Shown: positions 1-64,000 of the stretch, one piece after another
Layout: each line of letters opens with the position of its first letter
Numbering within the stretch: position 1 is the first letter of the stretch
Source: a virus
Taxonomy: Duplodnaviria; Caudoviricetes
Length of the DNA stretch: 64,000 nucleotides
Strand: one strand, 5' to 3'
Virus record (IMG/VR): IMGVR_UViG_3300037484_000435
Span: 128,001 to 192,000 of that record
The notes under the pieces: model-generated
The model's database searches: none
What the model saw: only the letters and a program-made list of their open reading frames with translations
What the model was told of the DNA's origin: nothing
Made by a program: the position numbers and the translations under genes

Positions 1-2023
1 GTGTTTTATTACTACGTGGTCCTCCCCTCCGCTTACTGGGGTGTCCTGTATCATGAATTCCTTCTTCGTTAGTATTATTTTTCTTTGTCCCATTACTACT
101 TTTACCCTCTTTGAATATAAATTCTCCATCCTTTACTTTAATCTTAATTAGATCCGGTCTATTTTCTTTATCAACATCATCACTCATAATATATTTATTA
201 CGCAGTATCCACTCAGCTAAAGGTAATTCAAGGCTCTTTTGTACTGCTCTACCTATATTCCTAGCACCATATTCTTCGCTATAACCTTCATCCAAAAGAA
301 AGTCTTTTACAGAATCGTCCCACGCCATAGTCATATGTTGGGCCTTTTCTAAGTTAATTTTGGTTTTTGAAAGCATAACGTCAGTGATATCACGACACAC
401 TGCTTTATCCAAACGGTTAAATTGGATAATGCCTGTCAACCTATTCAGAAACTCTGGGCTAAACAATTCTTTAATAGTAGAACTGATGGCTTCGGCTTCC
501 AATTTAGATTTGTCGTCGCAAAGACCTTCCATCCGAATCCCTATAGGATTTCGGTTACAAATTTCAGCGGCTTCCTTTGTTCCCACATTGGAGGTCATCA
601 AAATAACCGACTCGTTAAAACGAATGGACTCACCTCTACCACTTGTCACTACACCATCATCCATGATCTGGAGCAATACGTTGAATATGGCTTTATCAGC
701 CTTCTCTAGCTCATCAAATAAAACAACACAAAACGGATTAGCTTTTACTTTGGCAGCTAGGGTCATGGGTGGTCCTGAATCCTGCCGAGAATCTTCAAAT
801 CCCACATATCCAGGAGGTGCACCAAAAAGTTTTGATATTTCATGTGCGTGTTGATACTCAGAGCAATCTACTCTAACAAGCTCAACCCCTAATTCATCAG
901 CGAGTACTTTGGCAAATTCAGTTTTGCCTACGCCAGTAGGGCCCGGTAGTAACCAACTACCCACAGGCTTTTCCTCTCCTCTAAGACCAACCCTAGCAAC
1001 TGCGATAGCATCTACTACTGCGTCAATAGCATGGTCCTGTCCTACAATTCTGGTACCTTTTATTCTATCCTTTAACTCTAATATAGTTTGTGCTGATAGT
1101 GTATTAAACCGCTTCTTTTCAGACTCTACTTCATCACGAGAAGACCTACCTAATGGCCTACCTCTGCCTGGCAATTTTTTACCTTTCAAGATTTTAGCCC
1201 CGTAGTCCCCTCGCCTATCTTCAAAAGGAGACCAGTCTATTAATCCCCAATCCAAACTGGGGTTCACATCTACAACAGCCAAATACAATTGTGTCATCAC
1301 AATCGTTTCTGTGTAAATATTTATATAATTACCCTCGGATAACGCCGTAAATAATTCCTGTATTTTGGGGACGGTGGCTGCGATAACATGTGCTTTCCAT
1401 TGTGCAATATTAGCTTTTGCCACCTCCACGTCATTGTCGCATCTACGTTCCACGTAATCCTGCACGACGCGATCTGGTGATACATTTACGGAATCAATTT
1501 GTAGAATCGGCACCTCTAAATTCAACGAGTTTATATGTTTCTTGATATAATCTCGTTCTGGGTACTTCCGTTTTATCTCGTCCCACGCTTGACTAACTAC
1601 TGACTGGGCGGGAGCAGGATTAAAAAGGGCATTAAATTCTACCGATGTTATCCACCCAGGATTAGCGGGTAACGCGATTGTGCCCGGCAAACCATTTCTG
1701 AGTGCGTCAGACTGATCCATTACTTTTTCTCCCACAATAACTAAATACTGCGGGCGTAGTCTATTGTTAAGTTTATAGACTGTATCTATTAGTTGCCCCC
1801 TAAAGATATCGTGATCCCGTTTATTTAATTTTGATTGAACAGCCTTCAATTGGGCGGAGTCTTTTACTAAGGAATGAATCAAAAATTTCTCATACTCTAC
1901 TTGGCTTATAATTCCTCCAGCAACAGATAACTTGGATAAAAATAGGGAGGTGTCATCGCTGGGAATGACACCAACCTCCAAACGTAAACTGTAATCATCG
2001 AAATCAATTGGTTTATACATCAT
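1..2023 (-). CDS. ClpA/ClpB-family AAA+ ATPase (single D2-type module with long unique N-terminal region); 3' end runs off the window
   Basis: Not in ORF track; translated by hand from ATG at 2023, open to window edge: IVGQDHAIDAVVDAI, Walker A LPGPTGVGKTE, VDCSEYQHAHEISKLFGAPPGYVG, Walker B VLFDELEKA, MTSNVG, FSPEFLNRL, YGARNI. Confidence 0.9.
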   Translation of the reverse strand, partial: MMYKPIDFDDYSLRLEVGVIPSDDTSLFLSKLSVAGGIISQVEYEKFLIHSLVKDSAQLKAVQSKLNKRDHDIFRGQLIDTVYKLNNRLRPQYLVIVGEKVMDQSDALRNGLPGTIALPANPGWITSVEFNALFNPAPAQSVVSQAWDEIKRKYPERDYIKKHINSLNLEVPILQIDSVNVSPDRVVQDYVERRCDNDVEVAKANIAQWKAHVIAATVPKIQELFTALSEGNYINIYTETIVMTQLYLAVVDVNPSLDWGLIDWSPFEDRRGDYGAKILKGKKLPGRGRPLGRSSRDEVESEKKRFNTLSAQTILELKDRIKGTRIVGQDHAIDAVVDAIAVARVGLRGEEKPVGSWLLPGPTGVGKTEFAKVLADELGVELVRVDCSEYQHAHEISKLFGAPPGYVGFEDSRQDSGPPMTLAAKVKANPFCVVLFDELEKADKAIFNVLLQIMDDGVVTSGRGESIRFNESVILMTSNVGTKEAAEICNRNPIGIRMEGLCDDKSKLEAEAISSTIKELFSPEFLNRLTGIIQFNRLDKAVCRDITDVMLSKTKINLEKAQHMTMAWDDSVKDFLLDEGYSEEYGARNIGRAVQKSLELPLAEWILRNKYIMSDDVDKENRPDLIKIKVKDGEFIFKEGKSSNGTKKNNTNEEGIHDTGHPSKRRGGPRSNKT

Positions 2024-2033
2024 AATACTCTGT

Positions 2034-3065
2034 TTATTGTACTCCTTGTACAGTATTCCTCATATACTCTAAAACCCGCACAGCTTGGGCAGAAGTAAGC
2101 TCCTCTACAGCCTGTAGCGTTTGTGCTTCCGCACCCAGTACCTGCCTAACTAATAGCATTGGATCGGCGTTCGGCCCAAATGCCATCGTCGCGGCTCCCC
2201 TAATTGCACTTATCTGGTGAGACACAATACCAGCACCGGCTGTACCCTGTTGCATCTGGCCCATAGGTGGTGCCATTGGTTGCTGTGCTGGGTACTGTCC
2301 AGAGGGTGGACCCTGCGGGATACTCTGTATTGGCATTTGTGTTGTCGCTGGCGTACCAGGACCATTTGTATATCCTACATTTGGATTAGTCATCTGCGGC
2401 ACAGGTCCCAATGGCTGCTGCTGTTGCTGCGGCGGTGGACCCTGTGGAGGCATCTGCATACCCATATTAGGATTTGGGTTAGGATTAGCCATCTGTGGGG
2501 GAGGCATCATAGTTGACTGTACTCCCTGCGGGGGCATATTATGTGGACCTGGATTAACCACATTAACATTCATCTGTGGTGGTGGGGGCCCAAACTGACT
2601 CGGCCCTTCCCAAGGTGGTGATTCTCCGTCGTCCAAACCGCTCACATTCTCGCTACTCACTCCCCAGAGATGCAAACCAACACCAAACAGTGATGCTGCT
2701 TTTGTAAGGGCTTTAGAAAAAGCACTTTTCATACTGTCTCCAGGGTCATTGCCTATCGCGTGTCCACCCCAACCATCTCTAATAGCAGTTTTTCCTGTAT
2801 CGGGATCCGGTACTTCGAGACGTACCCTTTTAACGACAAAGTTATTAATTACCATTGACTCAACTTCAGTAACACTCCAAGAACAACCGAAAACCTCATT
2901 AAGTCTATTGATTACTTCTGAAGAAGCAACGAAAGACCATTTCTGTCCAGCCCGTCCCTGACGAGTTTCTATCTTATCTGGTGGAAAAGGTTCATATAGT
3001 CCCTTTATTACCTGTTGCATTTTTGGTGTGAGCGTTGCTTCCGTACTTGTTTTTTTCGTAGCCAT
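2034..3065 (-). CDS. Rad52/Rad22 (Sak-like) ssDNA annealing protein with P/Q/G/M-rich low-complexity tail
   Basis: PFPPDKIETRQG..FVASSEVINRLNEVFG..SW..GDSMKSAFSKALTKAASLFGVGLHLW is the Rad52_Rad22 signature. Confidence 0.85.
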   Translation of the reverse strand: MATKKTSTEATLTPKMQQVIKGLYEPFPPDKIETRQGRAGQKWSFVASSEVINRLNEVFGCSWSVTEVESMVINNFVVKRVRLEVPDPDTGKTAIRDGWGGHAIGNDPGDSMKSAFSKALTKAASLFGVGLHLWGVSSENVSGLDDGESPPWEGPSQFGPPPPQMNVNVVNPGPHNMPPQGVQSTMMPPPQMANPNPNPNMGMQMPPQGPPPQQQQQPLGPVPQMTNPNVGYTNGPGTPATTQMPIQSIPQGPPSGQYPAQQPMAPPMGQMQQGTAGAGIVSHQISAIRGAATMAFGPNADPMLLVRQVLGAEAQTLQAVEELTSAQAVRVLEYMRNTVQGVQ

Positions 3066-3118
3066 GTATTACCTCTCCTTTTGTATACGAGCCTTTTATT
3101 GACCTGCTCAGGTCTTAC

Positions 3119-3178
3119 CTAACACCCGCCTTTGCAGTGGGTTACTGGTCTCAACATATAACGTTTTCTACTAACCAT
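3119..3178 (-). CDS. 19-aa micro-ORF / possible leader peptide (MVSRKRYMLRPVTHCKGGC)
   Basis: GGAGGA SD directly upstream of ATG 3178; TAG at 3119-3121. Confidence 0.35.
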   Translation of the reverse strand: MVSRKRYMLRPVTHCKGGC

Positions 3179-3193
3179 TTTGTAATCCTCCTA

Positions 3194-3604
3194 CTACAAT
3201 TTAAAGCCCTCTTCAGGACTTTTTATCAAAGCAAAGTAGTCATCAATCATTTTATCTACTTTTTTATTACCAAACATTTCTCGAAAGTAATCTTCACCAA
3301 CACGCCACGCAAACCCCTCGTGGGGGTCTTGTGCGTTGGTGGCAAAAAGTACATCCAAAACGCGTTCGCCTTGTTGAACTATGTGCTGGTCAAATACAAA
3401 TGCTGTGCACTCGTTCGCTACACTACATTTAAAGTCTGTGTCCTGCCTGTATTCTGGACAAGTGGGCTGACAGTAGCGACCAACAATTTTAGATACTTTA
3501 GCCACATTTATTTGGATAATTCTCCATTCCCAGTATGGGGCTACAACCACATTATCTGCTTTATAATCTAATGAATCTATGAATCTAGACATTTTCTCTC
3601 TCAA
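3194..3604 (-). CDS. hypothetical protein
   Basis: ORF in minus-strand operon; true start may be MSRFID. Confidence 0.6.
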   Translation of the reverse strand: MREKMSRFIDSLDYKADNVVVAPYWEWRIIQINVAKVSKIVGRYCQPTCPEYRQDTDFKCSVANECTAFVFDQHIVQQGERVLDVLFATNAQDPHEGFAWRVGEDYFREMFGNKKVDKMIDDYFALIKSPEEGFKL

Positions 3605-4229
3605 AAAATTTTATTTCTTCTAGGAGTGTTCTTATACTAGTATCAAATGTAACTAGTTGCGGTTCCTCTACATCATTATAAACGACATAGTCAGGACTAA
3701 AAAGGGCAAGTTCAACTTCGGACCTATGCTTTAGGTTGATAAACGAATCTCCTAGCCTACGCTGACGGATTTCTTCGGGAGCCTCTATACCTATGAGTGT
3801 AAACCCTAATCTCTTCATAAGATTATACTCACCGAGAAACCTGACATCATCAACCATAATCAACACATGTTCTTGTGTCAATTCAGGTAGCTTGTTAGTT
3901 ATTAAACCAATAACATTTTCCTCAAGAACATTCTGGAAGACGTCATCACCAAATTCGCGTCTGGCTAGGTCTCCCAACCGTTGCAAGAAGGTTCGTTCTG
4001 CGGATCCGCCTTTATTTCTATGAAAAGCTATCATGCTGGTATACAAGGGCTGGGCAAACTTCAAGATGTACCCAATTGATGCTTCTCCCCCGTATAGGTC
4101 AGTCATACAACCTAAGGCCAGCATCGCAGCAGCGGTTTTACCTGACCCCATCTTGCCACAAAAAGCAAGTTTATGAACTTTTTTACCATTTATTATTTCC
4201 ATACATCCTCCTTTTACCACCTTCCGCAT
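3585..4229 (-). CDS. deoxynucleoside monophosphate kinase
   Basis: P-loop FCGKMGSGKT, ILKFAQPL, RTFLQRLGDLARREFG, VDDVRFLGE (phage dNMP kinase pattern). Confidence 0.8.
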   Translation of the reverse strand: MRKVVKGGCMEIINGKKVHKLAFCGKMGSGKTAAAMLALGCMTDLYGGEASIGYILKFAQPLYTSMIAFHRNKGGSAERTFLQRLGDLARREFGDDVFQNVLEENVIGLITNKLPELTQEHVLIMVDDVRFLGEYNLMKRLGFTLIGIEAPEEIRQRRLGDSFINLKHRSEVELALFSPDYVVYNDVEEPQLVTFDTSIRTLLEEIKFFERENV

Positions 4230-5095
4230 TTAGGACATTTTACCATCGCCGTGTCCTCCGTAACTCCTGCTTTATACCTGAATGAAAAACTGTCCCGCTC
4301 GAATTCATACCCACATTTATCACAAACAAAACCTCCACTAGTGAGGAAGTTGGTTGCCCGAGTAATTATGTCATACATCTCCCCACAGTCTGCTCTCATT
4401 TTTTCCTGATAGGCACGAAGTGCTAACCACTGATCGATATACTTTTTTAGATTATCCCAATGATCGAACATATACATTCTTTTACCCTTATCTCTCATCT
4501 CTAAATAAGGGAGTTTAGTCCAAGGCCACTTAAGTGTTACAACGTGAATACGAGCATCTATATATTTTTCCCAATAAAGATAATTGTCCTCCACAAACAT
4601 CTCAACTTTATACTCTTTCAGTAAATCCAATTTGTCATTTCTAAATTCGTCTTCGTAAATATCACCTGTACAAAGAACCTCAAATTTAACCTTTGGCCCC
4701 AACGCCTGCTTGATAGAATTGATAGCGGCCTGTTTAAACTGGGCTCGGCGTGATGTAATAAATAATAGCGGCTTCTTGTAGCTCTCATAGAGACCACACA
4801 GAGCTTCTACAGCACCATTTACTGGAGGTAGGGCATGATTATACAGAACAGGCTCATATACCACCCTCAATTTACTAGTAGGGACTCCTACAATTTTACC
4901 TATATCGTAATGAATCCATTTGTCCAACGACCAAGGTAATTCTAAATGAGATGTAATAGCATTCCACATCTCGGTAGCAGTATCGAGAACAATCCCGTCT
5001 ATATCAAAAGCAACTGGTAAATGCTCCCCAGGCTCAAAAATCTTTTCAATGGGCACATCAGTAATCTTTGTGAGTTCAATATTAAAAGTATTCAT
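4214..5095 (-). CDS. HAD-family 5'(3')-deoxyribonucleotidase-like protein with C-terminal Zn ribbon
   Basis: AFDIDGIVLD (DxD), FITSR, K..FVEDN; C-terminal CDKC..CPKC. Confidence 0.75.
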   Translation of the reverse strand: MNTFNIELTKITDVPIEKIFEPGEHLPVAFDIDGIVLDTATEMWNAITSHLELPWSLDKWIHYDIGKIVGVPTSKLRVVYEPVLYNHALPPVNGAVEALCGLYESYKKPLLFITSRRAQFKQAAINSIKQALGPKVKFEVLCTGDIYEDEFRNDKLDLLKEYKVEMFVEDNYLYWEKYIDARIHVVTLKWPWTKLPYLEMRDKGKRMYMFDHWDNLKKYIDQWLALRAYQEKMRADCGEMYDIITRATNFLTSGGFVCDKCGYEFERDSFSFRYKAGVTEDTAMVKCPKCGRW

Positions 5096-6134
5096 TTAAT
5101 CCCTCTGGGGTTCCTATTAGTAGTTTGTCTCCAGTATCAATAATCACCAGATTCGACACGCCATACAAAGCAATAGTTTTACCTGGAGGTTTAAAAATAA
5201 GATTGCTGGTGGACTCAATAGAATGCACACCTGCTTGGCCTTCCGGTTGAAATAATCCAGAATCGTAGAGAAGATGCTTTATGGAAACCCAGTTATCTAA
5301 TGTAGACCAAGCAATTTTTGGGATAAGGGCACCGCGTAACTTTCTATCTGTCAAAATAGAAGGCACTACAAAAGAGAACGGAGTTACTTCTAATTTATTC
5401 CAACCCATAATTTGGGACCCTTTTACTTGTAAAGCCTCTCTCAGATAGTGATCGAACGATCGTAAAGATGCTCCGTAAGTTCCTAAATCCCACATCCAAT
5501 TGTTGGCTACCAATTCTTTGGCAGAATCTAAATCAGGCGTAATCTGATACCCTTCCATCGCAACATTTAATGTACTAATTGTCCCCAAGACAGTGTCCTC
5601 GTAAGGGATTCCCATTGTAGTAACTTGTTGCCAATCACCAAAAAAGTAATTCATTCCGGGGGACGGGCCACCTGGGTTCAAACAAACTGCCACCCATTCA
5701 TCTGGGTGCGTCCTTAACCGCGTTGCAATATTTAAAAAATGAAACATTGCTAATTCAGTTGGCCATAAAAATTGGTCAGATGGTGAAACAATTATTGGTT
5801 CGTCGGAAGGAACTTCTTTTATATCTATTAAATACCTAACAGCTTCCCAAATGGCCCATGCTGAACCTTTTTGTGCTGGTAAGGTTAATACATTTGATAC
5901 AGGAATCCCGTAGAGATTTAATGTGTTTTGTTTAATGAGAGAGTCTATAGATTTGCCCGTAGTCACTATAATAAACCGGTCTCCCTGTCCCTCTACTACC
6001 GCAGATAATCTAGCTAAAGTTTCTTCCAATAGTGATAACTCACTGTATACTGGTAAAAATGCTTTAGGTAGTTCCTCGGAGGTTACGGGCCAAAGTTTCG
6101 GTCCAATTTCATCTGCCAATATAATTACATGCAT
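5082..6134 (-). CDS. mannose-1-phosphate guanylyltransferase (ManC)-like protein with degenerate nucleotide-binding loop
   Basis: ILADEIGPKLWPVT..LPKAFL..SLLEETLARL, PSDQ, WSTLDNW, beta-helix tail IALYGVSNLVIIDTGDKLLI; canonical GGxGTRLWP not conserved. Confidence 0.75.
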   Translation of the reverse strand: MHVIILADEIGPKLWPVTSEELPKAFLPVYSELSLLEETLARLSAVVEGQGDRFIIVTTGKSIDSLIKQNTLNLYGIPVSNVLTLPAQKGSAWAIWEAVRYLIDIKEVPSDEPIIVSPSDQFLWPTELAMFHFLNIATRLRTHPDEWVAVCLNPGGPSPGMNYFFGDWQQVTTMGIPYEDTVLGTISTLNVAMEGYQITPDLDSAKELVANNWMWDLGTYGASLRSFDHYLREALQVKGSQIMGWNKLEVTPFSFVVPSILTDRKLRGALIPKIAWSTLDNWVSIKHLLYDSGLFQPEGQAGVHSIESTSNLIFKPPGKTIALYGVSNLVIIDTGDKLLIGTPEGLNEYF

Positions 6135-6168
6135 CCTAATTTTATCCTTATGTTGTTATAATGATAGG

Positions 6169-6828
6169 TCATGTTTGGTGTCTATGATGACCTGAGAGTC
6201 CGTGCTCTTTAATGGCATCGAGATGTTGTTTAGTTGCAAATCCTTTATTTGAGTTCCACCCATATAGGGGAAGCTCCTCATGCAACATATCCATCAGAGC
6301 ATTCCTAGCCGTCTTAGCCACAACAGAAGCCGCAATGCAAGGTTCGAAGAACTCACTAGCACCATCGGCCCGAATTATGGGTATGCCAGAACCGTATAAG
6401 TTTGATGGCAATGTTTCCTGTGTATAACCAAACCCATCAATTATTATGGAAGTGGCTGGGTAATAAATAGAAAAACTAGAAAGGCAAACAGACAGTGCCT
6501 GTAAAATAACCATATCGTGAGTTCTTAAATAATCATCAAATACACCCCAACCTATGGTGAGAAAAGACGACCTCAGTTTTATGTCATCAGAAATCTTGCG
6601 ACATTCTTCTTCACTTAAATCCTTTGCGGGCTGTGTGTACTGAACTTTGGAGTGTGGCTCCACTATGACCGCTGACGCGCAGATGGGCCCAGCAATAGCT
6701 TTACGACCATTAATAGACACACCCACTAATGTTCTGAACCCGACCGTATCATATATCTCGGTCATAGTTAAAAGTTTTTTCTCCCTAAGTTTGTCTAGGA
6801 ACCACGCCATTTCAATAAACCCACTCAT
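6169..6828 (-). CDS. RNase HII-like protein, catalytically degenerate paralog
   Basis: VGVSINGRKAIAGPICASAV (vs GVDEAGRGPLAGPVVAAAV), IIIDG, IAASVVAKTARNALM, YGWNSNKGFATKQH. Confidence 0.8.
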   Translation of the reverse strand: MSGFIEMAWFLDKLREKKLLTMTEIYDTVGFRTLVGVSINGRKAIAGPICASAVIVEPHSKVQYTQPAKDLSEEECRKISDDIKLRSSFLTIGWGVFDDYLRTHDMVILQALSVCLSSFSIYYPATSIIIDGFGYTQETLPSNLYGSGIPIIRADGASEFFEPCIAASVVAKTARNALMDMLHEELPLYGWNSNKGFATKQHLDAIKEHGLSGHHRHQT

Positions 6829-8038
6829 CGCAAAGAAAGGTTTGAAAACTTTCTATAAGCTTTAACTTCTTGCAACTGGGCTCAATTTTTAATGTTTTAC
6901 CGACTATTGAACCTAATTTAAAGCGTCCCGTAATACGCCTACCTAGGATGAAATATATTTTCCCCAAAAACTTTACCTTATCGTAACGTTGGAATCCCTT
7001 AATAAATCTAGACGCTGTATTACGAATGTGGCTTCGAGCACCTTTAAATAATTTTCTATTTTGTTTGCGAACTTGTTTTACTAGGTGTTGAGTCCCACTA
7101 CGAATTTGGTTTATACCACCTACTATAGCAAAAGCATCATTTTGATGTGACTTTACTAAACCTAATTGTTCTCTAGTATTTTTAGTAATATAACCAAAGG
7201 TTTCTTCCACATCACCACACAATTCCTGCAACTTCAAAATTAGACGTTTCTTAACAATTGACATAAAAGTCTCCGCTTTAAATCCTTTGGTAACCTTAAC
7301 TTTAAGTTGAATAGAGCCCGCATGTAGCTTATCATGACAACTCTTACATAACGTGATTAGGTTATCGGGCCTATCAGAACCACCTTGACTGCGTTGTAAG
7401 ATATGATGAACATTAAGCCGCGGTTCTTTAGAACAACCTTTACAATGCTGGCAAATGTGCCCGTCTCGATGGAGCACATAAGCTCTAACATTATCAAACC
7501 CCAACTGATCACCTTTTTGATATTGGTTACCTCTAATGCTAGGGTTCTTAATACGCTGAATGTCAAAGTTAGCTGTCTCAATTACAATCTTTGTAACAGA
7601 TAAAATTGATATTACTTTTTGGATAATCCTAATATGAGAATCCAATTTATGTTGTATTGATGGGGCAAGAGGATTTCGTTTAAACTTCTCTATCCTATTA
7701 AGGAACCTGCATTTACGGTGCCTAGTCTTCCTAGAACGCCGAGTTTTTCGATACATACGACGTTCTGTTAACAATTTAGAAACGTCTTTTCTAAGCAAAA
7801 CTTCTGCTGAAAATAACTCCTGTTTCTCAGTAACCGCTGACAATCCAATATGCTCATAACCTGAGTCTACTCCTAACGTTATATGTTGCCTATAGCCTGA
7901 ACTCCCGTAAAGTAATTGTATTGTGAATGGTGTACGCTTAACAACCTTAGCCTTACCCCTCTTAAGTAAAATTCTGGCTTTAGGTGGTGTAGTAGGCATT
8001 AAAGGTTTTCCCTGTTGATTATGAACATAAACAAACAT
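6812..8038 (-). CDS. iscB: RNA-guided endonuclease IscB (OMEGA system)
   Basis: N-terminal PLMP domain, RuvC-I GVDSG, Arg-rich bridge helix RRMYRKTRR, RuvC-II IETANFD, HNH HHILQRSQGGSDRPDNLITLCKSCH, RuvC-III SHQNDA. Confidence 0.95.
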   Translation of the reverse strand: MFVYVHNQQGKPLMPTTPPKARILLKRGKAKVVKRTPFTIQLLYGSSGYRQHITLGVDSGYEHIGLSAVTEKQELFSAEVLLRKDVSKLLTERRMYRKTRRSRKTRHRKCRFLNRIEKFKRNPLAPSIQHKLDSHIRIIQKVISILSVTKIVIETANFDIQRIKNPSIRGNQYQKGDQLGFDNVRAYVLHRDGHICQHCKGCSKEPRLNVHHILQRSQGGSDRPDNLITLCKSCHDKLHAGSIQLKVKVTKGFKAETFMSIVKKRLILKLQELCGDVEETFGYITKNTREQLGLVKSHQNDAFAIVGGINQIRSGTQHLVKQVRKQNRKLFKGARSHIRNTASRFIKGFQRYDKVKFLGKIYFILGRRITGRFKLGSIVGKTLKIEPSCKKLKLIESFQTFLCDEWVY

Positions 8039-8049
8039 TATTGTAATTA

Positions 8050-8267
8050 CTCCTCGTTACTAATGTAACTTGGGTTAGGGCCTCATCGCTAATGTTATCA
8101 TAGTTTGTTATGTTATGTACACTACCCCTGACCCTCAGGATTGTTTAATATATAACCACAGAGCAGGGAACTTGAGGAGCATTCCAAGGTGTGATGGCCA
8201 TAATAACGTAGCCCTGTATTTCAGGACTAAAGCTAATCAATTTTTTTTTATTACGTGGTCAATTGAT
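8050..8267 (-). ncRNA. omegaRNA scaffold of IscB (guide is the adjacent 5' sequence, approx 8268-8285)
   Basis: Immediately upstream of iscB; 5' stem AATCAATT/AATTGATT, then TTGATTAGC..GGCTACGTT..CACCTTGGAATGC..AGTTCC..CTCTG..AAACA..ATAACATTAGCGA, the usual omegaRNA landmarks; exact ends approximate. Confidence 0.85.
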
Positions 8268-8898
8268 TAAATATTTCCTTCGCCCTGCATAAGTGTGTAT
8301 ATGACAACCAATTCTCTTTTTCTTTATTTGCTCTCATCAAATATGATGGATGATACGTAGTTACTAGACTAGCTCGCCGTCTTATCCCATCAGAACAAGC
8401 ATACTCGAAAAAAGGTAACCGTTCACCCAAAATAGACCCCAACGAATCTGATTTTTTTAATAAACCCAACGAATAAGCAGCAACCTTACCGAATACCAGA
8501 ATCAATTTAGGCTGTATGATTTCGAGTTGGCGGAATAAGAAAGGCTGACACGCATGGACCTCATCGTATGCAGGTGTTATAGCGTTTGATTTCCCCTCGT
8601 GCATAGGTCTTGATTTGATTGCGTTCGTAATGTATAGTTGCTCTCTCACAAATCCAGCACCACTAATCATCCCTTCCCAATATTTGCCCGCCTTTCCAAC
8701 ATATGGGCGTGGCACAGGTTTGGCATAAAACTCCTCTTCTCCCGCCGCCTCCGAGATTGACATCACTAAAGCATCAGCAGGACCCTCACCAAATACTCGA
8801 CAAGGGCCCTGCTGGGATATATAACATCTCTTACAAGACTCAACTTCCTTTTTTAGTCTTTCGAGACCTCTTTGTGCCTCCATCAGCTCGTTTGTCAT
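8251..8898 (-). CDS. udg: uracil-DNA glycosylase, family 4
   Basis: CKRC, VFGEGPADA, SEAAGEEE (GEAPG variant), YITNAIKSRP, IIQPKLILVFG, TYHPSYLMR. Confidence 0.9.
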   Translation of the reverse strand: MTNELMEAQRGLERLKKEVESCKRCYISQQGPCRVFGEGPADALVMSISEAAGEEEFYAKPVPRPYVGKAGKYWEGMISGAGFVREQLYITNAIKSRPMHEGKSNAITPAYDEVHACQPFLFRQLEIIQPKLILVFGKVAAYSLGLLKKSDSLGSILGERLPFFEYACSDGIRRRASLVTTYHPSYLMRANKEKENWLSYTHLCRAKEIFNQLTT

Positions 8899-9454
8899 CC
8901 GTTACCTCGTCATCAATAAGACCGTCTGAATCAAGCATATCTTGAACGACATCTCCTTTGGCTTGTACCACTATGGCACCATCCAGCCCGTCTACTTTAT
9001 CTTTCAGTATTGCGGCTCTTGCACACTCTCCAATTTTTGTAAATACATCCAACCCGTAACGAGCAATGATTGCAGAATGTCCTACTATATCGTGTGGTTT
9101 AAGTGCCCACTCGGGATTCCCATCGTCACCAATCTTGTCTTCGCCATCCTTGTCTTTCTTGACAACACAGCTTTCAAGGGCCGAGTCTAGCATTGCGGTT
9201 TGTTCCACTGAGGAAAGTTCATTCCAAAGTTCATACGTGATTAGAAACACATAATCTTTCTCTGTCAACGTATTCCATACGCCCGTTACTCTCTTAACTA
9301 TTGCAACCTGCCCAGATTCTATTTCGGCAGGTGACGCTTTATCCCGATACAAAAAGACCATACTCGCTGTCGCAATTTCTGTGTGGTATTTACCTATCAG
9401 TTCCTCTGCTAAATCCGTAATTTCTTTTCCTGCTGTCCAAAATTCCATTCTCAT
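8840..9454 (-). CDS. phage putative metallopeptidase-like protein lacking HExxH
   Basis: FLYRDKA..DYVFLI..WNEL..QTAMLDSALES..W.LKPHD..IIARYG resembles the family pattern; the HELxH position reads SALES. Confidence 0.55.
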   Translation of the reverse strand: MRMEFWTAGKEITDLAEELIGKYHTEIATASMVFLYRDKASPAEIESGQVAIVKRVTGVWNTLTEKDYVFLITYELWNELSSVEQTAMLDSALESCVVKKDKDGEDKIGDDGNPEWALKPHDIVGHSAIIARYGLDVFTKIGECARAAILKDKVDGLDGAIVVQAKGDVVQDMLDSDGLIDDEVTDDKRADGGTKRSRKTKKGS

Positions 9455-9500
9455 TCTCCTTTTGTCGTATTTTTTTATCTACGCATAAAATCATCTCTAT

Positions 9501-9530
9501 ACTATATAACTAGTACACAAATCCATCTCT
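9501..9530 (-). promoter_or_regulatory. conserved 30-bp promoter/operator-like motif, copy 1
   Basis: minus strand AGAGATGGATTTGTGTACTAGTTATATAGT; 4 near-identical copies in window. Confidence 0.7.
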
Positions 9531-9702
9531 ATTTATCATCCGTATAAAATTCATCAACATCATGACACCCGCTACGTAACATACGTTGCCAATTTAAAGC
9601 TTCCAAAGCCAATTCAAAATAATCAGCTTCATCATCGTAGTCCACAGATATTCTTCTAAAAAAGTCCATAGCCTCAACAATTTTTTCTCTTGTGGTTTTC
9701 AT
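9529..9702 (-). CDS. small hypothetical protein (57 aa)
   Basis: Hand-translated MKTTREKIVEAMDF...; GAGG SD; stop overlaps motif copy 1. Confidence 0.6.
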   Translation of the reverse strand: MKTTREKIVEAMDFFRRISVDYDDEADYFELALEALNWQRMLRSGCHDVDEFYTDDK

Positions 9703-9707
9703 ATACC

Positions 9708-9977
9708 TCAGATATCCTCCTCGTCATAATCGGACGTAGGTTCATCTTCTTCTTCTTCTTCCACTTCCCTTATTATATCGGGAGCTCCACGGCGATTAGA
9801 CTCCCCACAAAAAGGACAAAACCACACCCCGTCCTCGCCGTCACCAAACCTACCATTAAATCCTATACCCACATCTCTGCTTTCTTGGTCTGGCTCAATG
9901 GAGTCTGGGTGCCGGATAACTGAAAATATACCGTCACAATTACCACAATAAAGTTTTGTTAATTCGGTTATTTCCAT
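9708..9977 (-). CDS. small Zn-ribbon protein with acidic tail
   Basis: CGNC..CPFC, EEEEEDE tail, GGAGG SD. Confidence 0.65.
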   Translation of the reverse strand: MEITELTKLYCGNCDGIFSVIRHPDSIEPDQESRDVGIGFNGRFGDGEDGVWFCPFCGESNRRGAPDIIREVEEEEEDEPTSDYDEEDI

Positions 9978-9993
9978 TTCCTTGGTTCCTCCT

Positions 9994-10206
9994 TTAATCC
10001 CACTCTAACGTGCAATCAATACCATCAAGGGTACCATCCAATATTTCCTCTGCCCTCTTTAGTCTTCTACTTCGTTCTGGATTAGACCCATCGTCTTCTT
10101 TTACCATGGCACGAATTTTAAAATATGCTGTAGAGACTATCTTCCTGTATTCCCCTATCGACCTCATTCTTTTTTCCTCCCCCTCAACAAAATTCCTAGA
10201 AAACAC
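9994..10206 (-). CDS. hypothetical protein (likely start MRSIGEY)
   Basis: ORF track; G-rich SD before internal ATG. Confidence 0.55.
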   Translation of the reverse strand: MFSRNFVEGEEKRMRSIGEYRKIVSTAYFKIRAMVKEDDGSNPERSRRLKRAEEILDGTLDGIDCTLEWD

Positions 10207-10300
10207 CCCCCTTCTTCCTTCATCTGATGGTTGTTTTCCAAAAAATCCGTTGTAATAAATTCATCTGTCTTCGCAATAAATATTAACCATTTTATTTCAC

Positions 10301-10597
10301 CTAAGGTTTGCATACTAACTCCTTTGCTTCCTCGATATACCGTTGTACAAACTCATCAAATATAGGACCTTCAACAACGCGGGCCCTCATGGTTTTAAAG
10401 TCATCCTCAAGCCACTCAGATGATGCCTCACTAACCATTGTATCGATGTAATCAATCGCCATTAAGGTGAGGGCTTTTTTATACACCCTCAAATTAACAA
10501 AATTTTTCTCTCTCATACAAATTAAAGGCTCAGAAATAGAACCTACTAACGTTGCTGGTATTTCTTCACTACACATACTAATCTCCGAATTTAGCAT
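10301..10597 (-). CDS. hypothetical protein
   Basis: ORF track, operon context. Confidence 0.55.
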   Translation of the reverse strand: MLNSEISMCSEEIPATLVGSISEPLICMREKNFVNLRVYKKALTLMAIDYIDTMVSEASSEWLEDDFKTMRARVVEGPIFDEFVQRYIEEAKELVCKP

Positions 10598-10772
10598 CTA
10601 ACCGTTTGACTTCTTGAAGAGCTATCATTGCCCTCATACCATCGCCGCCTTCAATCCATTTTCCAGCTTGGTCTTGCAAGGCCGTCCGTATCTCTGGGTA
10701 CTCTTCCGCGGAACAATTTACCAATTTACCTTGGTATACTGCATTTAATGCTTGAATAATATAATCCAACAT
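10578..10772 (-). CDS. hypothetical protein
   Basis: ORF track, GGAGG SD. Confidence 0.55.
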   Translation of the reverse strand: MLDYIIQALNAVYQGKLVNCSAEEYPEIRTALQDQAGKWIEGGDGMRAMIALQEVKRLDAKFGD

Positions 10773-11414
10773 TTAACCTCCGAACTCCTTCCCCAGCTCC
10801 CATATCAGCTTCTGTGTATCTTCAGCCAGCTTATCGTAAGTCTCGTATACCTTTCCGACTTTGGTCCCTAGGTTACTGAGGTCAGCCATAAAGTCATCCC
10901 AAGTTTTATAACGGAACTGGTGTCCTGACACATGGTTTATATCCTTAAATTTCTGTTCAGGAAAACAAGTGTAGGTTACATGCACATTGGTATCATCACC
11001 GAACGTGTTTACTCCTGAAGCACTATTCGTAAATACTATTTCTAATCGGCCCCCGTCGTTCCGCAACTCAATAACAAAACGAAAGTTGTACATGTTAAGA
11101 AAACCACCTGTACTACTAATCCTAGGCCTTCCTAGATTGACATCTGTTACCATGAACAATGCTAGGTTATCAATGCCACTGTGGTGGAGCCCTAAATAAT
11201 TGGGGTGCTCCCTTGTAATGGTTTCATTTATTTTGTCAGCTATATGTTGAGCTAGATTATCTAGCACCTCAACAACCTGCCCCAGAGATAATTTTTGTTC
11301 TTCAGTTTTGCTCATTTTGTTTCCTCTATAACCCTGCCTTTCGCAGGTGGTAATGTAGTGTGGATTCAGGGATTCCCAAAAATCGATGAACCTGTTTCCA
11401 AGTAGATAATTCAC
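10773..11414 (-). CDS. hypothetical protein (likely start MSKTEE)
   Basis: ORF track; annotated N-terminus overlaps upstream HEG. Confidence 0.6.
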   Translation of the reverse strand: MNYLLGNRFIDFWESLNPHYITTCERQGYRGNKMSKTEEQKLSLGQVVEVLDNLAQHIADKINETITREHPNYLGLHHSGIDNLALFMVTDVNLGRPRISSTGGFLNMYNFRFVIELRNDGGRLEIVFTNSASGVNTFGDDTNVHVTYTCFPEQKFKDINHVSGHQFRYKTWDDFMADLSNLGTKVGKVYETYDKLAEDTQKLIWELGKEFGG

Positions 11415-12318
11415 TTTTTAGTTGTAAGAGGAATTCCCTCTCATACCTCAAACTATTCTTTTTAATTTCGTTATCCTGATATGCCTTTTTAATGTTTTCA
11501 AATTCTTTATACTTTCTATCCAAATGTAATGTAGAATTTTTCCACATAATCTCTCCTAGGGCCAACACCGAACCCCAAGAATGCAAGTGGAGAACGTGGG
11601 TTCGAGGAGACTGCTGGTAAGAATAACAAACCACATCTAAAACATTAGTGAGATAGTCTTTTAATTGCTGAATAAAAATTGGGTTACTGGCAAAATGCAA
11701 CACTGGTAATCCCGTTTTGTCCCTCCCTATATGTCCGTCACCGTCAAAATAACCTCTGATAAAATGTGGAAGCAATTCTTTTGGCAAAAAATAAGGAAAA
11801 GTAATTTTCAAGGCTTTAGGAGACAAACACCCTAGACCTTCTAGTTTTTCTATGATGTTCTTGCTAGAAATAACTAACGTAACTTGGTACGACAGAAAAC
11901 CCTTTTTTGTTACCTTAGTATCGTAGTATAACGGCCTTGGGCACGACAGGCACTCTTGGATTTCATGTAGCAACGCTTCGTCCTTTGCTCCCAAGGCAAT
12001 GCGTAACATGTACCTTTGTTTAGATTCATTTTTCGAAACATAGCCGTCAGCATAAATAAAACCTAATATATAGGCTTTTTTCTCGTGGTCTATCTCATCA
12101 AAAAAAGATTCATCAAGTGGGTACTTACGGCACTCTTTACTTCCTGCCCTCCGCGGTATTCCCAATTCCACCAAGGTATCCCACACGAATTTTTCAGACA
12201 ATTTGTGTGTCTCTGCAAGCATTTTGATTGTTGAGCCAGATATGTATTCTGTTGCTAATACTGGCTTTATGCCCTCATAAAATTTTCTAGAGTGTAATGT
12301 TCTCATTGCGTCCTCCAA
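11326..12318 (-). CDS. free-standing LAGLIDADG homing endonuclease (likely start ATG 12306)
   Basis: KAYILGFIYADG and HFIRGYFDGDG motifs; terminal HTH-like segments. Confidence 0.9.
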   Translation of the reverse strand: MEDAMRTLHSRKFYEGIKPVLATEYISGSTIKMLAETHKLSEKFVWDTLVELGIPRRAGSKECRKYPLDESFFDEIDHEKKAYILGFIYADGYVSKNESKQRYMLRIALGAKDEALLHEIQECLSCPRPLYYDTKVTKKGFLSYQVTLVISSKNIIEKLEGLGCLSPKALKITFPYFLPKELLPHFIRGYFDGDGHIGRDKTGLPVLHFASNPIFIQQLKDYLTNVLDVVCYSYQQSPRTHVLHLHSWGSVLALGEIMWKNSTLHLDRKYKEFENIKKAYQDNEIKKNSLRYEREFLLQLKSELSTWKQVHRFLGIPESTLHYHLRKAGL

Positions 12319-12349
12319 TATACTAGGTAATGGTATAGTATATAGAAGG
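12312..12349 (-). promoter_or_regulatory. RBS-sequestering hairpin upstream of LAGLIDADG gene
   Basis: CCTTC-T-ATATACTA pairs with TAGTATAT-T-GGAGG, burying the SD. Confidence 0.6.
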
Positions 12350-12357
12350 TTAGTAAA

Positions 12358-13194
12358 TCACACATCCATTTCTTCTTTCAAGTCAAAATAAAATGAGGGT
12401 GAGAGGGGCTCTACCAAATCCCAAATCATCCAAATCAATCTACGGAGTTCACTCTCAGTATCCGCCCGCAAACGCTCATCAAAAATGTGGCGGAGTGAAC
12501 GGACATTAACCCACATGGTTCTTTCGGTGGAAGAGAATACAGGGATAACCCCCCGTGCTTGTTCTTTTGTCATCGGAACATACTCAGACTTAGTTTTATC
12601 CCACTCCTCTGGAGTACACCCTGTTCCCTTTACGGAGGGCTGGGGAGAACGAAGATATTCGTAGAAATTTTGGCAACTCCTAAAATGCTTGCTCCAGCTC
12701 TGGTATCTCTCCCTAGCAAAATCCTCGTAATCAATATTATCAAGTATAGGGTATACGTAAGCAGGCCCAGCTGTTACAAAACGGCGACTACGACTGATAT
12801 GACCAGAATGCCTGTATCTACTTAACTGAGCTCCCGCTGCCTTGCTTAACCCTTTTATATTTATTGCATACTGAACTATTTCAAATGGCGTAAAATGCTT
12901 CTGACTAATAAGTTTCTTATTTAACTTTATAGCTCGCTCACTATCATTCTCTAGTTTTTCTGTAGCACCGTAGCTTACTCCAGCGGATATTGCTGGTAGT
13001 TGTTCTATTTCTTCCCATCCTATAAACCCATCTTTATCCACGGATTCACACCGATTAATATAACCAAACCCCGGCATAATTATTTTATTCACTGGCATGG
13101 TAATAGCCCGTAGCTCCACTGAAGGCTCCGAATTTCCAAAGAGACCCTTTCGAAGAGGTTTCCACTTGTCTTTTACACGCTCAAACTTTGGCAT
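12358..13194 (-). CDS. thyX: FAD-dependent thymidylate synthase ThyX (divergent)
   Basis: KHFTPFE, QLSRYRHSGHISRSRRF (RHRx7S variant), EQARGVIP, NVRSLRHIFDERL, ESELR. Confidence 0.8.
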   Translation of the reverse strand: MPKFERVKDKWKPLRKGLFGNSEPSVELRAITMPVNKIIMPGFGYINRCESVDKDGFIGWEEIEQLPAISAGVSYGATEKLENDSERAIKLNKKLISQKHFTPFEIVQYAINIKGLSKAAGAQLSRYRHSGHISRSRRFVTAGPAYVYPILDNIDYEDFARERYQSWSKHFRSCQNFYEYLRSPQPSVKGTGCTPEEWDKTKSEYVPMTKEQARGVIPVFSSTERTMWVNVRSLRHIFDERLRADTESELRRLIWMIWDLVEPLSPSFYFDLKEEMDV

Positions 13195-13408
13195 CTTTAA
13201 TCACCTCTAGTTCTGTGAAGTTTATAACAATTTTGTCGATACAGCCGTTTGCTATAAAAAAATCATAGATAAGACTTCTCAATTCTTCCCTATCTCTTTG
13301 AAATACCATAGGACCATCATCTACAGGGGTAATCTCCACTACTGATTTATCTGTCCTCTCCCATTTTAAGTATTTCCCTTTGTCGTCAACTCTCTCAAAC
13401 TTCGCCAT
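13181..13408 (-). CDS. hypothetical protein
   Basis: ORF track; N-terminus MAKFERV resembles that of ThyX. Confidence 0.55.
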   Translation of the reverse strand: MAKFERVDDKGKYLKWERTDKSVVEITPVDDGPMVFQRDREELRSLIYDFFIANGCIDKIVINFTELEVIKDAKV

Positions 13409-13559
13409 TATATTCCCCCCAACCTATAAAAACCGCACCACTGGGAAATGTCTTAATGAATACAGAGCCGGGCTTAATCTCCCCTATACCTCTTTTCTGG
13501 CTTTCTTCGCTAATTTTTATAGCCTCACTAACAGTTAAATTACATTCAAACTTTTCCAT
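13395..13559 (-). CDS. small hypothetical protein (54 aa, MEKFECN...)
   Basis: Hand-translated; fills the gap; weak SD. Confidence 0.4.
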   Translation of the reverse strand: MEKFECNLTVSEAIKISEESQKRGIGEIKPGSVFIKTFPSGAVFIGWGEYNGEV

Positions 13560-13950
13560 TTCTTTTTGCTAACGCCTCCTCTATAATCCGCTGCTCTTCC
13601 TTAATTAACTTTAACAATACTTCAATAAAGGGTTCCTTTGGGTACCACAGGGTATTGAATTCCCGCCCACCTATACGTTCGTTGAGTAGAATGCAGAGCA
13701 CAGGCTCTAACCAATAATCTTTTTCTGTGTAATTGTACCTGTAAACTATCTCACCTGTTTTTAGGTTTTTTATTACCCAGCCATTGTATTCATCATTGTA
13801 ATCTAGCTCATAATCTCCGACCACCGCTAGGTGAGAACCCTCCCCATATTTTTCGTAACCGTCCTTCCACTCAAGGTAAAACGCGGAGTGGAAAAGCATC
13901 TCTGGTAAACAAAAACCTTTCCATAGCTGTTTGTAGTCTACTGATTCCAT
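13546..13950 (-). CDS. hypothetical protein
   Basis: ORF track, operon context. Confidence 0.6.
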   Translation of the reverse strand: MESVDYKQLWKGFCLPEMLFHSAFYLEWKDGYEKYGEGSHLAVVGDYELDYNDEYNGWVIKNLKTGEIVYRYNYTEKDYWLEPVLCILLNERIGGREFNTLWYPKEPFIEVLLKLIKEEQRIIEEALAKRNGKV

Positions 13951-13954
13951 TCTT

Positions 13955-14299
13955 TTATTTTCCTCTTGACTCTATTACTAGTCCGTGTTTTTCATTATCC
14001 CAACATGCAACATCTCTTTCTGGATTAAATCCCTCTTCTCGTTTTAGTCTCTCTACTTCGTGATGCCACTTATCCATTTCTTCTTCTGCATCTCTAACTT
14101 TCTGAGTTTCCATTGTAGACCACTCCTCAGGATACTCTACTCTACACTTACCGTCTGAAGGGCAAAAATCTCTACAGAATTTAGCTGAAAGAGCATAGTG
14201 ATCCCTGTCATCAAGATATATGTCGCCTGGCATAGGGTCTGATTCTACCGCACACAAAGCTACTCTTGTTCCATTAACATCCCTTAATCTAATTGCCAT
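13955..14299 (-). CDS. hypothetical protein
   Basis: ORF track, operon context. Confidence 0.6.
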   Translation of the reverse strand: MAIRLRDVNGTRVALCAVESDPMPGDIYLDDRDHYALSAKFCRDFCPSDGKCRVEYPEEWSTMETQKVRDAEEEMDKWHHEVERLKREEGFNPERDVACWDNEKHGLVIESRGK

Positions 14300-14450
14300 A
14301 CGCCCTCACCATACTCCACAGCTCGGAGTATCCTTTCTTTCTTAGTTCTTTGTATTTGCACGGAGGGCACATATACTCCTCTCCACTATAAATAAAATCT
14401 CCCCACAAATGCCCGCAACATACACACCTTACTTGTTCAAACCTTGCCAT
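14289..14450 (-). CDS. small Zn-finger protein (53 aa, MARFEQVRCVCC..CPPC)
   Basis: Hand-translated; TAATG coupling with upstream gene. Confidence 0.55.
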   Translation of the reverse strand: MARFEQVRCVCCGHLWGDFIYSGEEYMCPPCKYKELRKKGYSELWSMVRAYGN

Positions 14451-14695
14451 TATTTTATTTCCTTATACTTTTCTGTCTTCTTGTCCCACTTAAAACGTCT
14501 TTTCTTAAACTCATGGGACGGCTCTAACGGCGGTAATTCTATCGCGGGAGGGGCTACTGTTGTTACAGGCTCCTTGTAATGTTTATTAAACTCCTCTGCT
14601 ATTACTTTATCATTCGCACGAATTTTACTGGCACATCCCGCAAGCAACAACGGTAATAATAAATAAAGTATCCATTCAAACCTTACCCTTTTCAT
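14450..14695 (-). CDS. predicted lipoprotein
   Basis: Basic N-terminus, hydrophobic LYLLLPLLL, lipobox LAGC. Confidence 0.65.
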   Translation of the reverse strand: MKRVRFEWILYLLLPLLLAGCASKIRANDKVIAEEFNKHYKEPVTTVAPPAIELPPLEPSHEFKKRRFKWDKKTEKYKEIK

Positions 14696-14877
14696 TTTAC
14701 CCTAATGTAACCCCACAGTTTAATCGGACCCAAATATAACCTAAAAGCTGGCATACCAGACCAATAACGAAGAGAGCATCCTAACGCAATTTGGTAAGGG
14801 AATATTGTAATTCCTACCCCACCAAATTTACTGTGTAAGTCATACTCAATTGCTTTCATTATTCCAACAGCCCTCAT
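14692..14877 (-). CDS. hypothetical protein
   Basis: ORF track. Confidence 0.5.
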   Translation of the reverse strand: MRAVGIMKAIEYDLHSKFGGVGITIFPYQIALGCSLRYWSGMPAFRLYLGPIKLWGYIRVK

Positions 14878-15055
14878 GATGATTGTAACTGTTGTGGGCT
14901 TTGCACTTGTAACAGATTCGATAGCTACCTATATGGTCGCTGTCTTCTCGCCACTCGTGGTCACACTTGGATACTCTTTCTGCGTGTTCCTGTGCTTCTA
15001 ACTTCTCTAGTCGTGCTTTTAATTGTTTTATTTCCGTACGTCTTTCAGGTCCCAT
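14846..15055 (-). CDS. small Cys/His protein
   Basis: CDHEW..CYKC. Confidence 0.55.
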   Translation of the reverse strand: MGPERRTEIKQLKARLEKLEAQEHAERVSKCDHEWREDSDHIGSYRICYKCKAHNSYNHHEGCWNNESN

Positions 15056-15256
15056 TTATAACCTCACATAATCACCCACATCATTAAAATAATAGAGAGG
15101 GTCATATTTTTGCTTCATAACTTTTTGGCATTCATCACATTCTGCATATTGAGCAATATACAAACCCAACCTTTTACGGCCACATTCCGAGCAGACCCCG
15201 AATACTCCATCAAACATTTCTTCTGTTAATTCTTTTGTTGTATTAAACTCTGACAT
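15056..15256 (-). CDS. small Zn-finger protein
   Basis: CSEC..CDEC. Confidence 0.55.
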   Translation of the reverse strand: MSEFNTTKELTEEMFDGVFGVCSECGRKRLGLYIAQYAECDECQKVMKQKYDPLYYFNDVGDYVRL

Positions 15257-15438
15257 GTCATTACCTCACCCTTTTTATAGCATTCCTTTCCATTTTCCAT
15301 ATAAATGGTTCCGCATTTATTACAACGAACGTCGAGTAGCCTACTCTCGATAAACCAAGAGTTCGGTATACTTATTTTTGTCCCACAGTCACAAATCAGA
15401 ACTCTGCAACGGCGGGGTATGTCATCATAGAATTGCAT
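15226..15438 (-). CDS. small Zn-ribbon protein
   Basis: CDCG..CNKCG. Confidence 0.55.
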   Translation of the reverse strand: MQFYDDIPRRCRVLICDCGTKISIPNSWFIESRLLDVRCNKCGTIYMENGKECYKKGEVMTCQSLIQQKN

Positions 15439-15785
15439 TATTCAGATTTCTCCTGTCTCTTAACCGCTTCAAACTCTTCCTTGGTACGAATGTAATGCCT
15501 ATATGGGTATGATTCCCAGTCGGCCCACATTCTAGGGTCTAGTATTCCGCGGTAGGGGTCACACCTCCAACAGTAAGCTTCCTTTCGTCCATAAGCCCTT
15601 TCATCACCACCAAGAGATTTCTGAAATACACTATCCGTAGAACCACACCTACAACAAGTTGGCTTTTTTAACCACTCTTGATAATCCTCTTCCTCCCGCT
15701 GTTCCCGTCGTATTCTCTCTTCTTCCATATGAGAATCAAAACGCTTGGACAGTGAACGTCTATGTAGCCAATCTAATAGTCCCAT
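15438..15785 (-). CDS. Zn-finger hypothetical protein
   Basis: CCRCG..CWRC. Confidence 0.55.
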   Translation of the reverse strand: MGLLDWLHRRSLSKRFDSHMEEERIRREQREEEDYQEWLKKPTCCRCGSTDSVFQKSLGGDERAYGRKEAYCWRCDPYRGILDPRMWADWESYPYRHYIRTKEEFEAVKRQEKSE

Positions 15786-16124
15786 CAGTTTTCCTCTGTT
15801 AGTTTAAAAATATCACCATAAGATATTTTTTCCCGTGTTGTCTTATACATCATGTACCCCCCCCCCAAACTTTGGTTGAGTAATACAGTAAATCATTCTG
15901 TTGCATTTCCTGCACAACATCTGCCCTAGGTAAGGTTTCAAATCATGCTGACACTTCTTATTTTCGATTTCTTTTTCCATTCCTTACCTCTTCTTCCTCT
16001 TTTATCTGTGCCGATCTTAGCATCAATAGTTCATGGATAATATTTTCTCTAGGTAATTTTATTTTCTCTTCTGGCTTACATTCTTTCAAATAATTCTTCG
16101 TTTCATATCTCATTTGTTTCTCCA

Positions 16125-16424
16125 TTACCACTCTTCTTTAATTTCCCAATCTTCCGCCAGTATATCCGCTCGGCTTAGTTGGTCCTCGTTCCACTCCAAA
16201 AGCCACTTACCCGTTGTTTCGTCATAATTATTCGACTCAAAGAACACTAATGCCTCCTCGTCGTAATCGCTGTCCCACAACCTAATACGCATCCATATAG
16301 ACCACGGAGTCGCGGAGCTTCGATCAGGATAAGGGCGGTCATGGTCATCTTCGCAATAATATGACCGGTGATATGCCACAACACCATTGGTAATCACTTC
16401 ATGCAATGCTTCTTGGAAGTTCAT
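16125..16424 (-). CDS. DUF2829-like phage protein (start MNFQEAL)
   Basis: MNFQEAL start and C-terminal W..Q..ADILAEDWEI; ATGA overlap with upstream gene. Confidence 0.55.
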   Translation of the reverse strand: MNFQEALHEVITNGVVAYHRSYYCEDDHDRPYPDRSSATPWSIWMRIRLWDSDYDEEALVFFESNNYDETTGKWLLEWNEDQLSRADILAEDWEIKEEW

Positions 16425-16795
16425 TGGCTCGCCCCAGCGGAATCTGGTATTACTGACTTGATTCCGTAAAGTACACATTCCCATTTCTGCAAATCTTCGT
16501 GCCACTTTGCTTGAAAACTCACACCACATCTGGAACAGTTACACCTGTTCCAAAAAGTCTTCGCCATTAAAGTAGAGCCCCAGCCTTCGCCCCCGCAATT
16601 GGGGCACCGCTGTTCATCTAGCCAAACCTCATTACTACGGTCTCGATGTTGATACAGGACCCGACTCAATTTATCTGTCGCAGATTTTTCCTCCTCGTTC
16701 GGCTCCACATACAACACAGAGGAGAGACCACTCCCCTTCCTAACCCACTCCAAGATTAAATCTGTTTCCTTCTCTGTAAATATAATATTTTCCAT
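16421..16795 (-). CDS. Zn-ribbon hypothetical protein
   Basis: CPNCGG..CSRCG; GAGGGAGAGG SD. Confidence 0.6.
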   Translation of the reverse strand: MENIIFTEKETDLILEWVRKGSGLSSVLYVEPNEEEKSATDKLSRVLYQHRDRSNEVWLDEQRCPNCGGEGWGSTLMAKTFWNRCNCSRCGVSFQAKWHEDLQKWECVLYGIKSVIPDSAGASQ

Positions 16796-16841
16796 TATAC
16801 CTCTCCCTCAAAACTTACTGTATATTTTATTCCCATCGTTT

Positions 16842-17846
16842 TTACCTCGCTTGGTTTTTTATTCTCCTGTTATTCCTACAAGTTTGATTTATCCTATATC
16901 CAATAGTTTGTCCTATATTAAAGTATTCTGCTACCTTCTTGACACTACCTAAACGTTCGTACGCCTCATTGAACTTCTCACAAGTTATGTTTTCTAAACG
17001 ATACTGCTCTTTATTATCAAAATGCATGTTAGTTAGTTCATTAGCAATTTCCTTCTTTCTATCTAACCAAATAGTAGCATTATTATAAAGGTACATGGCA
17101 ATATATTGAGAAACCAAGTTTGAACAGTAAGTCACTCTCCACCAATTCCCCATATCGTGTGCTTTACACGTGGAACCAGTTAAATTACTCATTAAATCTC
17201 GGAAAGGCACCACAACATCTTTGCAACCCGTCATTACAATGTCCCACCGCACCGCTCCTCTGGGGTAGAATTTTCGGATAGAGCCATCTCCGTCAAAATA
17301 ACCCCTCCAAAAATGATTGTTCTCTATAAACTCAGGTCTGAGGGTAACACCAAATTTTGTTTTATTGGGAACAACCCCACAGTCAGACAAATCAGCATAT
17401 ATCTGTTGGTTATAAATCTCAACAGTTGACATCTTAGATTGATATCCTGATTTAGTTGTCTCTGTAGTGTCCTTAATAAGATGGTCACTTTTTAAGGACA
17501 ACAAGAACTTCTCCAGATGTCCCCTATCAATAGTACTTATTTTAATTTTTAAAGCTCCACCCCTTTCATAAACACAACCATCCGCTATAATAAACCCCAA
17601 CCAATAAAATTGCTCTTCTCGGGTGAGGGGGAGTTGAAAGAAATTCTCATTACATCGATATTTACTATGATGAGACTTTATGGGTACCTTATTTTTCTTT
17701 AATACATTAGAAATGTGATAAGGTTGCACATTATATATTTTAGATATGGTCGTAACAGATTGATTCTCTTCAACGTACAACCTTATTATCTCATTTGTAT
17801 AAGGCACAACCCCAAGACTCCTTAGTTCCAAGTTTATATTACTCAA
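16842..17846 (-). CDS. free-standing LAGLIDADG homing endonuclease
   Basis: FYWLGFIIADG, HFWRGYFDGDG. Confidence 0.9.
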   Translation of the reverse strand: MSNINLELRSLGVVPYTNEIIRLYVEENQSVTTISKIYNVQPYHISNVLKKNKVPIKSHHSKYRCNENFFQLPLTREEQFYWLGFIIADGCVYERGGALKIKISTIDRGHLEKFLLSLKSDHLIKDTTETTKSGYQSKMSTVEIYNQQIYADLSDCGVVPNKTKFGVTLRPEFIENNHFWRGYFDGDGSIRKFYPRGAVRWDIVMTGCKDVVVPFRDLMSNLTGSTCKAHDMGNWWRVTYCSNLVSQYIAMYLYNNATIWLDRKKEIANELTNMHFDNKEQYRLENITCEKFNEAYERLGSVKKVAEYFNIGQTIGYRINQTCRNNRRIKNQAR

Positions 17847-18429
17847 AGTTCAATATCCGAGCTGCCGCACACATATCACTAATATGAAGAAATAACTGCA
17901 TTTGTGTAAATGTTATTGGTTTAAAACCTGGGTTCGTACTATTCCAGCGTCCGGGGTGGTACAAGATTAAACCGTACAGTGTCTCTACCTCGTATTCTGT
18001 CAATCCAAGCTCTAATCCCCTTTCCCTAACACGTCTCGCTGCTATTTCATCGTGATTCTTAACTGTGTGTTTTAGTTCGTTGTTTTCCCCGTATTTAAAG
18101 ATGTCGTGAAGTGAAGCCGACAATAGTAATATATCGTAGTGCTGTTGTTCCTTTGAATCTCCGAATATTCTTGCCAATTTATCTACGAACATCATCAAAT
18201 CTAAGGTGTGGGATTCTAGTGAGTCAACCATACCTGCGGTATCTTGATGATACTTCCCACTACTACTTGATGGTTTATGAAATGGCAACGGTATATCAGC
18301 CGTGAACTGTTGCCAAAAGGCATAATACCTATCAGAAAGGTTTGCCTTTAAAAAGTTATCTATCTTCTCACTGTACCCCAGTGATGCTATTTCTTTGTTG
18401 TCTGTTTTTGCTGTTGCTTTTCTAGCCAT
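17839..18429 (-). CDS. HD-domain phosphohydrolase
   Basis: PSSSSGKYH..HT, LHDIFKYG, HPGRW, LHISD. Confidence 0.8.
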   Translation of the reverse strand: MARKATAKTDNKEIASLGYSEKIDNFLKANLSDRYYAFWQQFTADIPLPFHKPSSSSGKYHQDTAGMVDSLESHTLDLMMFVDKLARIFGDSKEQQHYDILLLSASLHDIFKYGENNELKHTVKNHDEIAARRVRERGLELGLTEYEVETLYGLILYHPGRWNSTNPGFKPITFTQMQLFLHISDMCAAARILNFE

Positions 18430-18659
18430 TCTTCCTCCGTTTTTTCTCTAGCGATTTGACCCGCCTTTATAATCATTGCTTCACATTCTGAAAAATTTAA
18501 TTGATGCCCACTTCTAAGCAACTCTGTACTCAATTCATATTGTTTCTGGCATTCATTCCAGTAATGTTTCTCGAATATCCAACCTTTCTTTTCCTCTTCT
18601 TTCATCTTTTCTATAAACTCTTGGAAAAGTTCTTTGGTTAGATAACCCTCTTTAGCCAT
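18387..18659 (-). CDS. hypothetical protein
   Basis: ORF track. Confidence 0.55.
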   Translation of the reverse strand: MAKEGYLTKELFQEFIEKMKEEEKKGWIFEKHYWNECQKQYELSTELLRSGHQLNFSECEAMIIKAGQIAREKTEEEWLEKQQQKQTTKK

Positions 18660-18933
18660 GCTTCCTCCCCATAATATTTTCTATTGTTAACATGTCTTTC
18701 CAATTCAATAAATCTTTAACATCATAGTTACTGGGGTCTATGGCCCAATGTTCTTTATTGCAGGCTGTTAATATTTCCCGTCCTTCGGCACTTCTCCTAA
18801 AGGATTGTATACGCAAAACTCGGTCTGTAATATCACCTTGGGAACAATCACGGTAAAGAAGATAGATTTCTCCTAATTGAGTCCCCACCCACACTCCTCC
18901 TAGCGTAAGAATTATCCCCAATAGTAATTCCAT
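18652..18933 (-). CDS. small membrane-anchored hypothetical protein
   Basis: N-terminal hydrophobic helix LLLGIILTLGGVWVG. Confidence 0.55.
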   Translation of the reverse strand: MELLLGIILTLGGVWVGTQLGEIYLLYRDCSQGDITDRVLRIQSFRRSAEGREILTACNKEHWAIDPSNYDVKDLLNWKDMLTIENIMGRKHG

Positions 18934-18936
18934 AGC

Positions 18937-19179
18937 TTACTCCTTAGAGACAAGTCTCTCCGCATCATATAAAAAGTCATTTGCCAAATGAAGCAGATTA
19001 TCTGTTTTTAACTCTGCGTCAGCAACACTATCAGACGACTCCCAGTCATACAGGCCGTCTCGACAACCTTTAAATCTTAACTCGGAATCCTTTATTATGG
19101 GCATTACTAAACCCTTTATCAAATCATAAAATAGCCCGTATTCTGATTGTATTTTTTCTAAGAGTATTTTTTCATCCAT
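18937..19179 (-). CDS. hypothetical protein
   Basis: ORF track. Confidence 0.55.
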   Translation of the reverse strand: MDEKILLEKIQSEYGLFYDLIKGLVMPIIKDSELRFKGCRDGLYDWESSDSVADAELKTDNLLHLANDFLYDAERLVSKE

Positions 19180-19750
19180 TTATAATGTCTCCTTTCAAAC
19201 TAACAGCGTCCAACCAACTGCCCCACCTATCTGGCAACCATACGTTACCGAATTCCTCGGGGCGTATAATAGCCAATCCAAATGGAATTTCCTGGTCATT
19301 TATCGTTTCGTTATCATAGTGAGGTTCCACCCTACCCGAAGATATACAAGTGTCCCCAGTAATTTCCAACAAATAAATCTCATTGTTGATATGGTTTGGA
19401 AACCAATACACATCATCTTTAGGGAATTTCAAGTTCCTCGCAATTAGTATTGCTGAGTTTTTCTGGATAGCGTAAGCAGGCCCAGACAAAGTAACACAAC
19501 CCAAGTTGTTATTGACAAACTCTAAGACATCATCCCAATCGTAGTATCTATGTTTATTTCCACCAGTAGTGTTGCATCTGCCCTCTACGTTAATGTCATA
19601 ACATTCGTAGATACCCCCTTCTACTTGTCCATATTGCTCTCCCTCTGGTTGGTCGCTTACCTTATAGTCTATTGTTATTTTTTGTTTTGTTTTAAACACT
19701 GGCTCTCCATTTTTCTGATATAAAATTGCTCTCAGTAAAATTTGCCGCAA
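19172..19750 (-). CDS. hypothetical protein
   Basis: ORF track. Confidence 0.6.
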   Translation of the reverse strand: MRQILLRAILYQKNGEPVFKTKQKITIDYKVSDQPEGEQYGQVEGGIYECYDINVEGRCNTTGGNKHRYYDWDDVLEFVNNNLGCVTLSGPAYAIQKNSAILIARNLKFPKDDVYWFPNHINNEIYLLEITGDTCISSGRVEPHYDNETINDQEIPFGLAIIRPEEFGNVWLPDRWGSWLDAVSLKGDIING

Positions 19751-20792
19751 CTGTATAGCCTGTCAACCATTTAATTACTCTGACATCTGCGGTTGTGATA
19801 GGTTCATCAATCACTATAAGTTTTCCATTTATTTTTGTGCAATCTGAGTGTGGGTGAGGACACGTGTCATGCAACAAGCACTTATGCTTATGTCTGTACT
19901 CTAATTTATATTCAAAGGGTATATCTATACTAAGTTTTTCTTTTTGATTATTAAAGATTTTAAACTTACTGCATTTTTGATTCATCACGCAGTAATGGCA
20001 TTCCATTTCATTAGGCCGATAATAATGTGCATTGTAATCTCTTGGCAGTCCATGAACGTGACTAATGAGACACGAGGTCTTCCTAAATATAGGCACAGAA
20101 TATTTATCGGAGGCTCCTACAATCAAATCATGACACTCTTCTGATATAGGTTTCTTTATACTAAAATGATATCCTGGAAAGGGCTCAAAGGGAATACTGT
20201 TATTCCTCCAAAACTCTTGTGTTATGTTATCGCCCTGTAAACCAGAATACCCGACAGGAAGATTGTAGGCTGAACAAAGTTTAAATACCGCATCTATGGT
20301 TTCTTTATTATCGTTTACGCCATAAATAATGGGGCGAAATTCACAAGAAAATTTGACATTCTTAGTTTTAGCAATCATGTCTACGTTATGTTTGAACGTA
20401 TACCAAGACACTGTATCGGTTTTATGTTCACACCCAATAGTGCTGAGAGCAATATGTAAATCTAAATCGCCCACCTGAGCATCTATATCAGAAAAAATCC
20501 CTCGTGCATCCCCCTTCGTGATAATAATGATGGGCCCTCTATGTTGGACCTTATTTAATCTTTTCAGAAACCCGTAAGTATTCTTACGTTGAAAAACCGG
20601 ATCACCATAGAAACAATTTATTACTATTGGAATCTGGGTTAATATGGGACTAATCTCTGTAGGTAAAGTGTGGTAGTGAAACTCTCCATGGTTTTGATGC
20701 CTACAATACCCACAGTTGAAACAGTGTTTCAGAGTATCACCCACCATACAAAAACTTTTTGATATGTATAATTCTTTAATAGCAGTCATCAC
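19692..20792 (-). CDS. radical SAM-like protein with atypical Cys motif
   Basis: HCFNCGYC, YGDP, IITKG, FRPIIYGVND, FRKTSC, extra C-terminal Cys clusters. Confidence 0.6.
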   Translation of the reverse strand: MMTAIKELYISKSFCMVGDTLKHCFNCGYCRHQNHGEFHYHTLPTEISPILTQIPIVINCFYGDPVFQRKNTYGFLKRLNKVQHRGPIIIITKGDARGIFSDIDAQVGDLDLHIALSTIGCEHKTDTVSWYTFKHNVDMIAKTKNVKFSCEFRPIIYGVNDNKETIDAVFKLCSAYNLPVGYSGLQGDNITQEFWRNNSIPFEPFPGYHFSIKKPISEECHDLIVGASDKYSVPIFRKTSCLISHVHGLPRDYNAHYYRPNEMECHYCVMNQKCSKFKIFNNQKEKLSIDIPFEYKLEYRHKHKCLLHDTCPHPHSDCTKINGKLIVIDEPITTADVRVIKWLTGYTVAANFTESNFISEKWRASV

Positions 20793-21309
20793 ATTTCACT
20801 GGAGTATTCTTGATTTCTTCCATAAGAATATCAAAGTTTGTGCCTGCTGAGAATTCAAATTCTTTTTCTCCTGCAACATCAAACCACGTCCCTATAATCC
20901 TCCTACCAGTATTACTTATTGTAAGTTCTCCAGAACGAATTATAGACTCAAACGTAGTAATGGCTTTACCATCTTTCAGTAAAATCGCAATCTTCTCTTC
21001 CATTAGTTTTTCATGACCTTGGCTGCTGCGACGTAGCGATTCTTCTAAATCTGCCACCCTCTTTTTTAGACACGCCATGGGAGCGATACGCCGAGCTTCC
21101 TCCTCTGAGTCTGCCTCAACTTCTATGTTAAGGTTACCGCTAGCGGTGACCCGTAATACCCCTCCCTTCAAGAAATCCTTCAGAGGTGCAGTGATGGGAA
21201 ATGCAAACACAGTATTTTTATCCTTAGTTTCCCCATCTCTCAATGCTTCATCTATCTCTTCAACGGAATACACGTTGTAACTTGTATCCATTGTTACCCA
21301 GTATTTCAT
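20776..21309 (-). CDS. hypothetical protein
   Basis: ORF track, GGAGG-type SD. Confidence 0.6.
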   Translation of the reverse strand: MKYWVTMDTSYNVYSVEEIDEALRDGETKDKNTVFAFPITAPLKDFLKGGVLRVTASGNLNIEVEADSEEEARRIAPMACLKKRVADLEESLRRSSQGHEKLMEEKIAILLKDGKAITTFESIIRSGELTISNTGRRIIGTWFDVAGEKEFEFSAGTNFDILMEEIKNTPVKCDDCY

Positions 21310-21311
21310 AA

Positions 21312-21722
21312 TTACCCCTCCTTATTCTCGTTGTATTTGTATAATCCACCAAGACAGTCCGACCAAGCCCTCTCTCTTAGTTGGGTCATCCCCGCTCTTC
21401 CGTGTTCTGACCGAGCGATACGATCCCAATCATGTAAACTAATTGTAATGATGTCCCCAATAGAGAGTAAACACCACCCGTCTTCGAGACCATAAATAGG
21501 TCCGTGCAACACATGCTTAATCACACATTTTATCCCGCGAACATCATAGATAAGGGGCGCACCTGCCTTCATTTCTGCTCCCGTGTATTGGGTTCGGTCC
21601 AAGATTAGTATATCCCCCTCTCGAAAATAACGGTCGTTAAACCGTAACTCGTAAGTCTTTTGCCGAGAATCTACCAAGTCCCACACATATGGGTCCGTCT
21701 TTAATATATGCGTCCTTACCAT
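21312..21722 (-). CDS. ASCH/DUF3850 (PUA-like) domain protein
   Basis: THILKT..W..V..RQKTYELRFNDRYFREGDILIL. Confidence 0.8.
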   Translation of the reverse strand: MVRTHILKTDPYVWDLVDSRQKTYELRFNDRYFREGDILILDRTQYTGAEMKAGAPLIYDVRGIKCVIKHVLHGPIYGLEDGWCLLSIGDIITISLHDWDRIARSEHGRAGMTQLRERAWSDCLGGLYKYNENKEG

Positions 21723-22273
21723 TATTTAATTACCTCTCCTTCAAATTTCTGCACCACAGTTCCTTCGTACTTGTAAGCATAGGGAGTCAAACCTGCCTTT
21801 TCACATGTACTCCGTAAAAAGGTAGTGGCGTCCCAGTTATATTCCGCTGCTACTTGTGGCAACAATAACCCGCGGTAATGCCCGCGTTCAACAATTAATC
21901 CGTGTTTACCTATAATAATTTCAGCCAAGTCGGAGACTGGTGTGGGAGGATGAAGAATAGTAACTTCATACTCTAGGTCTTCTAACTCCTCCGCTGTAAT
22001 AGGTTTAAATCTGGGGTCGTGAAAAGCGGCTTGTTCCGCCATGTGTTGAACATTATTTACTATATAATCATCAGATAATATAGTGCCTATACAACCACGT
22101 AATTGGCCGTGCTTGGTAATAGTTACAAAAACCCCTGCCTTCTTGTCTGTGTATGTCCCCGCCAAATTTAGCTGGACCATCTCTAGAGCAGTATAAGTAC
22201 GAGTTCCTTTACCTAATTTATTTTCAACCCAATTCTTTGCTAATTCAACTAAGAAGTGTTTTTTCTTTCCCAT
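21722..22273 (-). CDS. AMMECR1-domain protein (AmmeMemoRadiSam protein A-like)
   Basis: GVFVTITKHGQLRGCIG, AAFHDPRF, IGKHGLI, GLLLPQVA, KAGL. Confidence 0.9.
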   Translation of the reverse strand: MGKKKHFLVELAKNWVENKLGKGTRTYTALEMVQLNLAGTYTDKKAGVFVTITKHGQLRGCIGTILSDDYIVNNVQHMAEQAAFHDPRFKPITAEELEDLEYEVTILHPPTPVSDLAEIIIGKHGLIVERGHYRGLLLPQVAAEYNWDATTFLRSTCEKAGLTPYAYKYEGTVVQKFEGEVIK

Positions 22274-22463
22274 CTTTTTCCTTTTCCTGTGCCCGTTGGG
22301 TGCGTAAATAATGGGTTTTATATTTAGCTCTTTTATTTCCCCACTCTTTTAATACGCACTCCAACTCTTTTCCCAAATTGGTGCCTCGGCACCCCCCATA
22401 CCGCTGGGCGAGTTTATTTACTTTTGCTTCTATCCACTCATTTATATCAACTACATCGCCCAT
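22245..22463 (-). CDS. hypothetical protein
   Basis: ORF track. Confidence 0.5.
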   Translation of the reverse strand: MGDVVDINEWIEAKVNKLAQRYGGCRGTNLGKELECVLKEWGNKRAKYKTHYLRTQRAQEKEKDGKEKTLLS

Positions 22464-22472
22464 GATATTCTA

Positions 22473-24482
22473 TTATCCTACCATAACTGTTAACTCGGGC
22501 TCCTTAGAGAGTTTCATAGCTAAAATGTCTTCCGAACTAAATTCACAAGCATTGCCCGAGCATGCTAATGTTTGTCCGCCTGTCGTGTTATCTCGGTTAT
22601 TCTCATAATAAGCTAATCGAGAAAAATCAATTTCAGGTAATTCCGCTACCATAGCTTCGTACCGTTCTTTCGTTATCTCTTCATAAGGAGCTAACTCGTA
22701 GCGAGAGTTATCGTATGGAAAAAATGAGACCCCGTTAATACAATCAAAGTTATCATACACAAACTTTGTTACATCCAACCACTCATTTTCTTTTACATAA
22801 ATAGTACAACTGACATTATGCTCTGCCCAGTTCTCTACCAGTAGCTTATACCACTCTAGCTGTTTTAAAGCTTCGTCATCGCGTGTTGTTTTACATCCCT
22901 CAGGGGACTTCATTGGAAATTCTAAAATGTAAGTATCATTATTTTCTGGGGCTTTCATAGCCTTAAACCCTTGGTCTAACAACATTCGTAATAGAGGGTC
23001 GTGACCACTTATTCTGACACGACGAATAAAATACTCTGCCCAACGAGAATGCATACCTGAAGAACAATCGACCATCTGGGATACTGTGCCACTAGGTTTA
23101 ATGGTGGTTACCGCTGCAGGTACAGCTATTTCCATAATCTCCGCAGCCTGTTTAGCAACTCGCACCGCGTGACGTTTCCACATACGTAGTACTTCAGGCG
23201 TTGCCAATTTCAAATTATCAGCTAGCCCTGTTAGAGAAACACCTAGTAGTCTTTCTTCTTCTGCATTCGTTTTCCACTGTGGACGTAAGTGGGGAAACTC
23301 AGTAAAACAGGACTGTATAATACCCAACCATACAGCCGTTGTAATTTTATCCCGCACACTGTCTTCGTCATCAGTAGGTCGGATTACTACCTCTGTGAGA
23401 TTACATAGTCCCATGTTCCGTAGAACTATTTCAGCACAAGGGTTTGCACCCGCCAGCAAGGATTTCAATCTTCGTTTGGGAGCCATCTTCTTGGCAGCAA
23501 AGAGATTGAATAACCCTCTTTCCCCGCTACCAGATTTAGCCATATCAATAAATTCCTGAGCAAAGGTCAAAACGTCAGGCTTCTTACTATACACCGCACT
23601 AATATTAGCCATATAGCGTCGAGGATGAAACTCTCCGTGTTTAGAACGTTTCATCAAGTCATCGCTGACGTCACTGAGAGCAATCTGAGACGACCTTCTT
23701 ACTCCTCCAACGACTATTGCGTTCGCAATCTCATTCATGACATCAGAAGCTTCTAAGGTCGTTAACTTGCGCTCCTGTGCTTTGAGTACTGTATCCCTCA
23801 TATACTCTAAACATCTACGAAGGGGCTCAGGTCCCGACGCGTAACCACCAGATATTTTTAGAGGGGTACCCGCCGGTCTCACATCAGTGTAATCAAAGTC
23901 AACATCTCTTCCGTTGAACCATGCCTTTACCCCGAAGTCGACTGATTTCTTCCAACCTTCTCGACTATCAGGTATCTTGAAATATAAGCGTGGTTGATTC
24001 TTTTGCTTTTGTATAGTTGGTAATTCGTTTACATACTGTGCTTCAACTGAATACCCAACACCACAACCACATGCCAAGAGATAGAGGGATTCTCCGAAAG
24101 CCTCTATACTATCGACAGCTAAAAAACTACAATTATAAAATACAGCGTTGTCTCTCTGAGCATTAATACCCGCACTCCACAACGCTCTCATAGAGGGCAT
24201 GACATTTAATGTCTTAATATAATGCTCCGCTTTTCGTCTTACCTTCAATGGGATTTTTTCAGCACGTATCACGTTAGTAAATACAAAATCCAGATATCTG
24301 TTAACCGTTTCTTCCCAAGTTTCTCTGCGACCCGCATCTGGCAACCAACGTGCATAAGTCCGATAAAAAATAAATTCCTGATAGGGTGTCCACATACTCA
24401 TAAATCCTCCATAATTACTTCTCTGTGCTCTTTCTTTTTTTATACTCTCGCTTCTGTCTCCATTCCGCTCTATACTTGCCAC
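22473..24482 (-). CDS. nrdJ: class II (B12-dependent) ribonucleoside-triphosphate reductase; likely start ATG 24401
   Basis: RTYARW..RRETWEETVNRY, VGGVRRSSQI, GANPCAEI, CNLTE, TTIKPSGTVS, C-terminal CSGNACE. Confidence 0.93.
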   Translation of the reverse strand: MASIERNGDRSESIKKERAQRSNYGGFMSMWTPYQEFIFYRTYARWLPDAGRRETWEETVNRYLDFVFTNVIRAEKIPLKVRRKAEHYIKTLNVMPSMRALWSAGINAQRDNAVFYNCSFLAVDSIEAFGESLYLLACGCGVGYSVEAQYVNELPTIQKQKNQPRLYFKIPDSREGWKKSVDFGVKAWFNGRDVDFDYTDVRPAGTPLKISGGYASGPEPLRRCLEYMRDTVLKAQERKLTTLEASDVMNEIANAIVVGGVRRSSQIALSDVSDDLMKRSKHGEFHPRRYMANISAVYSKKPDVLTFAQEFIDMAKSGSGERGLFNLFAAKKMAPKRRLKSLLAGANPCAEIVLRNMGLCNLTEVVIRPTDDEDSVRDKITTAVWLGIIQSCFTEFPHLRPQWKTNAEEERLLGVSLTGLADNLKLATPEVLRMWKRHAVRVAKQAAEIMEIAVPAAVTTIKPSGTVSQMVDCSSGMHSRWAEYFIRRVRISGHDPLLRMLLDQGFKAMKAPENNDTYILEFPMKSPEGCKTTRDDEALKQLEWYKLLVENWAEHNVSCTIYVKENEWLDVTKFVYDNFDCINGVSFFPYDNSRYELAPYEEITKERYEAMVAELPEIDFSRLAYYENNRDNTTGGQTLACSGNACEFSSEDILAMKLSKEPELTVMVG

Positions 24483-24813
24483 CGAATACTTCCCTAAAGA
24501 TGTAATTCAATTGTTCGAGGATTTCCGTATGTTTACATGATTTACATGCTTGGTCCTCACTTAACCCGTACTTACCAAATTTTTTGGCTAAGCATGTCCC
24601 TTGCCCTACAAAGCAACCTGTTATACATCGACCAGATATCTCTCTCGGCATCCTTTGGGCCAACAAAGCAATATGATCGTCACTAATACACTCTATAACT
24701 GCGTTTGCTTCGAGTGCAGTTAGAGGGTTTTCTTCTTCCAAAATGCAAAGTACCTTTTTTGTACCTTCCATTTTTAAACGTTGTATTGATTTTTTCCTAG
24801 TTTCTTTTTCCAT
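24415..24813 (-). CDS. hypothetical protein
   Basis: ORF track. Confidence 0.55.
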   Translation of the reverse strand: MEKETRKKSIQRLKMEGTKKVLCILEEENPLTALEANAVIECISDDHIALLAQRMPREISGRCITGCFVGQGTCLAKKFGKYGLSEDQACKSCKHTEILEQLNYIFREVFGGKYRAEWRQKREYKKRKSTEK

Positions 24814-24817
24814 ATTT

Positions 24818-25762
24818 TTAAAGACCTTTGTCTTGTTTATACTTTAAATATTTGTTATATTTTCTTGGAAGGTAGATGGTTGCATCTTGATACATTAACT
24901 CCAAGAAAGCCTTGGCTGTCTTTCCTCCGTAAGAGATTTCTCGATATATATCTTTGGGATGAACATAAATTCTCACCCTATTGGGATAAACCGCACCAAA
25001 AAGATTCCTAATTGACTCTAAAATACTTATATTTCCAGACAAATGTGCAACCAAGTCTCCTCGTTTAGTAACATAGACACACCCATCTCCATCAAAAAGC
25101 CCCCGTATCCAATGCCAATAAAACTTTTTCGGGATATTATAAGGGAAAGTTAATGTGTGTGCTTTTTTCTGGTGAAGTCCCCATATCTGTAATTCCTCAA
25201 TTAATTTTTTATTCCAAATGTCTAGGTAGCATTGAATCTGTGTATTATTGTCCTTTCGTTTATATTTATTTATCACTGAATCTGGAGAAATAAAATCTCG
25301 CAACATACATAGAAATTCATAATCTTGTTCAGCCAAGACAATCGATAATTTATAAAGACCCTTATCAGGATTGTTTAAGAGATAACCATCTGCCGATACA
25401 AATCCTAGAAAGTATGCTTTCTCTTGTGTATCTATAATAGAAAAATTTATTACAGGAAGAGCATATTGAACTTTTCTACGAAGTCCCATCTTTAAAGCCT
25501 GAAACTCAATGGCACTATAAGACCTTTGTGGAAAAATGGTGCACAGCTCTTCCCTTGTATTAACTATAGGATAGAATTTCTGTAACTTTAGTTTATCTTC
25601 AGCAGTCCAATAATGGGAAAGCTTCTTAATCTTCCACCGTGTTGCCTTAATATTTACCGCTGCCCTTGTTCTTCCTAACCTACGTGCAACTTCTTCTGTC
25701 GGAAACTTGTCGTAGTTATCTCGTAAAAAATCTTTCTCCTCCTGAGTCCAAACTCTGACCAT
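24818..25762 (-). CDS. free-standing LAGLIDADG homing endonuclease with N-terminal Myb-like repeats
   Basis: KAYFLGFVSADG, WIRGLFDGDG; WTQEEKDFLRDNY and WTAEDKLKLQKFY repeats. Confidence 0.9.
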   Translation of the reverse strand: MVRVWTQEEKDFLRDNYDKFPTEEVARRLGRTRAAVNIKATRWKIKKLSHYWTAEDKLKLQKFYPIVNTREELCTIFPQRSYSAIEFQALKMGLRRKVQYALPVINFSIIDTQEKAYFLGFVSADGYLLNNPDKGLYKLSIVLAEQDYEFLCMLRDFISPDSVINKYKRKDNNTQIQCYLDIWNKKLIEELQIWGLHQKKAHTLTFPYNIPKKFYWHWIRGLFDGDGCVYVTKRGDLVAHLSGNISILESIRNLFGAVYPNRVRIYVHPKDIYREISYGGKTAKAFLELMYQDATIYLPRKYNKYLKYKQDKGL

Positions 25763-25818
25763 ATTTATCTCCCCACCAATTCTACTTTTTTTATCTCAAT
25801 AATATCAAATACTTAGGG

Positions 25819-27729
25819 CTAATGGACCCAATAGGGCCCAAATTTTGCATCCACTTTACACGGACACACACTCGCAGGAATCATATCATAAAATGCCCGC
25901 GTCATTCCACCAACTAAAATTTCTTTAGCTTCCTGAACTACTTCTTTCTTCACCATTGTTTGTATCTCATCATGCACAACGGCCCATACATAGGCATTAC
26001 TATTGCCAAATCTGTTGTTTAATCCCTCATAAACATATTTGAGGGCCAATTTAGTCATTGAGGCTGACGAACCTTGAATTGTATGATTCACGGCCTGTCT
26101 TCTTACACCTGCTTTTATCTTCTCATAATCAGGGTCTGAGTTCGGGGGTAAGTTATAATATCTACGCCTACCCATTAAGGTCAAACTAAAACCCTTCTCC
26201 ACCGCCTTGTTACCTTCGACATCAATATAACGCTTCAAAGCGGGGTAAAACTTGAAGAAGCCCTGAATAACTGTCTTGGCTTCATCCTCAGGTATGTTAG
26301 CTACTTGAGCCAATCTTTTATAACTTCCACCGTAGGAGGTTAAGAAGTTAGCAGACTTACAAATACCACGTAGCCTTTTCCATTTTTCTTCTTCTTCTGT
26401 TATCTCGCTAAACCTTTGTTCATCTTGTTTCCTGTCTAAGGATTTCAAGATAGACCTCAGCTTATCCTTGTCAATTCCATATACCCGACACGTGGTGTTA
26501 TTATGTATATCCTCATTATTACGGAAGGCTTCCTGCATATTAACCTCATTACTGAGGTAGGATAACACCCGCAATTCCTGCCCGCCAAAGTCAGCTCCTA
26601 GACATACATAGCCTTCTGGAGCAACAAACCCGCGTCGATATTTACCCAAAGCGGGAATGTTCTGCATATTTGGGTCTTCAGATGCAAAACGTCCTGTTGA
26701 GGTTGAGCACTGTTTAAAACTAGCGTGCATACGACCAGTAACTCTGTTGATTCTGGCCAGCATCTTCTCACCGTAAGAGGTAAAAAACTTTCTTAGTTCT
26801 CGGTATTCCAATAGAGGTTCAATTATTGGGTGTGAACCACTAATCTTTTCCAAGATGTCCGCTCCAGTTGATTCTACATTGAGGCCTAAATCTCTCAAGG
26901 CTGGCCCCAATTGTGCGGGGCTGTCTACAGAAATCCCACAGAAATTATCAAAGACCGATTTCTGTTTCTCTAGGGGTTTGAGGTAGGCGTTTATAATGAT
27001 ACGTAACTCATTAAGTCTTTCCTCAGTTTCCTGTAAAAGTTTTCGCCAATGCTCCAAATCCAAATCAACACCGTGATATTCCATCATGGCCACAGCAGGT
27101 ATAATATCAAATTCTAACTGTGATACTGGTATGAGGCCATCTTGTTGTAACTTAAATAGTTGGCCCCAGTAGATGGGCTGTAGAACATGCACATCTCTTG
27201 CAGAATACTGTAGCTGTTCTTCTGAAAAACCTGTCCGAACATACCCTGAGTAAAAACCTTTCCTCAGAGCTTTATTCATATCTTTCGTTGTAAACTTAGT
27301 GTATTTGGGGGCCACAACATCCAACTTCTGGTAACCGTTGGTAGGAAAATCTTTACCAGCACCCAAGATTTTCTCGCTAATCATAGTATCATACAGATTA
27401 ACGAGTTCAATCCCTGTCGAAGCTTTTATAATCTTGAAATCAAACCCGATGTTATGGCCTATTTTTAAACAATCCTTTTTGCTACAAATGTCCTTTAGCA
27501 ACCTATAAACTGGGGAGGTTGTATCCCTCCGTAAAATTGCGTTCTCTACCGTACAGTCAATCACCACATTACTCTGGCCATTTGAAAACTGCCAAAGCAA
27601 TAATTCTGCTGTGTGTGGGTCCAAACCTGTTGTTTCTGTATCTGTTCCAATTAAAGGGGCTCTAACAAATTCATGCAGAGCCCCGAGTATATCCTCATCC
27701 GTTTTCACGTATGTATACGGTAATTCCAT
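25819..27729 (-). CDS. polA: family A DNA polymerase (3'-5' exonuclease plus polymerase)
   Basis: DTETTGLD, GHNIGFD, TGRFASEDPNMQNIP, motif A ADFGGQELR, motif B KSANFLTSYG, motif C VHDE. Confidence 0.95.
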   Translation of the reverse strand: MELPYTYVKTDEDILGALHEFVRAPLIGTDTETTGLDPHTAELLLWQFSNGQSNVVIDCTVENAILRRDTTSPVYRLLKDICSKKDCLKIGHNIGFDFKIIKASTGIELVNLYDTMISEKILGAGKDFPTNGYQKLDVVAPKYTKFTTKDMNKALRKGFYSGYVRTGFSEEQLQYSARDVHVLQPIYWGQLFKLQQDGLIPVSQLEFDIIPAVAMMEYHGVDLDLEHWRKLLQETEERLNELRIIINAYLKPLEKQKSVFDNFCGISVDSPAQLGPALRDLGLNVESTGADILEKISGSHPIIEPLLEYRELRKFFTSYGEKMLARINRVTGRMHASFKQCSTSTGRFASEDPNMQNIPALGKYRRGFVAPEGYVCLGADFGGQELRVLSYLSNEVNMQEAFRNNEDIHNNTTCRVYGIDKDKLRSILKSLDRKQDEQRFSEITEEEEKWKRLRGICKSANFLTSYGGSYKRLAQVANIPEDEAKTVIQGFFKFYPALKRYIDVEGNKAVEKGFSLTLMGRRRYYNLPPNSDPDYEKIKAGVRRQAVNHTIQGSSASMTKLALKYVYEGLNNRFGNSNAYVWAVVHDEIQTMVKKEVVQEAKEILVGGMTRAFYDMIPASVCPCKVDAKFGPYWVH

Positions 27730-28646
27730 TAAGGAGCCTCCAACAATGCTTTCCTGTGCTCAACTATATCTGGTAATTCAGACAGTATATCAGTAAGTTC
27801 CGCCTCTCCACAAGCCATTATTTTTGTGTTGTCCAACAAAAAATGTCCCTCTTTACTCTCCATTACCTTAGGTAAAACTTGTGGGCGTATAATAGGGATA
27901 AGTTTTTGTATTAACTCCGCATTTGGCATTCCAGACGCACTAGAAACATTATATACCCCGCGAAAATCTTTTATACCTAAAAGATTAGCAATCATAACAC
28001 AGGCTTGCCGAACCAAAATATAGTCCCTTTTCTGCTGGCCGTGCTTAACTAGCAATGGTTGGTCAGACAAAAGAGTCTGAATAATAAATGTGAGCGGGTC
28101 GGCCATAGGATGTAAGAAATCTCTTTTGCCCACTATGATAGACGGACGCAAAATTACTAGCGGTATCTTCAAGTTCTTACACACTGAAGTTACATATTTC
28201 TCAGCAATAAGCTTATCCGTAATGAACATATTGGGACTTTCCCAGTTGATTATAGATGTCTCCTTAATTAAACCAGTTTTAGGTTTGTAAACCATATCCG
28301 AAGAGACGTAAACAAGCCGTGCACCATCCAACACTGACATAATAGGGAGCATACGTACCATGGCATGCATTAACCACGAGTACCGCACATGCGGCGTGAC
28401 ATTCGGGTCATTAGCAAAAAAGAAAGGGAGCCAGACTACATTATCCGGCGTGAATGATTTTAAGGCAGAGGACACAGAAGATTCATTAGTAGCGTCCCCA
28501 AACATAATCTGTAGGTTAGGGCTATTCTCTAGAGGGGAAGAAAAACTGTAGTTATCATATACCGCTACAGACTCTCCCCGTAACAATAATTCTTGGGCGA
28601 GATTCCTCCCAAGGAACCCCGCCCCTCCAATAAGTAAGTGTTTCAT
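27729..28646 (-). CDS. NAD-dependent epimerase/dehydratase-like SDR lacking catalytic Tyr
   Basis: LLIGGAGFLG, YVSSDMVY, FITDK at the YxxxK position, QKRDYI. Confidence 0.75.
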   Translation of the reverse strand: MKHLLIGGAGFLGRNLAQELLLRGESVAVYDNYSFSSPLENSPNLQIMFGDATNESSVSSALKSFTPDNVVWLPFFFANDPNVTPHVRYSWLMHAMVRMLPIMSVLDGARLVYVSSDMVYKPKTGLIKETSIINWESPNMFITDKLIAEKYVTSVCKNLKIPLVILRPSIIVGKRDFLHPMADPLTFIIQTLLSDQPLLVKHGQQKRDYILVRQACVMIANLLGIKDFRGVYNVSSASGMPNAELIQKLIPIIRPQVLPKVMESKEGHFLLDNTKIMACGEAELTDILSELPDIVEHRKALLEAP

Positions 28647-28650
28647 TATG

Positions 28651-29142
28651 TTATTCTAACTTATTTTTCTCTTGGTAATCGATAAATGTCTTTCTCTGTA
28701 ATATAGCAAGGTCAAAGTCCTGTTGAGAAAGAGTGGACTGTTGATTATCTTTCAACTGTTGGTCTATATAAGACTCAATAGGTTCCATATTATATCCCAG
28801 ACCTTTCCCTATATCTATCTTCTTCAATAACTGTCGACTAAACTTACGGGCAGAAAAATCTTCGCCCCCATTATAAAACATAATTAATCGAGATAGTAAA
28901 TGTTTAATCTCGCTGTGTAAAGTTTCTAATGAAGGTGGGGGAATTTCTTCTTGGCAGTCCGACTCCCTCTTATGTTGAGCGAAACCCAACAGACGACCGT
29001 CCACCTCATCCAACTCAAACTCTTCTACAGAAATATCATAGCCTAATCTATAGTGGTCAGATATCTCTTTACTACTACATACCCCAATGACTGTGTCTTC
29101 CTCGGGGCATGCCCCATGCCTTATTAATACATATACCAACAT
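28651..29142 (-). CDS. hypothetical protein
   Basis: ORF track. Confidence 0.55.
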   Translation of the reverse strand: MLVYVLIRHGACPEEDTVIGVCSSKEISDHYRLGYDISVEEFELDEVDGRLLGFAQHKRESDCQEEIPPPSLETLHSEIKHLLSRLIMFYNGGEDFSARKFSRQLLKKIDIGKGLGYNMEPIESYIDQQLKDNQQSTLSQQDFDLAILQRKTFIDYQEKNKLE

Positions 29143-30291
29143 TTATTTCTTCCTCGTTGACATTCTAGCTCCACCGGGAGTGCTGAGTGCGGCACCGCCT
29201 ATGGCTGCTCTCAAATCAGGCCTCTCCAGACCTATATAATTTTCCAAAGCCTCATTTTTAATCGATACCAAACGAGGTAAGTCCTCTGCTGGAATAAACG
29301 GAATGACTCGTGATGCATCATATACTGTGCGACTTGTCTGCTTCCAAGAAACGATTGAATCATCATCCTCAAACTTGAATAGGTTATCCATCGCAACTTT
29401 ACTGTCTGCCCAAGCCTTAAGTTCAAAGATACGATTCTTGGCAATCTTTTCGACAGCCTTTATCTTCTTCCACTCTGTTGTAAACTCGGCTTCAGAAACC
29501 AGTGACTGAATGGGGGTAAACTTTATGTCTGAGTCCAGAACCTGTTTGTAGGCGGAACACATGTGTTTATAACCACACCAAGGACAATACTGGTTAATAG
29601 TAGGGGTTACATCTTTTGTGGAAAGATCGCCCATCGCTGTCCAAAGCGCATTAAGCCACTGTTCAAAATTCTTTCTCTCATCAGGGGACCTCTCAGTAAT
29701 TACAGCCTCACTTCTAAGAAAGTCAAGAGCTAACCATATTTGATTATACTGGGGGTGTGTCCTGCTCATCATATAATCATACATAGAAAGTTGCACATCA
29801 GTACGTGCTTCATTCAGAGTTTTAGCCCTTCTTGAAGTCTTGTAGTCAACAATCAGTGCTGTCGTAGGAGACATCTCCTGCACCAAGTCAATAATACCGT
29901 TTAGAGGGACACCTCGGTCAGTTGTTACCTGTAATTTATAGAAGTTTAATTCTGTCGCTTTAACGGGGTAGTTTGGGTTGTGCCTATAAAGGCGGGCACG
30001 AATAAGGTCTTGTCCTTCCTTTAGTAGCTCAGGATTAGCTATCCGTTGCCCCGCCGCGTACTCTAAGAACTTCGTAGCAATCTCCTCACAGAGTTCTGCG
30101 GTCAGAGCCTCCCCAAACATCAAACGCTTCCCTAAATCCTCTAGGGCAGCGTGAACAGAGGAACCAAAACGTAAGGCCTCAGTGTCCCCTAAATCCTGCT
30201 CCTTGGTATGGTAACGCCAGTGAAATTTTAAAAGACATTGTAGATACGTATCTATACACGTGGGACTTAAACTTCTAGGTCGAATGCTCAT
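29143..30291 (-). CDS. PD-(D/E)XK RecB/Cas4-like exonuclease
   Basis: LSPTCIDTYLQC, GIIDLV, IVDYKTS, QLSMY, CPWCGYKHMC Fe-S-type Cys set. Confidence 0.88.
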   Translation of the reverse strand: MSIRPRSLSPTCIDTYLQCLLKFHWRYHTKEQDLGDTEALRFGSSVHAALEDLGKRLMFGEALTAELCEEIATKFLEYAAGQRIANPELLKEGQDLIRARLYRHNPNYPVKATELNFYKLQVTTDRGVPLNGIIDLVQEMSPTTALIVDYKTSRRAKTLNEARTDVQLSMYDYMMSRTHPQYNQIWLALDFLRSEAVITERSPDERKNFEQWLNALWTAMGDLSTKDVTPTINQYCPWCGYKHMCSAYKQVLDSDIKFTPIQSLVSEAEFTTEWKKIKAVEKIAKNRIFELKAWADSKVAMDNLFKFEDDDSIVSWKQTSRTVYDASRVIPFIPAEDLPRLVSIKNEALENYIGLERPDLRAAIGGAALSTPGGARMSTRKK

Positions 30292-30842
30292 TCTATATTT
30301 CTCCTACCTGGAGTAAGGACTATCTCTCCAGTTCTTATTTTTTCTTCAAAACGGTTTGCGTGCAATTTTCGATGACACACTACACATAAATAAATACATT
30401 TTTCTAATTCTGGAACCACTTCTAATTCCCAATCTTTCGACGACATTCGTGCAACAATATATTTCTTTGTCTCTGGGTTTACATGGTGACACTCATATAA
30501 TGAGAAACAATTCTCGTTGCAATGGCAGATAAAACACTTCTCCCCAAAATATTGGTGCAACTTTCTGTTCCAAATCTCTATTCTTTTTTTGTGATAGGCC
30601 AATCGTTTATCCACATGCCTATAATAGCTCTCTCTATTCTTTTTGCGGGATAAACCAAGGGATTTATAGTATTTTTTCTTTCGTTGCTCTTGTATTATAC
30701 CTCTATGCTCTTCGTAATACTTTTGTTTTTTCTTAGACGAACAGTCCCTACAATCTAAATCATAGTAACCGCTAGTCTTCGCTCTATAGAAGGAGCTTTC
30801 TTCCTTCTCCTCTCTACAGGTACGACATATTCTTTTGCTCAT
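30288..30842 (-). CDS. HNH homing endonuclease, paralog family A
   Basis: N-terminal CRTC..CRDC; CFIC..HHVNP..ELEKCIYLCVVCHRKLH. Confidence 0.8.
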   Translation of the reverse strand: MSKRICRTCREEKEESSFYRAKTSGYYDLDCRDCSSKKKQKYYEEHRGIIQEQRKKKYYKSLGLSRKKNRESYYRHVDKRLAYHKKRIEIWNRKLHQYFGEKCFICHCNENCFSLYECHHVNPETKKYIVARMSSKDWELEVVPELEKCIYLCVVCHRKLHANRFEEKIRTGEIVLTPGRRNIE

Positions 30843-31393
30843 TCCTTTTTTCCAGCCCTTAGGATTAATTTTCCAGATTCTATATCTTCATTAAACCAAC
30901 CTGCGTGTATCTTTCGATGACAGTTTGCACATAAATAAACACACTTTTCTAGTTCTGGGACCACCACTTTGTCCCACTGCCGACCATATAACTGATATAA
31001 GGAATAAACTTTAATGTCTGGGTCAACATGGTGCCCATCATAAATTTCGTAAAAGGGCTCATTCCTATGACAGATAAAACATTCACCCCCATAATAATCA
31101 TGAATTTTTTTGGAAAATTCTTCCCTTCTCTTATTGGCACTATCTCGATTTAACCTTTTTCCTCTCTCACTCTGCTTATATTGTCTTGATGTTATAGAAG
31201 CCCTTTTTTTATTATTTCTGTACCACTCTTTTGACCTTTCTCTATTCGTCTGCCTTGTCTCATCTGACATCTGTGACCGTTTAGTAGCCTCACATTGTTT
31301 ACAGCGGGTCTTTAATCCGTGTTTCTGATACTTATCTTTACCAAAACAACTCTTTTCCCTTTCTTCTTGGCAATCAACACAAACATAAAACAT
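30839..31393 (-). CDS. HNH homing endonuclease, paralog family A
   Basis: CVDC..CKQC; CFIC..HHVDP..ELEKCVYLCANCHRKIH. Confidence 0.8.
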   Translation of the reverse strand: MFYVCVDCQEEREKSCFGKDKYQKHGLKTRCKQCEATKRSQMSDETRQTNRERSKEWYRNNKKRASITSRQYKQSERGKRLNRDSANKRREEFSKKIHDYYGGECFICHRNEPFYEIYDGHHVDPDIKVYSLYQLYGRQWDKVVVPELEKCVYLCANCHRKIHAGWFNEDIESGKLILRAGKKE

Positions 31394-31407
31394 CCAAACG
31401 GCCTCCT

Positions 31408-31443
31408 AAAATAAATGATAAGCTGGCTAAAGACCAACCTATC
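31408..31443 (-). terminator. putative intrinsic terminator/attenuator
   Basis: 11-bp stem with G-U pairs GATAGGTTGGT/GCCAGCTTATC, 5-nt loop, then ATTTATTTT. Confidence 0.5.
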
Positions 31444-31522
31444 CTCAATCTAGATATAAGGTTAACTAAAAATATTTCATTTTCTCCAATTATAATTTTA
31501 ATTCTGTTGATGAATAGTCTCT

Positions 31523-31552
31523 ACTGTATATCTAGTACACAAATCTATCTCT
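31523..31552 (-). promoter_or_regulatory. conserved 30-bp motif, copy 2
   Basis: minus strand AGAGATAGATTTGTGTACTAGATATACAGT, 27/30 identical to copy 1; overlaps uvrD stop. Confidence 0.7.
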
Positions 31553-33398
31553 ACTTCGCAGGCTTGATATTGAGCCCTTCTAAAAATCTGGAGGGCTTGG
31601 AATAAAACACACTCTTCCCTTCGACATAAGCTCTAGGGTAACACATGTAAAGTCTATTGCGTGCCCTAGTCATAGCCACATAAAAAAGACGGTGTTCTTC
31701 TTCCATATCCTTCTCAGACTCAAAACTCTTACTAGAAGGTAACCTGCCGTCTGTGAGGTTGACAATAAAAACATTATCCCACTCTAGCCCCTTGGCAGAA
31801 TGTATAGTAGACAGTGTTAGTTTATCTCCCTTACGAGCTTCGTCGTCGAAAGCATCAGAAGTGTACCAAGCATCAACAATATCTTGTAACTTAGGAGAAA
31901 TTCTCCACTGCACACAAAGGTTATCAATATCCTTTACGCGGGTCTCGTAAGCCTCAGCTTCCGACTTTAAATCCTTTTGGGAATTAAGCACCGCCTTATA
32001 ATGACTATGTATCTGGTCTATAGTTGTGGTTACATCACCTTCTTGGGTAAGTAACCAATAAAGATTACGAAGATTTTGTCCTACCTTCCCTTTAGCGTTC
32101 AGTCCATTAAGGCCATTTAATTCTACTTGCTCCAATATCTTTTTAGCGGTTTCCTTTCCTATACCCTTCTGGAACATAAGCAACCGTTTCCAAGCCCCTA
32201 AATCCTTCGGGTTTAATATAACCCGCAAATAAGAAATAAAATCCTTAATATGTCTAGCTTCTTTAATCTCCTGCCCGCCGTACTTCTTGTAGGGAATCCC
32301 TTTATTTACCAAAGCATACTCTAAACCCCGAGCGTCATAGTTACCTCGGTAAAGTATGCTGGTCTCACTGTGATTTAATAGGCCAAGAGTCTTTATGATG
32401 AAGTCACTCATTTGATATTGATTCTCGGCCACCACAATCTTGGGGGAGACTTTACTCTTAATCTCAGACTTTAATGGGTTCTCCAGTTTACCCAGATTCA
32501 AGCGTTTATAAAAAGAATTAACAGTCTTAATGATATTCTGATTGCTACGGTAATTCTGGTTTAATTTAATTATGCGGGCGTGCGGAAACTTCTCTAAAAA
32601 TGTATTTATATTATCAGGATTGGCCCCGCGAAACCCATAGATTGATTGGGCATAATCTCCCACAGCCGTTACAAATTCGTGCTCTTGGGTTAAAAGGTCA
32701 AGCATATTAGCCTGAAGAATATTAGTATCTTGATACTCGTCTACCAAGATATAACGAAGCTTCTGCCCGAGCATCTTTCGTATTTCGGGGCGGTTACACA
32801 ACATGGTATTAAATTCTACCAGTATGTCATCAAAGTCTAATAGGTCCTGCCTCTGTTTAAAAGTAGAGTATTCCTTCTGTAGACCCACTATCTTTTTTTC
32901 ATAATCAAGCCATGTCTTAGGCAATAAATCATGCAGAGCGACCCCTTTATTTACAACCTTGGAATAAATCTGCATTAACTCGTAAGGGTCGATACCCCCT
33001 TTGTCTAGTTTCAAGTCCTTAACTCGAACACGAAAGAAGGAACGTACTTCGCCCTCATCAATAACTTGTTGTCTGTTACCCGAGTAATGCCTTAAACTAT
33101 CCAGAGCAAAGGCGTGAAATGTGCCTCCAACTGGGTCAGGTAAATTCATACCAGATAAACTTCTTACGCGTTGCAACATTTCTTGTGCTGCTTTTTTCGT
33201 GAAAGTAAGTAGGAGTATGTTTTGTGGATGTACCCCGATAGTAGTTAAAAACAAAGTCTTGTAAGTAATCACGCGGGTCTTCCCGGTACCAGCCCCGGCC
33301 ACCACCAAACAAGGATTACCCACGTCCACCACAGCTTCCAACTGTTCTGGATTTAAGTCGTTAAGATATTCTGTCATGTTGATGCCGTCAGTTAGCAT
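31551..33398 (-). CDS. uvrD: UvrD/PcrA/Rep superfamily 1 DNA helicase
   Basis: LNPEQLEAV, AGAGTGKT, LTFTKKAA, LVDEYQD, VGDYAQSIYGFRGA, NYRS, STIHSAKGLEW, EEHRLFYVAMTRA. Confidence 0.95.
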   Translation of the reverse strand: MLTDGINMTEYLNDLNPEQLEAVVDVGNPCLVVAGAGTGKTRVITYKTLFLTTIGVHPQNILLLTFTKKAAQEMLQRVRSLSGMNLPDPVGGTFHAFALDSLRHYSGNRQQVIDEGEVRSFFRVRVKDLKLDKGGIDPYELMQIYSKVVNKGVALHDLLPKTWLDYEKKIVGLQKEYSTFKQRQDLLDFDDILVEFNTMLCNRPEIRKMLGQKLRYILVDEYQDTNILQANMLDLLTQEHEFVTAVGDYAQSIYGFRGANPDNINTFLEKFPHARIIKLNQNYRSNQNIIKTVNSFYKRLNLGKLENPLKSEIKSKVSPKIVVAENQYQMSDFIIKTLGLLNHSETSILYRGNYDARGLEYALVNKGIPYKKYGGQEIKEARHIKDFISYLRVILNPKDLGAWKRLLMFQKGIGKETAKKILEQVELNGLNGLNAKGKVGQNLRNLYWLLTQEGDVTTTIDQIHSHYKAVLNSQKDLKSEAEAYETRVKDIDNLCVQWRISPKLQDIVDAWYTSDAFDDEARKGDKLTLSTIHSAKGLEWDNVFIVNLTDGRLPSSKSFESEKDMEEEHRLFYVAMTRARNRLYMCYPRAYVEGKSVFYSKPSRFLEGLNIKPAK

Positions 33399-34326
33399 TC
33401 CCTGCTTGTTGAAGAGACTGTGGAGTTACACAACCAGTAAAGCTTTGCTCCATTACTGGATAACCTGAGGGGTCGAATTCAAATATATCCGCACGTTTGA
33501 TGAAATTCTCTAGCAAAACATTAGGGGTATAATCATGCTCCAAGGGCTCAGTGTAAAGTTCAAAATCCTTATTCTTTATATCCTCTAAACCTTTTTCAAA
33601 AATCATATCTATAGCTTTCTTTTCGAACCGCATATCAAAAGGAAAAAACATCGGTAAATCTATTGTGTTGGTGTGGTTAAATTGTAATATACTTCGTACC
33701 ATCTTTCCGACTGGATCCAAGTGCGAAGTGTGGTGAATGGTAACTTCCTCAATTGGTACAGGTTGATACTGTGGCATAGGAGCACCTTCACCATTCACTA
33801 CCCTTACCCCGTCATTTGAGTCTGGATGAAAAGTGGTTCTACGTATGTGGTTATGTGGCACTGCGTAACCTTGAAGGATATCATGAGCTAGATCTGGCCT
33901 ATTCCTGAAAACATGAGGTCCTTTTGAACTACACCCGTCCGCCCGATGATGGCGGTCACAATAGTAATTAAGAAGGCTGAAAGAAATCCCCGCACCGTTT
34001 TCGAGAGGATACCTCTTAACAATATCCTTCAACGATGGACCGTGGAAAGTAAAGATTTCATCCACGTCTAAAAACAAAACCACATCTGAATCTGCCAGTC
34101 TTAAAGCAGAGGTGAAACCACTTCCGAAGGGATTATCAAAGCAATTGAATAATGATTTCACATGTTTACGTACCTTCCCGTATCTGGATAAATCTACCTT
34201 ATCATATATAGACGTATCCAGAAAAACGAAGGAGTCCACATGGTCGTATAAACTCTCAATGGACTCGTATAAAGGTAATTTAACTGTTATAGGATCGCTA
34301 ATCATAGCGTAAGCAGTAATGAACAT
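33388..34326 (-). CDS. GT-A fold glycosyltransferase-like protein
   Basis: VLFLDVDEIF DxD motif, IHHTSH. Confidence 0.65.
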   Translation of the reverse strand: MFITAYAMISDPITVKLPLYESIESLYDHVDSFVFLDTSIYDKVDLSRYGKVRKHVKSLFNCFDNPFGSGFTSALRLADSDVVLFLDVDEIFTFHGPSLKDIVKRYPLENGAGISFSLLNYYCDRHHRADGCSSKGPHVFRNRPDLAHDILQGYAVPHNHIRRTTFHPDSNDGVRVVNGEGAPMPQYQPVPIEEVTIHHTSHLDPVGKMVRSILQFNHTNTIDLPMFFPFDMRFEKKAIDMIFEKGLEDIKNKDFELYTEPLEHDYTPNVLLENFIKRADIFEFDPSGYPVMEQSFTGCVTPQSLQQAGNAN

Positions 34327-35078
34327 TATATTTCCCCTTCTAATTTGTTATTTATTTCCCAATGCCTAACTCGATGACAATTCGCACAGTACAACACACA
34401 CTTATCTAATTCTTCTCTGACCTTTTTGGACATTGAGCGGTGCCGAGCCAGTAATGTTCCCAAATTCATTTCTTTCTCCTCAGAATCATGATGAAAATCA
34501 TAGACATCAAGAATCTCTGTTTCTTTTAAACCACATTTAATACATTTCCCACCTAAGTATTCGATGCAACTCCTTTTTGCGTTTATACGATCGACCTTAG
34601 ATTTCTCTGCATACTTTTTATTACAAGATTTACAATAGTTTTTGGACAAATCCTCTTTGGGAGACTTGCAGGAAACACAAAGCCCCTGTTCTTTTAATTT
34701 AATGGCCCGAATCTTACTCTTCTGGTACTTACATTTTCTACATTGTAACTCATACTTAAATTTACGCTTTAAATAGTCGAACTCAGAAATAGGTTTTAGA
34801 CGTTGACATGTACTACATAGTTGCTCAGTAGGAAACTCACGTGGTTTATTGTTTGCCCAACGTTCTAATGATTTCTCTTTTATTCTATCCTTATTTTTAG
34901 CATAATAACATCGAGTTTTTTGTCGGTTATTTTCTAAATTATTTGCCCATTTCATTTTGCTATACAGTCGGTTACACTCTTTGCAACTACAGCGAAGCCC
35001 GTCATTATGCGACCGATCCACAGAAAATTCGTCAACACTCTTCTCTATTTTACATTTGCTACACACCTTAGTCTCCAA
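34326..35078 (-). CDS. HNH homing endonuclease with multiple Zn fingers (family A-related)
   Basis: CSKC/CKEC, CSTC/CRKC, CVSC/CKSC; YLGGKCIKC..DFHH..EELDKCVLYCANCHRVRH. Confidence 0.82.
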   Translation of the reverse strand: METKVCSKCKIEKSVDEFSVDRSHNDGLRCSCKECNRLYSKMKWANNLENNRQKTRCYYAKNKDRIKEKSLERWANNKPREFPTEQLCSTCQRLKPISEFDYLKRKFKYELQCRKCKYQKSKIRAIKLKEQGLCVSCKSPKEDLSKNYCKSCNKKYAEKSKVDRINAKRSCIEYLGGKCIKCGLKETEILDVYDFHHDSEEKEMNLGTLLARHRSMSKKVREELDKCVLYCANCHRVRHWEINNKLEGEI

Positions 35079-35082
35079 AATA

Positions 35083-35295
35083 CTATTTTAACCTCTCACA
35101 ACCTTCTTGTTTTTGTTGAAATTGTTCTAAGTATTCCTCAAATTCTTTTGAGTTTATTCCTATATTCACTCCTGCACCACCAAAGGTACAAGACCACCCT
35201 TCAGATAAATCTGGGAGACCTCCTTTCCAATCCCCCCAGATGTGTGTAATAGTTCCTAAGTCTTTATTGTCTGGCATTCTCATCCTCCTCAACAA
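35083..35295 (-). CDS. hypothetical protein
   Basis: ORF track. Confidence 0.5.
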   Translation of the reverse strand: MLRRMRMPDNKDLGTITHIWGDWKGGLPDLSEGWSCTFGGAGVNIGINSKEFEEYLEQFQQKQEGCERLK

Positions 35296-35434
35296 GCCCC
35301 GTCTTTACATAGTTATCACAATCTTTACATTTCAGATATCCCTCTTTCTTATCTCCCGCCTTTACCCACAAAGGTAAACTCTCAAACAGTTCACCACCAC
35401 ACTTATCACACACTATCTTCTCCATCGCTCATAC

Positions 35435-35728
35435 CTAGTCGGGTAATTTAAATCCCTCGGACTCTACCTCTGAGTATATAATAGGCGGTGTGTATCCTAC
35501 TTTAGGTAAAGGATATTCAGTATAAGGTTTTTTATTTCTCGGCCCGTCAGCTGGGGGTTCTCCAACTAACCACGTTGTATCATGTGGCCCATCAAAAACA
35601 GACCAAGCATTAGGTTCCGTTTTGAAAGGCTTATCAAACAAACCGTCAGGGCAACGCTCTCCTGTATCCCGACAATAAAAATAACCTTTTTTTATTAAGC
35701 AATTGAGTTTTTCACACATTGCACTCAA
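35435..35728 (-). CDS. hypothetical protein
   Basis: ORF track; GGAG SD. Confidence 0.55.
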   Translation of the reverse strand: MSAMCEKLNCLIKKGYFYCRDTGERCPDGLFDKPFKTEPNAWSVFDGPHDTTWLVGEPPADGPRNKKPYTEYPLPKVGYTPPIIYSEVESEGFKLPD

Positions 35729-36669
35729 CTCCTATGCTTCTTTATCCAATTCAATTCATCTTCTAGGGAAAAGTCAGTCGCACAATTATCGGGTAAATTC
35801 TCCTTGAATTTAGATAATCCCTCAAAATCATCCACTTCAGTATCTGAGCTCACGACCCAACGCGTAGGTTTTAACCCCTCAGCAATTAGTTCTTGCTGTT
35901 TCTTCTCATTGGGCCAAGCCTTATCAGATTCATAGAGAGGAATCAATATTCTTTCTCTTAATTTATCCCCTTTTCTATATTGAATTACTTTTTCTTCCTT
36001 CCCATAAAAATTCATTTCTCCTCTCCTTCCTGGGATCAATGTTAACTTTCCAGACCTCAAGTCTTCATCAAACCAGCCGTCATGTAATTTTCTATGACAA
36101 TTGGCGCACACATACACACATTTCTGAAGTTCTGGCACAACAATTGTGTCCCAATCACGACTTATTAAGGTCGCCACAACGAAGTCTTTTTCGGCTGGAT
36201 CAACATGATGACAATCATACATTCGGTAACAACTTTCACTTACACCACATATGTAACAAGATTGCCCATAATACTCATGAATCTTTTTACTATATCGCCG
36301 CCTATAATCTGTGGCTACCGTATGTATTCTTTCCAGATTACGCTTACGATATTCCTTATTTTTCTCAGATAACTTGTCTCTATTCTGTTGACGATAACTA
36401 GTTTGGTAACATTTAATTTTTTCTACATTCTGTTCTTGATACTTTTTTGCGGACTCGATAATCTCTTGTCTATGTGTCTCGTAATATTTTGCGTTCTTCG
36501 TTGAAATTTTATCTTTATTTTTTAAATAGTATTCTTTCTTATATTGAGACTTACGTGTATCCTTTTCTTCAGTCAAACTATTGATACCCATATCTGAAGA
36601 CACCTCCCCCTTAATCAAAAAAATTCTATATAACTTCCACAATGAATTTGTCACTTGGTAGTTTAGCAA
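35725..36669 (-). CDS. HNH homing endonuclease (family A) fused in-frame to a downstream protein that has its own start at 36015
   Basis: CYICG..HHVDP..ELQKCVYVCANCHRKLH, then GGAAGGAGAGGAGAA-ATG internal start. Confidence 0.78.
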   Translation of the reverse strand: MLNYQVTNSLWKLYRIFLIKGEVSSDMGINSLTEEKDTRKSQYKKEYYLKNKDKISTKNAKYYETHRQEIIESAKKYQEQNVEKIKCYQTSYRQQNRDKLSEKNKEYRKRNLERIHTVATDYRRRYSKKIHEYYGQSCYICGVSESCYRMYDCHHVDPAEKDFVVATLISRDWDTIVVPELQKCVYVCANCHRKLHDGWFDEDLRSGKLTLIPGRRGEMNFYGKEEKVIQYRKGDKLRERILIPLYESDKAWPNEKKQQELIAEGLKPTRWVVSSDTEVDDFEGLSKFKENLPDNCATDFSLEDELNWIKKHRS

Positions 36670-37648
36670 ACGTGTAAATGTCCTTTATATCGCGGGGCCA
36701 TTCTGGTTCCTCAATAGAAACTTCCATCAAGGGGCCTAACGAGTGTGCATCATTAACTTCGATAAGGGGTAAATCAAGAGACAGCGGTGGTTTTAATTTT
36801 CCAATAAACTCTTCACCCCAACGATCCATAAAATAGCGACGGTTAATACTACTTTGGAACCGCATCTCCTCAACATCCATATTCACCGCGGGAATTCCTG
36901 GGTGTAACATTTTAGTTTTGTCTGTAATATCAAACCCAAAACCCGCCATACCCCACCGCAATAGAAAATCTAATTCACCGCTGTGGTCAAAGCCTCGGCT
37001 GAACACACGGTCAAAACCGTTTACTTTATCAAAATTCTTTTTGCTAACAACAAAAGAAAACAGATAGGGTGTGGGTGCGTATTGTGGATGAATCAGATAA
37101 ACCCACTGATCGCAGAAACGTGACCATACTGGCCCTAACACGGTAGTTATACTCGTTAGAGTCGTGTCTATGTTAGCAGTTCGTCCGACTCTGAGTAGGT
37201 CCCAAGGCTGAAAAAACATAACCAAGTCTCTTAGCCCCATTACACGGTCGTGCTCAACAAATTCCATACCGATATCCCAATTTAAAGTAGGCCTGTCGCC
37301 TGGGCACCCCCGACGAATAAACACTATCTTGGTATTGATGTGGTTTTTTATATCGCCCAATACAGATAAGATATCCGCTCGTCGCTCAATATCCGCAACA
37401 AATATAAACTGGTCGTGCTCTTGAATAATTCCTGGAAACTGTGCTATGGCACCCATCTGCTGGGCAAACATCTCAGGAGCCTGCGTACTGATTGCCCATA
37501 CAAAACTCACTGGCTCATTAGGCACAGGTTCATATAGGTGCGGGTAGATATCGTGCTTCTCCAAAAACTTATGGAAGGCCTCCATACGAGCATAGAAAGA
37601 CACGGTTTCTTTTTTATCTTCCATCATTTTTAATATTTGGTCATACAT
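36626..37648 (-). CDS. glycosyltransferase family 2-like protein (divergent)
   Basis: C-terminal FDKVNGFDRVF..GELDFLLRW..GF..H..NRRYFMDRWG pattern. Confidence 0.6.
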   Translation of the reverse strand: MYDQILKMMEDKKETVSFYARMEAFHKFLEKHDIYPHLYEPVPNEPVSFVWAISTQAPEMFAQQMGAIAQFPGIIQEHDQFIFVADIERRADILSVLGDIKNHINTKIVFIRRGCPGDRPTLNWDIGMEFVEHDRVMGLRDLVMFFQPWDLLRVGRTANIDTTLTSITTVLGPVWSRFCDQWVYLIHPQYAPTPYLFSFVVSKKNFDKVNGFDRVFSRGFDHSGELDFLLRWGMAGFGFDITDKTKMLHPGIPAVNMDVEEMRFQSSINRRYFMDRWGEEFIGKLKPPLSLDLPLIEVNDAHSLGPLMEVSIEEPEWPRDIKDIYTFAKLPSDKFIVEVI

Positions 37649-38199
37649 TATTGTTTCATCCTTTCTACAAAAGTACTGGTTGACGATCCCTTTAGATTCG
37701 GTCTGGGAATCAACAGGATATTACCATGTAACGAACTTTCCACATTCAATCCCCTCTTCTTATACACAGGAATAAGGTAGTCACATTTAGGGTCATAGCC
37801 CGGAACATTAGCTATATCCCAGTCCTCACCTTTGAACATGACCCCGTGGTACCTTTCCTTAATAATATGCGAAGCCATAATTCCGTAGTCCACTTCACTG
37901 TTCATCAGGAAGCAGGCGTCTACGTACTTGATAGAGTTTACTATATTGAGCCTATGGAATTCTGGGTATACTGGTCTACCTGGACCCTTATTCTCCCTGA
38001 CTAACCTATCAGTTCCTACACCTACTACCAAAAAGTCACACATTTCTCTCGCCTGTCTGAGGCACCAAATGTGGCCGAAATGGCTGAGGTCCCACACCCC
38101 GCTGTAGAAGCCAATAATGCCACCATGCTCGTATCCTATGTGCTCACAATTATATATAAGCCCGTCTATTGACGCGGCATCTTTTAAGTCGACAATCAT
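37648..38199 (-). CDS. cytidylyltransferase-superfamily nucleotidyltransferase (RfaE/TagD-like)
   Basis: GVWDLSHFGHIWCL (HIGH), LVVGVGTD, KGPGRP..R, KGEDW, GSSTS. Confidence 0.85.
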   Translation of the reverse strand: MIVDLKDAASIDGLIYNCEHIGYEHGGIIGFYSGVWDLSHFGHIWCLRQAREMCDFLVVGVGTDRLVRENKGPGRPVYPEFHRLNIVNSIKYVDACFLMNSEVDYGIMASHIIKERYHGVMFKGEDWDIANVPGYDPKCDYLIPVYKKRGLNVESSLHGNILLIPRPNLKGSSTSTFVERMKQ

Positions 38200-38211
38200 T
38201 TTTCCGCTCCT

Positions 38212-39117
38212 TTAAAACGGTAAGTCCAATTCCTTTCCTTGACCACTGGGGTCTTCGGTATTAGTGACCTGTCCGTCTTTTATGGTATACACTTTACTTA
38301 ATATGTTTGGTGTACCCCACTCTTGGGGCTCGCCGCTGATAACAAGGTTTCTATCGGGACTCAAACGTATGACATTCGCTTTGTCCATAATTTTGAGTCT
38401 GTCAAAAATCCGACGCCCCGCCGCTTCCCGAGCTGGTGGAGTCTTTGGAGGACCATGCCAGAGGTGAATAGCCTGTCCAGTTATTTCCTTCTCATACTCC
38501 CCGTAGTGGTTCTTCCAATGTTCCCGAAAGCACGTATCCTCGTATCCTACAACTAGACTAAACAGTTCATCTATACCACCCAATTCAATAAACTTATTGC
38601 GTGAGAATCCCGAACAAAAATAAAATTTACTACGGGAAAATGGACCGCCTTCGGCGTAGTGGTAGTGTTTCTCATAACCTGACATTATGCTGTCATAATC
38701 ACCAAACCACTCATCTCCCTCAGTAAAGTGGGTTCGAGCGTTATACATTCTCTTGTCATTAGCTTTAAGCCCTTCCGCAATCTCAGAAATAATCCACTCA
38801 TCTTTCAGGACCACTTCGGGGTCTGTCTTGATAACGTAGGGGTTAGAAACAACATGCCTTATCATGCTATTAAATCTAGATACGGGGTTATAGGACCGTT
38901 TGGCTAAAACAGTTTTTTGCATATCAAACTGAAGATATTTAAAAGTAAACACTTCCGAGTACCTATCAATCAGGGAAAGAAGATTGTCAGTACTACGTAC
39001 GTCTCCTATACAAATCTCTATATCGTTGGCTGGGTAATCTTGTCTAGAAATACTTTCTAAACAATATTTAAGTAGATGTGCCCTATTTCGTATTGAGATA
39101 ATTATTGAAAATTTCAT
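38212..39117 (-). CDS. glycosyltransferase family 2
   Basis: FSIIISIRNRAHLL..CLESI, KTDPE, GGIDELF..GYED, HLWH. Confidence 0.85.
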   Translation of the reverse strand: MKFSIIISIRNRAHLLKYCLESISRQDYPANDIEICIGDVRSTDNLLSLIDRYSEVFTFKYLQFDMQKTVLAKRSYNPVSRFNSMIRHVVSNPYVIKTDPEVVLKDEWIISEIAEGLKANDKRMYNARTHFTEGDEWFGDYDSIMSGYEKHYHYAEGGPFSRSKFYFCSGFSRNKFIELGGIDELFSLVVGYEDTCFREHWKNHYGEYEKEITGQAIHLWHGPPKTPPAREAAGRRIFDRLKIMDKANVIRLSPDRNLVISGEPQEWGTPNILSKVYTIKDGQVTNTEDPSGQGKELDLPF

Positions 39118-39908
39118 TGTAGCTCCTCAAAGTTTTCATTGGGAAAACCCCAATTATCTGAAGTTATTGTCTGTCCATATCCCGACTCAAGAGGAGACCC
39201 CGGATGGCGAATATGAATTATGTTATACGGGTAGATGGACCTCGGTCTTCTTACTAATTGCTCTGCTCTGGCTATTTGCCACATGTCGACACCAGCCATG
39301 GAAGTCCCTTTTGGTGTGGACAACCCCTGTAACTGATACCAAATATCTCTATGCATAAGCGTAAAATCTCCGTTAGCGTTCCAATCGTGCGTGTGAACAA
39401 CGTTCTCGGGTTTACCGCAAAACTCTTTCAGTAAAGCTATATCTTTTGGTATATCCATTATAGTGTGATAAACAGTAGGGCGATTAGCAATCATTACACC
39501 ATCACAAGCTAGGCATGCTTTGGGGAATTCATCCACCCATAGGCAGTCTGGGTTAAGTGTTAATATCATTCTGCCCATCGTTCTTCTGACTCCTATATTC
39601 TTAGCGTGGCCTTCATGAAAAGCCCTCTCTGGACTTACTGTTCGTGTGAATTCGTAAGGCACCCTTATAATCCTAGCTTTCGCCTCCTTGACAAAATCCC
39701 AATCGGACGGCCCCTCACCCTCTTCTTTTCCGCACCATTCAACAATTACCAACTCATAATCGATATTCCTAAAGGCATGTTGTAGGGTGTACAAAGAATA
39801 TTCCGCCCGTTTCTTTGCCGAAGTTGGAACGGCGGGCTCAACTTCTCTCCGAACAACTGAACCGTAATTGTTGTTCCCGATACTCATAACTAAAGACAAT
39901 TCTTTCAT
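39114..39908 (-). CDS. glycosyltransferase family 2-like
   Basis: ELVIVEW, AKNIGVRR, LNPDC, GDFTLM, HIRH. Confidence 0.75.
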   Translation of the reverse strand: MKELSLVMSIGNNNYGSVVRREVEPAVPTSAKKRAEYSLYTLQHAFRNIDYELVIVEWCGKEEGEGPSDWDFVKEAKARIIRVPYEFTRTVSPERAFHEGHAKNIGVRRTMGRMILTLNPDCLWVDEFPKACLACDGVMIANRPTVYHTIMDIPKDIALLKEFCGKPENVVHTHDWNANGDFTLMHRDIWYQLQGLSTPKGTSMAGVDMWQIARAEQLVRRPRSIYPYNIIHIRHPGSPLESGYGQTITSDNWGFPNENFEELQ

Positions 39909-39916
39909 TCTTCTCC

Positions 39917-40870
39917 TTAATACAATTCTAATTTCTTACACATTCTTCTCAGAGTTGAATAAGACCGTGCAGGAAAAAAATATTGCAATTTAGCAACGTC
40001 CTTATATTTATCATAAATATCCTTCAGACTATTTATCTCTTCTTCTGTCCACCGGATACGTGGTTTTAAGCTTATCTCCCTGCGTATGCCTGTTCTACTA
40101 GCCTTTAAAGTAATAGCAGACCACGAAAAATCAGGCAATAATTCCATCACCTCTTCTCTAGAAGCGTTGGGATAATGATTCTTTAAAATTGAAAAATCCT
40201 CCTCTGCCCACTCTCTCCTGAAAATCTGCTCCGCCCGCTCTCCTAAGAACTCCACAGCGATAGTATATTTTCTCTCTAAATAGATTGTAGCGTCCTTGTA
40301 AATCCATTGTAAGAATCGCACAGCATTCAAGGCAGAGTATTTTACACAGTAAACATTTCCTTCAGGGCATACTCTAGTTGTGTTTCTCTGAATCTTACTG
40401 AACTCACTATGTACAAAAGACACAATATCTAAAGTCCCAACAACCCCACATTGGAGTTTGTGCTTCTTATGAGAATAAATTGTACCATCACCATCAAAGT
40501 AGCCTCGGACATAATGACTTATTAAATTCTCGGGTAAGTTAATAGGTGGTTTTAGAGTAAAGGTCTTTCTAGGGGTAAGGTTATGCTCTAATAACTGATA
40601 ATACAAATTCTTATCACTAACTACAAGAGTTATCATATTACCCTTCTCTTTTCTATTCTGAAGATATAAGGCCCTAGTTGGACATAAAATATTTTTGATT
40701 TTCTCAAGAATCTCCGTGTCAGATTCTTTCAGACTCAATGTAACAACATAGCCAGCGGATTTACTATAATACATACACCCGTCTGCACAAAAGAACCCTA
40801 GAATGTAAGCTTTCTCCTCTGTATCAATAACAGAAAAGTCCAATGATTTGTGTTTACAAGGTCTGCCCAA
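39917..40870 (-). CDS. free-standing LAGLIDADG homing endonuclease with C-terminal Myb-like repeats
   Basis: KAYILGFFCADG, HYVRGYFDGDG; WAEEDFSILKNHY and WTEEEINSLKDIY. Confidence 0.9.
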   Translation of the reverse strand: MGRPCKHKSLDFSVIDTEEKAYILGFFCADGCMYYSKSAGYVVTLSLKESDTEILEKIKNILCPTRALYLQNRKEKGNMITLVVSDKNLYYQLLEHNLTPRKTFTLKPPINLPENLISHYVRGYFDGDGTIYSHKKHKLQCGVVGTLDIVSFVHSEFSKIQRNTTRVCPEGNVYCVKYSALNAVRFLQWIYKDATIYLERKYTIAVEFLGERAEQIFRREWAEEDFSILKNHYPNASREEVMELLPDFSWSAITLKASRTGIRREISLKPRIRWTEEEINSLKDIYDKYKDVAKLQYFFPARSYSTLRRMCKKLELY

Positions 40871-40873
40871 TAC

Positions 40874-40909
40874 TACCTCCTTTATACTGTCTACACATAA
40901 AAGAAAGTA
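40874..40909 (-). promoter_or_regulatory. RBS-sequestering hairpin upstream of LAGLIDADG gene
   Basis: TACTTTCTTT(T)ATG pairs with TATAAAGGAGGTA (several G-U pairs, one bulge). Confidence 0.5.
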
Positions 40910-40925
40910 AATTAATTTAGGTAGA

Positions 40926-41879
40926 CTAACGGCTACCGAAGATAACTAAATCGGGGCGAGCTTCTGAAATAGGTATTTTATTTACTTTACATTTCCCTTT
41001 CTCCCAAGAAGTCAAAGTAAGATGGCTATACAACCTTCCCCAAGTTAAATCTAAGTTTGGAGGAGTATCCTTTAGTTCCTCCCTTAACTTCGCACCTTGA
41101 TTTACGTAACCATACAGGTGCGAAGGAACTCCTTGCGGGCCCGAAGCCATACCGCCGTGCCAGAGATGGATAACAGGGCTATCCAACATAGGAATAAAAG
41201 AGTCGATCCCATATTTCTTCTTCCAAAAATCTAAGAAATGATTGTCTTCCGAGCCTATGAAGTTAGTGAAGCGCTCATCTATACCACCCAGCCTTATATA
41301 ACTTTCTTTCCTAAAAACTGACATATAATACACAAGTTCATATTTTGCGTTATCTTTTGTTATGTGGGTGGGGTAGTGAGACTTTAAATAGTTATCTTTT
41401 ATACTTTCCATATTACTAATAGGAAACTCGTAGCAATGATAGGGGAATGGCATAACAAATCTGTCCTGCTTCTCGTTTACCAAATCAATTGCTTTCTGCA
41501 AGAACAACGGGTCCAAAATAACCATCTCTGGGTCTGTTTTCCATAGAATATCGTGGCTACACAACTTAACCAAAATGTTGTAACGCTCGGCAGGACACCC
41601 GAACGGATTATTTACTACTGACTTGGAACGGTCCCAGTCCCATTTCTTGACGGACTGAAAAACATTACTGTAGTCACAAAGAACCTCGTCTAGGTTATCT
41701 GAACTACGGCTATCCATAACATTAAGTTCAACCCCGACTCCTGCCCTTGTCGTGTTATCACGTATAGCCTCTAAGCACCACTTCAATAGGTGTGCTCTAT
41801 TGTGAATTGATGTAAATACAGATATTGTTATTCCTTTATTATACAAAATTCTTTTTCTCCTATAATTCGCAAACAACAA
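40926..41879 (-). CDS. glycosyltransferase family 2 (paralog of 38212-39117)
   Basis: SIHNRAHLLKWCL, KTDPEM, LGGIDERF..GSED, IHLWHG. Confidence 0.85.
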   Translation of the reverse strand: MLFANYRRKRILYNKGITISVFTSIHNRAHLLKWCLEAIRDNTTRAGVGVELNVMDSRSSDNLDEVLCDYSNVFQSVKKWDWDRSKSVVNNPFGCPAERYNILVKLCSHDILWKTDPEMVILDPLFLQKAIDLVNEKQDRFVMPFPYHCYEFPISNMESIKDNYLKSHYPTHITKDNAKYELVYYMSVFRKESYIRLGGIDERFTNFIGSEDNHFLDFWKKKYGIDSFIPMLDSPVIHLWHGGMASGPQGVPSHLYGYVNQGAKLREELKDTPPNLDLTWGRLYSHLTLTSWEKGKCKVNKIPISEARPDLVIFGSR

Positions 41880-41908
41880 TAAAGCAAGTTAGTGTCGTTT
41901 CTCCCTTC

Positions 41909-42958
41909 CTAAAGAGGAGCAACTTCTCCTTTCTCCCTATAAAATGACCTAGTACCGCGAACACGGGTATTAATACCACACTTCTTCAAACACCGCTGTA
42001 TCGTAATAAAGGACACATTGAAAATCTGAGAAATCTCTGAAATAGTCATGCCTCTCTCGTAATAATCTACAACCAAGGAATAGTCAGATATCAATAATTT
42101 CCTCCTCGATTCAATAGAACGTGTTACTGACCCACCACCATTAATATACTTAGAGATGGTTGCATGACAAACACCATACTTAGATGCAAGGGATATAGTA
42201 CTTTCTCCCAGTTCATATTGTTTTATGACTGACTCCGCATCCTCCAAAGAAATTATCTTTCGATCATCCTGTCGTTTACCCAATAAACATATTTGTTTAT
42301 TTTCGTTCTCCATTATAGATAAATAGGAATCAAATTTATTCTTCTTTCTTGTTAGGTGGGGGATATCATCAGTATAATACATCCATTTATATAGTTTTTT
42401 AATGTTTTTAAAACTTTTAGTCTGAGCCACCACACACCCCACCCCATTACGAATAAAAAGGTTAATTCCTAATTCCTCCAATAAAAATAACCGCAGCCCT
42501 GTGACAAAATACTTAGATGATGTAATATTCCATATACCAATTAATATAGGAATACCTTTACGATGACCGACACCGTAACTAAAACACCCGTCGCCATCAA
42601 ACACCCCCCTTATAAAATCCACCATTAGTTCATCAGGTATAAAATTGGGGAATTTTAAAATCGACGTCTTTCTTGGTACACAGCCAAAATAGGCTAATTG
42701 ATCACTCAGACGTAGGCTATTGATTTTGAGGCAAGTAGACCTTGACGAATCCATTGGGGATAAAGGTCGGCTACTTCCTAACAAGTCTTTAAAGTATTTG
42801 AGTAAATAACTGTCCGAACTCTGCAAACAGAGAGATACTGCGTTACTACCCCAATGATTGCACCCATCAGCGTACATCATGCCTAAGAAGTAAGATTTCT
42901 CTGGTGTATCCAAAGTATCTAGAAACCCCTCATTTAAAGTATATCTTCTGGGTGACAT
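41909..42958 (-). CDS. free-standing LAGLIDADG homing endonuclease with C-terminal HTH repeats
   Basis: KSYFLGMMYADG, FIRGVFDGDG. Confidence 0.9.
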   Translation of the reverse strand: MSPRRYTLNEGFLDTLDTPEKSYFLGMMYADGCNHWGSNAVSLCLQSSDSYLLKYFKDLLGSSRPLSPMDSSRSTCLKINSLRLSDQLAYFGCVPRKTSILKFPNFIPDELMVDFIRGVFDGDGCFSYGVGHRKGIPILIGIWNITSSKYFVTGLRLFLLEELGINLFIRNGVGCVVAQTKSFKNIKKLYKWMYYTDDIPHLTRKKNKFDSYLSIMENENKQICLLGKRQDDRKIISLEDAESVIKQYELGESTISLASKYGVCHATISKYINGGGSVTRSIESRRKLLISDYSLVVDYYERGMTISEISQIFNVSFITIQRCLKKCGINTRVRGTRSFYREKGEVAPL

Positions 42959-42973
42959 ATACCGCTCTCCTCC

Positions 42974-43020
42974 TTTTTTACTATAAGAAAGAGGTAAGTT
43001 AAATCAAGTATAGTAAAAAA
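42974..43020. repeat. 12-bp perfect inverted repeat upstream of LAGLIDADG gene
   Basis: TTTTTTACTATA (42974-42985) and TATAGTAAAAAA (43009-43020). Confidence 0.75.
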
Positions 43021-43060
43021 TATCTATATGTATAAGTTGACAGCAGGCTAATTGTTTAAC

Positions 43061-43885
43061 CTAAAATAAAGATTTATTCCAGTACAAGACTGCTTCCTCA
43101 TTAGTCGGAAAGTCTTCTCCTGCCCTTTCTAGGTAACTATGAAGTTTGTTAGTATTTATTTGTGCCCTAACTTTGGGAGGATTACCTATCTTGATAATAG
43201 AATTGTTTATCCCCAATAAATCCGCAATTCGTAGAGGGCTGATAGTGTTTTTAGGGGCTACATTAATGATCTCCTTATTATATTGATCGCTAAGCTTAAC
43301 CACTATCCGTGCAAATCGATCAACATGAATATATTGAGCATATGAATCAGGTGTATAATAAAAATAAGGTTCCTTTCTAGTTAAGGCAAATATAACATTC
43401 TTAGTTAACCCCAATCCTGAAAATCCATTGGGACGCACCACAACGAAGTTTGGTGTTTTTTCTTTCACAACAAGTTCCCCTAAATATTTGGATTTACCAT
43501 AGTTACTTAGTGTAATTTCATCTATTTTTACTTTTTCATCTGGGCATCTATAAGTTGATGGATAAACCGCTTGGCTAGAAACATAAATAAATTTCTCAAG
43601 GGAAAAATCCTCAACAGCCATCTCCACCTGTTTGACATTTACGTCGTAGGCATAAGCCCAATCTTCACACAGTTCTTTGGAAGCGGAACCGCCAGCAAAA
43701 AAGACGTTATTAAATTTATGTCCTTTCCATAAGGGGTAATTCTCACGCGTTATACCTATCCACTCTTTATCAGGACATATAACTTTAGCTACCCGTATTA
43801 TTGCACTCCCAATGAAACCCTTGGCCCCTACCACAGCATTAACCATACTCTTTACTCCTTGTATCCGACCTGCTCCTCCAACCAT
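43061..43885 (-). CDS. NAD-dependent epimerase/reductase (SDR); likely start MVNAVVG
   Basis: VGAKGFIG, YVSSQAVY, intact YGKSK. Confidence 0.82.
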   Translation of the reverse strand: MVGGAGRIQGVKSMVNAVVGAKGFIGSAIIRVAKVICPDKEWIGITRENYPLWKGHKFNNVFFAGGSASKELCEDWAYAYDVNVKQVEMAVEDFSLEKFIYVSSQAVYPSTYRCPDEKVKIDEITLSNYGKSKYLGELVVKEKTPNFVVVRPNGFSGLGLTKNVIFALTRKEPYFYYTPDSYAQYIHVDRFARIVVKLSDQYNKEIINVAPKNTISPLRIADLLGINNSIIKIGNPPKVRAQINTNKLHSYLERAGEDFPTNEEAVLYWNKSLF

Positions 43886-44337
43886 GCCCGCGTCTCAGGA
43901 GCCAGTAATATTACTTCCTTGTTCATCTCGTAATAAGGCAGAACGTTGTTATCCCCGAACCTTATACGTTGGGTAGACCTCCAGTCCGCAAGCATTTCTC
44001 TTCTGTAAGTCTCGGGCATTTCTATTGGGTAAGTAATGCCCTTCTGGTCGTCAGTATACTGCCAATAAGTCCAGTGGTGCGGATTTCGCTTATGCGTGTG
44101 TAAAAACCAAGACATTCCAAACCCACGATCATTCTTGTTGGTTCCCCCACCCTCTTCAGCCATTTGTTTATACTTCCATTCCGCGTAACCGAACCATTCT
44201 GATGGTAGAAGTTTAGACCAGTCATGGATAATTAGACGCCATATAGGAAGACCTAACTTACGCCCCTCGCTGTAAACATAGTATTTATGCTTCATAAGAT
44301 ACGTTAAGTACTCAATATGAACTTTTAGTTTAGTCAT
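43852..44337 (-). CDS. DUF5662-like (HD-related) phage protein
   Basis: HKYYV..IHDWSK..RNPHHW..EMP..EMLADW. Confidence 0.7.
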   Translation of the reverse strand: MTKLKVHIEYLTYLMKHKYYVYSEGRKLGLPIWRLIIHDWSKLLPSEWFGYAEWKYKQMAEEGGGTNKNDRGFGMSWFLHTHKRNPHHWTYWQYTDDQKGITYPIEMPETYRREMLADWRSTQRIRFGDNNVLPYYEMNKEVILLAPETRAWLEEQVGYKE

Positions 44338-44341
44338 TTAA

Positions 44342-45112
44342 TTAACCGTGTCTCCTTCCTGTCCACTTACGAATTAAATCTTTGTCTCTTTGGCGGGGTA
44401 TAAACTCTGCTAAGGGTTCTATGTCTTCATATCCATCACATTCATAGTCTAAATCCATCGAGCATGTCTGACATTTAGGACACCTTAATTTTCCATCCTC
44501 AAACCCTTCCCCAAAAAGCCGCCCGATTTCACCTTCTATTCGGGAAATAATAGGTGTGCCTTCTGGAAAGGGAAAAACCTCATCTGTTCCTATATCAGTC
44601 CTCGCTAATAGTCGTGTAAGAATACCCTGACCTTCAACTTTAATATCTATTAAATGCAGCTTATCATAAATCTCACAGTTGCAGTCAGGCCACGAGAAGC
44701 AGTACTCCACAAAATAATTACGACTAGTCACAAAGTAAAATTCAAATACCTTTATATATTTGATATGTGTTTTTTGAGGGCTACCATAAGAGATGCCTTC
44801 TTCTCCTCTGGTTTCCCTAAAGTTTCTGAAGTTCATTGTTCTTGGCTCAATAAAAAAGTCAACGTCTTCCAGAGTGTAAGTCCTCCCGAATCTCCTCGCT
44901 ACTTCTTCTATCTCTTCATTTAGCTCGGTTGCCATTAAAATAATATTTTGCTCAAGTTCAGTTTGTTCCTCTTCTAACTGTCGCGACCGAATAATGAGAC
45001 CCTTAACTCTTTGGTTCATATCGTAGAGCTTTCTATAAGATTCATCAAACGCTTCCGCGACCCAGTCTTTTCTTTCCTCATATCTAAAATCAAGTTTTTC
45101 CATCATCACCAA
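44342..45112 (-). CDS. hypothetical protein with coiled coil and C-terminal CxxC
   Basis: ORF track. Confidence 0.6.
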   Translation of the reverse strand: MVMMEKLDFRYEERKDWVAEAFDESYRKLYDMNQRVKGLIIRSRQLEEEQTELEQNIILMATELNEEIEEVARRFGRTYTLEDVDFFIEPRTMNFRNFRETRGEEGISYGSPQKTHIKYIKVFEFYFVTSRNYFVEYCFSWPDCNCEIYDKLHLIDIKVEGQGILTRLLARTDIGTDEVFPFPEGTPIISRIEGEIGRLFGEGFEDGKLRCPKCQTCSMDLDYECDGYEDIEPLAEFIPRQRDKDLIRKWTGRRHG

Positions 45113-45864
45113 GTCTCCTTATCAAAATAATCTACTCCGCACATAATATAATCCACCAAATTAACAATCATATGTAAAATCATTATATGTGTCTCTTGAA
45201 TTATTGGGGTATCCTCAGAATCTACATTAATAATGTAGTCAGGTCTTATTATTACCTCTACAGGTTTATAGTGGTATGAAACCCTCTTATCATAGGTATA
45301 ACGGGTCTTAAATTTTCCAGTCAATAAAACCGTTGTCAATCCCGCATTTCTAGCGGCCTCTATAGCTGTCAGTATACTCCTCGACTTACCACTGGTAGAG
45401 ATCCCTACAAAGACATCCCCCCTCTTGCCGAGTCCTTTTACTTGTTTTTTAAAAACCTCGTCAAAACCATGGTCATTAGATATTGCGGTCATAGTGGCGG
45501 TCATGGCAGAGAGGTCAACTGCGGGCAAGGGATCTGTACGTTTTGCTGATAGTTGGTTATTAAATTCCCCACAAAAATGAGCAGAATCACTAGAGGATCC
45601 CCCGCACCCGCAACTTAGAACTTTTTTATCGTCCTGAAAAGCCCTAGCAATTTCCATAGCGACAGCATAAATCTGTCCCTGCATCCAATCAGCTCGCCAC
45701 AAATCTTCCTTTAACCTAATAGATGCCCGTATCCACCTCTTTATCATACTCTTAGCCTGACTCATTTTAGCTAGCTCTATCTGACGTTCCAGTGTTTCTA
45801 TAGAATTAAATCCCATTAAAATTACTCCTTTGTCCTTGCTGATGTTCATGGGGGCAATACCCAA
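45106..45864 (-). CDS. gmhA: D-sedoheptulose-7-phosphate isomerase
   Basis: CGCGGSSSDSAHFCGEF, TAISNDHGFDEVF, GISTSGKS, IQETHI. Confidence 0.92.
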   Translation of the reverse strand: MGIAPMNISKDKGVILMGFNSIETLERQIELAKMSQAKSMIKRWIRASIRLKEDLWRADWMQGQIYAVAMEIARAFQDDKKVLSCGCGGSSSDSAHFCGEFNNQLSAKRTDPLPAVDLSAMTATMTAISNDHGFDEVFKKQVKGLGKRGDVFVGISTSGKSRSILTAIEAARNAGLTTVLLTGKFKTRYTYDKRVSYHYKPVEVIIRPDYIINVDSEDTPIIQETHIMILHMIVNLVDYIMCGVDYFDKETW

Positions 45865-46780
45865 AGTAACCCTCTGAAAAGTTACAGTTCAAACAAAGAA
45901 CCTGAAACCCCAGAGGGTAATTATTTGTGTGTAACCACCGATAAAAATGTAAGCCTTTACCGTCTCCTGTTTCTCTGCGGTGTTGATTTCCCAGACCCTC
46001 TATGTGATCAATGGATAATAAATCAATATTAGTTTCACCACAACAACTGCATACAATTTCGTTACTGTAATGGGCCATCACTTCTATTTTTAATTTTTGA
46101 TCATAATCATTTTGTCTATGGCATTGTATGCACATGGTGTTGTGTCTATTGCGATCTTTCCTATAGTAAAACTGTCCCAAATCTTTTTCTTCCCCACATT
46201 TACTACAAACCTGTGTTTTACCTATGCGAGGATATTCCCTCTTCTTTGATGTATTGTGCAGAAGATGCTTCAAGTGATTACAATTGAAACATAACAACTG
46301 AAAGGTTTTTGGAAAACCATGCTCCTTTAACCACTTGTATAAAGATCTCCCTGTTCCATGTTCCTTATTTGCCCTTTTTATAGAACCATCATTGTTCACA
46401 TGGTCAATACAAAGGAACTCTATATGATCAGTACCACATAAATTACATTTTCCCCCGTAGACCTGAATAACCTCTGCTTTCAATTTGTAGTCTCTCACTA
46501 AATTATCATGGGTACTTTGGCGGGGATCCAAATACTTCGGTAGACATTTTCCACAGTACTGCCTTCGTCCAATAAGCTCTGTGTTGCACTTTCGGCATAC
46601 ATGCGGAACGCGAAGTGATTCTCTTCTTAATTTATCATAAATCACCTTGCATTTTCTACAAACATTCGGAGAAGAAGCGTTGCTTGGTGAAAAGTATTCA
46701 CCACATTTAATGCATTTGCGAGTGGCCCTAGGACCCATGTGATATTCTCCTTGCCGTTGTACCGGTAAAGTCAAATTCAA
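45806..46780 (-). CDS. homing endonuclease with two tandem EndoVII-like HNH domains
   Basis: CNLC..IDHVNNDG..FQLLCFNCN and CSCC..IDHIEGLG..FQVLCLNCN, each preceded by Zn fingers. Confidence 0.8.
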   Translation of the reverse strand: MNLTLPVQRQGEYHMGPRATRKCIKCGEYFSPSNASSPNVCRKCKVIYDKLRRESLRVPHVCRKCNTELIGRRQYCGKCLPKYLDPRQSTHDNLVRDYKLKAEVIQVYGGKCNLCGTDHIEFLCIDHVNNDGSIKRANKEHGTGRSLYKWLKEHGFPKTFQLLCFNCNHLKHLLHNTSKKREYPRIGKTQVCSKCGEEKDLGQFYYRKDRNRHNTMCIQCHRQNDYDQKLKIEVMAHYSNEIVCSCCGETNIDLLSIDHIEGLGNQHRRETGDGKGLHFYRWLHTNNYPLGFQVLCLNCNFSEGYFGYCPHEHQQGQRSNFNGI

Positions 46781-47720
46781 CTTCTAATGTTTTTAATGGT
46801 GACACCATCTGTTTTATCTGTTCCAAAGAGTCAGGGGAAGCCAAACACAGCATCAATCCCCTACCTGCTCCCCCACCCACCAATCTGACTGCTGATTTGC
46901 TATCCACATCATTTACCATCTTTTCTATAAAACCTACTACATCATTAACCATGGTAGGTGATAGCTTTTTCTTCATCTCCCAGGACTCTTTCATAGGTTC
47001 TAGCAACATGAGAGGATGGAAATCTGGTTGTATCATTATAGCGTGCATTTCTTGCACTAATCTTTTTATACGTAAAGTCTCGTCTAAGGTTTCTCCACAC
47101 TTGAGTAGAGCAAGTTGGTCCTGCAACGCCTTCGATGAGTCGCCTGTGTTACCTGTGTATATAAGTAACATGTGTTTCTTAAATAACTCTAAAGATTCAT
47201 TGGACAAAACAACAGGGCTCCGCCTAATATTATAAGGATGGCCTTCTAGGTAGTTAATGCCAGACCACACAACTGCCCCATCTTGAAATCCCCCAGCATG
47301 ACTACACAGTTCTCTTTCTAATTTGTAAACTTGATCGAACAGCAGTTCACTGGAGATGGCGGTGTTCTTATAAAGATAAAGGCCTTTCAAAAGTGTAGCA
47401 ACCATTGCTGTAGATGTACCCAAACCCAATTTATGCGGGCAATCAGAAGAATATATTATTTCCAGCGGGTCTTTAATTCCTACCATTTTTATGGCTTGTT
47501 TAACAATACATAAACCTATATCATCTACATCGTTACAGAGTTCAGTCTTAGAGTAAGAGACCCTATATTTGGATTCCTCTAAGTCATTACGCTGACGTAT
47601 CATAATATAGACACGCTTATTTATGCAAAAACTTAAACTAACTCCCCCAAACCTCTCCGCTATTGGGGAATGGTCTGCGGACCCTAAAGAGACGCGTAAA
47701 GACGACGAACTTAAAATCAT
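46728..47720 (-). CDS. hddA: D-glycero-alpha-D-manno-heptose-7-phosphate kinase (GHMP family)
   Basis: LRVSLGSAD, SKTE, DCPHKLGLGTST, GGFQD, LLIYTG, GGGAGRG. Confidence 0.85.
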   Translation of the reverse strand: MILSSSSLRVSLGSADHSPIAERFGGVSLSFCINKRVYIMIRQRNDLEESKYRVSYSKTELCNDVDDIGLCIVKQAIKMVGIKDPLEIIYSSDCPHKLGLGTSTAMVATLLKGLYLYKNTAISSELLFDQVYKLERELCSHAGGFQDGAVVWSGINYLEGHPYNIRRSPVVLSNESLELFKKHMLLIYTGNTGDSSKALQDQLALLKCGETLDETLRIKRLVQEMHAIMIQPDFHPLMLLEPMKESWEMKKKLSPTMVNDVVGFIEKMVNDVDSKSAVRLVGGGAGRGLMLCLASPDSLEQIKQMVSPLKTLEVEFDFTGTTARRISHGS

Positions 47721-47754
47721 ACCTATCCTCCTGTCATCAATTAAATATCAAAAA

Positions 47755-48483
47755 CTATATCTGTAAGTTATTAATCCTCTCTGTTGTCCCTATGTCTACT
47801 TTATCCCCTGGGTGTGTCTCTACTAAAAAGAATAGTTCGTCTTTTACCCAATTTGGTAAAAGGTCATATTCAAGGGAGCATACCTCTGGAACGTCATCGA
47901 ATAGGGATTTATTAAACAAGTAACACCCTAAGTTTACCCACTCTGTGTTCCTATTTTTCTCTTCAAAAGATGTTATTAGCCTCGCTCTATATCCCCGCAT
48001 CCATAAGGTTGACTCCTCCTCTACCCCTACTGACCCAAAGGAACCATCATTATTACCTTTATACCCGAGTATACAATTCTCGGCAAGACCTAAATTAGAC
48101 ACCATAGGTAGTTTAGGTTTAAAAACTATACTGTCTCCGTTAACTACCATTACCCGCGGATTCTTTGAAAGTATATTTGAATGCTTCAATGCACACTTAA
48201 TCGCCCCTCCAGTTCCTCGTGGGTAGTCTTCCACAACAGCCTGAAAGTAACCGTAGCGTCTTTGTGGTAGACTCAAGCTGGTTTCCAAATAATCAACTAT
48301 CTGATCACCTTGAATTCCAGCCGCGAATACAATACTCTTGACTCCTTGAATAAGAAGTGCATCAATAAGATGGGCAATGAATGGCTCGCCATCTATGGGA
48401 ATTAAAATTTTAGGAATCTTGCCATTAGTAAATTCTTTAACACGACTCCCTCGGCCCCCTGCGAGGACAATACAGTCACACAT
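47755..48483 (-). CDS. hddC: heptose-1-phosphate guanylyltransferase-like nucleotidyltransferase
   Basis: LAGGRGSR..PKIL..GEPFI, PRGTGGA, VVNGDS, SLEYD, DIGT; adjacent to hddA and gmhA. Confidence 0.78.
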   Translation of the reverse strand: MCDCIVLAGGRGSRVKEFTNGKIPKILIPIDGEPFIAHLIDALLIQGVKSIVFAAGIQGDQIVDYLETSLSLPQRRYGYFQAVVEDYPRGTGGAIKCALKHSNILSKNPRVMVVNGDSIVFKPKLPMVSNLGLAENCILGYKGNNDGSFGSVGVEEESTLWMRGYRARLITSFEEKNRNTEWVNLGCYLFNKSLFDDVPEVCSLEYDLLPNWVKDELFFLVETHPGDKVDIGTTERINNLQI

Positions 48484-49543
48484 GATTCCCCCTTCGTTTT
48501 CTATTAATAGGGATATTATTCAATAAGAGTAATTTTCTGACTACCCTGTGGCTTGTATGATATTTTGTTTCTAATTGAGACTGAGTTACACCCATTTTGT
48601 AATCTTCAATTAATGTAAGTTCTTGCTGAGGCGTAAGATTATAAACAGACTTGGGTCTTCTTTTTACACCGAGCCTTTCTAAATGTTGTAAAACATTGGG
48701 CTGAGAAATATCAAACTTTTTTGATAATACTAGAGCTGATTCCCCCGATATATACAAATCTTTTAATAATTCTTCATCCGTCTCAGAGATGTTATATTTA
48801 TACCTAGTCTTATTTAAAAATTCCCATCTAATATCTCGGTTTCCTAACATCTGACACATATATAAGTATTTACTGTGTTTTCTTTCAAGGTACAAACTAG
48901 TCTTCATATCACCATACATCCAACCCATAAGGGTCTTTATATTTTTCTTTGAGTTAGTTTTTATATTCGCAATCTTATTTCTTTCTTGATATAAAAGAGG
49001 TGTAATATCTAAGCGTCGTTCTAGGTAATCTTTGCATCTTTTACAAAACGCATAGGATGAGGTGATAGACCAAGAGGCCTTCATTACATTACTTCCTCTA
49101 TTATTCTCTTGATACAAACTAATGCTCCCATCTCCATCAAACACCCCACGAATAAAATGTGGTGTCAATTCCTCACTAATAAACGTAGGGAACTGTAAGG
49201 TTAATGATTTATTGGGATAACATCCCCACCCCACTAACTTGTCAGACATATATTTACTAGAAAACCGTAATTGATATTGGTTTTGCCTGTTACCAGCTGT
49301 TATTCTATACGCCAATTCCCATTTATCATTATAAATTAAATCCCTAAGTTTTTCGAGAATTTCCTTATCTCTTTCCTGTAAAGAAATTACCACGTGACTA
49401 CTAGCAGGTCGGTTATACCCATCTGCGTATAAAAATCCTAAAAAATAAGCCTTTTCTTCGGTATCAATAGCATCAAAGAAATGCTCATTAATATTATAAA
49501 TCCTGTTGTGATAATTCGACTTACTCATTTGCCCTCTAACCAC
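48476..49543 (-). CDS. free-standing LAGLIDADG homing endonuclease with C-terminal HTH repeats
   Basis: KAYFLGFLYADG, HFIRGVFDGDG. Confidence 0.9.
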   Translation of the reverse strand: MVRGQMSKSNYHNRIYNINEHFFDAIDTEEKAYFLGFLYADGYNRPASSHVVISLQERDKEILEKLRDLIYNDKWELAYRITAGNRQNQYQLRFSSKYMSDKLVGWGCYPNKSLTLQFPTFISEELTPHFIRGVFDGDGSISLYQENNRGSNVMKASWSITSSYAFCKRCKDYLERRLDITPLLYQERNKIANIKTNSKKNIKTLMGWMYGDMKTSLYLERKHSKYLYMCQMLGNRDIRWEFLNKTRYKYNISETDEELLKDLYISGESALVLSKKFDISQPNVLQHLERLGVKRRPKSVYNLTPQQELTLIEDYKMGVTQSQLETKYHTSHRVVRKLLLLNNIPINRKRRGNHV

Positions 49544-50403
49544 TCACACTCATAGAGTATTTTAAACATTTCTTCAGGCATATCCTTCTTCGCATCCATA
49601 ACCGAGCGTAAATCCAAAGCACCTGGGGGCGCTTGATACCAAGCATAAGTCTTAACAAAGGCATGTTCAATGTCTGCTAAGTAACGTTGATATAGTTGGT
49701 AAACGTAGTTATGCTTATAGTAAGAACCCGTAAACATAAGCGTCTGTCCCAGTGGTAGATTTATGTCTTTTATTGTGTCCAATTCCTCTAATAGTTTAGC
49801 TCTCCTTCCTTCTGAAAAAAGATAAAGCCCCTTAATCTTTTCTTGGTCGGACCTATACTTTACTGATAACATGGGGTCCCAGTTAGTCATGGTTATTGGG
49901 CGGAGTACTGTATTAAAGATATTCTCAGGTAAATTTATTGCTTCATCTATTAGCAAAGTGTGACACCTATAACCTTTAAAATAACGACCACAGTTACCAT
50001 CTAAAGAAAAAGACCTAATGTTTGAAAATATCTGGTCCTCTCGATTATGTGTACCGTGGAAAGTAACGTCCCACCGATCGTTCTCTATGCTGTAATTCCT
50101 AATTGACGTCATCAGCACTGGAGAATTCTTAATAATATTTACCATATAGTCAAAAATAATCCTAGACTGTCTCCAAGAAGGGCTAAAACAAGCCACCCGT
50201 TTGCCAGGCCCTGCCCAAGCGGAAAGCAATGCATAAGCAGCTATAAGAAAGCTTTTACCCCACCCAGGATAAGTAACCACTAGGCCACGATTCTTGCCCC
50301 AAGCTGTTTTTACAACATCTTCTTGGGCAGGCATAAGGTCTACATTCAAGACAGTGCGGTAAAGAGCACCTAAATCTTCTGCTAAAATTTCATTTCGAAA
50401 CAT
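49525..50403 (-). CDS. terminase large subunit-like ATPase domain only (no nuclease domain)
   Basis: LMPAQ, Walker A YPGWGKS, SPSWRQS, GYRCHTLLIDEA Walker B, TGS coupling motif, ends FKILYECEW. Confidence 0.7.
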   Translation of the reverse strand: MFRNEILAEDLGALYRTVLNVDLMPAQEDVVKTAWGKNRGLVVTYPGWGKSFLIAAYALLSAWAGPGKRVACFSPSWRQSRIIFDYMVNIIKNSPVLMTSIRNYSIENDRWDVTFHGTHNREDQIFSNIRSFSLDGNCGRYFKGYRCHTLLIDEAINLPENIFNTVLRPITMTNWDPMLSVKYRSDQEKIKGLYLFSEGRRAKLLEELDTIKDINLPLGQTLMFTGSYYKHNYVYQLYQRYLADIEHAFVKTYAWYQAPPGALDLRSVMDAKKDMPEEMFKILYECEWLEGK

Positions 50404-50775
50404 TTATTTTACTCCTGCACACTGCGAACAAGCATCGTTTTCTCCACAACTACAAGACGCATCTCGGGCACCATCCATATCGATTAAGTATTGATTTACT
50501 TCTGCCATCAACCCATCTTGGTTAAATATTATGAAGAGGGGACCATTAGTGACCCACTCTCTTATCCATTGTTCAGCGTATTCTATCTGCCTGTCAGTAG
50601 GATTATCTCCCCTTTTTAATTCGTAAGCTTTAAAAGCCTGAATAAAATCTTCTGTACAAAAAGCGACCTCCGAGTCACCCTCATTCTTTTCGCTGCCCAC
50701 ACAACTAATGTGGTCTACGGAACGAAATAGTTCCAACATTGCATTTAAAAATCTTTGCTTATCTAGTATTTGCAT
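50404..50775 (-). CDS. hypothetical protein
   Basis: ORF track. Confidence 0.55.
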   Translation of the reverse strand: MQILDKQRFLNAMLELFRSVDHISCVGSEKNEGDSEVAFCTEDFIQAFKAYELKRGDNPTDRQIEYAEQWIREWVTNGPLFIIFNQDGLMAEVNQYLIDMDGARDASCSCGENDACSQCAGVK

Positions 50776-51078
50776 TTAATCTCCTAAAAAATTCTCTAAA
50801 CAAAATTGTTGAATTAGTTCAACTAAAACATCCCCATGGCATAACTTCGGCTTGCAGCTACAAACAAGGACCTTTCCCTGCAGACTGCAGAGGCTATTCA
50901 TAATTTGTGGGTTAGACAGTGCATAAGGCAGGTACAACTTAACCGCTTCCTCTCTAGTGTCCACATTGACCCCTACAATATAGGGATTCCCAAAGACAGT
51001 GCCACGCCCAATATATATGTATTTGGGGTCTGCAAGGTCATAGGGCTCTTTATGTCTATTCACAACTATCGTTTTCAT
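50776..51078 (-). CDS. DUF4326 family protein
   Basis: IYIGRGTVFGNPY..LQGKVLVCSCKPKLCHGDVL. Confidence 0.85.
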   Translation of the reverse strand: MKTIVVNRHKEPYDLADPKYIYIGRGTVFGNPYIVGVNVDTREEAVKLYLPYALSNPQIMNSLCSLQGKVLVCSCKPKLCHGDVLVELIQQFCLENFLGD

Positions 51079-51707
51079 AAGACAAATTCTTTCACACCCC
51101 TAAAACCTACCCTATGTAGAGGGGTAATGCCATGTTCTCTTATCATTTCCTTGTGGAATTTTGTTGGGTAACCCTTGTTCTGTTGCCACCCGTATTCGGG
51201 GAACTGCTCCGACAAAGTATCCATAAGCCTGTCTCTAGTAACTTTGGCCAGAACGCTGGCCGCAGCAATAGATAGAGATTTTTGGTCACCCTTAACAATT
51301 GATTCTTGTGGTATTGCGGTTTGAAGAGGTTTATTCCCATCAATTAAAATGTAATTGGGTTGCGGATTTAATTGGGAAATTGATTCTAACATGGCCAGTC
51401 GGCCCGCCCAATAGATATTTATGTTATTTATGGTCTCTACCGAAACTATACTGATACCATAACTAAGGGCTTTCTCAATTATAATGGGATAGAGGTCTTC
51501 CCTCTGCTCGGGTGATAGTAATTTAGAATCAGTCAATCCTTTAATGAAAGTTACACCCTCATCAAATATAACCGCCGCAGCCGTACAAGGGCCCGCGAGG
51601 GGACCTAGACCTGCCTCATCGGTCCCCGCGATTAATCCATATCCTGCTTGTCGTAAAATTTTTTCTCGAAAAAACGTAGGTTTAGCCTTCTCCGACTGCC
51701 TCGTCAT
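51075..51707 (-). CDS. rnhB: ribonuclease HII (catalytic residues intact)
   Basis: AGTDEAGLGPLAGP, LTDSKLL, LIDGN, KGD..SIAAASVLAKVTRD, NKGYPT. Confidence 0.95.
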   Translation of the reverse strand: MTRQSEKAKPTFFREKILRQAGYGLIAGTDEAGLGPLAGPCTAAAVIFDEGVTFIKGLTDSKLLSPEQREDLYPIIIEKALSYGISIVSVETINNINIYWAGRLAMLESISQLNPQPNYILIDGNKPLQTAIPQESIVKGDQKSLSIAAASVLAKVTRDRLMDTLSEQFPEYGWQQNKGYPTKFHKEMIREHGITPLHRVGFRGVKEFVL

Positions 51708-51972
51708 ATTGAACTCCTTCCTGCTCCGCCCATTCCCGTATGTTTTTGTCTAAGCAAGATGACCAAAAGGCACACACAGTTTCGGTACAATCTTCGTAAC
51801 CTCTGGCATAACAATCTGAAACATACTCTCTATGTTGCCTTCGCCACACTAACTCTTTTTGTTTTTCTCTTAAGCATTTTCTGCAAAATCCGTGGCTAAT
51901 GTTATCGTCCCCTGCCGTTAAATTTCCCCATTGAACTCCACAATGGATGCATTGGTACTTTAAAGGACTCAT
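51682..51972 (-). CDS. Zn-finger hypothetical protein
   Basis: CIHCG..HGFCRKC; GGAGG SD. Confidence 0.6.
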   Translation of the reverse strand: MSPLKYQCIHCGVQWGNLTAGDDNISHGFCRKCLREKQKELVWRRQHREYVSDCYARGYEDCTETVCAFWSSCLDKNIREWAEQEGVQYDEAVGEG

Positions 51973-52073
51973 GCTATCGCCTCCTAGACTAATAGAGAGG
52001 CTTATTCCAATTCAGGATCGCCTCCCTACTTGATGGCATTAAGGTATTTAAAACTTTCAAGATATACTCCGGT

Positions 52074-52415
52074 TTACACCATGCCGCGTTTACGGAGAAT
52101 AAGCCCCTGTATAGGTTCTAAATTTTGTGCCTCGTCCCCTAGCTCCAACCCTATTGAGGTTATTTCATGGTCTGTGATGTCAGAGGTAACGCTTTCCATT
52201 AATCCCATAAAAGCACAGAAATGTCTGATTCCTCCCATACTCTTCGCAAGCTCAACTTGCTCCTCTGGAGATTTTGAATCCCAGTTCCTCTTTATAAAAC
52301 GTTTAGCTAATTGATATTCTCTAATATACATTATCATTCCCCTAAAGATATGAATCAAAAAGGTGGGCATTGTCTTTAAACATAAGCTCATTATTCTTGG
52401 TTTCTTCCAACACAC
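52074..52415 (-). CDS. hypothetical protein (likely shorter, start MYIREY)
   Basis: ORF track. Confidence 0.5.
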   Translation of the reverse strand: MCWKKPRIMSLCLKTMPTFLIHIFRGMIMYIREYQLAKRFIKRNWDSKSPEEQVELAKSMGGIRHFCAFMGLMESVTSDITDHEITSIGLELGDEAQNLEPIQGLILRKRGMV

Positions 52416-52533
52416 TAATCCTCTTTTTCAATTCCCTAACCTCTTCCCGTAACTCAGAGAGTTCCGTGAGATACTTCCCCATCATTGCTTGCATTTGTTT
52501 CACTTGTGTTTGTGATTGTTCTTTAGCCATCAA
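52342..52533 (-). CDS. small coiled-coil protein
   Basis: LSELREEVRELKKRISVLEE heptads; GGAGG SD. Confidence 0.6.
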   Translation of the reverse strand: MMAKEQSQTQVKQMQAMMGKYLTELSELREEVRELKKRISVLEETKNNELMFKDNAHLFDSYL

Positions 52534-52541
52534 CGCCTCCT

Positions 52542-52571
52542 AATATATAACTAGTACACAAATTCATCTCA
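52542..52571 (-). promoter_or_regulatory. conserved 30-bp motif, copy 3
   Basis: minus strand TGAGATGAATTTGTGTACTAGTTATATATT; overlaps sulfotransferase stop. Confidence 0.7.
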
Positions 52572-53337
52572 ACCAATGTAACCGACGTTTTTCGTACAAA
52601 TCCAAAGCGAATTTATACAAAGAGATATCCGCCTCGTTATTCTTAGTAAGTGCTTTGAGCGAGTCAGCAGACAAATCTGTAGGGCGTGGTACACCGGGGA
52701 CATACTCAGCCTGTTTAACCACAACTCCGTTCCAATTGAATCTTCTATACATCATAGCAAGTATCTCTGGGTATAATTCCGTAAAACCAAAGAGCGTAAC
52801 TATATTCTCTAGGTGGTCACACGCCTGTCTATAAGCAACATCTACGGACTCGGTACGGTCTATTCCGCTTATTTTGTGACATATGCCATTATGATGTTCA
52901 TAATTAGGGTCATTGATAAGGTCCTCCAGTTTCTGAATCTTCATATTTTCATGGTCTTCATAAGAAGACATGTTAGACCCGTAATGATAGAGGGATAAAA
53001 ATCTATGGAGGGGTTCACGAAGTATAGTAATCAAATTAGACTTCTCCTGAATACCCCAAATAAATTCAGCTCCCATAGTAAAATGGCCTGTAATTAATTT
53101 AAACTGTGATTGGTTTTCTACAACTTGTTCCTCGGTGTAGTATCCAAGATGAATAAGCCCTATCCCTTCGTTTCCGTATTGAGAAGCAGCGGCCCACCGA
53201 AAAGAACTCCCCGCGGTGCGAGGGATGTGTAAGAAAGTAATGTGTTTTTCTGGATCGACCGAATCCCATTTTAAGAATTTATCTTCTAAAGTAAGTTTCC
53301 CCATTATGGTTTCCTTATTGCACACTGCATATAACAA
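52564..53337 (-). CDS. sulfotransferase (family 2-like)
   Basis: PAPS 5'-PSB FLHIPRTAGSS, 3'-PB TILREPLHRFLSLYHY. Confidence 0.85.
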   Translation of the reverse strand: MLYAVCNKETIMGKLTLEDKFLKWDSVDPEKHITFLHIPRTAGSSFRWAAASQYGNEGIGLIHLGYYTEEQVVENQSQFKLITGHFTMGAEFIWGIQEKSNLITILREPLHRFLSLYHYGSNMSSYEDHENMKIQKLEDLINDPNYEHHNGICHKISGIDRTESVDVAYRQACDHLENIVTLFGFTELYPEILAMMYRRFNWNGVVVKQAEYVPGVPRPTDLSADSLKALTKNNEADISLYKFALDLYEKRRLHWLR

Positions 53338-53939
53338 GTATGGATAATCTTTACACCCTTTTCCTCTGCAAACCGAGTTATAGCGTCAGTAACACCCTGA
53401 AGGTGTCCGTAATCATCCAATATTATTACTCCTTTAGAAACTAGCCTCGGCCAAAAGAAATGTAGGGCATCTATAGTGGGTTGATATATATCCATGTCTA
53501 AGTACACAAAGCAAAACTGATCGTCACCCACTTCTGGGAGGGTATCTGGCACCATCCCTTTATGGATGATGATAGAAGGACAATCCTTAAGAAACCTTTT
53601 AACCTTTTCGTAAGGGGCCGACCATTCTCCCCCAGTATAAACACCGCCCGCCCAATTTATATTTAGATGAGGATGGTCGCTAATAACATAGTCTATTGTT
53701 GGGTCAGTTAACTCCACAGGTACCCCCTCAAAGGTATCAAAAACGTGTATTTTTCTACTATGACCTACAGCATTGGCAAGCAATTTTGCTGAGCCGCCCT
53801 TATAACTTCCCAACTCTGCAATTTCACCCTCTAAAGATTGTACAGTATCATTAACCCACGACCATAGATTCCACAAACGATCTGGTGTAACTAGTGTGTA
53901 ACCCTGTATTACTTTACACACGTCAAAAAAATTGCTCAT
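53304..53939 (-). CDS. TylF/MycF/NovP-family sugar O-methyltransferase
   Basis: AELGSYKGGS, FDTFEG, KGMVPDTL, YLDMDIY, ILDDY. Confidence 0.88.
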   Translation of the reverse strand: MSNFFDVCKVIQGYTLVTPDRLWNLWSWVNDTVQSLEGEIAELGSYKGGSAKLLANAVGHSRKIHVFDTFEGVPVELTDPTIDYVISDHPHLNINWAGGVYTGGEWSAPYEKVKRFLKDCPSIIIHKGMVPDTLPEVGDDQFCFVYLDMDIYQPTIDALHFFWPRLVSKGVIILDDYGHLQGVTDAITRFAEEKGVKIIHTCYMQCAIRKP

Positions 53940-54811
53940 TTTTTACCTCCACATTCTTCATAAGAAACATAACCAGTTCTCCCAAATTTATCACACCTAG
54001 AAAGAGCTGACATTGCTATGTCACACTTTCTTACCATCGATAAGGAAGCATCTTGGTAAACCCAATTTATAAATTTTAGTGCTTTGGCTCCCACAAAACG
54101 CATACCCCAAATATTTTTGTGCCTGCTCGGAGACTTAGTATGCGAACAATACTTATTGAACTCCGCTAAAATATATTCCAGTATAGCGTAAGAGCCAGAG
54201 ACTATACTAATCTCCAACATTTTCCAGTTACGCCTAAATCCATTTTTGTCAGTGTAATTACAGTTTGTAAATCCTATACTCCCATCCCCCTCTAGATAAC
54301 CTCTAATATAATGAGGTACCATGGTCTTTAAAATATTAGAAGGCGGTTTTAATATAAAAGTTTTATTGGGTATGATGCCGTGTCTACACAAATCCCCGCA
54401 AAACTCTTTACCGTAAATCACAAGTCGATAGTAGTAATAATTTTGTTTGTAAGTGCTATGAGTTTTGTAATACTTACCAACATGACCTTCACCCACAGCA
54501 TCTTTAATTTGAAATAAAATTTCACAATCTTTTTCACTCGCTACCAATTCAACCCTATACATACTCTTATCTATACTCGCATCCGCACCAAAAAACCCGA
54601 GCACATACGCTTTTTCCTCGGAATCTATCAGCGACATATCTATACTGTGCCTTATTCTATGCGGCCTACTGAGGCCTTTCTTTTGAGCCCGAATTTTTAT
54701 AGCATCATCAGTCCTGCCCCGCAATAGTTTCCTCAAATCCTCCCATTCAGCAGTTCTATAATGTTCTCCAAGTAGTATGTCTTCTGCTGAAGACCAACGA
54801 CAGTTCCCCAT
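53936..54811 (-). CDS. free-standing LAGLIDADG homing endonuclease with N-terminal Myb-like repeat
   Basis: KAYVLGFFGADA, HYIRGYLEGDG; WSSAEDILLGEHY. Confidence 0.88.
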   Translation of the reverse strand: MGNCRWSSAEDILLGEHYRTAEWEDLRKLLRGRTDDAIKIRAQKKGLSRPHRIRHSIDMSLIDSEEKAYVLGFFGADASIDKSMYRVELVASEKDCEILFQIKDAVGEGHVGKYYKTHSTYKQNYYYYRLVIYGKEFCGDLCRHGIIPNKTFILKPPSNILKTMVPHYIRGYLEGDGSIGFTNCNYTDKNGFRRNWKMLEISIVSGSYAILEYILAEFNKYCSHTKSPSRHKNIWGMRFVGAKALKFINWVYQDASLSMVRKCDIAMSALSRCDKFGRTGYVSYEECGGKK

Positions 54812-55779
54812 TATTTTTCCCCTTCTATTATATCTGGAAAACTATAGTCACCAGCAAACCACTTCTGCCGGTTTTCCTTATAGTTAGGATGAACACTATG
54901 TGTCTTGAGCCACTCAATATTCTCTCTTACATATGCAGGAGAATTTTTTTCAGTTAGTTCCACCCGCTCAAGTTTAAATCTGGTCGGGTCAATCTTCTCC
55001 CCCAATAGTGAACGAAACATGCTGTGGTTATAGTAGAGCCACTTATTGACATCATCCTTCAAAAAATTTGTGTGACCATACGTATTGAGTTTACGCCATA
55101 TATGTTTAGCACTGCTACAGGAATGATAATGGTAACCAGTCAACCCTCTAGGCATTAGATACCCCACAGCATGTTCTACTCTTGGTTGTTCTAGTCTAAT
55201 GTTACGTTGTTGTAAATAAGAAAGTTGGGTCCAAACCATACCGGGCCAATCACCGGGGCTACTAAACGTGTTGTCAAAATCATAAGCATAAAAAATAGGA
55301 TTAGGCCTTACAGGCTCCCCGTCATGTTCATACAAAGTTTCGCACATTATTGACCCCTTGTCAGGGTTAGCAAAATCTATAATCTCGTCTATATCAGAAA
55401 CTAGCAACCAAGTTTTAGGTGGATACTTGTTATATATATACTCCTTCTGAGCTTCTCTTTGGAGAAAAATAATCTCCCAATCCTCAACTTTAGGACGACA
55501 TTTACGCTCTATTTCTACTTCAATAATTTTTATCTTGGGCAAGAACCTTTCAAAACGTTTGTCGGTTTCTAGTATACCCTTTAAGACATGCGGAGTACCT
55601 TTGTAATCTCCCCTGAAAGAGTATGTGTTCTCAGTTATTACCCATTCATCCACCCAAGGGGATTCAACATGAAATTTTATTAACAACATATCTGTCTGGT
55701 AGGGTTCGAAGAAACAAAATGAGTCAACAATAATCATAGTCCGTTCCCCTTTCTTAAAGCGACAGCTCCGTCGCCGCAT
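54811..55779 (-). CDS. glycosyltransferase family 17-like
   Basis: VDEWVITENTYSFRG, QREAQ, VSDIDEI, GYHYHS, KLNTYGH. Confidence 0.75.
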   Translation of the reverse strand: MRRRSCRFKKGERTMIIVDSFCFFEPYQTDMLLIKFHVESPWVDEWVITENTYSFRGDYKGTPHVLKGILETDKRFERFLPKIKIIEVEIERKCRPKVEDWEIIFLQREAQKEYIYNKYPPKTWLLVSDIDEIIDFANPDKGSIMCETLYEHDGEPVRPNPIFYAYDFDNTFSSPGDWPGMVWTQLSYLQQRNIRLEQPRVEHAVGYLMPRGLTGYHYHSCSSAKHIWRKLNTYGHTNFLKDDVNKWLYYNHSMFRSLLGEKIDPTRFKLERVELTEKNSPAYVRENIEWLKTHSVHPNYKENRQKWFAGDYSFPDIIEGEK

Positions 55780-56327
55780 ATCTCCTGTACAGTGTAATGG
55801 TAATCTTTTATGAATTCGTCTACCGCCTTCTTTATCGTTCCCGCTCTCGGATAATCATGTATTACGAGATACCCTCGCGGAGATAAATGGGAGTTACAAA
55901 ACAACAAATCACTCATGGTTCCCTCGTAACTGTGGTCTCCGTCTATGAAACAGAAGCCCACGTTCAAATTGGGTATCGTACCTCTTAAATAAGTAGTTGA
56001 CCCCAACAAGGGAATAACACGCCCCTTGAGTTTGAACTTACGGTAAGTATCCATAAAGTTGTCAAAGTTCTTACCTATTGTAGCGGCCCTGTAATCCTCT
56101 AGGGGGTACCACAAATCTATTGCTAAAACTGTAAAAAATTGGGCTAAAATGACCGTTGAACAGCCCTTATAGGACCCAATTTCTATAACAAGGCCATCCT
56201 CCCCAAACTCCTCTGAAGCTTTCTTCGCCCACTTCTCAACAAACTCGTGCTCTGTGAACGGTATATCTTTAGGCTCCTGCCCAGGGGACAAAGCCCTTGG
56301 AACTTGTCTCCAGTCATAAATTCTCAT
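55734..56327 (-). CDS. class I SAM-dependent methyltransferase (Methyltransf_24-like)
   Basis: IEIGSYKGCST, FIDGDHSYEG, IHDY. Confidence 0.85.
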   Translation of the reverse strand: MRIYDWRQVPRALSPGQEPKDIPFTEHEFVEKWAKKASEEFGEDGLVIEIGSYKGCSTVILAQFFTVLAIDLWYPLEDYRAATIGKNFDNFMDTYRKFKLKGRVIPLLGSTTYLRGTIPNLNVGFCFIDGDHSYEGTMSDLLFCNSHLSPRGYLVIHDYPRAGTIKKAVDEFIKDYHYTVQEICGDGAVALRKGNGL

Positions 56328-56328
56328 G

Positions 56329-58788
56329 CTACTTCACCCCCTTGGTGTTCAAACTATCTATATCTTCTCGCAAATGCCTATTTACCGCCTCGGCAGACCA
56401 ATGTTCTTCCGAGTACTTCAGGGAATTTAGCGATAACTCCCTTTGTAAATTACAATCATTTAAAATACCTATTACATTCTTGGCGAATTGTTCCCGTGTA
56501 TCACCGATGAGAACGTTTTCCCCGTCTGTCAACCCTATTCCTTCGGCCCCTATTGTAGTAGTCACTACAGGTAACCCATGAGACATAGCCATGGCTATCT
56601 TCCCTTTAAACCCCGCCCCAAACCTGATAGGAGCTACCAGTAAAGAAGAGTAATGCAAGAATACGGTTAAGTCTTCAACATGTCCTTTAACACAGATATT
56701 CTTGTCGTCATGAAGAGCTATTATGTCCTCGGGGGCTTTATCGCCTATCACAGTCAGCACCGCGTCAGGAACCTCCTTCTTTACTAGAGGAAAAACTTCA
56801 GAAGTGAACCAACGAATTGCATCCTGATTTGGAGTATGTTGCATACCACCAATAAAAATTATCTGATTTCTAAATTTAGACTCGCGATTAGAATCGGGTG
56901 GTGGATTAGGAGGACAATACCAAGGCCATACAGATACTTTAGTATCTGGTAATTCCTCTAATAAAATACCTTTTTCATAATCACTTACCGTTACCAACAA
57001 ATCACTATCCCTAATAATAGTAAACTCAGTTTGTTTAGTCTTATCCGATTGTAATAAGAGAGCATAATCATCATTTACTTTCGCTGTTCTCTGTTCTCGA
57101 AGATAGTGGAGGTCATGACAATAATAAACGATAGGAGCCTTTGTAAAGTTTCTTACCTGTTTGATATAATTTATGGCTAAAGGTCTGGCCAAAATAACCA
57201 AATCAATTGTATGTCCTAGGTCGGCCAGTGTATACTCGAAAGGAAAATTGGCTATATTGCAAATCTCCCAATTATTCTGCCACAAAGTCTTTATGTATTT
57301 TACATTTTGTGCCCGCCAGTTAGGATCGTCCGACCAGTAACGTATCTTAAATCCAAGGTCTTGCAAACGGGAACAATAAGAGAACACAGCGTAATCTCCT
57401 GCGTTGGTATCGTATTCAGGAATATGCCAATCCACCCACAAAGCGGTAGGTTTAAGAATTTCGGCTAGCAGGGGGCAATCAAAATCATCTTGCTCCCCTA
57501 ATTGAATAACATATTTCCCTTCCATAGCGTTAGACTTAGACTTGAGAGTAGACAGGTCATAGGTTTTAGATATAAAATAATCATAGAAACGAGGACGTTC
57601 TGCAAGTATCTTCTCCAACATGCTTTCACTCTCATATAACATAACCTCAACGGTATCGGGGATCCAGTCGTGTACGGACATCCAGTCGTCTACACCTACG
57701 TGGAGAGGAAAAAGTGTGACAAAAAAATCTCTATTGACCAAATCCTTTATGTAATCCATAATAGCAGTATCAGCATAGTGAGGACGGGGTACAAAATCAT
57801 TTATAATCAAAACTCTACCACGATACCTCTTGTTGGTTCTAGCGTAAACTGGTGGATTTGACTTGTGATAACCAGTAGCAAGTATTTCTTGATGCCTTCC
57901 CTTCAGAATCTTAGTGTGTTCCTTTACTAGGGTGTCAACACTATTCGAATCGCTACTCCCATACTCATAATGTAACACCTTTGCATTAGGGTCATAGATA
58001 ATTTTATACCCAGATTCTCTGGCACGTAAACAGTAGTCGGATTCCTCGCAGTAACCAGGTGAATATACTTCGTCAAATTTATTTAATTCAAAAAATAATT
58101 CTCTAGGAGTCATAAAACAAGAACCCGAAACGTAATCTACTTCCCTAACAAAATTAACGTCCCCAATATCTGGGTTACGCCCTTTACTATATTCCGCGGC
58201 CTCCCCATCACTCCATAGTATTCCCCCCGCGTCCTGTACTGTATTATCTAAACGTCGTATTTGTGCTCCTACAACCCCAATATTCGTTTGCTTCCAATTT
58301 CGTATACGTTTAAGTAAACTTTGTATACAATTATAGGTCACTAACGCGTCATCATTCAACAGAAGAATATATTCGCCCGAAGTCTGTTCCGCTCCGATAT
58401 TAACACCAGCAACAAAGCCTTGGTTCCCCTCGTTATTAATAATTTTTACATTCTCTAATCTAGAAAGCAATTCCTTATTTTTATCAGAACTTCCATTATT
58501 AGATATAATAATTTCGTAGGAACAATCAGTAACCCAACGGCGTAAAGCCATAAAACATAATAGCTCTAAAGCTGTTTGAGTGTAAGTCACAATTATAATA
58601 CTAACTTCGGGTTTCTCAAAAAAAGGAAACACTATTTTTTTATTTGATTTTAAAAAAGCCTCTAACTGCTGCTCTGCCTTACCTAAAAATTGCTCCTTAA
58701 GCGTGGGTGGTGGAGGTGCTACTGGTGTAGGGGGTTTCTGAGTTATAACAAACTCCTTTACCTTATTTTTCTTTTTATTTTTTTTCAT
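56329..58788 (-). CDS. multidomain glycosyltransferase GT2 + GT4
   Basis: GT2: VSIIIV, NQGFVAGVN, LLLNDD, YVSGSC, YCEESDYC; GT4: FIGGMQHTPNQDA, APIRFGAGFKGKI..G.PVVTT..GAEG. Confidence 0.9.
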   Translation of the reverse strand: MKKNKKKNKVKEFVITQKPPTPVAPPPPTLKEQFLGKAEQQLEAFLKSNKKIVFPFFEKPEVSIIIVTYTQTALELLCFMALRRWVTDCSYEIIISNNGSSDKNKELLSRLENVKIINNEGNQGFVAGVNIGAEQTSGEYILLLNDDALVTYNCIQSLLKRIRNWKQTNIGVVGAQIRRLDNTVQDAGGILWSDGEAAEYSKGRNPDIGDVNFVREVDYVSGSCFMTPRELFFELNKFDEVYSPGYCEESDYCLRARESGYKIIYDPNAKVLHYEYGSSDSNSVDTLVKEHTKILKGRHQEILATGYHKSNPPVYARTNKRYRGRVLIINDFVPRPHYADTAIMDYIKDLVNRDFFVTLFPLHVGVDDWMSVHDWIPDTVEVMLYESESMLEKILAERPRFYDYFISKTYDLSTLKSKSNAMEGKYVIQLGEQDDFDCPLLAEILKPTALWVDWHIPEYDTNAGDYAVFSYCSRLQDLGFKIRYWSDDPNWRAQNVKYIKTLWQNNWEICNIANFPFEYTLADLGHTIDLVILARPLAINYIKQVRNFTKAPIVYYCHDLHYLREQRTAKVNDDYALLLQSDKTKQTEFTIIRDSDLLVTVSDYEKGILLEELPDTKVSVWPWYCPPNPPPDSNRESKFRNQIIFIGGMQHTPNQDAIRWFTSEVFPLVKKEVPDAVLTVIGDKAPEDIIALHDDKNICVKGHVEDLTVFLHYSSLLVAPIRFGAGFKGKIAMAMSHGLPVVTTTIGAEGIGLTDGENVLIGDTREQFAKNVIGILNDCNLQRELSLNSLKYSEEHWSAEAVNRHLREDIDSLNTKGVK

Positions 58789-58791
58789 ATC

Positions 58792-59031
58792 TTAACTGTC
58801 CATAGCCTGTAAAAATGCGTTGTAGTGGCGGGCACCAGCAACTGATTGGGCTAAATTTAACCTCTCCTCAACACTCATATTTGGCCACTCTACTTTTATG
58901 GCAGTCAATAAGTATTCTGAATCTACATCTATAGGTTTACCAATAAATAATTCCGATAAACGCAGTCGGAATTCCCTATTCCTGTTCAGTTGTTTTAATA
59001 CATAATCTTTGGCTACCTCTATCTCAGTCAT
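58792..59031 (-). CDS. hypothetical protein
   Basis: ORF track. Confidence 0.55.
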   Translation of the reverse strand: MTEIEVAKDYVLKQLNRNREFRLRLSELFIGKPIDVDSEYLLTAIKVEWPNMSVEERLNLAQSVAGARHYNAFLQAMDS

Positions 59032-59425
59032 CTACTACCTCCAACTCAAGCATCTTGCCAGTTAAGTAAGCGTGATAGGCACGATTAAAAAACAATGGCA
59101 CGAATGGGGCATTCTGATACCAATTAAATATAAAAGAACGGCGTGCCTTCTCGTGACCATCTATACCTTCCTCAAACATATTTGTGTCAGAAAGAACATC
59201 ATAATCTATTGGTCCTAAATCTGGTATGTCCCACAATTTAGAAATCTCATGAAGATGGTAAGCAGTCTTTGTTAATTTCTCTAACACCTCTTTGGTTACT
59301 GGTGGTGGACTTTCCAAAGTAAACTCTACCCCGTCCTCACTCTTCAATTTTAGCGACATCATCCCTCCTAAATTTATGAGCCCAATACTCTTTAGTCTCA
59401 ATGCAGAGTTCCCTAGTATCCACAT
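59024..59425 (-). CDS. hypothetical protein (likely start MMSLKL)
   Basis: ORF track; GGAGG before internal ATG. Confidence 0.55.
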   Translation of the reverse strand: MWILGNSALRLKSIGLINLGGMMSLKLKSEDGVEFTLESPPPVTKEVLEKLTKTAYHLHEISKLWDIPDLGPIDYDVLSDTNMFEEGIDGHEKARRSFIFNWYQNAPFVPLFFNRAYHAYLTGKMLELEVVDD

Positions 59426-59567
59426 TGAAGTAGATACCAGGGTCTAATTTTAAATACTTAGGTTTATCAGGATAGTTACGTAGTGCACGCAGAAGTTCCT
59501 CAATAAGGCAAGAATTGTAACAAGCCATCAAATTGTTGTATTCTTCTGGGTCACGCACTATTAACAT
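59337..59567 (-). CDS. hypothetical protein
   Basis: ORF track. Confidence 0.5.
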   Translation of the reverse strand: MLIVRDPEEYNNLMACYNSCLIEELLRALRNYPDKPKYLKLDPGIYFNVDTRELCIETKEYWAHKFRRDDVAKIEE

Positions 59568-59576
59568 TATATTTTC

Positions 59577-59834
59577 CTATACAGAAACGGGAACCAGCTT
59601 AAAATCACAGCGGCCTGCACCGTCCCTAGGAACATATACTTGACATTCCCCGATGCCATTTTCGTCTGTTAGAATCCTAGATGGAGTAACCTCCAGCTTT
59701 CCCTGCGTCACCACTGGAATCACTTCCACATTAGGACACGCGGCCCCACAATCCTCGTCAACCACCATAAACTTGTAGTTAACTGCGGTAGTCACTGTTA
59801 TATGACCCAAATTTGTTCTACCAATCGCCTTCAT
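59577..59834 (-). CDS. small beta-rich protein, possible Ig-like fold
   Basis: ILTDENGIGECQV resembles the TDxNG turn of bacterial Ig domains. Confidence 0.4.
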   Translation of the reverse strand: MKAIGRTNLGHITVTTAVNYKFMVVDEDCGAACPNVEVIPVVTQGKLEVTPSRILTDENGIGECQVYVPRDGAGRCDFKLVPVSV

Positions 59835-59845
59835 TTTTTTTCTCC

Positions 59846-60043
59846 TTAATTCTGCACAATACAGTTCTCAATTTTAAAATGCTCAACAATCGACCCATCT
59901 TCTATAAAAATGTCATCGCCACACCTATAAGCCTGAGCTAAGTCAGAGTAGGTTACTGTTTTTCTAAATGGATAAGTAGCGACTACTAACATGTTCGTAG
60001 CGTCATAGTCCGCTAAAAGAGAATCAGTAATAATTTTAATCAT
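59846..60043 (-). CDS. hypothetical protein
   Basis: ORF track. Confidence 0.5.
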   Translation of the reverse strand: MIKIITDSLLADYDATNMLVVATYPFRKTVTYSDLAQAYRCGDDIFIEDGSIVEHFKIENCIVQN

Positions 60044-60045
60044 TT

Positions 60046-60237
60046 TTAAACCTCATAATTTAATTTAAGCCAAGTATCCACATCCATATCCTCGGAAGAT
60101 ATATCTGCGGGTAAATTTTCTATGCAATCACGACGAATAAATATTTTACCGTCTTTAGTTGCATAAGCAGGAAATATCAAAACAATATCCCCGTAGTCCT
60201 TTTCAATAGTATAGAAACCGTCGTTTACTTCTTTCAT
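60046..60237 (-). CDS. hypothetical protein
   Basis: ORF track. Confidence 0.5.
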   Translation of the reverse strand: MKEVNDGFYTIEKDYGDIVLIFPAYATKDGKIFIRRDCIENLPADISSEDMDVDTWLKLNYEV

Positions 60238-60246
60238 ACTCTTTCC

Positions 60247-61233
60247 TTACAAAAAAGACAAGGCTTTTTGGTATTTACGGTCCATATATATCGTGGCCCC
60301 TCCGTACATCCAACTCAAAAAACGATGCCCCCTTTTTCCGCGATATTGTAGTTGGTAAGATTTTTTGCCAATAGGACAAATATTTACGATTTCTTTCTGT
60401 CTTGTTAATTCATTATATTTTTTGTGAATCCAATCAAGAACCCCGAAAGTGCCACAAAAAGATACCAGACAGTAAAAATTTCCCGTTCCCTTCTTTTTTC
60501 CTTTGGAGGACTGGTAAGCCCCAATACTTCCATCTCCATCGAAATAGCCCCTTACCCAATGAGATACAAATCGATCAGACAACCCCTTTGGTGGTTTAAG
60601 TATAAGAGATTTGTTCGGGACGATTCCCCAACCCTCTAAAGCGTTACAGAGATCTAGGCCGTAAACCCTAAGACTACAAGATGTTAATCCAGTCTTTTTC
60701 CCCCCGCAACTATCTTTATGTCCCAATATCTTGGAATCTGGACATAGAACATTTTTAATTTTAACAAGATGACTATTATCTTTAGTCGATAGAGTTATTC
60801 CTAGATACTTACTTTTATCTGATCTATACACAACGAAACCATCCGCAGCGATAAACCCTAAAAGATATGCTTTAATCACTGTATCAATTTTAGCAAAATC
60901 CAATACACTACGTGGATGAACGTCTCGTTGCAAGCCTAATCTATTTGCTTTTAAAACTATTGCCTGATAACTACGATTAGGGAAATATTTAGTAATCTCT
61001 CCTACCAACATATTATTAAACCACATCTCCTGAAGTAATTCTTCCTCAGATTTTGTCCACCTAAGTTGAGGTGCCCGTATTAGTTTTCTGTCTGTTAACC
61101 AGCCCCAGATCGTATACGGATGAATCCCAACTTCTTCTGCTATTTCTGTGTACTCTCTACCATTAATATACATTTCACAAACTGAGTTCTTTACAACATC
61201 AGAATAAATAATACCCATTGATACCACCTCCAT
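60247..61233 (-). CDS. free-standing LAGLIDADG homing endonuclease with N-terminal HTH/Myb-like repeats (likely start ATG 61218)
   Basis: KAYLLGFIAADG, HWVRGYFDGDG; WTKSEEELLQEMW. Confidence 0.9.
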   Translation of the reverse strand: MEVVSMGIIYSDVVKNSVCEMYINGREYTEIAEEVGIHPYTIWGWLTDRKLIRAPQLRWTKSEEELLQEMWFNNMLVGEITKYFPNRSYQAIVLKANRLGLQRDVHPRSVLDFAKIDTVIKAYLLGFIAADGFVVYRSDKSKYLGITLSTKDNSHLVKIKNVLCPDSKILGHKDSCGGKKTGLTSCSLRVYGLDLCNALEGWGIVPNKSLILKPPKGLSDRFVSHWVRGYFDGDGSIGAYQSSKGKKKGTGNFYCLVSFCGTFGVLDWIHKKYNELTRQKEIVNICPIGKKSYQLQYRGKRGHRFLSWMYGGATIYMDRKYQKALSFL

Positions 61234-61252
61234 AGTGCCTTAGATATCAATG
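61216..61252 (-). promoter_or_regulatory. start-codon-sequestering hairpin upstream of LAGLIDADG gene
   Basis: CATTGATATC pairs with GGTATCAATG (10 bp, one G-U); 3' arm contains the AUG. Confidence 0.55.
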
Positions 61253-61264
61253 CAACCAAGTCAG

Positions 61265-62278
61265 TTATTTTTTATGAACCCTTTCTCTATACCACTCTAC
61301 CGTCTTACCCACTGCTTCCCTTACAGGGGTCGGCTCCCATTCTACACCTGCTTTCTTCAATACGCCCAAAAGCTTTGTGTTGTCCAAAACTTTATGCATT
61401 TGGCCTGTAGGTTTATTAGTATCAAAATGTATCTTCCCACTAAAACCAGTCACATCCTTTATTGCTACTGCTAATTCTTCTATGGTAGTGCCAATCCCAG
61501 TAGAAATATTAAGGGGACCAATTTCCTCAAAATTATTGATAATGTCAATAAACAATTTTCCAAAATCACCAGCATAAATAAAATCTCTGGTAACGTTAGG
61601 ATTTCCCCACACAGTTACACTGTCATACCCCTCATCACAAGCCTCAATAAAACGTTGTATAAGAGCCATTGCAACGTGGGATTCTTGTTCGAGACAATTA
61701 TCCCATTTACCGATAAGATTAGTAGGCAAGAGTATTGTTGTTTTAATTCCAAATTGTTTCTTGTATACGTCCGCCGCGATAAGCAAAGTTTTCTTAGCAA
61801 AACTGTACCCCAAAGAAGTTTCCACTGGTAACCCGTCCCACATCTCTCCTTCTTTATAAGGCGTAATCTTGTCAGGTTTTAGTGCATAGGAACAACCACC
61901 CATCAACATAATAAGTTTTTCAACAACCCTGTTGGGAGCGGCACAAGTTTCTAACATGTTCATTCCCATCATGAGATTTTGCCAAAAATAAGTGGCTTGT
62001 CGTTCCATGTTGTCCTTAATCCCACCTGATTTACCAGCCAAATGTATAACTGTACGAATGGGACCATGATTAGCCTCAATAGAATTAAACATTGTAGTAA
62101 CATGATTGAGCCGAGTCAAATCAAAAAATTTTGAGCCGTTTATAGTTACTATATCCGCAAATTTCCAACGATTTTCTATTTCGCCTATTAAGTTCTTCGC
62201 AATGAACCCAGTGTCTCCTGTTATGAGGACACGACCTGAGAAGGGAATACCCCTCTTTCTGTTAGTTCCTACCATCAA
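61265..62278 (-). CDS. GDP-L-fucose synthase (Fcl/WcaG)-family epimerase/reductase
   Basis: LITGDTGFIA, FDLT, HLAGKSGGIKDN, GYSFAKK, PTNLIG, VWGNP.VTRDFIY, LNISTG. Confidence 0.88.
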   Translation of the reverse strand: MMVGTNRKRGIPFSGRVLITGDTGFIAKNLIGEIENRWKFADIVTINGSKFFDLTRLNHVTTMFNSIEANHGPIRTVIHLAGKSGGIKDNMERQATYFWQNLMMGMNMLETCAAPNRVVEKLIMLMGGCSYALKPDKITPYKEGEMWDGLPVETSLGYSFAKKTLLIAADVYKKQFGIKTTILLPTNLIGKWDNCLEQESHVAMALIQRFIEACDEGYDSVTVWGNPNVTRDFIYAGDFGKLFIDIINNFEEIGPLNISTGIGTTIEELAVAIKDVTGFSGKIHFDTNKPTGQMHKVLDNTKLLGVLKKAGVEWEPTPVREAVGKTVEWYRERVHKK

Positions 62279-62292
62279 ATTCCTCCCTTGTC

Positions 62293-62559
62293 CTAGTCCA
62301 ATAAATCCTTGGGGTGTTTCTGTTTACTGTCCCCATAAATCTGTTTAAACGCTTCCTTGAACGATTTGACATCGCCATCAATCAACCACAATCCCTGAGC
62401 ACAAAATTTTGAAATATGTTTCTCAACAGGCTCAGGATTAAGGTTACAAATTACCATTTCGGGGTGGCCACCCTCCTCTGAATTCAAGCAGTTGGCACAT
62501 GTAATTTTCTTGTTCTCCACTATCGTTATACTCGCATTCTGTTCGAGCGTTTTCCTCAT
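62293..62559 (-). CDS. Cys-rich hypothetical protein (start MRKTLEQ)
   Basis: AAGGAG SD before ATG 62559; CANC..C..C. Confidence 0.5.
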   Translation of the reverse strand: MRKTLEQNASITIVENKKITCANCLNSEEGGHPEMVICNLNPEPVEKHISKFCAQGLWLIDGDVKSFKEAFKQIYGDSKQKHPKDLLD

Positions 62560-62779
62560 ACGTAGTCTCCTTATTACTATTGTATAGGTCCCAATTATAG
62601 GAGGGGACCCCCGCATCTTCCCAACTGGCCTCTTCACAACTATTACAGGCATCAATTGGGATAACAGCGAGCTTCTCACCTTTACGACATTGGATATTGT
62701 CCATGTCTAACAAGTCTATCATCCCTCTATAAGAAACATAAAGACGCTCGCAGTGATCGCAAATAAATGCTCTACTCAT
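62444..62779 (-). CDS. Cys-containing hypothetical protein
   Basis: CDHC..CNSC; overlaps downstream gene. Confidence 0.5.
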   Translation of the reverse strand: MSRAFICDHCERLYVSYRGMIDLLDMDNIQCRKGEKLAVIPIDACNSCEEASWEDAGVPSYNWDLYNSNKETTYEENARTECEYNDSGEQENYMCQLLEFRGGWPPRNGNL

Positions 62780-62808
62780 CTATCTAAACCTCCATCAATT
62801 ATTATCTA

Positions 62809-63039
62809 TTAACTATCTGAATAAGTTTTTCTTACTAACTCCTTGCCCAATTCTTCCCGCCATTCCTCTGTATCCATAAAAGCGTCGACCTGTTTCTCCG
62901 TCATAGAGACGGGAGAAATACAGAGACAATGCTCATCCCGACCTAAATAATTGATTTCATATTTGTCTGAATTAGACAATATCAACATGATAGGCTCGAT
63001 TCTAGAATCATAAAATTTGTTCCCGACCTTTACTCTCAC
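62809..63039 (-). CDS. hypothetical protein
   Basis: GGAGG SD with GTG start, just downstream of motif copy 4. Confidence 0.6.
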   Translation of the reverse strand: MRVKVGNKFYDSRIEPIMLILSNSDKYEINYLGRDEHCLCISPVSMTEKQVDAFMDTEEWREELGKELVRKTYSDS

Positions 63040-63068
63040 CGTTTACCTCCAAGAAAAAGTAAGTCCCT

Positions 63069-63098
63069 ATAGTATAACTAGTACACAAATCCAACTCT
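63069..63098 (-). promoter_or_regulatory. conserved 30-bp motif, copy 4
   Basis: minus strand AGAGTTGGATTTGTGTACTAGTTATACTAT. Confidence 0.7.
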
Positions 63099-63102
63099 CA
63101 GT

Positions 63103-63372
63103 TTAGGTAGAAACAGATATTTTGCTAAATCCCACTTCTCCATCGCTTTCGAAATACATGTATGCTTCCCCGTGCGGATTCGTGATATCCACTGGGATTT
63201 TTACCGAAGGGTGCGGATGCTTCAATTGCCCACCTCCCTCTTCAACAAGAAAGCAGACTTGTTGGCCCGCAACAGGCCTTCCTAAGCTATCTGTAACTTT
63301 AGCGGTAAGTAAACTTCTCTGCCCCTGCTTAGCGGGCATAACACAATCAGATGTTATTAATGATATATTCAT
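63103..63372 (-). CDS. stand-alone bacterial Ig-like (Big_1-type) domain protein
   Basis: LTAKVTDSLGRPVAGQQVCFLV..GGG.L..TNPHGEA..ISVS. Confidence 0.7.
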   Translation of the reverse strand: MNISLITSDCVMPAKQGQRSLLTAKVTDSLGRPVAGQQVCFLVEEGGGQLKHPHPSVKIPVDITNPHGEAYMYFESDGEVGFSKISVST

Positions 63373-63397
63373 TTCGTCCTCCTGTTAACTCCAATTA

Positions 63398-64000
63398 TCA
63401 TAATAAACCATCCCTTTTCAAATCATGGGTTTTCGAAGAAATTTGTGTTTTGGAACGACCAAGACCAATCGACATTTCTGACAAAGTTCTCAGTCCAATA
63501 TTTTGCTTCAAGTAATCTACCTCCTCGTTGGTCCAGTATCTCGATTTTATTGACTTAATATAATCATCTAAATCTACTACAAGAAATTTTTCAGCTAGAG
63601 CATACTTTCTATCCATATAAATAGTTGCGAAGTTATACAACCAATTCAAAAATATAACCGCAGTATGTCCCCCATAATGTATAGTTGACAATCTTTTTTT
63701 ATTTAATGTAACATTACAATTATGTGGATAAATTTTTCTAAATTCCTCATTTATGAATTTAATAATAGGATTAGAACCGTTTGCTAAAGTATACCCACCA
63801 ATGAAACAATCTGGGAAATTTTGTGACTTGCCGAATGTAATACAACCATCTCCATCAAAATACCCCCTAATCCAAGAAGCAACTAAGTGTTTAGGAACAG
63901 TTTTAGGTATCTTTGGGTTATAAGTTTTTCTGACAACAATTCCGTGGTATTGTAATTGCGTGGCCAAAAGTGGATCAGCAATACTAAACTCAAACATATC
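63398..64000 (-). CDS. LAGLIDADG homing endonuclease with C-terminal Myb-like repeat; 5' part outside window
   Basis: WIRGYFDGDG (second motif only), WTNEEVDYLKQN; frame open to window edge. Confidence 0.85.
   Translation of the reverse strand, partial: DMFEFSIADPLLATQLQYHGIVVRKTYNPKIPKTVPKHLVASWIRGYFDGDGCITFGKSQNFPDCFIGGYTLANGSNPIIKFINEEFRKIYPHNCNVTLNKKRLSTIHYGGHTAVIFLNWLYNFATIYMDRKYALAEKFLVVDLDDYIKSIKSRYWTNEEVDYLKQNIGLRTLSEMSIGLGRSKTQISSKTHDLKRDGLL

Follow-up and report, generated by a model that had tools for sequence, protein, structure and literature searches.

An IscB-omegaRNA cassette between udg and the RNase HII gene

The window, i.e. the 64,000-nt stretch of a 545-kb phage genome that was analysed, carries on its minus strand a udg gene, an omegaRNA, an iscB gene and an RNase HII-like gene in tight succession. 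The features are, in window coordinates:

6169..6810 (-): RNase HII-like gene (rnhB), from Pfam RNase_HII and the N-termini of relatives
6805..6810 (-): predicted TAM ATGGCG, made up of the RNase HII start codon and the three bases that follow; first flank after the insert
6811..8267 (-): whole inserted cassette, 1,457 bp; the 8268/6810 join is gap-free against the related contigs L089, L091 and L092
6812..8038 (-): iscB coding sequence, 408 aa, RuvC split by HNH; from Pfam, PDB matches and residue positions
8039..8073 (-): spacer from the omegaRNA to iscB, containing the ribosome-binding site GAGGAG, read from the sequence
8074..8267 (-): omegaRNA scaffold, full-length Rfam RF02033 (HEARO), from cmscan and a whole-genome search
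8251..8898 (-): udg, family 4 UDG, from Pfam UDG and the aligned C-termini of 15 homologues
8268..8287 (-): flank that encodes the guide, the final codons of udg as it was before the insertion (...GCGAAGGAAATATTTA); adjoins scaffold base 1 on its 5' side

The IscB protein has two Pfam domains, RRXRR (4e-60, residues 3-176) and HNH (3e-11, residues 199-240), and is homologous to the IscB structures in the PDB (E 3e-43 to 7e-45). Alignment to the motifs of solved IscBs showed a complete catalytic set, D58 (LGVDSG), E154 (IETAN), H211/H212 (NVHHIL) and D301 (QNDAF). The intact IscB with RuvC D/E/D and HNH residues that the first-pass annotation had read from the letters was thus confirmed. The conserved C-terminal core stops at ...LIESFQTFL, as it does in homologues; the contigs of the two closest ones, P0061 and P0063, were compared by gene map only. 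Similarity to OgeuIscB-omegaRNA (PDB 7UTN, 7XHT, 8CSZ) covers PLMP, RuvC, bridge-helix and HNH (E 3e-43), and the omegaRNA is likewise of the HEARO family. However, the phage protein is shorter (408 vs 496 aa) and has a shorter C-terminal, TAM-interacting region; identity is low beyond the N-terminus, and a different TAM is expected. The IscB of Geobacillus stearothermophilus (GstIscB/ISGst5) is equally compact (about 400 aa) and shares the catalytic numbering, D58 and HH near 210 (Meers et al. 2023, 10.1101/2023.03.14.532601). GstIscB is inactivated by the mutations D58A/H209A/H210A (Meers et al., bioRxiv 10.1101/2023.03.14.532601).

The omegaRNA scored 118 bits over HEARO model positions 1-211, above the gathering cut-off of 83 (E 5e-25, cmscan). 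Its 3' end is located 35 nt ahead of the iscB ATG on the same strand, and scaffold base 1 (8267) lies within the last codons of udg. Both the presence of an omegaRNA and the position of its 5' stem inside udg had been proposed on first reading and were upheld. Because scaffold base 1 is inside the end of udg, the gene finishes in a substitute tail from omegaRNA stem 1, as the first reading had it: the last four codons and the stop (8251-8265) spell QLTT plus stop and replace an ancestral GVVPRQT plus stop. A promoter and terminator scan yielded no excess over shuffled sequences, and for this reason no omegaRNA promoter can be named.

The cassette as a discrete insertion absent from eight related contigs

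Eight contigs of related phages, with UDGs 71-77% identical to that of the phage, have udg running directly into, or overlapping, rnhB without iscB. Empty sites could be compared as DNA in three of the eight, L089, L091 (from a 647-kb relative) and L092; the UDG homologues P0002, P0003, P0004, P0007 and P0008 and the 129.7-kb contig of P0005 were evaluated by gene maps only. The flanks of the three sites compared as DNA are 76-80% identical. When position 8268 was joined to 6810, the product aligned with all three natural empty sites without gaps (136-144/180 identities). The boundary is ambiguous by -1 to +2 nt owing to a shared A/AT. At the left edge stands scaffold base 1, and the right edge falls a single base beyond the stop codon of iscB. 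The match to the empty sites breaks off exactly at 8268, and the scaffold begins at 8267. Since the guide is outside the element, the element starts at scaffold base 1, and the udg 3' end immediately 5' of it is the guide source, as first suggested. This demonstrated that the cassette forms a discrete insertion of 1,457 bp, which the eight related contigs lack. The filled site was seen in the window and again in a second sample. The absence of the cassette from all eight relatives makes its gain recent on the scale of the lineage.

The first-pass annotation had reconstructed the empty site by joining 8268 to 6828, equivalent to an insert at 6829-8267. Against the same three empty sites this join needed 36 gap columns, vs none for 8268/6810, and it was ruled out. 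Hence the idea of a reconstructable empty site holds, and natural ones with udg joined to rnhB exist in all eight relatives; the junction is 8268/6810, not the one proposed, and the right boundary lies 18 nt further, at 6811 instead of 6829. The RNase HII start was accordingly misplaced at 6828: the relatives' N-termini, MAWFLD(K/R)L..., align to MAWFLDKL..., read from the ATG at 6810, which a single base separates from the iscB stop. The tail that the 8268/6810 join restores to UDG is not NEWVY but KEIFNGVVPRQT (NGVVPRQT plus stop) and resembles the tails of the relatives; the UDG of P0003, for instance, ends in KEIFNGVVPR plus stop. EWVY had been taken as an ending common to IscB and udg; the gap-free join leaves it outside udg and therefore the tail is IscB's own, and the stop codon of iscB is not borrowed from udg. 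The insertion costs udg only a variable 7-residue tail, and RNase HII is left intact. Both genes stay open, in line with the original claim that both are kept. The cassette is an example of an element which splits a 20-nt gene overlap with both genes still working.

From the 8268/6810 boundary it follows that the predicted TAM is ATGGCG. The earlier proposal of a candidate TAM supplied by the downstream start codon holds in its origin and in the initial ATG; its sequence, ATGAGT, does not. Relatives have ATGGCT or ATGGCA at this position, and the letters adjoining it are TTAG, ATAG or CTAG, natural variants that look resistant. GstIscB requires the TAM TTCAT, i.e. ATGAA in iscB sense, and cuts donor joints (10.1101/2023.03.14.532601); in iscB sense its motif and the predicted ATGG both start with ATG. 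The ATGG may, instead of TAM specificity, mirror selection for harmless insertion just ahead of a start codon.

Megablast with 5800-9500 returned no match from the phage collection, a UDG search of viral contigs no relative, and an RNase HII search of viral contigs only proteins of 29-37% identity without synteny information. In a single UDG-alignment scan of metagenome contigs the best identity was 45%, so metagenome contigs furnished no further empty sites.

The second sample is a hot-spring metagenome. There, a contig of 1,607 nt covers both cassette junctions and departs from the phage sequence at 6 positions and in 1 gap, and contigs covering 6780-8799 differ in 7 letters and 1 gap (about 99.6% identity). 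The next contig has 17 differences in 161 nt and is then unalignable; the background thus diverges sharply about 600 bp upstream of a near-identical filled allele. For a repair that would copy the gene along with co-converted flanks this pattern is indirect evidence. Of the four iscB differences between the samples three are synonymous and one is K175E. In sequencing run X2, at depth 2, the share of sampled words was 0.73 for 6400-8700 vs 0.18 for 3001-13000. This suggests that only the cassette patch is common to run X2 and the phage, although at this depth the uncovered parts prove nothing, and the conclusions are drawn from the aligned contigs. Runs X3 and X4 yielded short pieces, either of iscB only or of RNase HII only, and were left out of the conclusions. 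A joint skipping the cassette was not present among the contigs of the four sequencing runs; contigs drop rare variants.

Transposition features and other OMEGA elements of the genome

Across the 545-kb genome Y1 TnpA (PF01797) had no match at E<=1, whereas control genomes did match, and no serine recombinase was found. DNA folds of both cassette ends, on both strands, were no better than those of shuffled sequence (z -0.02 to -0.47); a weak 6-bp hairpin lies within the iscB 3' coding sequence and may yet represent a subterminal one. The first reading, no tnpA and no subterminal hairpin at either end, therefore extends to the whole genome with respect to tnpA. The insertion is scarless and without target duplication, its flanks rejoin gap-free, and ATGG (iscB sense) adjoins two cassettes.

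The genome contains 3 IscB, 1 IsrB-like and 3 TnpB nucleases of the OMEGA type and, in addition, a solo omegaRNA without iscB, which indicates that decay does occur in this genome. Cassette C, with an IscB 67% identical to the one studied here, occupies genome positions 490898-492403 between ...GGAGGTAACGT and ATGGAT. In its natural empty site, in the relative L145, ...GGGGGTAACAT is directly followed by ATGGAT, and its homology to the empty site likewise ends where the scaffold begins. With the main cassette at ATGGCG and cassette C at ATGGAT, two cassettes abut ATGG. A further cassette is the following:

Genome about 27045-28484: cassette D, with ATGA 14 and 28 nt past its stop codon

Relatives of cassette D were absent from a scan of genome contigs. 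As to dispersed copies, which the first-pass annotation had named as evidence against its reading, other copies do exist, yet they are diverged: pairwise identity among the three IscB proteins is 58-67%, and near-identical copies are absent.

Could the cassette be an ordinary non-autonomous ISC (IS200/IS605-type) element which a host Y1 TnpA placed in trans, with IscB acting only 'restoratively' after excision? We consider this rather unlikely. The scarless insertion is next to a CAT-ending motif in left-end orientation, CGCCAT here and ATCCAT at cassette C, as GstIscB elements use TTCAT (Meers et al. 10.1101/2023.03.14.532601), and in most cases an IscB gene has no tnpA beside it (Goltsman et al., PMC9755519). 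However, the phage genome has no tnpA at all, the right end, one base past the stop, is too short to hold a left-end hairpin, both ends fold like shuffled sequence, and the divergence of the genomic copies is not that of recent transposition. In Gst elements, by comparison, the left and the right end can be recognised and a TnpA of the same genome moves the element, and for this reason their target is the excised donor joint on the sister chromosome. The phage cassette has neither TnpA nor end hairpins beyond those of shuffled controls; its right end is only 1-20 nt long, and the only targets available to it would be other phage genomes. In common with GstIscB are the omegaRNA 5' of iscB, a guide from the flank outside the element and, as predicted here, a TAM from the opposite flank and a nuclease aimed at the element-free joint.

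Proposed RNA-guided homing, its alternatives and its meaning

The reading we prefer, at about even confidence, is that the transposase-less IscB-omegaRNA (OMEGA/HEARO) element, which sits exactly at the udg/RNase HII junction of a 545-kb phage, would serve RNA-guided homing or the destruction of a rival genome. The geometry of the cassette fits such homing. Read-through transcription from udg would produce an omegaRNA whose 5' guide equals the final 16-20 nt of the uninterrupted udg, a guide length which is an assumption. Because udg and RNase HII are directly joined in the relatives, the guide spells an uninterrupted site; the reconstructed predicted target is ...GGAAATATTTA directly followed by ATGGCG.... 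IscB-omegaRNA would recognise the guide match only if the RNase HII start (ATGG...) comes next, which restricts it to genomes without the cassette; behind the match in the filled allele stands ATCAAT. When phages co-infect, an empty allele that has been cut may be repaired from the filled genome, whereby the cassette and some flank would be copied, or the rival genome would simply be destroyed.

In the 545-kb genome the only perfect match of the guide flank is its own locus; a search for second targets of four guides across the genome equally returned the guides' own loci only. In the three relatives with DNA the empty sites have 3-4 mismatches in 16 positions, including both TAM-adjacent ones. 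With such mismatches near the TAM and flanks of 76-80% identity, L089, L091 and L092 themselves are poor homing targets. An empty allele matching the guide was not found in any data set searched.

This last result would fit an inert relic, fixed at the site, inactive and not yet decayed, and the solo omegaRNA demonstrates such decay in the same genome. Nevertheless, the iscB frame is intact with all catalytic residues, the omegaRNA fits the family model over its full length, the differences between the samples are three synonymous to one non-synonymous, and the gain is recent for the lineage. A relic is thus improbable. A domesticated weapon, in which IscB-omegaRNA is kept mainly to destroy co-infecting relatives with an uninterrupted udg/rnhB junction and the cassette is copied little or not at all, we regard as unlikely. 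Its targeting geometry equals that of homing, the relatives, at 76-80%, lie too far apart from the phage for gene conversion to be efficient, the genome harbors many such nucleases, and a jumbo-phage intron endonuclease is reported to act in this way (PMC11620839). Yet the sites of the known relatives mismatch the guide beside the TAM, and the near-identical cassette in a different flank background of the second sample points to transfer, not only to killing.

Homing as preferred here has counterparts. With free-standing phage homing endonuclease genes such as T4 SegF/SegB, whose intronless homing is reviewed in PMC13565253, the cassette shares the position of a nuclease gene between two conserved phage genes, presence or absence among relatives, co-orientation and tight packing with its neighbours, and proximity to an apparent sequence-exchange boundary. 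In contrast, recognition by the phage IscB would be by RNA-DNA pairing plus a short TAM, not by protein alone, and the insertion, instead of substitutions in a neighbouring gene, would separate self from non-self. In 'transposon non-restorative homing' a TnpB without TnpA spreads IS605 through a plasmid population (PMC13565253, section 6.1, Table 1). The proposed logic is exactly equal: the orthologous empty site on another replicon in the same cell is cut by an OMEGA nuclease, and the element is copied into it during repair. The demonstration, however, was for TnpB on plasmids. The same 2026 review treats IscB homing in phages as a theoretical possibility only, and in the literature searched no experimental demonstration of phage-to-phage non-restorative homing by IscB was found. 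Viral IscB genes are already known (PMC9755519), and the locus is not new in kind.

The locus bears on the question of how transposase-less IscB elements persist and spread. It is a concrete and testable system with a native guide, a base-precise target and a predicted TAM backed by a second paralogue. A compact nuclease of 408 aa with a simple predicted ATGG-type TAM could also interest tool developers. More tentatively, and with less than even confidence, we propose that this megaphage lineage hosts a transposase-less OMEGA community, the seven nucleases and the solo omegaRNA, which may act, when phages co-infect, as homing or exclusion genes programmed by RNA, and whose IscB members would take the downstream start codon (ATGG) as TAM. 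If true, a start-codon TAM would let OMEGA elements enter the junction between two genes, even where these overlap, and leave both of them active.

The cassette at the udg-rnhB junction

Between udg and the RNase HII-like gene rnhB the virus record (545,322 bp, complete by CheckV; the window covers its positions 128,001-192,000) carries a cassette which all sequence criteria show to be intact and a discrete IscB-omegaRNA unit. All surrounding genes are minus-strand genes; the parts, in reading order, are:

8840-9454, minus strand, phage metallopeptidase gene
8251-8898, minus strand, udg (Pfam UDG, 1e-21)
8074-8267, minus strand, IscB omegaRNA (Rfam HEARO), 194 nt; 118 bits vs a cut-off of 83, E 5e-25, model positions 1-211
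35 nt, minus strand, spacer between omegaRNA and iscB with a GAGGAG ribosome-binding site
6812-8038, minus strand, iscB, 408 aa (RRXRR 4e-60, HNH 3e-11)
after iscB, minus strand, RNase HII-like gene, then nucleotidyl-transferase gene

The protein matched solved structures of IscB with E values from 3e-43 to 7e-45, and in the alignment its catalytic motifs hold D58, E154, H211/H212 and D301 of IscB. With the HEARO and RRXRR/HNH matches, the IscB and omegaRNA of the first-pass annotation were correct far beyond chance, and the cassette belongs to the IscB-omegaRNA family by all that sequence can test. The protein-only homing endonuclease genes it had noted nearby were borne out by a free-standing LAGLIDADG gene at 11326-12318 (minus strand; Pfam LAGLIDADG_3, 9e-13).

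Natural empty sites and exact boundaries

UDG homologues, 71-77% identical, were located on phage-like contigs, the largest of 647 kb. In all eight relatives' contigs inspected udg leads directly into the RNase HII gene, the two overlapping by 17-35 nt, and iscB is missing. The relatives' UDGs end in ...AKEI(F/L)(N/D)G(L/M/V)V(S/P)(G/R)... vs ...AKEIFNQLTT* in the window. Three of the eight (L089, L091 and L092) were compared at the DNA level; their junction reads ...AAGGAAATA(T/A/C)TAG|ATGGC(T/A)TGGTT.... Joining 8268 to 6810 aligned to them with 0 gaps (136-144/180 identities) and restored the UDG tail KEIFNGVVPRQT* (KEIFNGVVPR* in the relative P0003). From the ATG at 6810 RNase HII begins MAWFLDKLREKKLL, in relatives MAWFLD(K/R)L(K/R)EGKLL. 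Therefore, the RNase HII start is the ATG at 6810 and the insert is 6811-8267 (1,457 bp); its boundary may move by -1 to +2 nt because A/AT bases are common to both sides. The insert ends are omegaRNA scaffold base 1 and one base past iscB's own stop codon.

An empty udg|rnhB junction, proposed earlier from the window, thus exists naturally in eight relatives, yet not with the join 8268|6828, which needed 36 gap columns against the three natural sites. The sequence after the target is then ATGGCG, not ATGAGT, and the RNase HII start does not overlap a udg end in EWVY*. Nor do IscB and udg share this ending: among IscB homologues the core ...LLESFxTFL is conserved and the short tails after it vary, and by this comparison the C-terminus ...TFLCDEWVY* is IscB's own.

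Transposition features and related elements

Neither a Y1 TnpA (PF01797, E<=1) nor a serine recombinase was detected in the genome; the same searches match most control genomes. Single-strand DNA folds of both ends were no better than shuffled sequence, and the right end has no space for a left-end hairpin. The earlier observation that no end hairpin is visible agrees with these folds, and the lack of tnpA extends to all 545,322 bp. Of four tested features of IS200/IS605 transposons, three (transposase, end hairpins, multiple near-identical copies) are lacking, and one, scarless insertion beside a short conserved motif, is present. Against this record, mobilisation in trans by a host TnpA appears unlikely. 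Few IscB genes adjoin tnpA, and viral IscB genes were noted earlier (PMC9755519); absence of a nearby tnpA is normal for IscB.

In the genome, HEARO RNAs number four and IscB genes three. The other two IscBs share 67% and 58% protein identity with that of the window; judged by sequence, these copies are old paralogues, not products of recent transposition. The 67% copy lies in cassette C (genome 490,898-492,403; 1,506 bp), flanked by nadD; contig L145, which has an 84% identical nadD, lacks the cassette. The empty site there is ...CATATGGGGGTAACAT|ATGGATTGG; the cassette C site reads ...TATATGGAGGTAACGT, omegaRNA, IscB plus a 20-nt tail, then ATGGATTGG. Both paralogous cassettes start at scaffold base 1 and end directly before an ATGG start codon. 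The flank could indicate a predicted TAM specificity; since both sites precede start codons, ATG(G) could equally stem from selection for harmless insertion points. TTCAT is needed by both GstIscB and its TnpA (Meers et al., 10.1101/2023.03.14.532601); (C)CAT, the motif here in left-end orientation, is close to it.

Further elements were observed. Just upstream of cassette C a 120-aa ORF without Pfam match (L141:2493-2855; genome 490,493-490,855) is a separate insertion, absent from L145. A solo full-length HEARO omegaRNA (genome 483,408-483,617, minus strand; L143:3408-3617), at 129 bits the best of four, has no iscB or remnant behind it (tblastn); 82 nt past it begins a 54-aa zinc-ribbon ORF (start ATGGAA), and beyond that ORF lies tnpB in convergent orientation. 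The solo RNA may represent a miniature element of omegaRNA alone, or a guide serving the IscB 7 kb away in trans. Three TnpB genes (genome 482.0-483.1 kb; 493.35-494.44 kb, L141:5350-6435; ~463.9 kb) have OrfB_IS605 and Cas12f1-like TNB domains in this TnpA-free genome. L145 lacks the tnpB that lies between nadD and pncB, and there the two flanking genes overlap; some 30 nt from the 3' end of nadD occur on both sides of the insert, so the element seems to bring a substitute nadD tail. A 339-aa RRXRR protein (genome 470,976-471,995, minus strand; L144:1976-2995) is IsrB-like as it lacks HNH; no Rfam RNA match adjoins its gene. Related huge-phage contigs (those of P0061, P0063, P0064 and P0066), part of which share their samples with the UDG relatives, carry IscBs 61-67% identical to the window's at other sites; their neighbours there are ClpP, LAGLIDADG and group II intron genes. 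One of these IscB genes is on the 129.7-kb contig with an empty udg|rnhB junction. The same 16-mer plus next 8 bases recurs near both record ends (genome 11 and 545,188), hinting at a terminal repeat; the record is classed linear without end repeats.

Guide, target and possible movement

The comparison shows that guide-encoding and TAM-side flanks adjoin only in cassette-free genomes. The guide match is followed by ATGGCG in the empty and by ATCAAT in the filled genome; hence, the cassette would not target itself. Read-through from udg would supply the omegaRNA, IscB would cut co-infecting cassette-free genomes at the udg|rnhB junction, and recombinational repair from the filled genome would copy the cassette, or the rival genome would be eliminated. 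We give homing or elimination by such a cut about an even chance. This mechanism corresponds to 'transposon non-restorative homing', listed as theoretical for phages in a 2026 review (PMC13565253); in distribution the cassette resembles a free-standing phage homing endonuclease gene.

L089, L091 and L092 have mismatches at 3-4 of 16 guide positions, including two adjoining the TAM, and only 76-80% identity near the site, and are thus poor targets. An empty allele matching the guide was not seen in these three sites or in contigs of four sequencing runs, none of which joined 8268 to 6810. Set beside the intact cassette, an inert relic is improbable.

In run X2, a hot-spring metagenome of a separate study, a 1,607-nt contig covers 6780-8387 and spans the two junctions, reaching exactly 31 letters into the RNase HII side; it has six differences and lacks one A in the stem-1 loop. 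Four differences are in iscB (three synonymous, one K175E). Another contig extends this stretch to 8799 with one difference; the next has 17 in 161 nt (8807-8967) and thereafter is unlike the window. Thus, the filled allele is present in a second genetic background, with a sharp change some 600 bp upstream of the insertion. The switch is compatible with homing co-conversion and equally with ordinary phage mosaicism; exchange boundaries are a known location of nuclease genes (PMC10448857). Elimination of rivals is one outcome in the favoured reading; as a purely exclusionary weapon the cassette is rather improbable, if less so than as a relic. X2 also turns unalignable at the metallopeptidase-udg slot (window ~8840-8900; L089:701-2282; L092:1462-3041), which varies among relatives: two have an N6/N4 methyltransferase and an EcoO109I-like restriction enzyme, another a 408-aa LAGLIDADG-like gene, the window nothing. 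In run X1, the probable source sample, a second 164-nt contig from the RNase HII gene (6546-6709; 13 differences, about half the depth) indicates a co-occurring related strain.

The value of the locus lies in a target now corrected and exact to the base, ATGG shared by two paralogous cassettes, a gene overlap split with neither gene lost, and a filled allele in a second sample.

Follow-up and report, generated by a model that had tools for sequence, protein, structure and literature searches.

A huge-phage family of RNase HII-fold proteins without two metal-binding carboxylates is linked to a family-4 uracil-DNA glycosylase-like gene

An RNase HII-like gene and its neighbours

The 64,000 bp stretch analysed here, referred to as the window, comprises bases 128,001–192,000 of a 545,322 bp virus record. 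Its G+C content is approximately 40%, and long ORFs were found on the minus strand in every stretch that was examined. All of the features for which coordinates are given below are on the minus strand. The original prediction had placed an RNase HII-like ORF at 6169–6828. The ORF is real but probably begins six codons downstream of 6828, as all of the orthologs begin with MAWFLD. The ATG at 6810, which lies one base past the TGA stop codon of an upstream IscB ORF, is thus most likely the true start. The CDS at 6169–6810 encodes a 213 aa protein, here called the variant protein, which was identified as a predicted nuclease-dead RNase HII-fold protein from its match to the Pfam RNase_HII model (PF01351; 39.8 bits against a cut-off of 25.8), the starts of its orthologs, an AlphaFold2 model and Foldseek matches. 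It scores below the cut-offs of all of the NCBIfam RNase HII equivalogs, the best being NF000595 (93.2 bits against 167). Only two RNase HII matches were found in the phage genome, the variant gene and an intact rnhB, and the two proteins are 31% identical.

The intact rnhB is at 51075–51707, as the original prediction stated. Its product matches the Pfam model with 127.8 bits and passes the NCBIfam equivalog cut-off (NF000594; 252.8 bits against 243), and it has all of the DE, DSK, IDG, KGD and KGY motifs.

The neighbours of the variant gene are genes for DNA and nucleotide metabolism. An array at 2–4229 includes an ORF for a ClpB-like AAA+ protein, which is clipped by the window end, and genes for a Rad52/Erf-like single-strand annealing protein (2034–3065) and a dNMP kinase (3585–4229). 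A gene for a HAD-like protein is listed between the dNMP kinase gene and one for a ManC-like nucleotidyltransferase (5082–6134), which is directly downstream of the variant gene. The ManC-like protein has weak family scores (Pfam NTP_transferase, 23.8 bits; TIGR01479, 50 bits against a cut-off of 373) and may be one more degenerate enzyme. On the other side of the variant gene is a family-4 uracil-DNA glycosylase (UDG)-like gene (8251–8898; Pfam UDG, 77.6 bits; TIGR00758, 114.6 bits, which is below the 125.3 cut-off), followed in the neighbourhood listing by a metallopeptidase gene. Further along are thyX (Thy1; 12358–13194) and, immediately downstream of it, a LAGLIDADG homing endonuclease ORF (11326–12318). 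Together with IscB, this makes two mobile endonucleases in the nucleotide-metabolism region.

In the window, a complete IscB ORF with its HEARO/omega RNA (cassette at 6812–8267; Pfam RRXRR, 203 bits, plus HNH; Rfam) sits exactly between the stop codon of the UDG-like gene and the start of the variant gene. The HEARO (IscB omega) RNA (RF02033; 8074–8267) is full length with an Rfam score of 118 bits, and it starts within the final codons of the UDG-like gene. At the opposite end of the cassette, the IscB ORF ends one base ahead of the variant gene start. Thus, the two genes are parted here by a mobile cassette. A scan for promoters and terminators returned no signal above shuffled background that was relevant to the variant gene.

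Active site residues of the variant protein

In RNase H2 of T. maritima, D18 and E19 lie at the end of strand 1 and hold metals A and B, with D18 being the carboxylate that contacts both metals, and D124 is auxiliary (PMC3025331). The 2′-OH at the RNA-DNA junction is sensed by G21-R22-G23 together with Y163, phosphate contacts are made by K47 of the DSK motif (scissile phosphate) and by K122 and K138 (backbone), and R141 and R182 support the GRG loop (PMC3025331). Mutation of the equivalents of D18, E19 or D107 kills activity in the characterised enzymes, and substitutions at the D18 or E19 equivalent abolished activity in every RNase H2 tested (PMC3025331).

The strand 1 motif of the variant protein reads L-V-G-V-S-I-N-G-R-K-A-I-A, compared with the canonical G-x-D-E-x-G-R-G. 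The original prediction that the D-E of GVDEAG has been replaced by S-I was borne out by the translation and by the family alignment, with the codons for S38-I39, in place of the metal ligands D18-E19, at 6712–6717. G23 is replaced by K43, and the GRG loop reads G-R-K. The Asp and Ser of the DSK motif (D45-S46) are also lost, leaving P-A-K, and Y163 is replaced by F197 within an N-K-G-F sequence (6238–6249) that puts a Phe at the junction-sensing position. The residues that have been kept are D131 (for D107; 6436–6438), R42 (R22), K69 (K47), K172 (K138), R175 (R141) and R216 (R182). The C-terminal part was also said to be kept, and the sequence NKGFATKQH is indeed present.

The claimed loss of carboxylates therefore holds for the first two, the equivalents of D18 and E19. 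The third, D131, has been kept, and the outcome for the fourth depends on the alignment. The loop before helix E contains a 3-residue insertion in the variant protein, and as a result the pairing of D124 is ambiguous: it is D155 by BLAST and S158 by HMMER and MAFFT, and neither position is consistently acidic in the family. This loop and the helix E N-cap, D155-G-A-S-E-F-F-E162, were located at 6343–6366 using the alignment and the structural model.

Predicted structure

An AlphaFold2 model of the variant protein made with the family alignment has a mean pLDDT of 95.4 and a pTM of 0.92, and its helix E spans residues 162–185, with position 162 as the first residue. The top Foldseek matches were RNase HII structures. 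For E. coli RNase HII (7uwe_C), the E-value was 9e-16 with TM scores of 0.73/0.84 and an rmsd of 2.2 Å, and for T. maritima RNase H2 with substrate (3o3g and 3o3f) the TM scores were 0.71/0.70. The RNase HII fold of the variant protein is thus predicted to be intact, as the original prediction had supposed.

A family defined by the loss of both strand 1 carboxylates

A word-indexed search found nine orthologs that are 67–87% identical to the variant protein and one that is 38% identical. When a profile HMM was used to search 1.84 billion representatives, a discrete group of 11 clusters with scores of at least 144 bits was returned, and canonical RNase HII scored at most 115 bits. A further divergent member of the family, P0155 (110 bits), was found among the canonical matches. 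In total, 23 family members, with identities down to approximately 26%, were analysed in an alignment of 74 sequences (A4) that includes 51 canonical RNase HII. The 23 sequences form a single clade on a long branch in a maximum-likelihood tree (SH-aLRT 100), and the diversity within this clade is about that seen among RNase HII from different bacterial groups. We conclude that the huge-phage RNase HII-fold proteins that lack both carboxylates are a monophyletic family and not a one-off.

The same tree puts the variant gene and the intact rnhB in separate lineages, which rules out a recent duplication of the intact rnhB as the origin of the variant gene. The original prediction had called the variant gene a paralog, and it is not a recent one from within this genome.

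HMM searching with no restriction on length gave no fusion proteins in the family. The only RNase HII loci obtained from scans of viral, metagenome and genome contigs were canonical, with 156/156 motif matches reading D-E, and only generic RNase HII clusters were found in a protein atlas. Phage records yielded no nucleotide match. A 31% protein match in the 636 kb phage LR756504.1 was discarded, as it is a canonical RNase HII that reads GTDESG.

The D18 column of the alignment is S, H, A or G in all of the 23 family members and D in 51/51 canonical sequences. At the E19 column, the family has I, L, V, A or S (23/23), and E is present in 51/51 canonical sequences. Most family members have also lost the Asp and Ser of DSK, the second glycine of GRG and the acid in the D124 column, all of which are conserved in canonical RNase HII, as is an Arg at position 76 that has been lost from the family. 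Other positions have been retained. D131 is D or E in 23/23 family members and conserved in canonical RNase HII, and K172, likewise conserved in the canonical sequences, is K or R in 96% of the family. R175, H202, H215 and R216 are invariant in both groups, and the C-terminal domain has been conserved throughout the family. The junction aromatic in the Y163 column, which is Y in canonical RNase HII, is F or Y in 87% of the family. The R22, K47 and K122 equivalents are only partly kept when the whole family is considered.

As the strand 1 Asp and Glu, which would hold metals A and B, have been swapped for small or hydrophobic residues, we infer that two-metal-ion hydrolysis would no longer be possible for these proteins. 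In the source databases, the genes are annotated plainly as 'ribonuclease HII' (JGI names), and with respect to activity this annotation is probably wrong.

The family has also gained conserved features. Trp94 and an N-terminal helix that contains an invariant Trp9 are among these, as are an insertion running from F133 to P150, after strand 4, and a D or E at position 162 in 23/23 members; the subgroup to which the window protein belongs keeps D155 and E159 as well. These acids raise the question of whether the protein is still a nuclease, or some other hydrolase, with a site rebuilt around D131 and E162, together with D155 and E159 in the window subgroup. D131 and E162 are acidic in every member, and E162 opens helix E in the model, the equivalent of the helix in which RNase H1, Tn5 transposase and Argonaute place their fourth carboxylate (PMC3025331). 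The invariant acids could allow residual metal binding or altered chemistry. However, the D18 equivalent is never acidic in the family and no substitute acid is conserved on strand 1, where, as noted above, substitutions have abolished activity in every RNase H2 tested (PMC3025331). The family-specific positions are mostly aromatic or hydrophobic, do not include a new conserved constellation of His, Ser, Lys or Cys, and look like packing residues rather than a new catalytic set. We therefore regard a rebuilt active site as improbable.

All but two of the family members are full length, and the two exceptions are on contigs of <600 bp. Catalytic residue loss would by itself fit a functionless gene copy that is in the process of decaying. 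However, full-length orthologs with intact frames occur in more than 20 clusters and extend from 87% to approximately 26% identity with many positions invariant, synteny is conserved, and the rate of divergence matches that of the neighbouring UDG. Neutral decay is thus excluded at the protein level, leaving this explanation with next to no probability, and the original proposal that a pseudo-nuclease has been retained is upheld. On this protein-level argument, the family is kept by purifying selection.

Linkage to a UDG-like gene

The strongest functional clue, which was missed by the original prediction, is a conserved linkage between the variant gene and the family-4 UDG-like gene. For 14 family members, the contig is equal in bp to one that carries a UDG ortholog, and the linkage is read from this equality, the order of the genes having been seen in the window alone, where they are not adjacent. 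The shared contigs are 1456, 3889, 5983, 7681, 7934, 11,730 and 14,321 bp, with the larger ones 29,689, 78,686, 129,661, 210,555, 320,389, 360,924 and 647,399 bp. In the smallest, a 230 aa family member and a 211 aa UDG account for 1329 of the 1456 bp, and the two genes must therefore be adjacent there. The UDG matches span the whole of the family tree, including the earliest branch (P0140 with P0312), and the members for which no UDG match was found are mostly on contigs of <2.5 kb.

Where both genes are carried, the two proteins have diverged from those of the window at about the same rate. The identities for the variant protein and the UDG, respectively, are 87% and 75% in the 11,730 bp contig, 77% and 73% (7681 bp), 76% and 77% (129,661 bp), 73% and 75% (647,399/658,305 bp), 72% and 72% (7934 bp), 69% and 77% (29,689 bp), 69% and 72% (5983 bp), 67% and 71% (3889 bp), and 38% and 43% (78,686 bp).

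Ordinary phage RNase HII genes were considered as a further setting for an adjoining UDG, and this was dismissed when none of 161 fetched loci had a UDG-like gene within 8–10 kb of the canonical RNase HII.

The CxxC and HPSYL motifs of the putative UDG are invariant among its orthologs. Motif A is S-E-A-A-G in the window and S-E-A-P-G in remoter orthologs, compared with the G-E-A-P-G type. The window UDG-like protein also resembles models for the UdgX family.

A possible accessory of the UDG-like enzyme

Our best reading, to which we assign a probability of about 45%, is that the variant protein is a pseudo-nuclease that is held by selection and acts as a non-cutting accessory of the UDG-like enzyme. 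From the retained residues and the gene linkage we infer that it is a candidate DNA-binding protein and a physical or functional partner of the UDG. It would work with the neighbouring glycosylase and would hold duplex DNA, without nicking it, in the helix E groove that has been retained between its catalytic domain and its C-terminal domain. Alternatively, the groove may take up an irregularity in the sugar or backbone, for example an embedded ribonucleotide or an abasic site, again without a nick. The protein could instead tether or regulate the UDG.

The original prediction proposed a protein that binds RNA/DNA hybrids or embedded ribonucleotides. As a rival to our reading, such a protein would stand alone, bind without cleaving and independently of the UDG, and keep the RNase H of the host or phage away from R-loops, primers or rNMP sites. 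Nearly all of the basic residues that contact the substrate (R42, K69, K172, R175, K195 and R216) have been kept in the window subgroup, and the Phe in place of Y163 is a conservative change. An intact RNase HII is also present alongside the variant protein, both in the window phage and in a distant relative: the 210,555 bp contig encodes an intact RNase HII, P0031, in addition to a variant copy, and the coexistence of the dead and live forms thus recurs. However, the family as a whole shows degradation of the elements with which the 2′-OH is read (the second glycine of GRG, the DSK motif and the hydroxyl of Tyr), and the tight family-wide linkage to the UDG would be left unexplained. The overall charge is also below that of canonical RNase HII. 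The median pI is 6.76 for the family and 9.1 for canonical RNase HII, with net charges of −1 and +5, respectively, and this low pI weakens a generic nucleic-acid-binding reading. We consider a stand-alone hybrid binder unlikely.

Low charge, together with the partial retention of the R22, K47 and K122 equivalents, makes a mainly protein-binding role possible, and with the conserved Arg at position 76 lost as well, some family members may bind DNA weakly or not at all. One such role would be that of a mimic or decoy, which either takes the docking site of the host RNase HII on a partner such as RNA polymerase, in transcription-coupled ribonucleotide excision repair, or distracts a host defence protein, the latter a role that the original prediction had also raised. 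The closest structure, 7uwe_C, is of E. coli RNase HII bound to RNA polymerase; reduced positive charge suits protein binding, and the family-specific N-terminal helix with Trp9 and the insertion after D131 are candidate surface elements. Against this, a PADLOC search returned no defence-related match and did not place the variant protein in any defence system, and a mimic would not be predicted to be linked to a UDG. We consider this role, too, rather unlikely, and both the shielding of R-loops and a decoy function are speculative.

Taken further, the accessory reading suggests a two-gene DNA-surveillance module of huge phages, not previously described, that consists of the family-4 UDG-like enzyme and an RNase HII-fold reader that does not cut. 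A site in the replicating phage DNA, either abasic or a ribonucleotide such as rU, would be recognised and left uncut. It would then be handed over, or the glycosylase would be restrained or targeted, and the DNA would be guarded from nicking. This more specific proposal is tentative and may well be incorrect. If it is true, the module would include the first pseudoenzyme of the RNase HII/H2 branch with a defined partner. More generally, the presence of the variant protein and a UDG in phages of several hundred kb points to an accessory step in the handling of uracil, abasic sites or ribonucleotides by very large phage genomes, and the protein may offer a natural substrate-trap scaffold for lesion-binding tools.

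Comparison with known proteins

To our knowledge, RNase HII is among the most conserved repair enzymes across all life. RNase HII itself is already known, and what is new here is a pseudoenzyme branch of it that has a conserved gene partner. Compared with bacterial RNase HII (PF01351; T. maritima 3O3F/3O3G and E. coli 7UWE), the variant protein is similar in length and has the same two-domain fold (TM 0.7–0.84; rmsd 2.2–2.9 Å over approximately 190 residues). It keeps the D107 equivalent, K138 and R141 of helix E, R182 and the C-terminal domain with its PxYGW…N-K-G-aromatic-x-T-x-x-H…G…HR pattern. Unlike the bacterial enzymes, it has S-I for D18/E19, K for the second glycine of GRG, neither the Asp nor the Ser of DSK, and F in place of Y163, which removes the hydroxyl. 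It also differs from them in the 3-residue insertion and new conserved Glu at helix E, the insertion after strand 4, the extra N-terminal helix and a lower pI, as well as in falling below the NCBIfam equivalog cut-offs, belonging to a separate clade and being linked to a UDG.

Nuclease-dead binders with RNase H-like folds include the inactive PIWI domains of short prokaryotic Argonautes, the RNase H-like domain of Prp8 and the connection domain of retroviral reverse transcriptase. In each, selection has kept the RNase H-superfamily fold after the metal-binding carboxylates were lost, and the protein has a binding or scaffold role beside an active partner, but they stem from other branches of the superfamily. 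We know of none that has the RNase HII/H2-type fold or that is paired with a uracil-DNA glycosylase.

The B and C accessory subunits of eukaryotic RNase H2 are a further point of comparison. They are non-catalytic proteins that support a type 2 RNase H and connect the enzyme with other factors of replication or repair (PMC13492167). The variant protein resembles them as a putative non-catalytic accessory. However, the B and C subunits have a triple-barrel fold and partner the catalytic A subunit, whereas here the RNase HII fold belongs to the putative non-catalytic protein, next to which a UDG, and not an active RNase HII, is conserved. Neither an inactive branch of RNase HII nor a gene pair of RNase HII and UDG was described in the publications found by literature searches. 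A 2026 review of RNase HII gave no matches for inactive or pseudo forms, and its mentions of paralogs concern other proteins (PMC13492167).

Relatives of the intact RNase HII

In the tree, the intact RNase HII of the window groups among its phage orthologs and enzymes from Nitrospinota, the latter being 54–56% identical and its closest cellular relatives. This kinship may be a clue to the identity of the host or of the gene donor. A related phage contig of 83,184 bp, from a metagenome, encodes an intact RNase HII and a UDG (P0021 and P0308) whose identities to the intact RNase HII and the UDG of the window are 82% and 46%, respectively. The difference between these values suggests mosaic gene exchange among huge phages.

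Follow-up and report, generated by a model that had tools for sequence, protein, structure and literature searches.

To our knowledge, bacterial surface polysaccharides are the only known source of GDP-heptose and of Cj1427-type chemistry. The reference chemistry for these enzymes is that of Campylobacter (PMC10680097). Glycans have been found in phages as well: mycobacteriophages bear them on capsid and tail tube (Freeman 2023, cited in PMC12619734), and phage glycosyltransferases adding mono- and di-heptose to 5hmC have been documented (bioRxiv 10.1101/2023.12.21.572611). The genome discussed here, that of an uncultured phage of 545 kb rated 100% complete, carries a glycan island of ~50 kb. 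Judged by its genes, the island appears to be best explained as a fully soluble, self-contained glycan assembly line of a clade of very large phages.

Extent, conservation and phage genes of the island

The window, i.e., the whole stretch of DNA analysed (64,000 nucleotides; positions 128,001 to 192,000 of IMG/VR record IMGVR_UViG_3300037484_000435), holds part of the island, which runs from window position 33388 to about 83368 (genome 161.4-211.4 kb), past the window end. The end at 62278 given in the initial annotation was wrong, as the genes carry on to genome position 211368; the gene classes named there were all found in place, every one on the minus strand. The whole island contains at least nine glycosyltransferase genes, at least six methyltransferases, a sulfotransferase and an APS kinase, 13 homing endonuclease genes and, as sugar-nucleotide genes, those for GmhA, an HddA-type kinase, an HddC-type nucleotidyltransferase, an RfaE-II-like transferase, a Cj1427-like SDR and an Fcl-type epimerase/reductase. 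DnaJ, primase, DnaB, RecA and clamp genes flank it on one side and UvrD, nuclease and PolA genes on the other. It lies outside the head or tail module, and this position among replication and recombination genes gives no pointer to virion proteins.

At least six independent phage contigs or assemblies, from at least six samples, show the block in synteny, with protein identities of 27-82%. They include relatives of ~250 kb, two of which are phages of 256-260 kb that are 96-97% complete. The shared order is sulfotransferase/APS kinase/methyltransferases, Cj1427-like, Fcl-like, GT2-GT4, methyltransferase, SDR and RNase HII, followed by nucleotidyltransferase, kinase, GmhA, GT2, GT-A, GT-A, PD-(D/E)XK, SDR and PolA. 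Methyltransferases, sulfotransferase and extra glycosyltransferases vary among the relatives, while the core glycosyltransferase trio is kept. The relatives avoid different restriction sites and, therefore, probably infect different hosts.

The following phage genes and homing endonuclease genes are interleaved with the sugar genes:

34326..36669, minus strand: two HNH homing endonuclease genes (34326-35078, 35725-36669; phrog_2255 1e-27, 1e-16) and small ORFs
39917..40870, minus strand: free-standing LAGLIDADG endonuclease (LAGLIDADG_3 / LAGLIDADG_1)
41909-42958, 48476-49543, 53936-54811, 60247-61233 and 63398-64390: further LAGLIDADG genes (LAGLIDADG_3 / LAGLIDADG_1)
45806-46780: HNH endonuclease (phrog_2255)
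49525..50403, minus strand: terminase-large-subunit-like ATPase, no nuclease domain (Terminase_6N, E 4.4e-4)
51075..51707, minus strand: RNase HII (RNase_HII 6.4e-37)

The HNH genes at 34326-36669 are missing from the same place in relatives. L003 and L007 have orthologues of the terminase-like ATPase (30-31% identity) in the corresponding place, and RNase HII is kept within the island in all relatives (56-59% identity in L003, L005, L007 and L008). An ADP-ribosylglycohydrolase gene and a DUF4326 gene also lie within the island.

The initial annotation had allowed for a host capsule locus with export genes, mis-assembled onto phage DNA, and the nearest characterised relatives of the enzymes are indeed bacterial capsule enzymes. 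This candidate was rejected and its probability is negligible: the same gene order is found between the same phage replication flanks in at least six independent assemblies. Moreover, base composition and strand skew stay even, without a GC break at the island, export genes are absent, phage-type homing endonucleases are interspersed throughout, and the HddA-type kinase is only 26-32% identical to bacterial HddA.

Sugar-nucleotide genes and the proposed pathway

The following genes could supply the activated sugar:

37648..38199, minus strand: RfaE-domain-II / TagD-like nucleotidyltransferase (CTP_transf_like 1.1e-10; rfaE_dom_II 73 bits vs cut-off 181; TagD 35 bits)
43061..43885, minus strand: extended SDR, epimerase/reductase type (Epimerase 1.1e-8; RmlD_sub_bind)
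43852..44337, minus strand: DUF5662 protein (PF18907 7.5e-31; invariant H..HD..HxH..HH..D pattern)
45106..45864, minus strand: GmhA, sedoheptulose-7-phosphate isomerase (SIS_2 1.5e-18; PRK13936 148 bits; TIGR00441 130 bits)
46728..47720, minus strand: HddA-type GHMP kinase, heptose-7-phosphate kinase (GHMP_kinases_N; top NCBIfam match HddA 61 bits, cut-off 600)
47755..48483, minus strand: HddC-type sugar-1-phosphate nucleotidyltransferase (NTP_transferase 6.6e-14; HddC model 68 bits, cut-off 300)
61265..62278, minus strand: Fcl-like GDP-sugar 3,5-epimerase/4-reductase (GDPFucSynFcl 167 bits, cut-off 500; PDB GDP-L-fucose synthases 7.5e-38)
L001:448-1464, beyond the window end: Cj1427-like SDR (PDB 6vo6/6vo8, 1.8e-73, 250 bits; next chain 67 bits)

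GmhA matches PDB phosphoheptose isomerases (6e-31), and the alignment includes the GGS, STSG and QExH blocks. The top PDB matches of the HddA-type kinase are the heptose kinases 4usm/4usk, 3k85 and 4n3o, and 32 metagenomic homologues (45-71% identity) were found on contigs of up to 361 kb. The HddC-type enzyme has an intact LAGGRGSR motif and matches best 5xhw/6jq8, a "6-deoxy-D-mannoheptose pathway protein" (1.4e-18). The Fcl-like enzyme, which has 47-50% identity in relatives, contains YxxxK and the SHV histidine. Structures 6VO6/6VO8, matched by the SDR beyond the window, are what we take to be Cj1427, the GDP-heptose C4-dehydrogenase. The RfaE-II-like transferase (72-76% identity) and the SDR at 43061-43885 (57-59%) recur in L003 and L008, where the latter adjoins the DUF5662 and RfaE-II-like genes; all three thus co-occur in the window and both relatives. 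The DUF5662 protein is a candidate metal-dependent phosphohydrolase. All pathway enzymes score far under the NCBIfam equivalog cut-offs, so that the assignments are at family level and substrates could differ; at that level, the GmhA, HddA-type and HddC-type matches bear out the GDP-heptose route proposed in the initial annotation.

In the proposed pathway, GmhA would convert sedoheptulose-7-P to D-glycero-D-manno-heptose-7-P and the HddA-type kinase would form the 1,7-bisphosphate, both steps having family-level support. GmhB, already reported to be lacking from the window, was absent when the full genome and four relatives were searched; the 7-phosphatase step must, therefore, come from host GmhB or an unrecognised phage phosphatase. 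The Cj1427-like SDR may then oxidise C4, and the Fcl-like enzyme may carry out C3/C5 epimerisation and C4 reduction; no separate cupin epimerase was found. These steps would yield a modified GDP-heptose of an L-configured type.

Glycosyltransferases and tailoring enzymes

The following genes could build and decorate a glycan:

33388..34326, minus strand: GT-A fold glycosyltransferase "unk312", no Pfam match, kept in relatives
36626..37648, minus strand: GT-A-like glycosyltransferase "unk340", remote evidence, clade-restricted
38212..39117, minus strand: GT2 glycosyltransferase (Glycos_transf_2 1.5e-9), kept in all relatives
39114..39908, minus strand: possible GT-A-like protein, 264 aa ("ELVIVEW...LNPDCLW" GT-A-like pattern, by eye only)
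40926..41879, minus strand: GT2 glycosyltransferase, paralogue of 38212-39117 (Glycos_transf_2 2.9e-5, 24.5 bits)
52564..53337, minus strand: PAPS-dependent carbohydrate sulfotransferase (Sulfotransfer_2 23.6 bits vs cut-off 22)
53304..53939, minus strand: TylF-family sugar O-methyltransferase (TylF 2.3e-22)
54811..55779, minus strand: GT17-like glycosyltransferase, weak (Glyco_transf_17 E 0.0026, 17 bits, under cut-off; SDIDEI motif)
55734..56327, minus strand: Methyltransf_24 / TylF-like methyltransferase (Methyltransf_24 3.5e-13)
56329..58788, minus strand: two-domain GT2 + GT4 glycosyltransferase, 819 aa, polymerase-like architecture (Pfam)
L001:2060-2650, beyond the window end: APS kinase

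The earlier count of about seven glycosyltransferases holds, with four recognised by Pfam (one weakly), two by remote evidence and one by eye. A profile of four "unk312" orthologues has an invariant DxDE and matches GmaR (E 0.005). The AF2 model of "unk312" (pLDDT 61, good in the N-terminal 200 aa) matches SunS/ThuS (2e-8), then TarS/RmlT/TarP, and its nearest Atlas clusters are viral GT2-like. The match to the peptide-glycosyltransferase fold is unspecific, the teichoic-acid glycosyltransferases scoring close behind. For "unk340", only ~10 clusters at E<=1e-10 were found among 1.8 billion representatives; its Atlas features point to GT2, 10 of 10 distant matches tested have Pfam Glycos_transf_2 or Glyco_transf_7C, and hhalign against the neighbouring GT2 was weak. 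The GT2 at 38212-39117 has orthologues of 44-56% identity in L003, L005 and L007, and its paralogue is 26-32% identical to the GT2 of relatives. Searches of Pfam, PHROG and NCBIfam with the 39114-39908 protein gave no match. The two-domain enzyme, with Glycos_transf_2 at residues 63-199, Glyco_transf_4 at 470-622 and Glyco_trans_1_4 at 641-778, aligns end to end with its L005 counterpart at 51% identity.

The two methyltransferases and the sulfotransferase reported before were also confirmed. The 55734-56327 methyltransferase has 60% identity in L005. The sulfotransferase contains the 5'-PSB motif "HIPRTAGSS" and the 3'-PB motif "REPLHRFLSLY" (REP..R..S.Y), and has orthologues in L005, L008 and the P0002 contig. 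ATP sulfurylase was not found in the phage. The nine or more glycosyltransferases, including the GT2/GT-A/GT-A trio and the GT2-GT4 enzyme, might assemble an oligo- or polysaccharide that would be O-methylated by the TylF-type methyltransferases and sulfated, with PAPS coming from the phage APS kinase and host APS.

Candidate acceptors of the predicted glycan

A strong hydrophobic segment (Kyte-Doolittle 1.9 over 19 residues) was found in 0 of 76 island ORFs and in 75 of 751 elsewhere, the chance of which is about 3e-4. The whole genome encodes no flippase-, polymerase- or exporter-like protein and no initiating transferase or ligase; among its polytopic proteins, only one is as large as a transporter, a BPD_transp_1 importer permease encoded 320 kb from the island. 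The lack of membrane and export components described initially is thus genome-wide. The step from glycosyltransferases lacking TM helices to a cytoplasmic acceptor fails, however. Ordinary O-antigen and capsule glycosyltransferases are soluble or peripheral, lack TM helices and act on lipid-linked acceptors, so that the phage could borrow a host primer, flippase and ligase.

The main rival to glycosylation of virion proteins, unlikely as it is, is that the soluble phage enzymes make modified GDP-heptose and that, at the inner membrane face, they lengthen or substitute a lipid-linked glycan of the host (O-antigen, capsule, LPS core or S-layer glycan). The host would provide the initiating transferase, the ligase and either a flippase or an ABC exporter. 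Sugar clusters of jumbo cyanophages, with epimerases, nucleotidyltransferases and many glycosyltransferase families, have been read as such envelope remodelling (PMC7824862), and bacterial capsules are where heptose, Cj1427-type and TylF-type chemistry is typically found (PMC10680097). Without GmhB and ATP sulfurylase, the phage depends on a host already making heptose and APS, and the island lies among replication, not virion, genes. On the other hand, none of the membrane-linked functions is encoded in the complete genome, and the exporters and ligases of a host usually accept no glycan but their own. Clusters matching a host should turn over, whereas the trio and the heptose gene order are kept across divergent phages with probably different hosts. 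The nearest neighbours of the divergent GT-A families are mostly viral and one family is clade-confined. This and the conserved trio support a phage-encoded acceptor, for which the best matches of "unk312" to peptide- or protein-directed enzymes (SunS/ThuS, GmaR) are a weak lead.

Phage DNA, the other acceptor considered in the initial annotation, is disfavoured, and decoration of its bases against restriction enzymes or CRISPR is highly improbable. Heptosyl-5hmC is a precedent, and the island, RNase HII included, sits within the replication module. However, neither a thymidylate-synthase-family (ThyA-type) hydroxymethylase/hydroxylase nor a TET/JBP dioxygenase (the TET search lacking a positive control) was found in the genome or four relatives; genes for ThyX and a UDG-family enzyme are present, in keeping with ordinary thymine. 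Glycans known from DNA range from mono- to trisaccharides, which the glycosyltransferases, polymerase-like enzyme, methyltransferases and sulfation far exceed. The strong avoidance of GCGC, CCGG, GATC, GTAC and CTCGAG fits restriction-exposed DNA, a weak argument since hypermodified T4 avoids GATC too.

Slightly less improbable is a product or acceptor outside the virion: an oligosaccharide left free, RNA, a glycosylated phage protein of non-structural kind, or a small molecule carrying the sugars. The last could be a natural product that contains heptose and is modified by the TylF-type methyltransferases. The tailoring of natural-product sugars typically involves TylF-family methyltransferases, SDRs and glycosyltransferases, for jumbo cyanophages Iyer et al. 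predicted a secondary-metabolite cluster derived from sugars (PMC7824862), and the ADP-ribosylglycohydrolase and DUF4326 genes may also be counted in favour. Aglycone-forming genes (PKS, NRPS or similar) are absent from the island Pfam matches, however, and the glycosyltransferase number and the two-domain enzyme suggest that a long glycan is made, not a glycoside.

Were the host envelope remodelled, superinfection would be blocked or cell properties altered during a long infection. The plausible and preferred acceptor, with a probability somewhat short of even, is a phage virion protein (capsid, decoration, tail or fibre), which would be glycosylated in the cytoplasm before lysis. The particle may then expose a glycan with a conserved inner and a variable, decorated outer part, resembling those of mycobacteriophage capsids and giant-virus fibrils.

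Extent, setting and conservation of the island

The virus record, of which the window covers bases 128001-192000, is a single sequence of 545,322 bp, rated 100% complete by CheckV, with 40 tRNA genes and a G+C content of 42%; every gene from about 128 kb to 385 kb of the genome is carried on the minus strand. A cluster of heptose and glycan genes had initially been delimited to window positions 33388-62278. The end at 62278 had to be revised: since further island genes were found in L001, the segment just beyond the window (genome 192001-212000), the island spans genome positions 161.4-211.4 kb, about 50 kb. No break in composition or GC skew is seen across it. The island is enclosed by the replication module, with DnaJ, primase, DnaB, RecA and the sliding clamp above it and UvrD, a PD-(D/E)XK nuclease, another SDR and PolA, then ThyX, UDG, a second RNase HII and Rad52, below it. 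The first tail and fibre genes are located about 11 kb further up. Thirteen free-standing homing endonuclease genes are present in the island (window 34326-64390 and L001:2596-15745), namely nine LAGLIDADG paralogues (six in the window, three in L001) and four HNH genes (three and one, respectively), while the same stretch in relatives holds 0-2. No host gene is apparently split by them, and the adjoining enzymes are full length when compared with those of the relatives.

The concern that the island might be a mis-assembled host capsule locus was dispelled by its synteny in six neighbourhoods and by the divergence of its kinase from bacterial HddA. The kinase has 32 metagenomic homologues with 45-71% identity, on contigs of up to 361 kb; bacterial HddA is only 26-32% identical. 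Six neighbourhoods fetched from different samples share one gene order: sulfotransferase/APS kinase/methyltransferases, Cj1427-like SDR, Fcl-like enzyme, GT2-GT4, methyltransferase, SDR and RNase HII, followed by (a terminase-like ATPase), nucleotidyltransferase, kinase, GmhA, GT2, GT-A, GT-A, nuclease, SDR and PolA. Two of the relatives represent phages of 256-260 kb at 96-97% completeness. In a set of 50,697 GenBank phage records, matches to the kinase were confined to four unannotated entries named 'Bacteriophage sp.', all of human fecal origin; those to GmhA numbered eight. LR756504 (636 kb) was rejected as a carrier of the island: it has GmhA, but the surrounding 40 kb share nothing else. 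A search for distant DNA similarity between window 43-49 kb and GenBank phages gave one 81-bp match at chance level. Single-protein scans of IMG/VR with the kinase and with the PD-(D/E)XK nuclease yielded no match, and an alignment-based scan of IMG/VR returned four relatives only.

The SDR below the island (27729-28646) lies between the PD-(D/E)XK nuclease and PolA both here and in relatives. A ManC-like nucleotidyltransferase with a beta-helix tail (window 5082-6134; NTP_transferase 3.8e-5) is set amid DNA-repair genes, 27 kb below the island. Of the two RNase HII paralogues in the window (6169-6828 and 51075-51707), the island copy is kept in all relatives. Between it and the heptose genes, an ATPase resembling the terminase large subunit is encoded without the nuclease domain (49525-50403); orthologues with 30-31% identity occupy the same place in two relatives' loci, L003 (7877-8692) and L007 (8535-9455). 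In L003, a TnpB gene (OrfB_IS605 / Cas12f-like; 19077-20435) directly follows the three conserved glycosyltransferase genes. The island also contains an ADP-ribosylglycohydrolase (L001:11969-12769; 3e-36) and a DUF4326 protein (window 50776-51078), which was without a match when the loci of five relatives were compared. Two stand-alone ORFs of 85-89 amino acids without signal peptide (window 59577-59834 and 63103-63372) resemble single Big_1-type Ig-like domains; the first is 52% identical in the relative locus L005. Both are possible modules for binding the glycan or accepting it. A tRNA with anticodon CTA, of the amber suppressor type and labelled Pyl by ARAGORN, is encoded outside the window at genome 47126-47202. 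The island genes are read without trouble under table 11.

Sugar-nucleotide, transferase and sulfation enzymes

The gene classes named in the initial annotation, from the heptose enzymes to the sulfotransferase, were each recovered where it had placed them by searches of Pfam, NCBIfam, PHROGs and PDB sequences. All enzyme scores are well under the NCBIfam equivalog cut-offs; the assignments are therefore at the family level. The sugar-nucleotide enzymes are the following.

37648-38199, minus strand: RfaE-domain-II/TagD-like transferase
43061-43885, minus strand: SDR
45106-45864, minus strand: GmhA (PRK13936, 148 bits; TIGR00441, 130 bits; PDB phosphoheptose isomerases at 6e-31, with the GGS/STSG/QExH blocks aligned)
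46728-47720, minus strand: GHMP kinase (best NCBIfam match HddA, 61 bits against a cut-off of 600; best PDB matches the heptose kinases 4usm/4usk, 3k85 and 4n3o)
47755-48483, minus strand: nucleotidyltransferase (best PDB match the Yersinia '6-deoxy-D-mannoheptose pathway protein' 5xhw/6jq8, 1.4e-18)
61265-62278, minus strand: Fcl-family enzyme (GDPFucSynFcl, 167 bits; PDB GDP-fucose synthases at 7.5e-38)
L001:448-1464: Cj1427-like SDR (PDB 6vo6/6vo8 at 1.8e-73, 250 bits; next chain 67 bits)

The last two PDB entries we take to be Cj1427, a C4-dehydrogenase. GmhA scores below both equivalog cut-offs and has the sequence features of a sedoheptulose-7-phosphate isomerase. The motif-II loop of the kinase reads KLGLGTS. 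Against the HddC model, the nucleotidyltransferase reaches 68 bits (cut-off 300), a tie with mannose-1-P guanylyltransferase. The Fcl-family enzyme retains YxxxK and the SHV histidine, and Campylobacter-type PDB entries (7m13 and others) match it more weakly, at about 1e-17. No RmlC-type cupin C3/C5-epimerase (Cj1430/MlghB type) was detected genome-wide (dTDP_sugar_isom, PF00908, at E≤1). As the cupin is missing and the reductase is closest to bifunctional GDP-fucose synthases, with both motifs kept, we infer that the Fcl-like enzyme alone may both epimerise and reduce.

The absence of gmhB from the window, noted initially, extends to the complete genome, in which no HAD-IIIA (TIGR01662) or HAD_2 match was obtained at E≤1, and to four relatives, without a HAD-IIIA match at E≤0.1; in the search controls, all 14 genomes tested were positive. 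Two substitutes were considered. The DUF5662 protein (window 43852-44337), of a mostly viral family, has an invariant H..HD..HxH..HH..D pattern, which suggests a candidate metal-dependent phosphohydrolase. Its AF2 model has a pLDDT of 38, a PDB profile search found no match, and the Atlas gave only DUF5662 clusters. It was rejected as a GmhB substitute, being missing from relatives that keep GmhA, kinase and transferase (L005), and on the same grounds it would at best serve a sub-module formed with the RfaE-II-like transferase and the SDR at 43061-43885. These three genes occur together in the window, L003 and a further relative's locus, L008, only, and may feed a second activated sugar. The 256-aa ORF beside gmhA (44342-45112) was likewise rejected, as it has no family match, is coiled-coil/Cys-rich and is not conserved in relatives. 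The genome encodes no PfkB kinase; an ADP-heptose route was rejected for this reason, and the RfaE-II-like enzyme is thereby left without its usual partner.

The glycosyltransferases, methyltransferases and sulfation enzymes are the following.

33388-34326, minus strand: GT-A enzyme (invariant DxDE; profile match to the flagellin glycosyltransferase GmaR)
36626-37648, minus strand: GT-A enzyme
38212-39117, minus strand: glycosyltransferase by Pfam (conserved GT2)
40926-41879, minus strand: glycosyltransferase by Pfam
52564-53337, minus strand: Sulfotransfer_2 protein (above cut-off; both PAPS-binding motifs, 5'-PSB and 3'-PB)
53304-53939, minus strand: TylF/Methyltransf_24 methyltransferase
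54811-55779, minus strand: glycosyltransferase by Pfam (weak)
55734-56327, minus strand: TylF/Methyltransf_24 methyltransferase
56329-58788, minus strand: two-domain glycosyltransferase by Pfam
L001:2060-2650 (genome 194060-194650): APS kinase, cysC (2.8e-29)
L001:3950-4756, 5631-6260, 9273-10013 and 9986-10687: four further methyltransferases
L001:15796-16755: GT47/CgeB-like protein
L001:16763-17947 and 17947-19368: GT4 enzymes

The conserved unnamed proteins at 33388-34326 and 36626-37648 proved to be GT-A enzymes. As hhalign against the neighbouring GT2 was not significant for either, this assignment rests on other evidence. The predicted model of the first best matches SunS/ThuS, then TarS, RmlT and TarP. 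The second comes from a family with about ten clusters in a set of 1.8 billion representatives, and all of its distant relatives tested are GT2/Glyco_transf_7C proteins. With the 819-aa GT2-GT4 protein, a PDB sequence search gave only generic GT2 matches.

By sequence, both elements of PAPS-dependent glycan sulfation are encoded: a sulfotransferase with PAPS motifs and a PAPS supply. No ATP sulfurylase or CysD was found above cut-off in the genome, so APS must be derived from the host. The cysC gene lies within about 13 kb of the sulfotransferase gene here and, in L007, immediately next to one, a context which suggests that it supplies PAPS for glycan sulfation. In surveys, phage cysC has been counted as a sulfur-cycle auxiliary gene (PMC13172472).

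The acceptor of the glycan

Phage glycosyltransferases have been shown to produce heptosylated 5hmC, and phage DNA therefore had to be considered as the acceptor (Pyle et al., bioRxiv 10.1101/2023.12.21.572611). In the DNA glycan clusters of phages, a C5-methyltransferase with a TET-type dioxygenase, or a ThyA homologue, creates the hydroxyl to which mono- to trisaccharides are added (Pyle et al.). The island resembles such clusters in having glycosyltransferases related to LPS/teichoic-acid enzymes and a cytidylyltransferase-type enzyme; heptose is among the sugars transferred in those clusters. The known routes, however, need a ThyA-family enzyme or a TET/JBP dioxygenase (bioRxiv 10.1101/2023.12.21.572611), and neither (PF00303, PF12851) was matched in this genome and four relatives, although in the TET/JBP search no control genome passed the cut-off, so that its sensitivity is unproven. 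The hydroxymethyl-pyrimidine or TET/JBP gene elsewhere in the genome that, according to the initial annotation, would point to DNA was thus not encountered, within the reach of that search. ThyX and UDG are both encoded, and no DNA glycan is known to require machinery on anything like this scale; both points argue against DNA. No member of the T4-type DNA glycosyltransferase family is among the Pfam matches of the window and L001; a GT-A or GT-B fold in itself says nothing about the acceptor.

Restriction-site avoidance is pronounced in the whole genome, with observed/expected ratios of 0.22 for GCGC, 0.36 for CCGG, 0.47 for GATC and 0.61 for GTAC, and a single CTCGAG against 47 expected. Among the 256 tetramers, the six at the bottom are all palindromic, and relatives avoid partly different sets. 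As T4, the control with hypermodified DNA, likewise avoids GATC, this avoidance is weak evidence against a DNA acceptor.

The initial annotation had reported no membrane or export components, and this holds for the island and the entire genome by hydropathy scan and Pfam. In the scan, which is crude (Kyte-Doolittle ≥1.9 over 19 residues), none of the 76 island ORFs scored, against 75 of 751 ORFs elsewhere. An initiating phosphoglycosyltransferase, flippase, polymerase and exporter were sought genome-wide, and no polytopic protein of more than 300 aa was found; the sole protein with six transmembrane segments is a BPD_transp_1 ABC-importer permease, 320 kb away from the island. The further step, from glycosyltransferases without transmembrane helices to a cytoplasmic acceptor, does not follow, as a glycan for the host envelope and one for the virion would equally do without them.

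For jumbo-cyanophage clusters, the host surface has been favoured as the target in the published reading (PMC7824862). Here we lean towards a phage-encoded acceptor rather than the host envelope, on three indirect grounds. Across phages with differing avoided sites, the heptose genes and the three conserved glycosyltransferases keep their order, in contrast to the variable decorating enzymes; the divergent GT-A families are viral or clade-specific; and one GT-A enzyme most resembles peptide- or protein-directed glycosyltransferases. Soluble phage-encoded glycosyltransferases, with or without methyltransferases, are a feature of virion glycosylation of the mycobacteriophage type and are encoded here. 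It is conceivable, at somewhat under even odds, that this clade of jumbo- and megaphages coats its own particle (the capsid, a tail that may be micrometres long, or the fibres) with a heptose-containing polysaccharide that bears sulfate and O-methyl groups and is assembled wholly in the host cytoplasm by a virus-encoded pathway.

Relation to known systems

The capsular heptose of Campylobacter jejuni is made by GmhA/HddA/GmhB/HddC, after which the Cj1427 C4-dehydrogenase, the cupin Cj1430 (C3/C5-epimerase) and the Fcl-family Cj1428 (C4-reductase) convert GDP-heptose to other stereoisomers (PMC10680097). The phage would share the order of the chemistry, with isomerase, GHMP kinase and guanylyltransferase-type enzyme all best matched by heptose enzymes, and it encodes a strong Cj1427-type SDR as well as an Fcl-family reductase. 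In Campylobacter capsules, too, the sugar is O-methylated. The phage differs in lacking GmhB, the cupin epimerase and genes for Kps-type export or a lipid anchor, in a reductase nearer to bifunctional GDP-fucose synthases than to Cj1428, in added sulfation, and in being phage-encoded, with 26-40% identity to the bacterial enzymes. To our knowledge, the nucleotide-heptose route is otherwise known from bacterial capsules. The autotransporter heptosyltransferases TibC/AAH carry out cytoplasmic protein O-heptosylation from nucleotide-heptose without a lipid carrier, using ADP-heptose and a single dedicated transferase family.

Mycobacteriophages glycosylate their capsid and tail-tube proteins in the cytoplasm by means of soluble glycosyltransferases of their own (Freeman et al. 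2023, PMC10527164, as cited in PMC12619734). The two systems share soluble phage-encoded glycosyltransferases and the lack of involvement of an export system; a few genes and host nucleotide sugars suffice there, in contrast to about 50 kb, an own nucleotide-heptose route, at least nine glycosyltransferases and sulfation in the island. Some mycobacteriophages reportedly also employ methyltransferases. We know of demonstrated targets of phage glycan clusters only for small mycobacteriophage systems (virion proteins) and DNA glycosyltransferases.

Jumbo cyanophages carry sporadic and polymorphic 'LPS / capsular polysaccharide modification' clusters with PfkB kinases and cupin isomerases (Iyer et al. 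2021, PMC7824862). They, too, are large, combine SDR epimerases/dehydratases and nucleotidyltransferases with several families of glycosyltransferases, and lack a target established by experiment (PMC7824862). The island differs from them by its GHMP kinase route without PfkB or cupin, its conserved syntenic core and the addition of APS kinase and sulfotransferase. Giant viruses have autonomous glycosylation machinery for the fibrils of Megavirinae and the capsid glycans of chloroviruses (Chem Rev 2022, PMC9614988). They are alike in a virus-encoded nucleotide-sugar pathway with many glycosyltransferases and methyltransferases and in complex particle glycans made without the host secretory pathway; their hosts are eukaryotic, their sugars differ, and there is no evidence of common descent. 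We are not aware of reports of heptose or sulfate in giant-virus glycans.

In conclusion, this kind of system is already known from the glycan clusters of phages and giant viruses and from mycobacteriophage virion glycosylation. New is a conserved island of about 50 kb that joins a nucleotide-heptose route, a C4-oxidation/epimerisation branch, many glycosyltransferases, O-methylation and PAPS-dependent sulfation without export parts; in a literature search, no description of phage GDP-heptose genes or of glycan sulfation by phages turned up. Its enzymes are a source of new modified GDP-heptoses. A glycan on the host surface would mean that the phage takes over the synthesis of envelope glycans with unusual completeness. 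The system is of interest mainly if the glycan proves to be on the virion: it would then be without precedent on a tailed phage both as a sulfated and as a heptose glycan, no glycosylation system known from a bacterial virus would be more elaborate, it would change how phage cysC is read, and 'viral self-glycosylation' would reach from giant eukaryotic to bacterial viruses.
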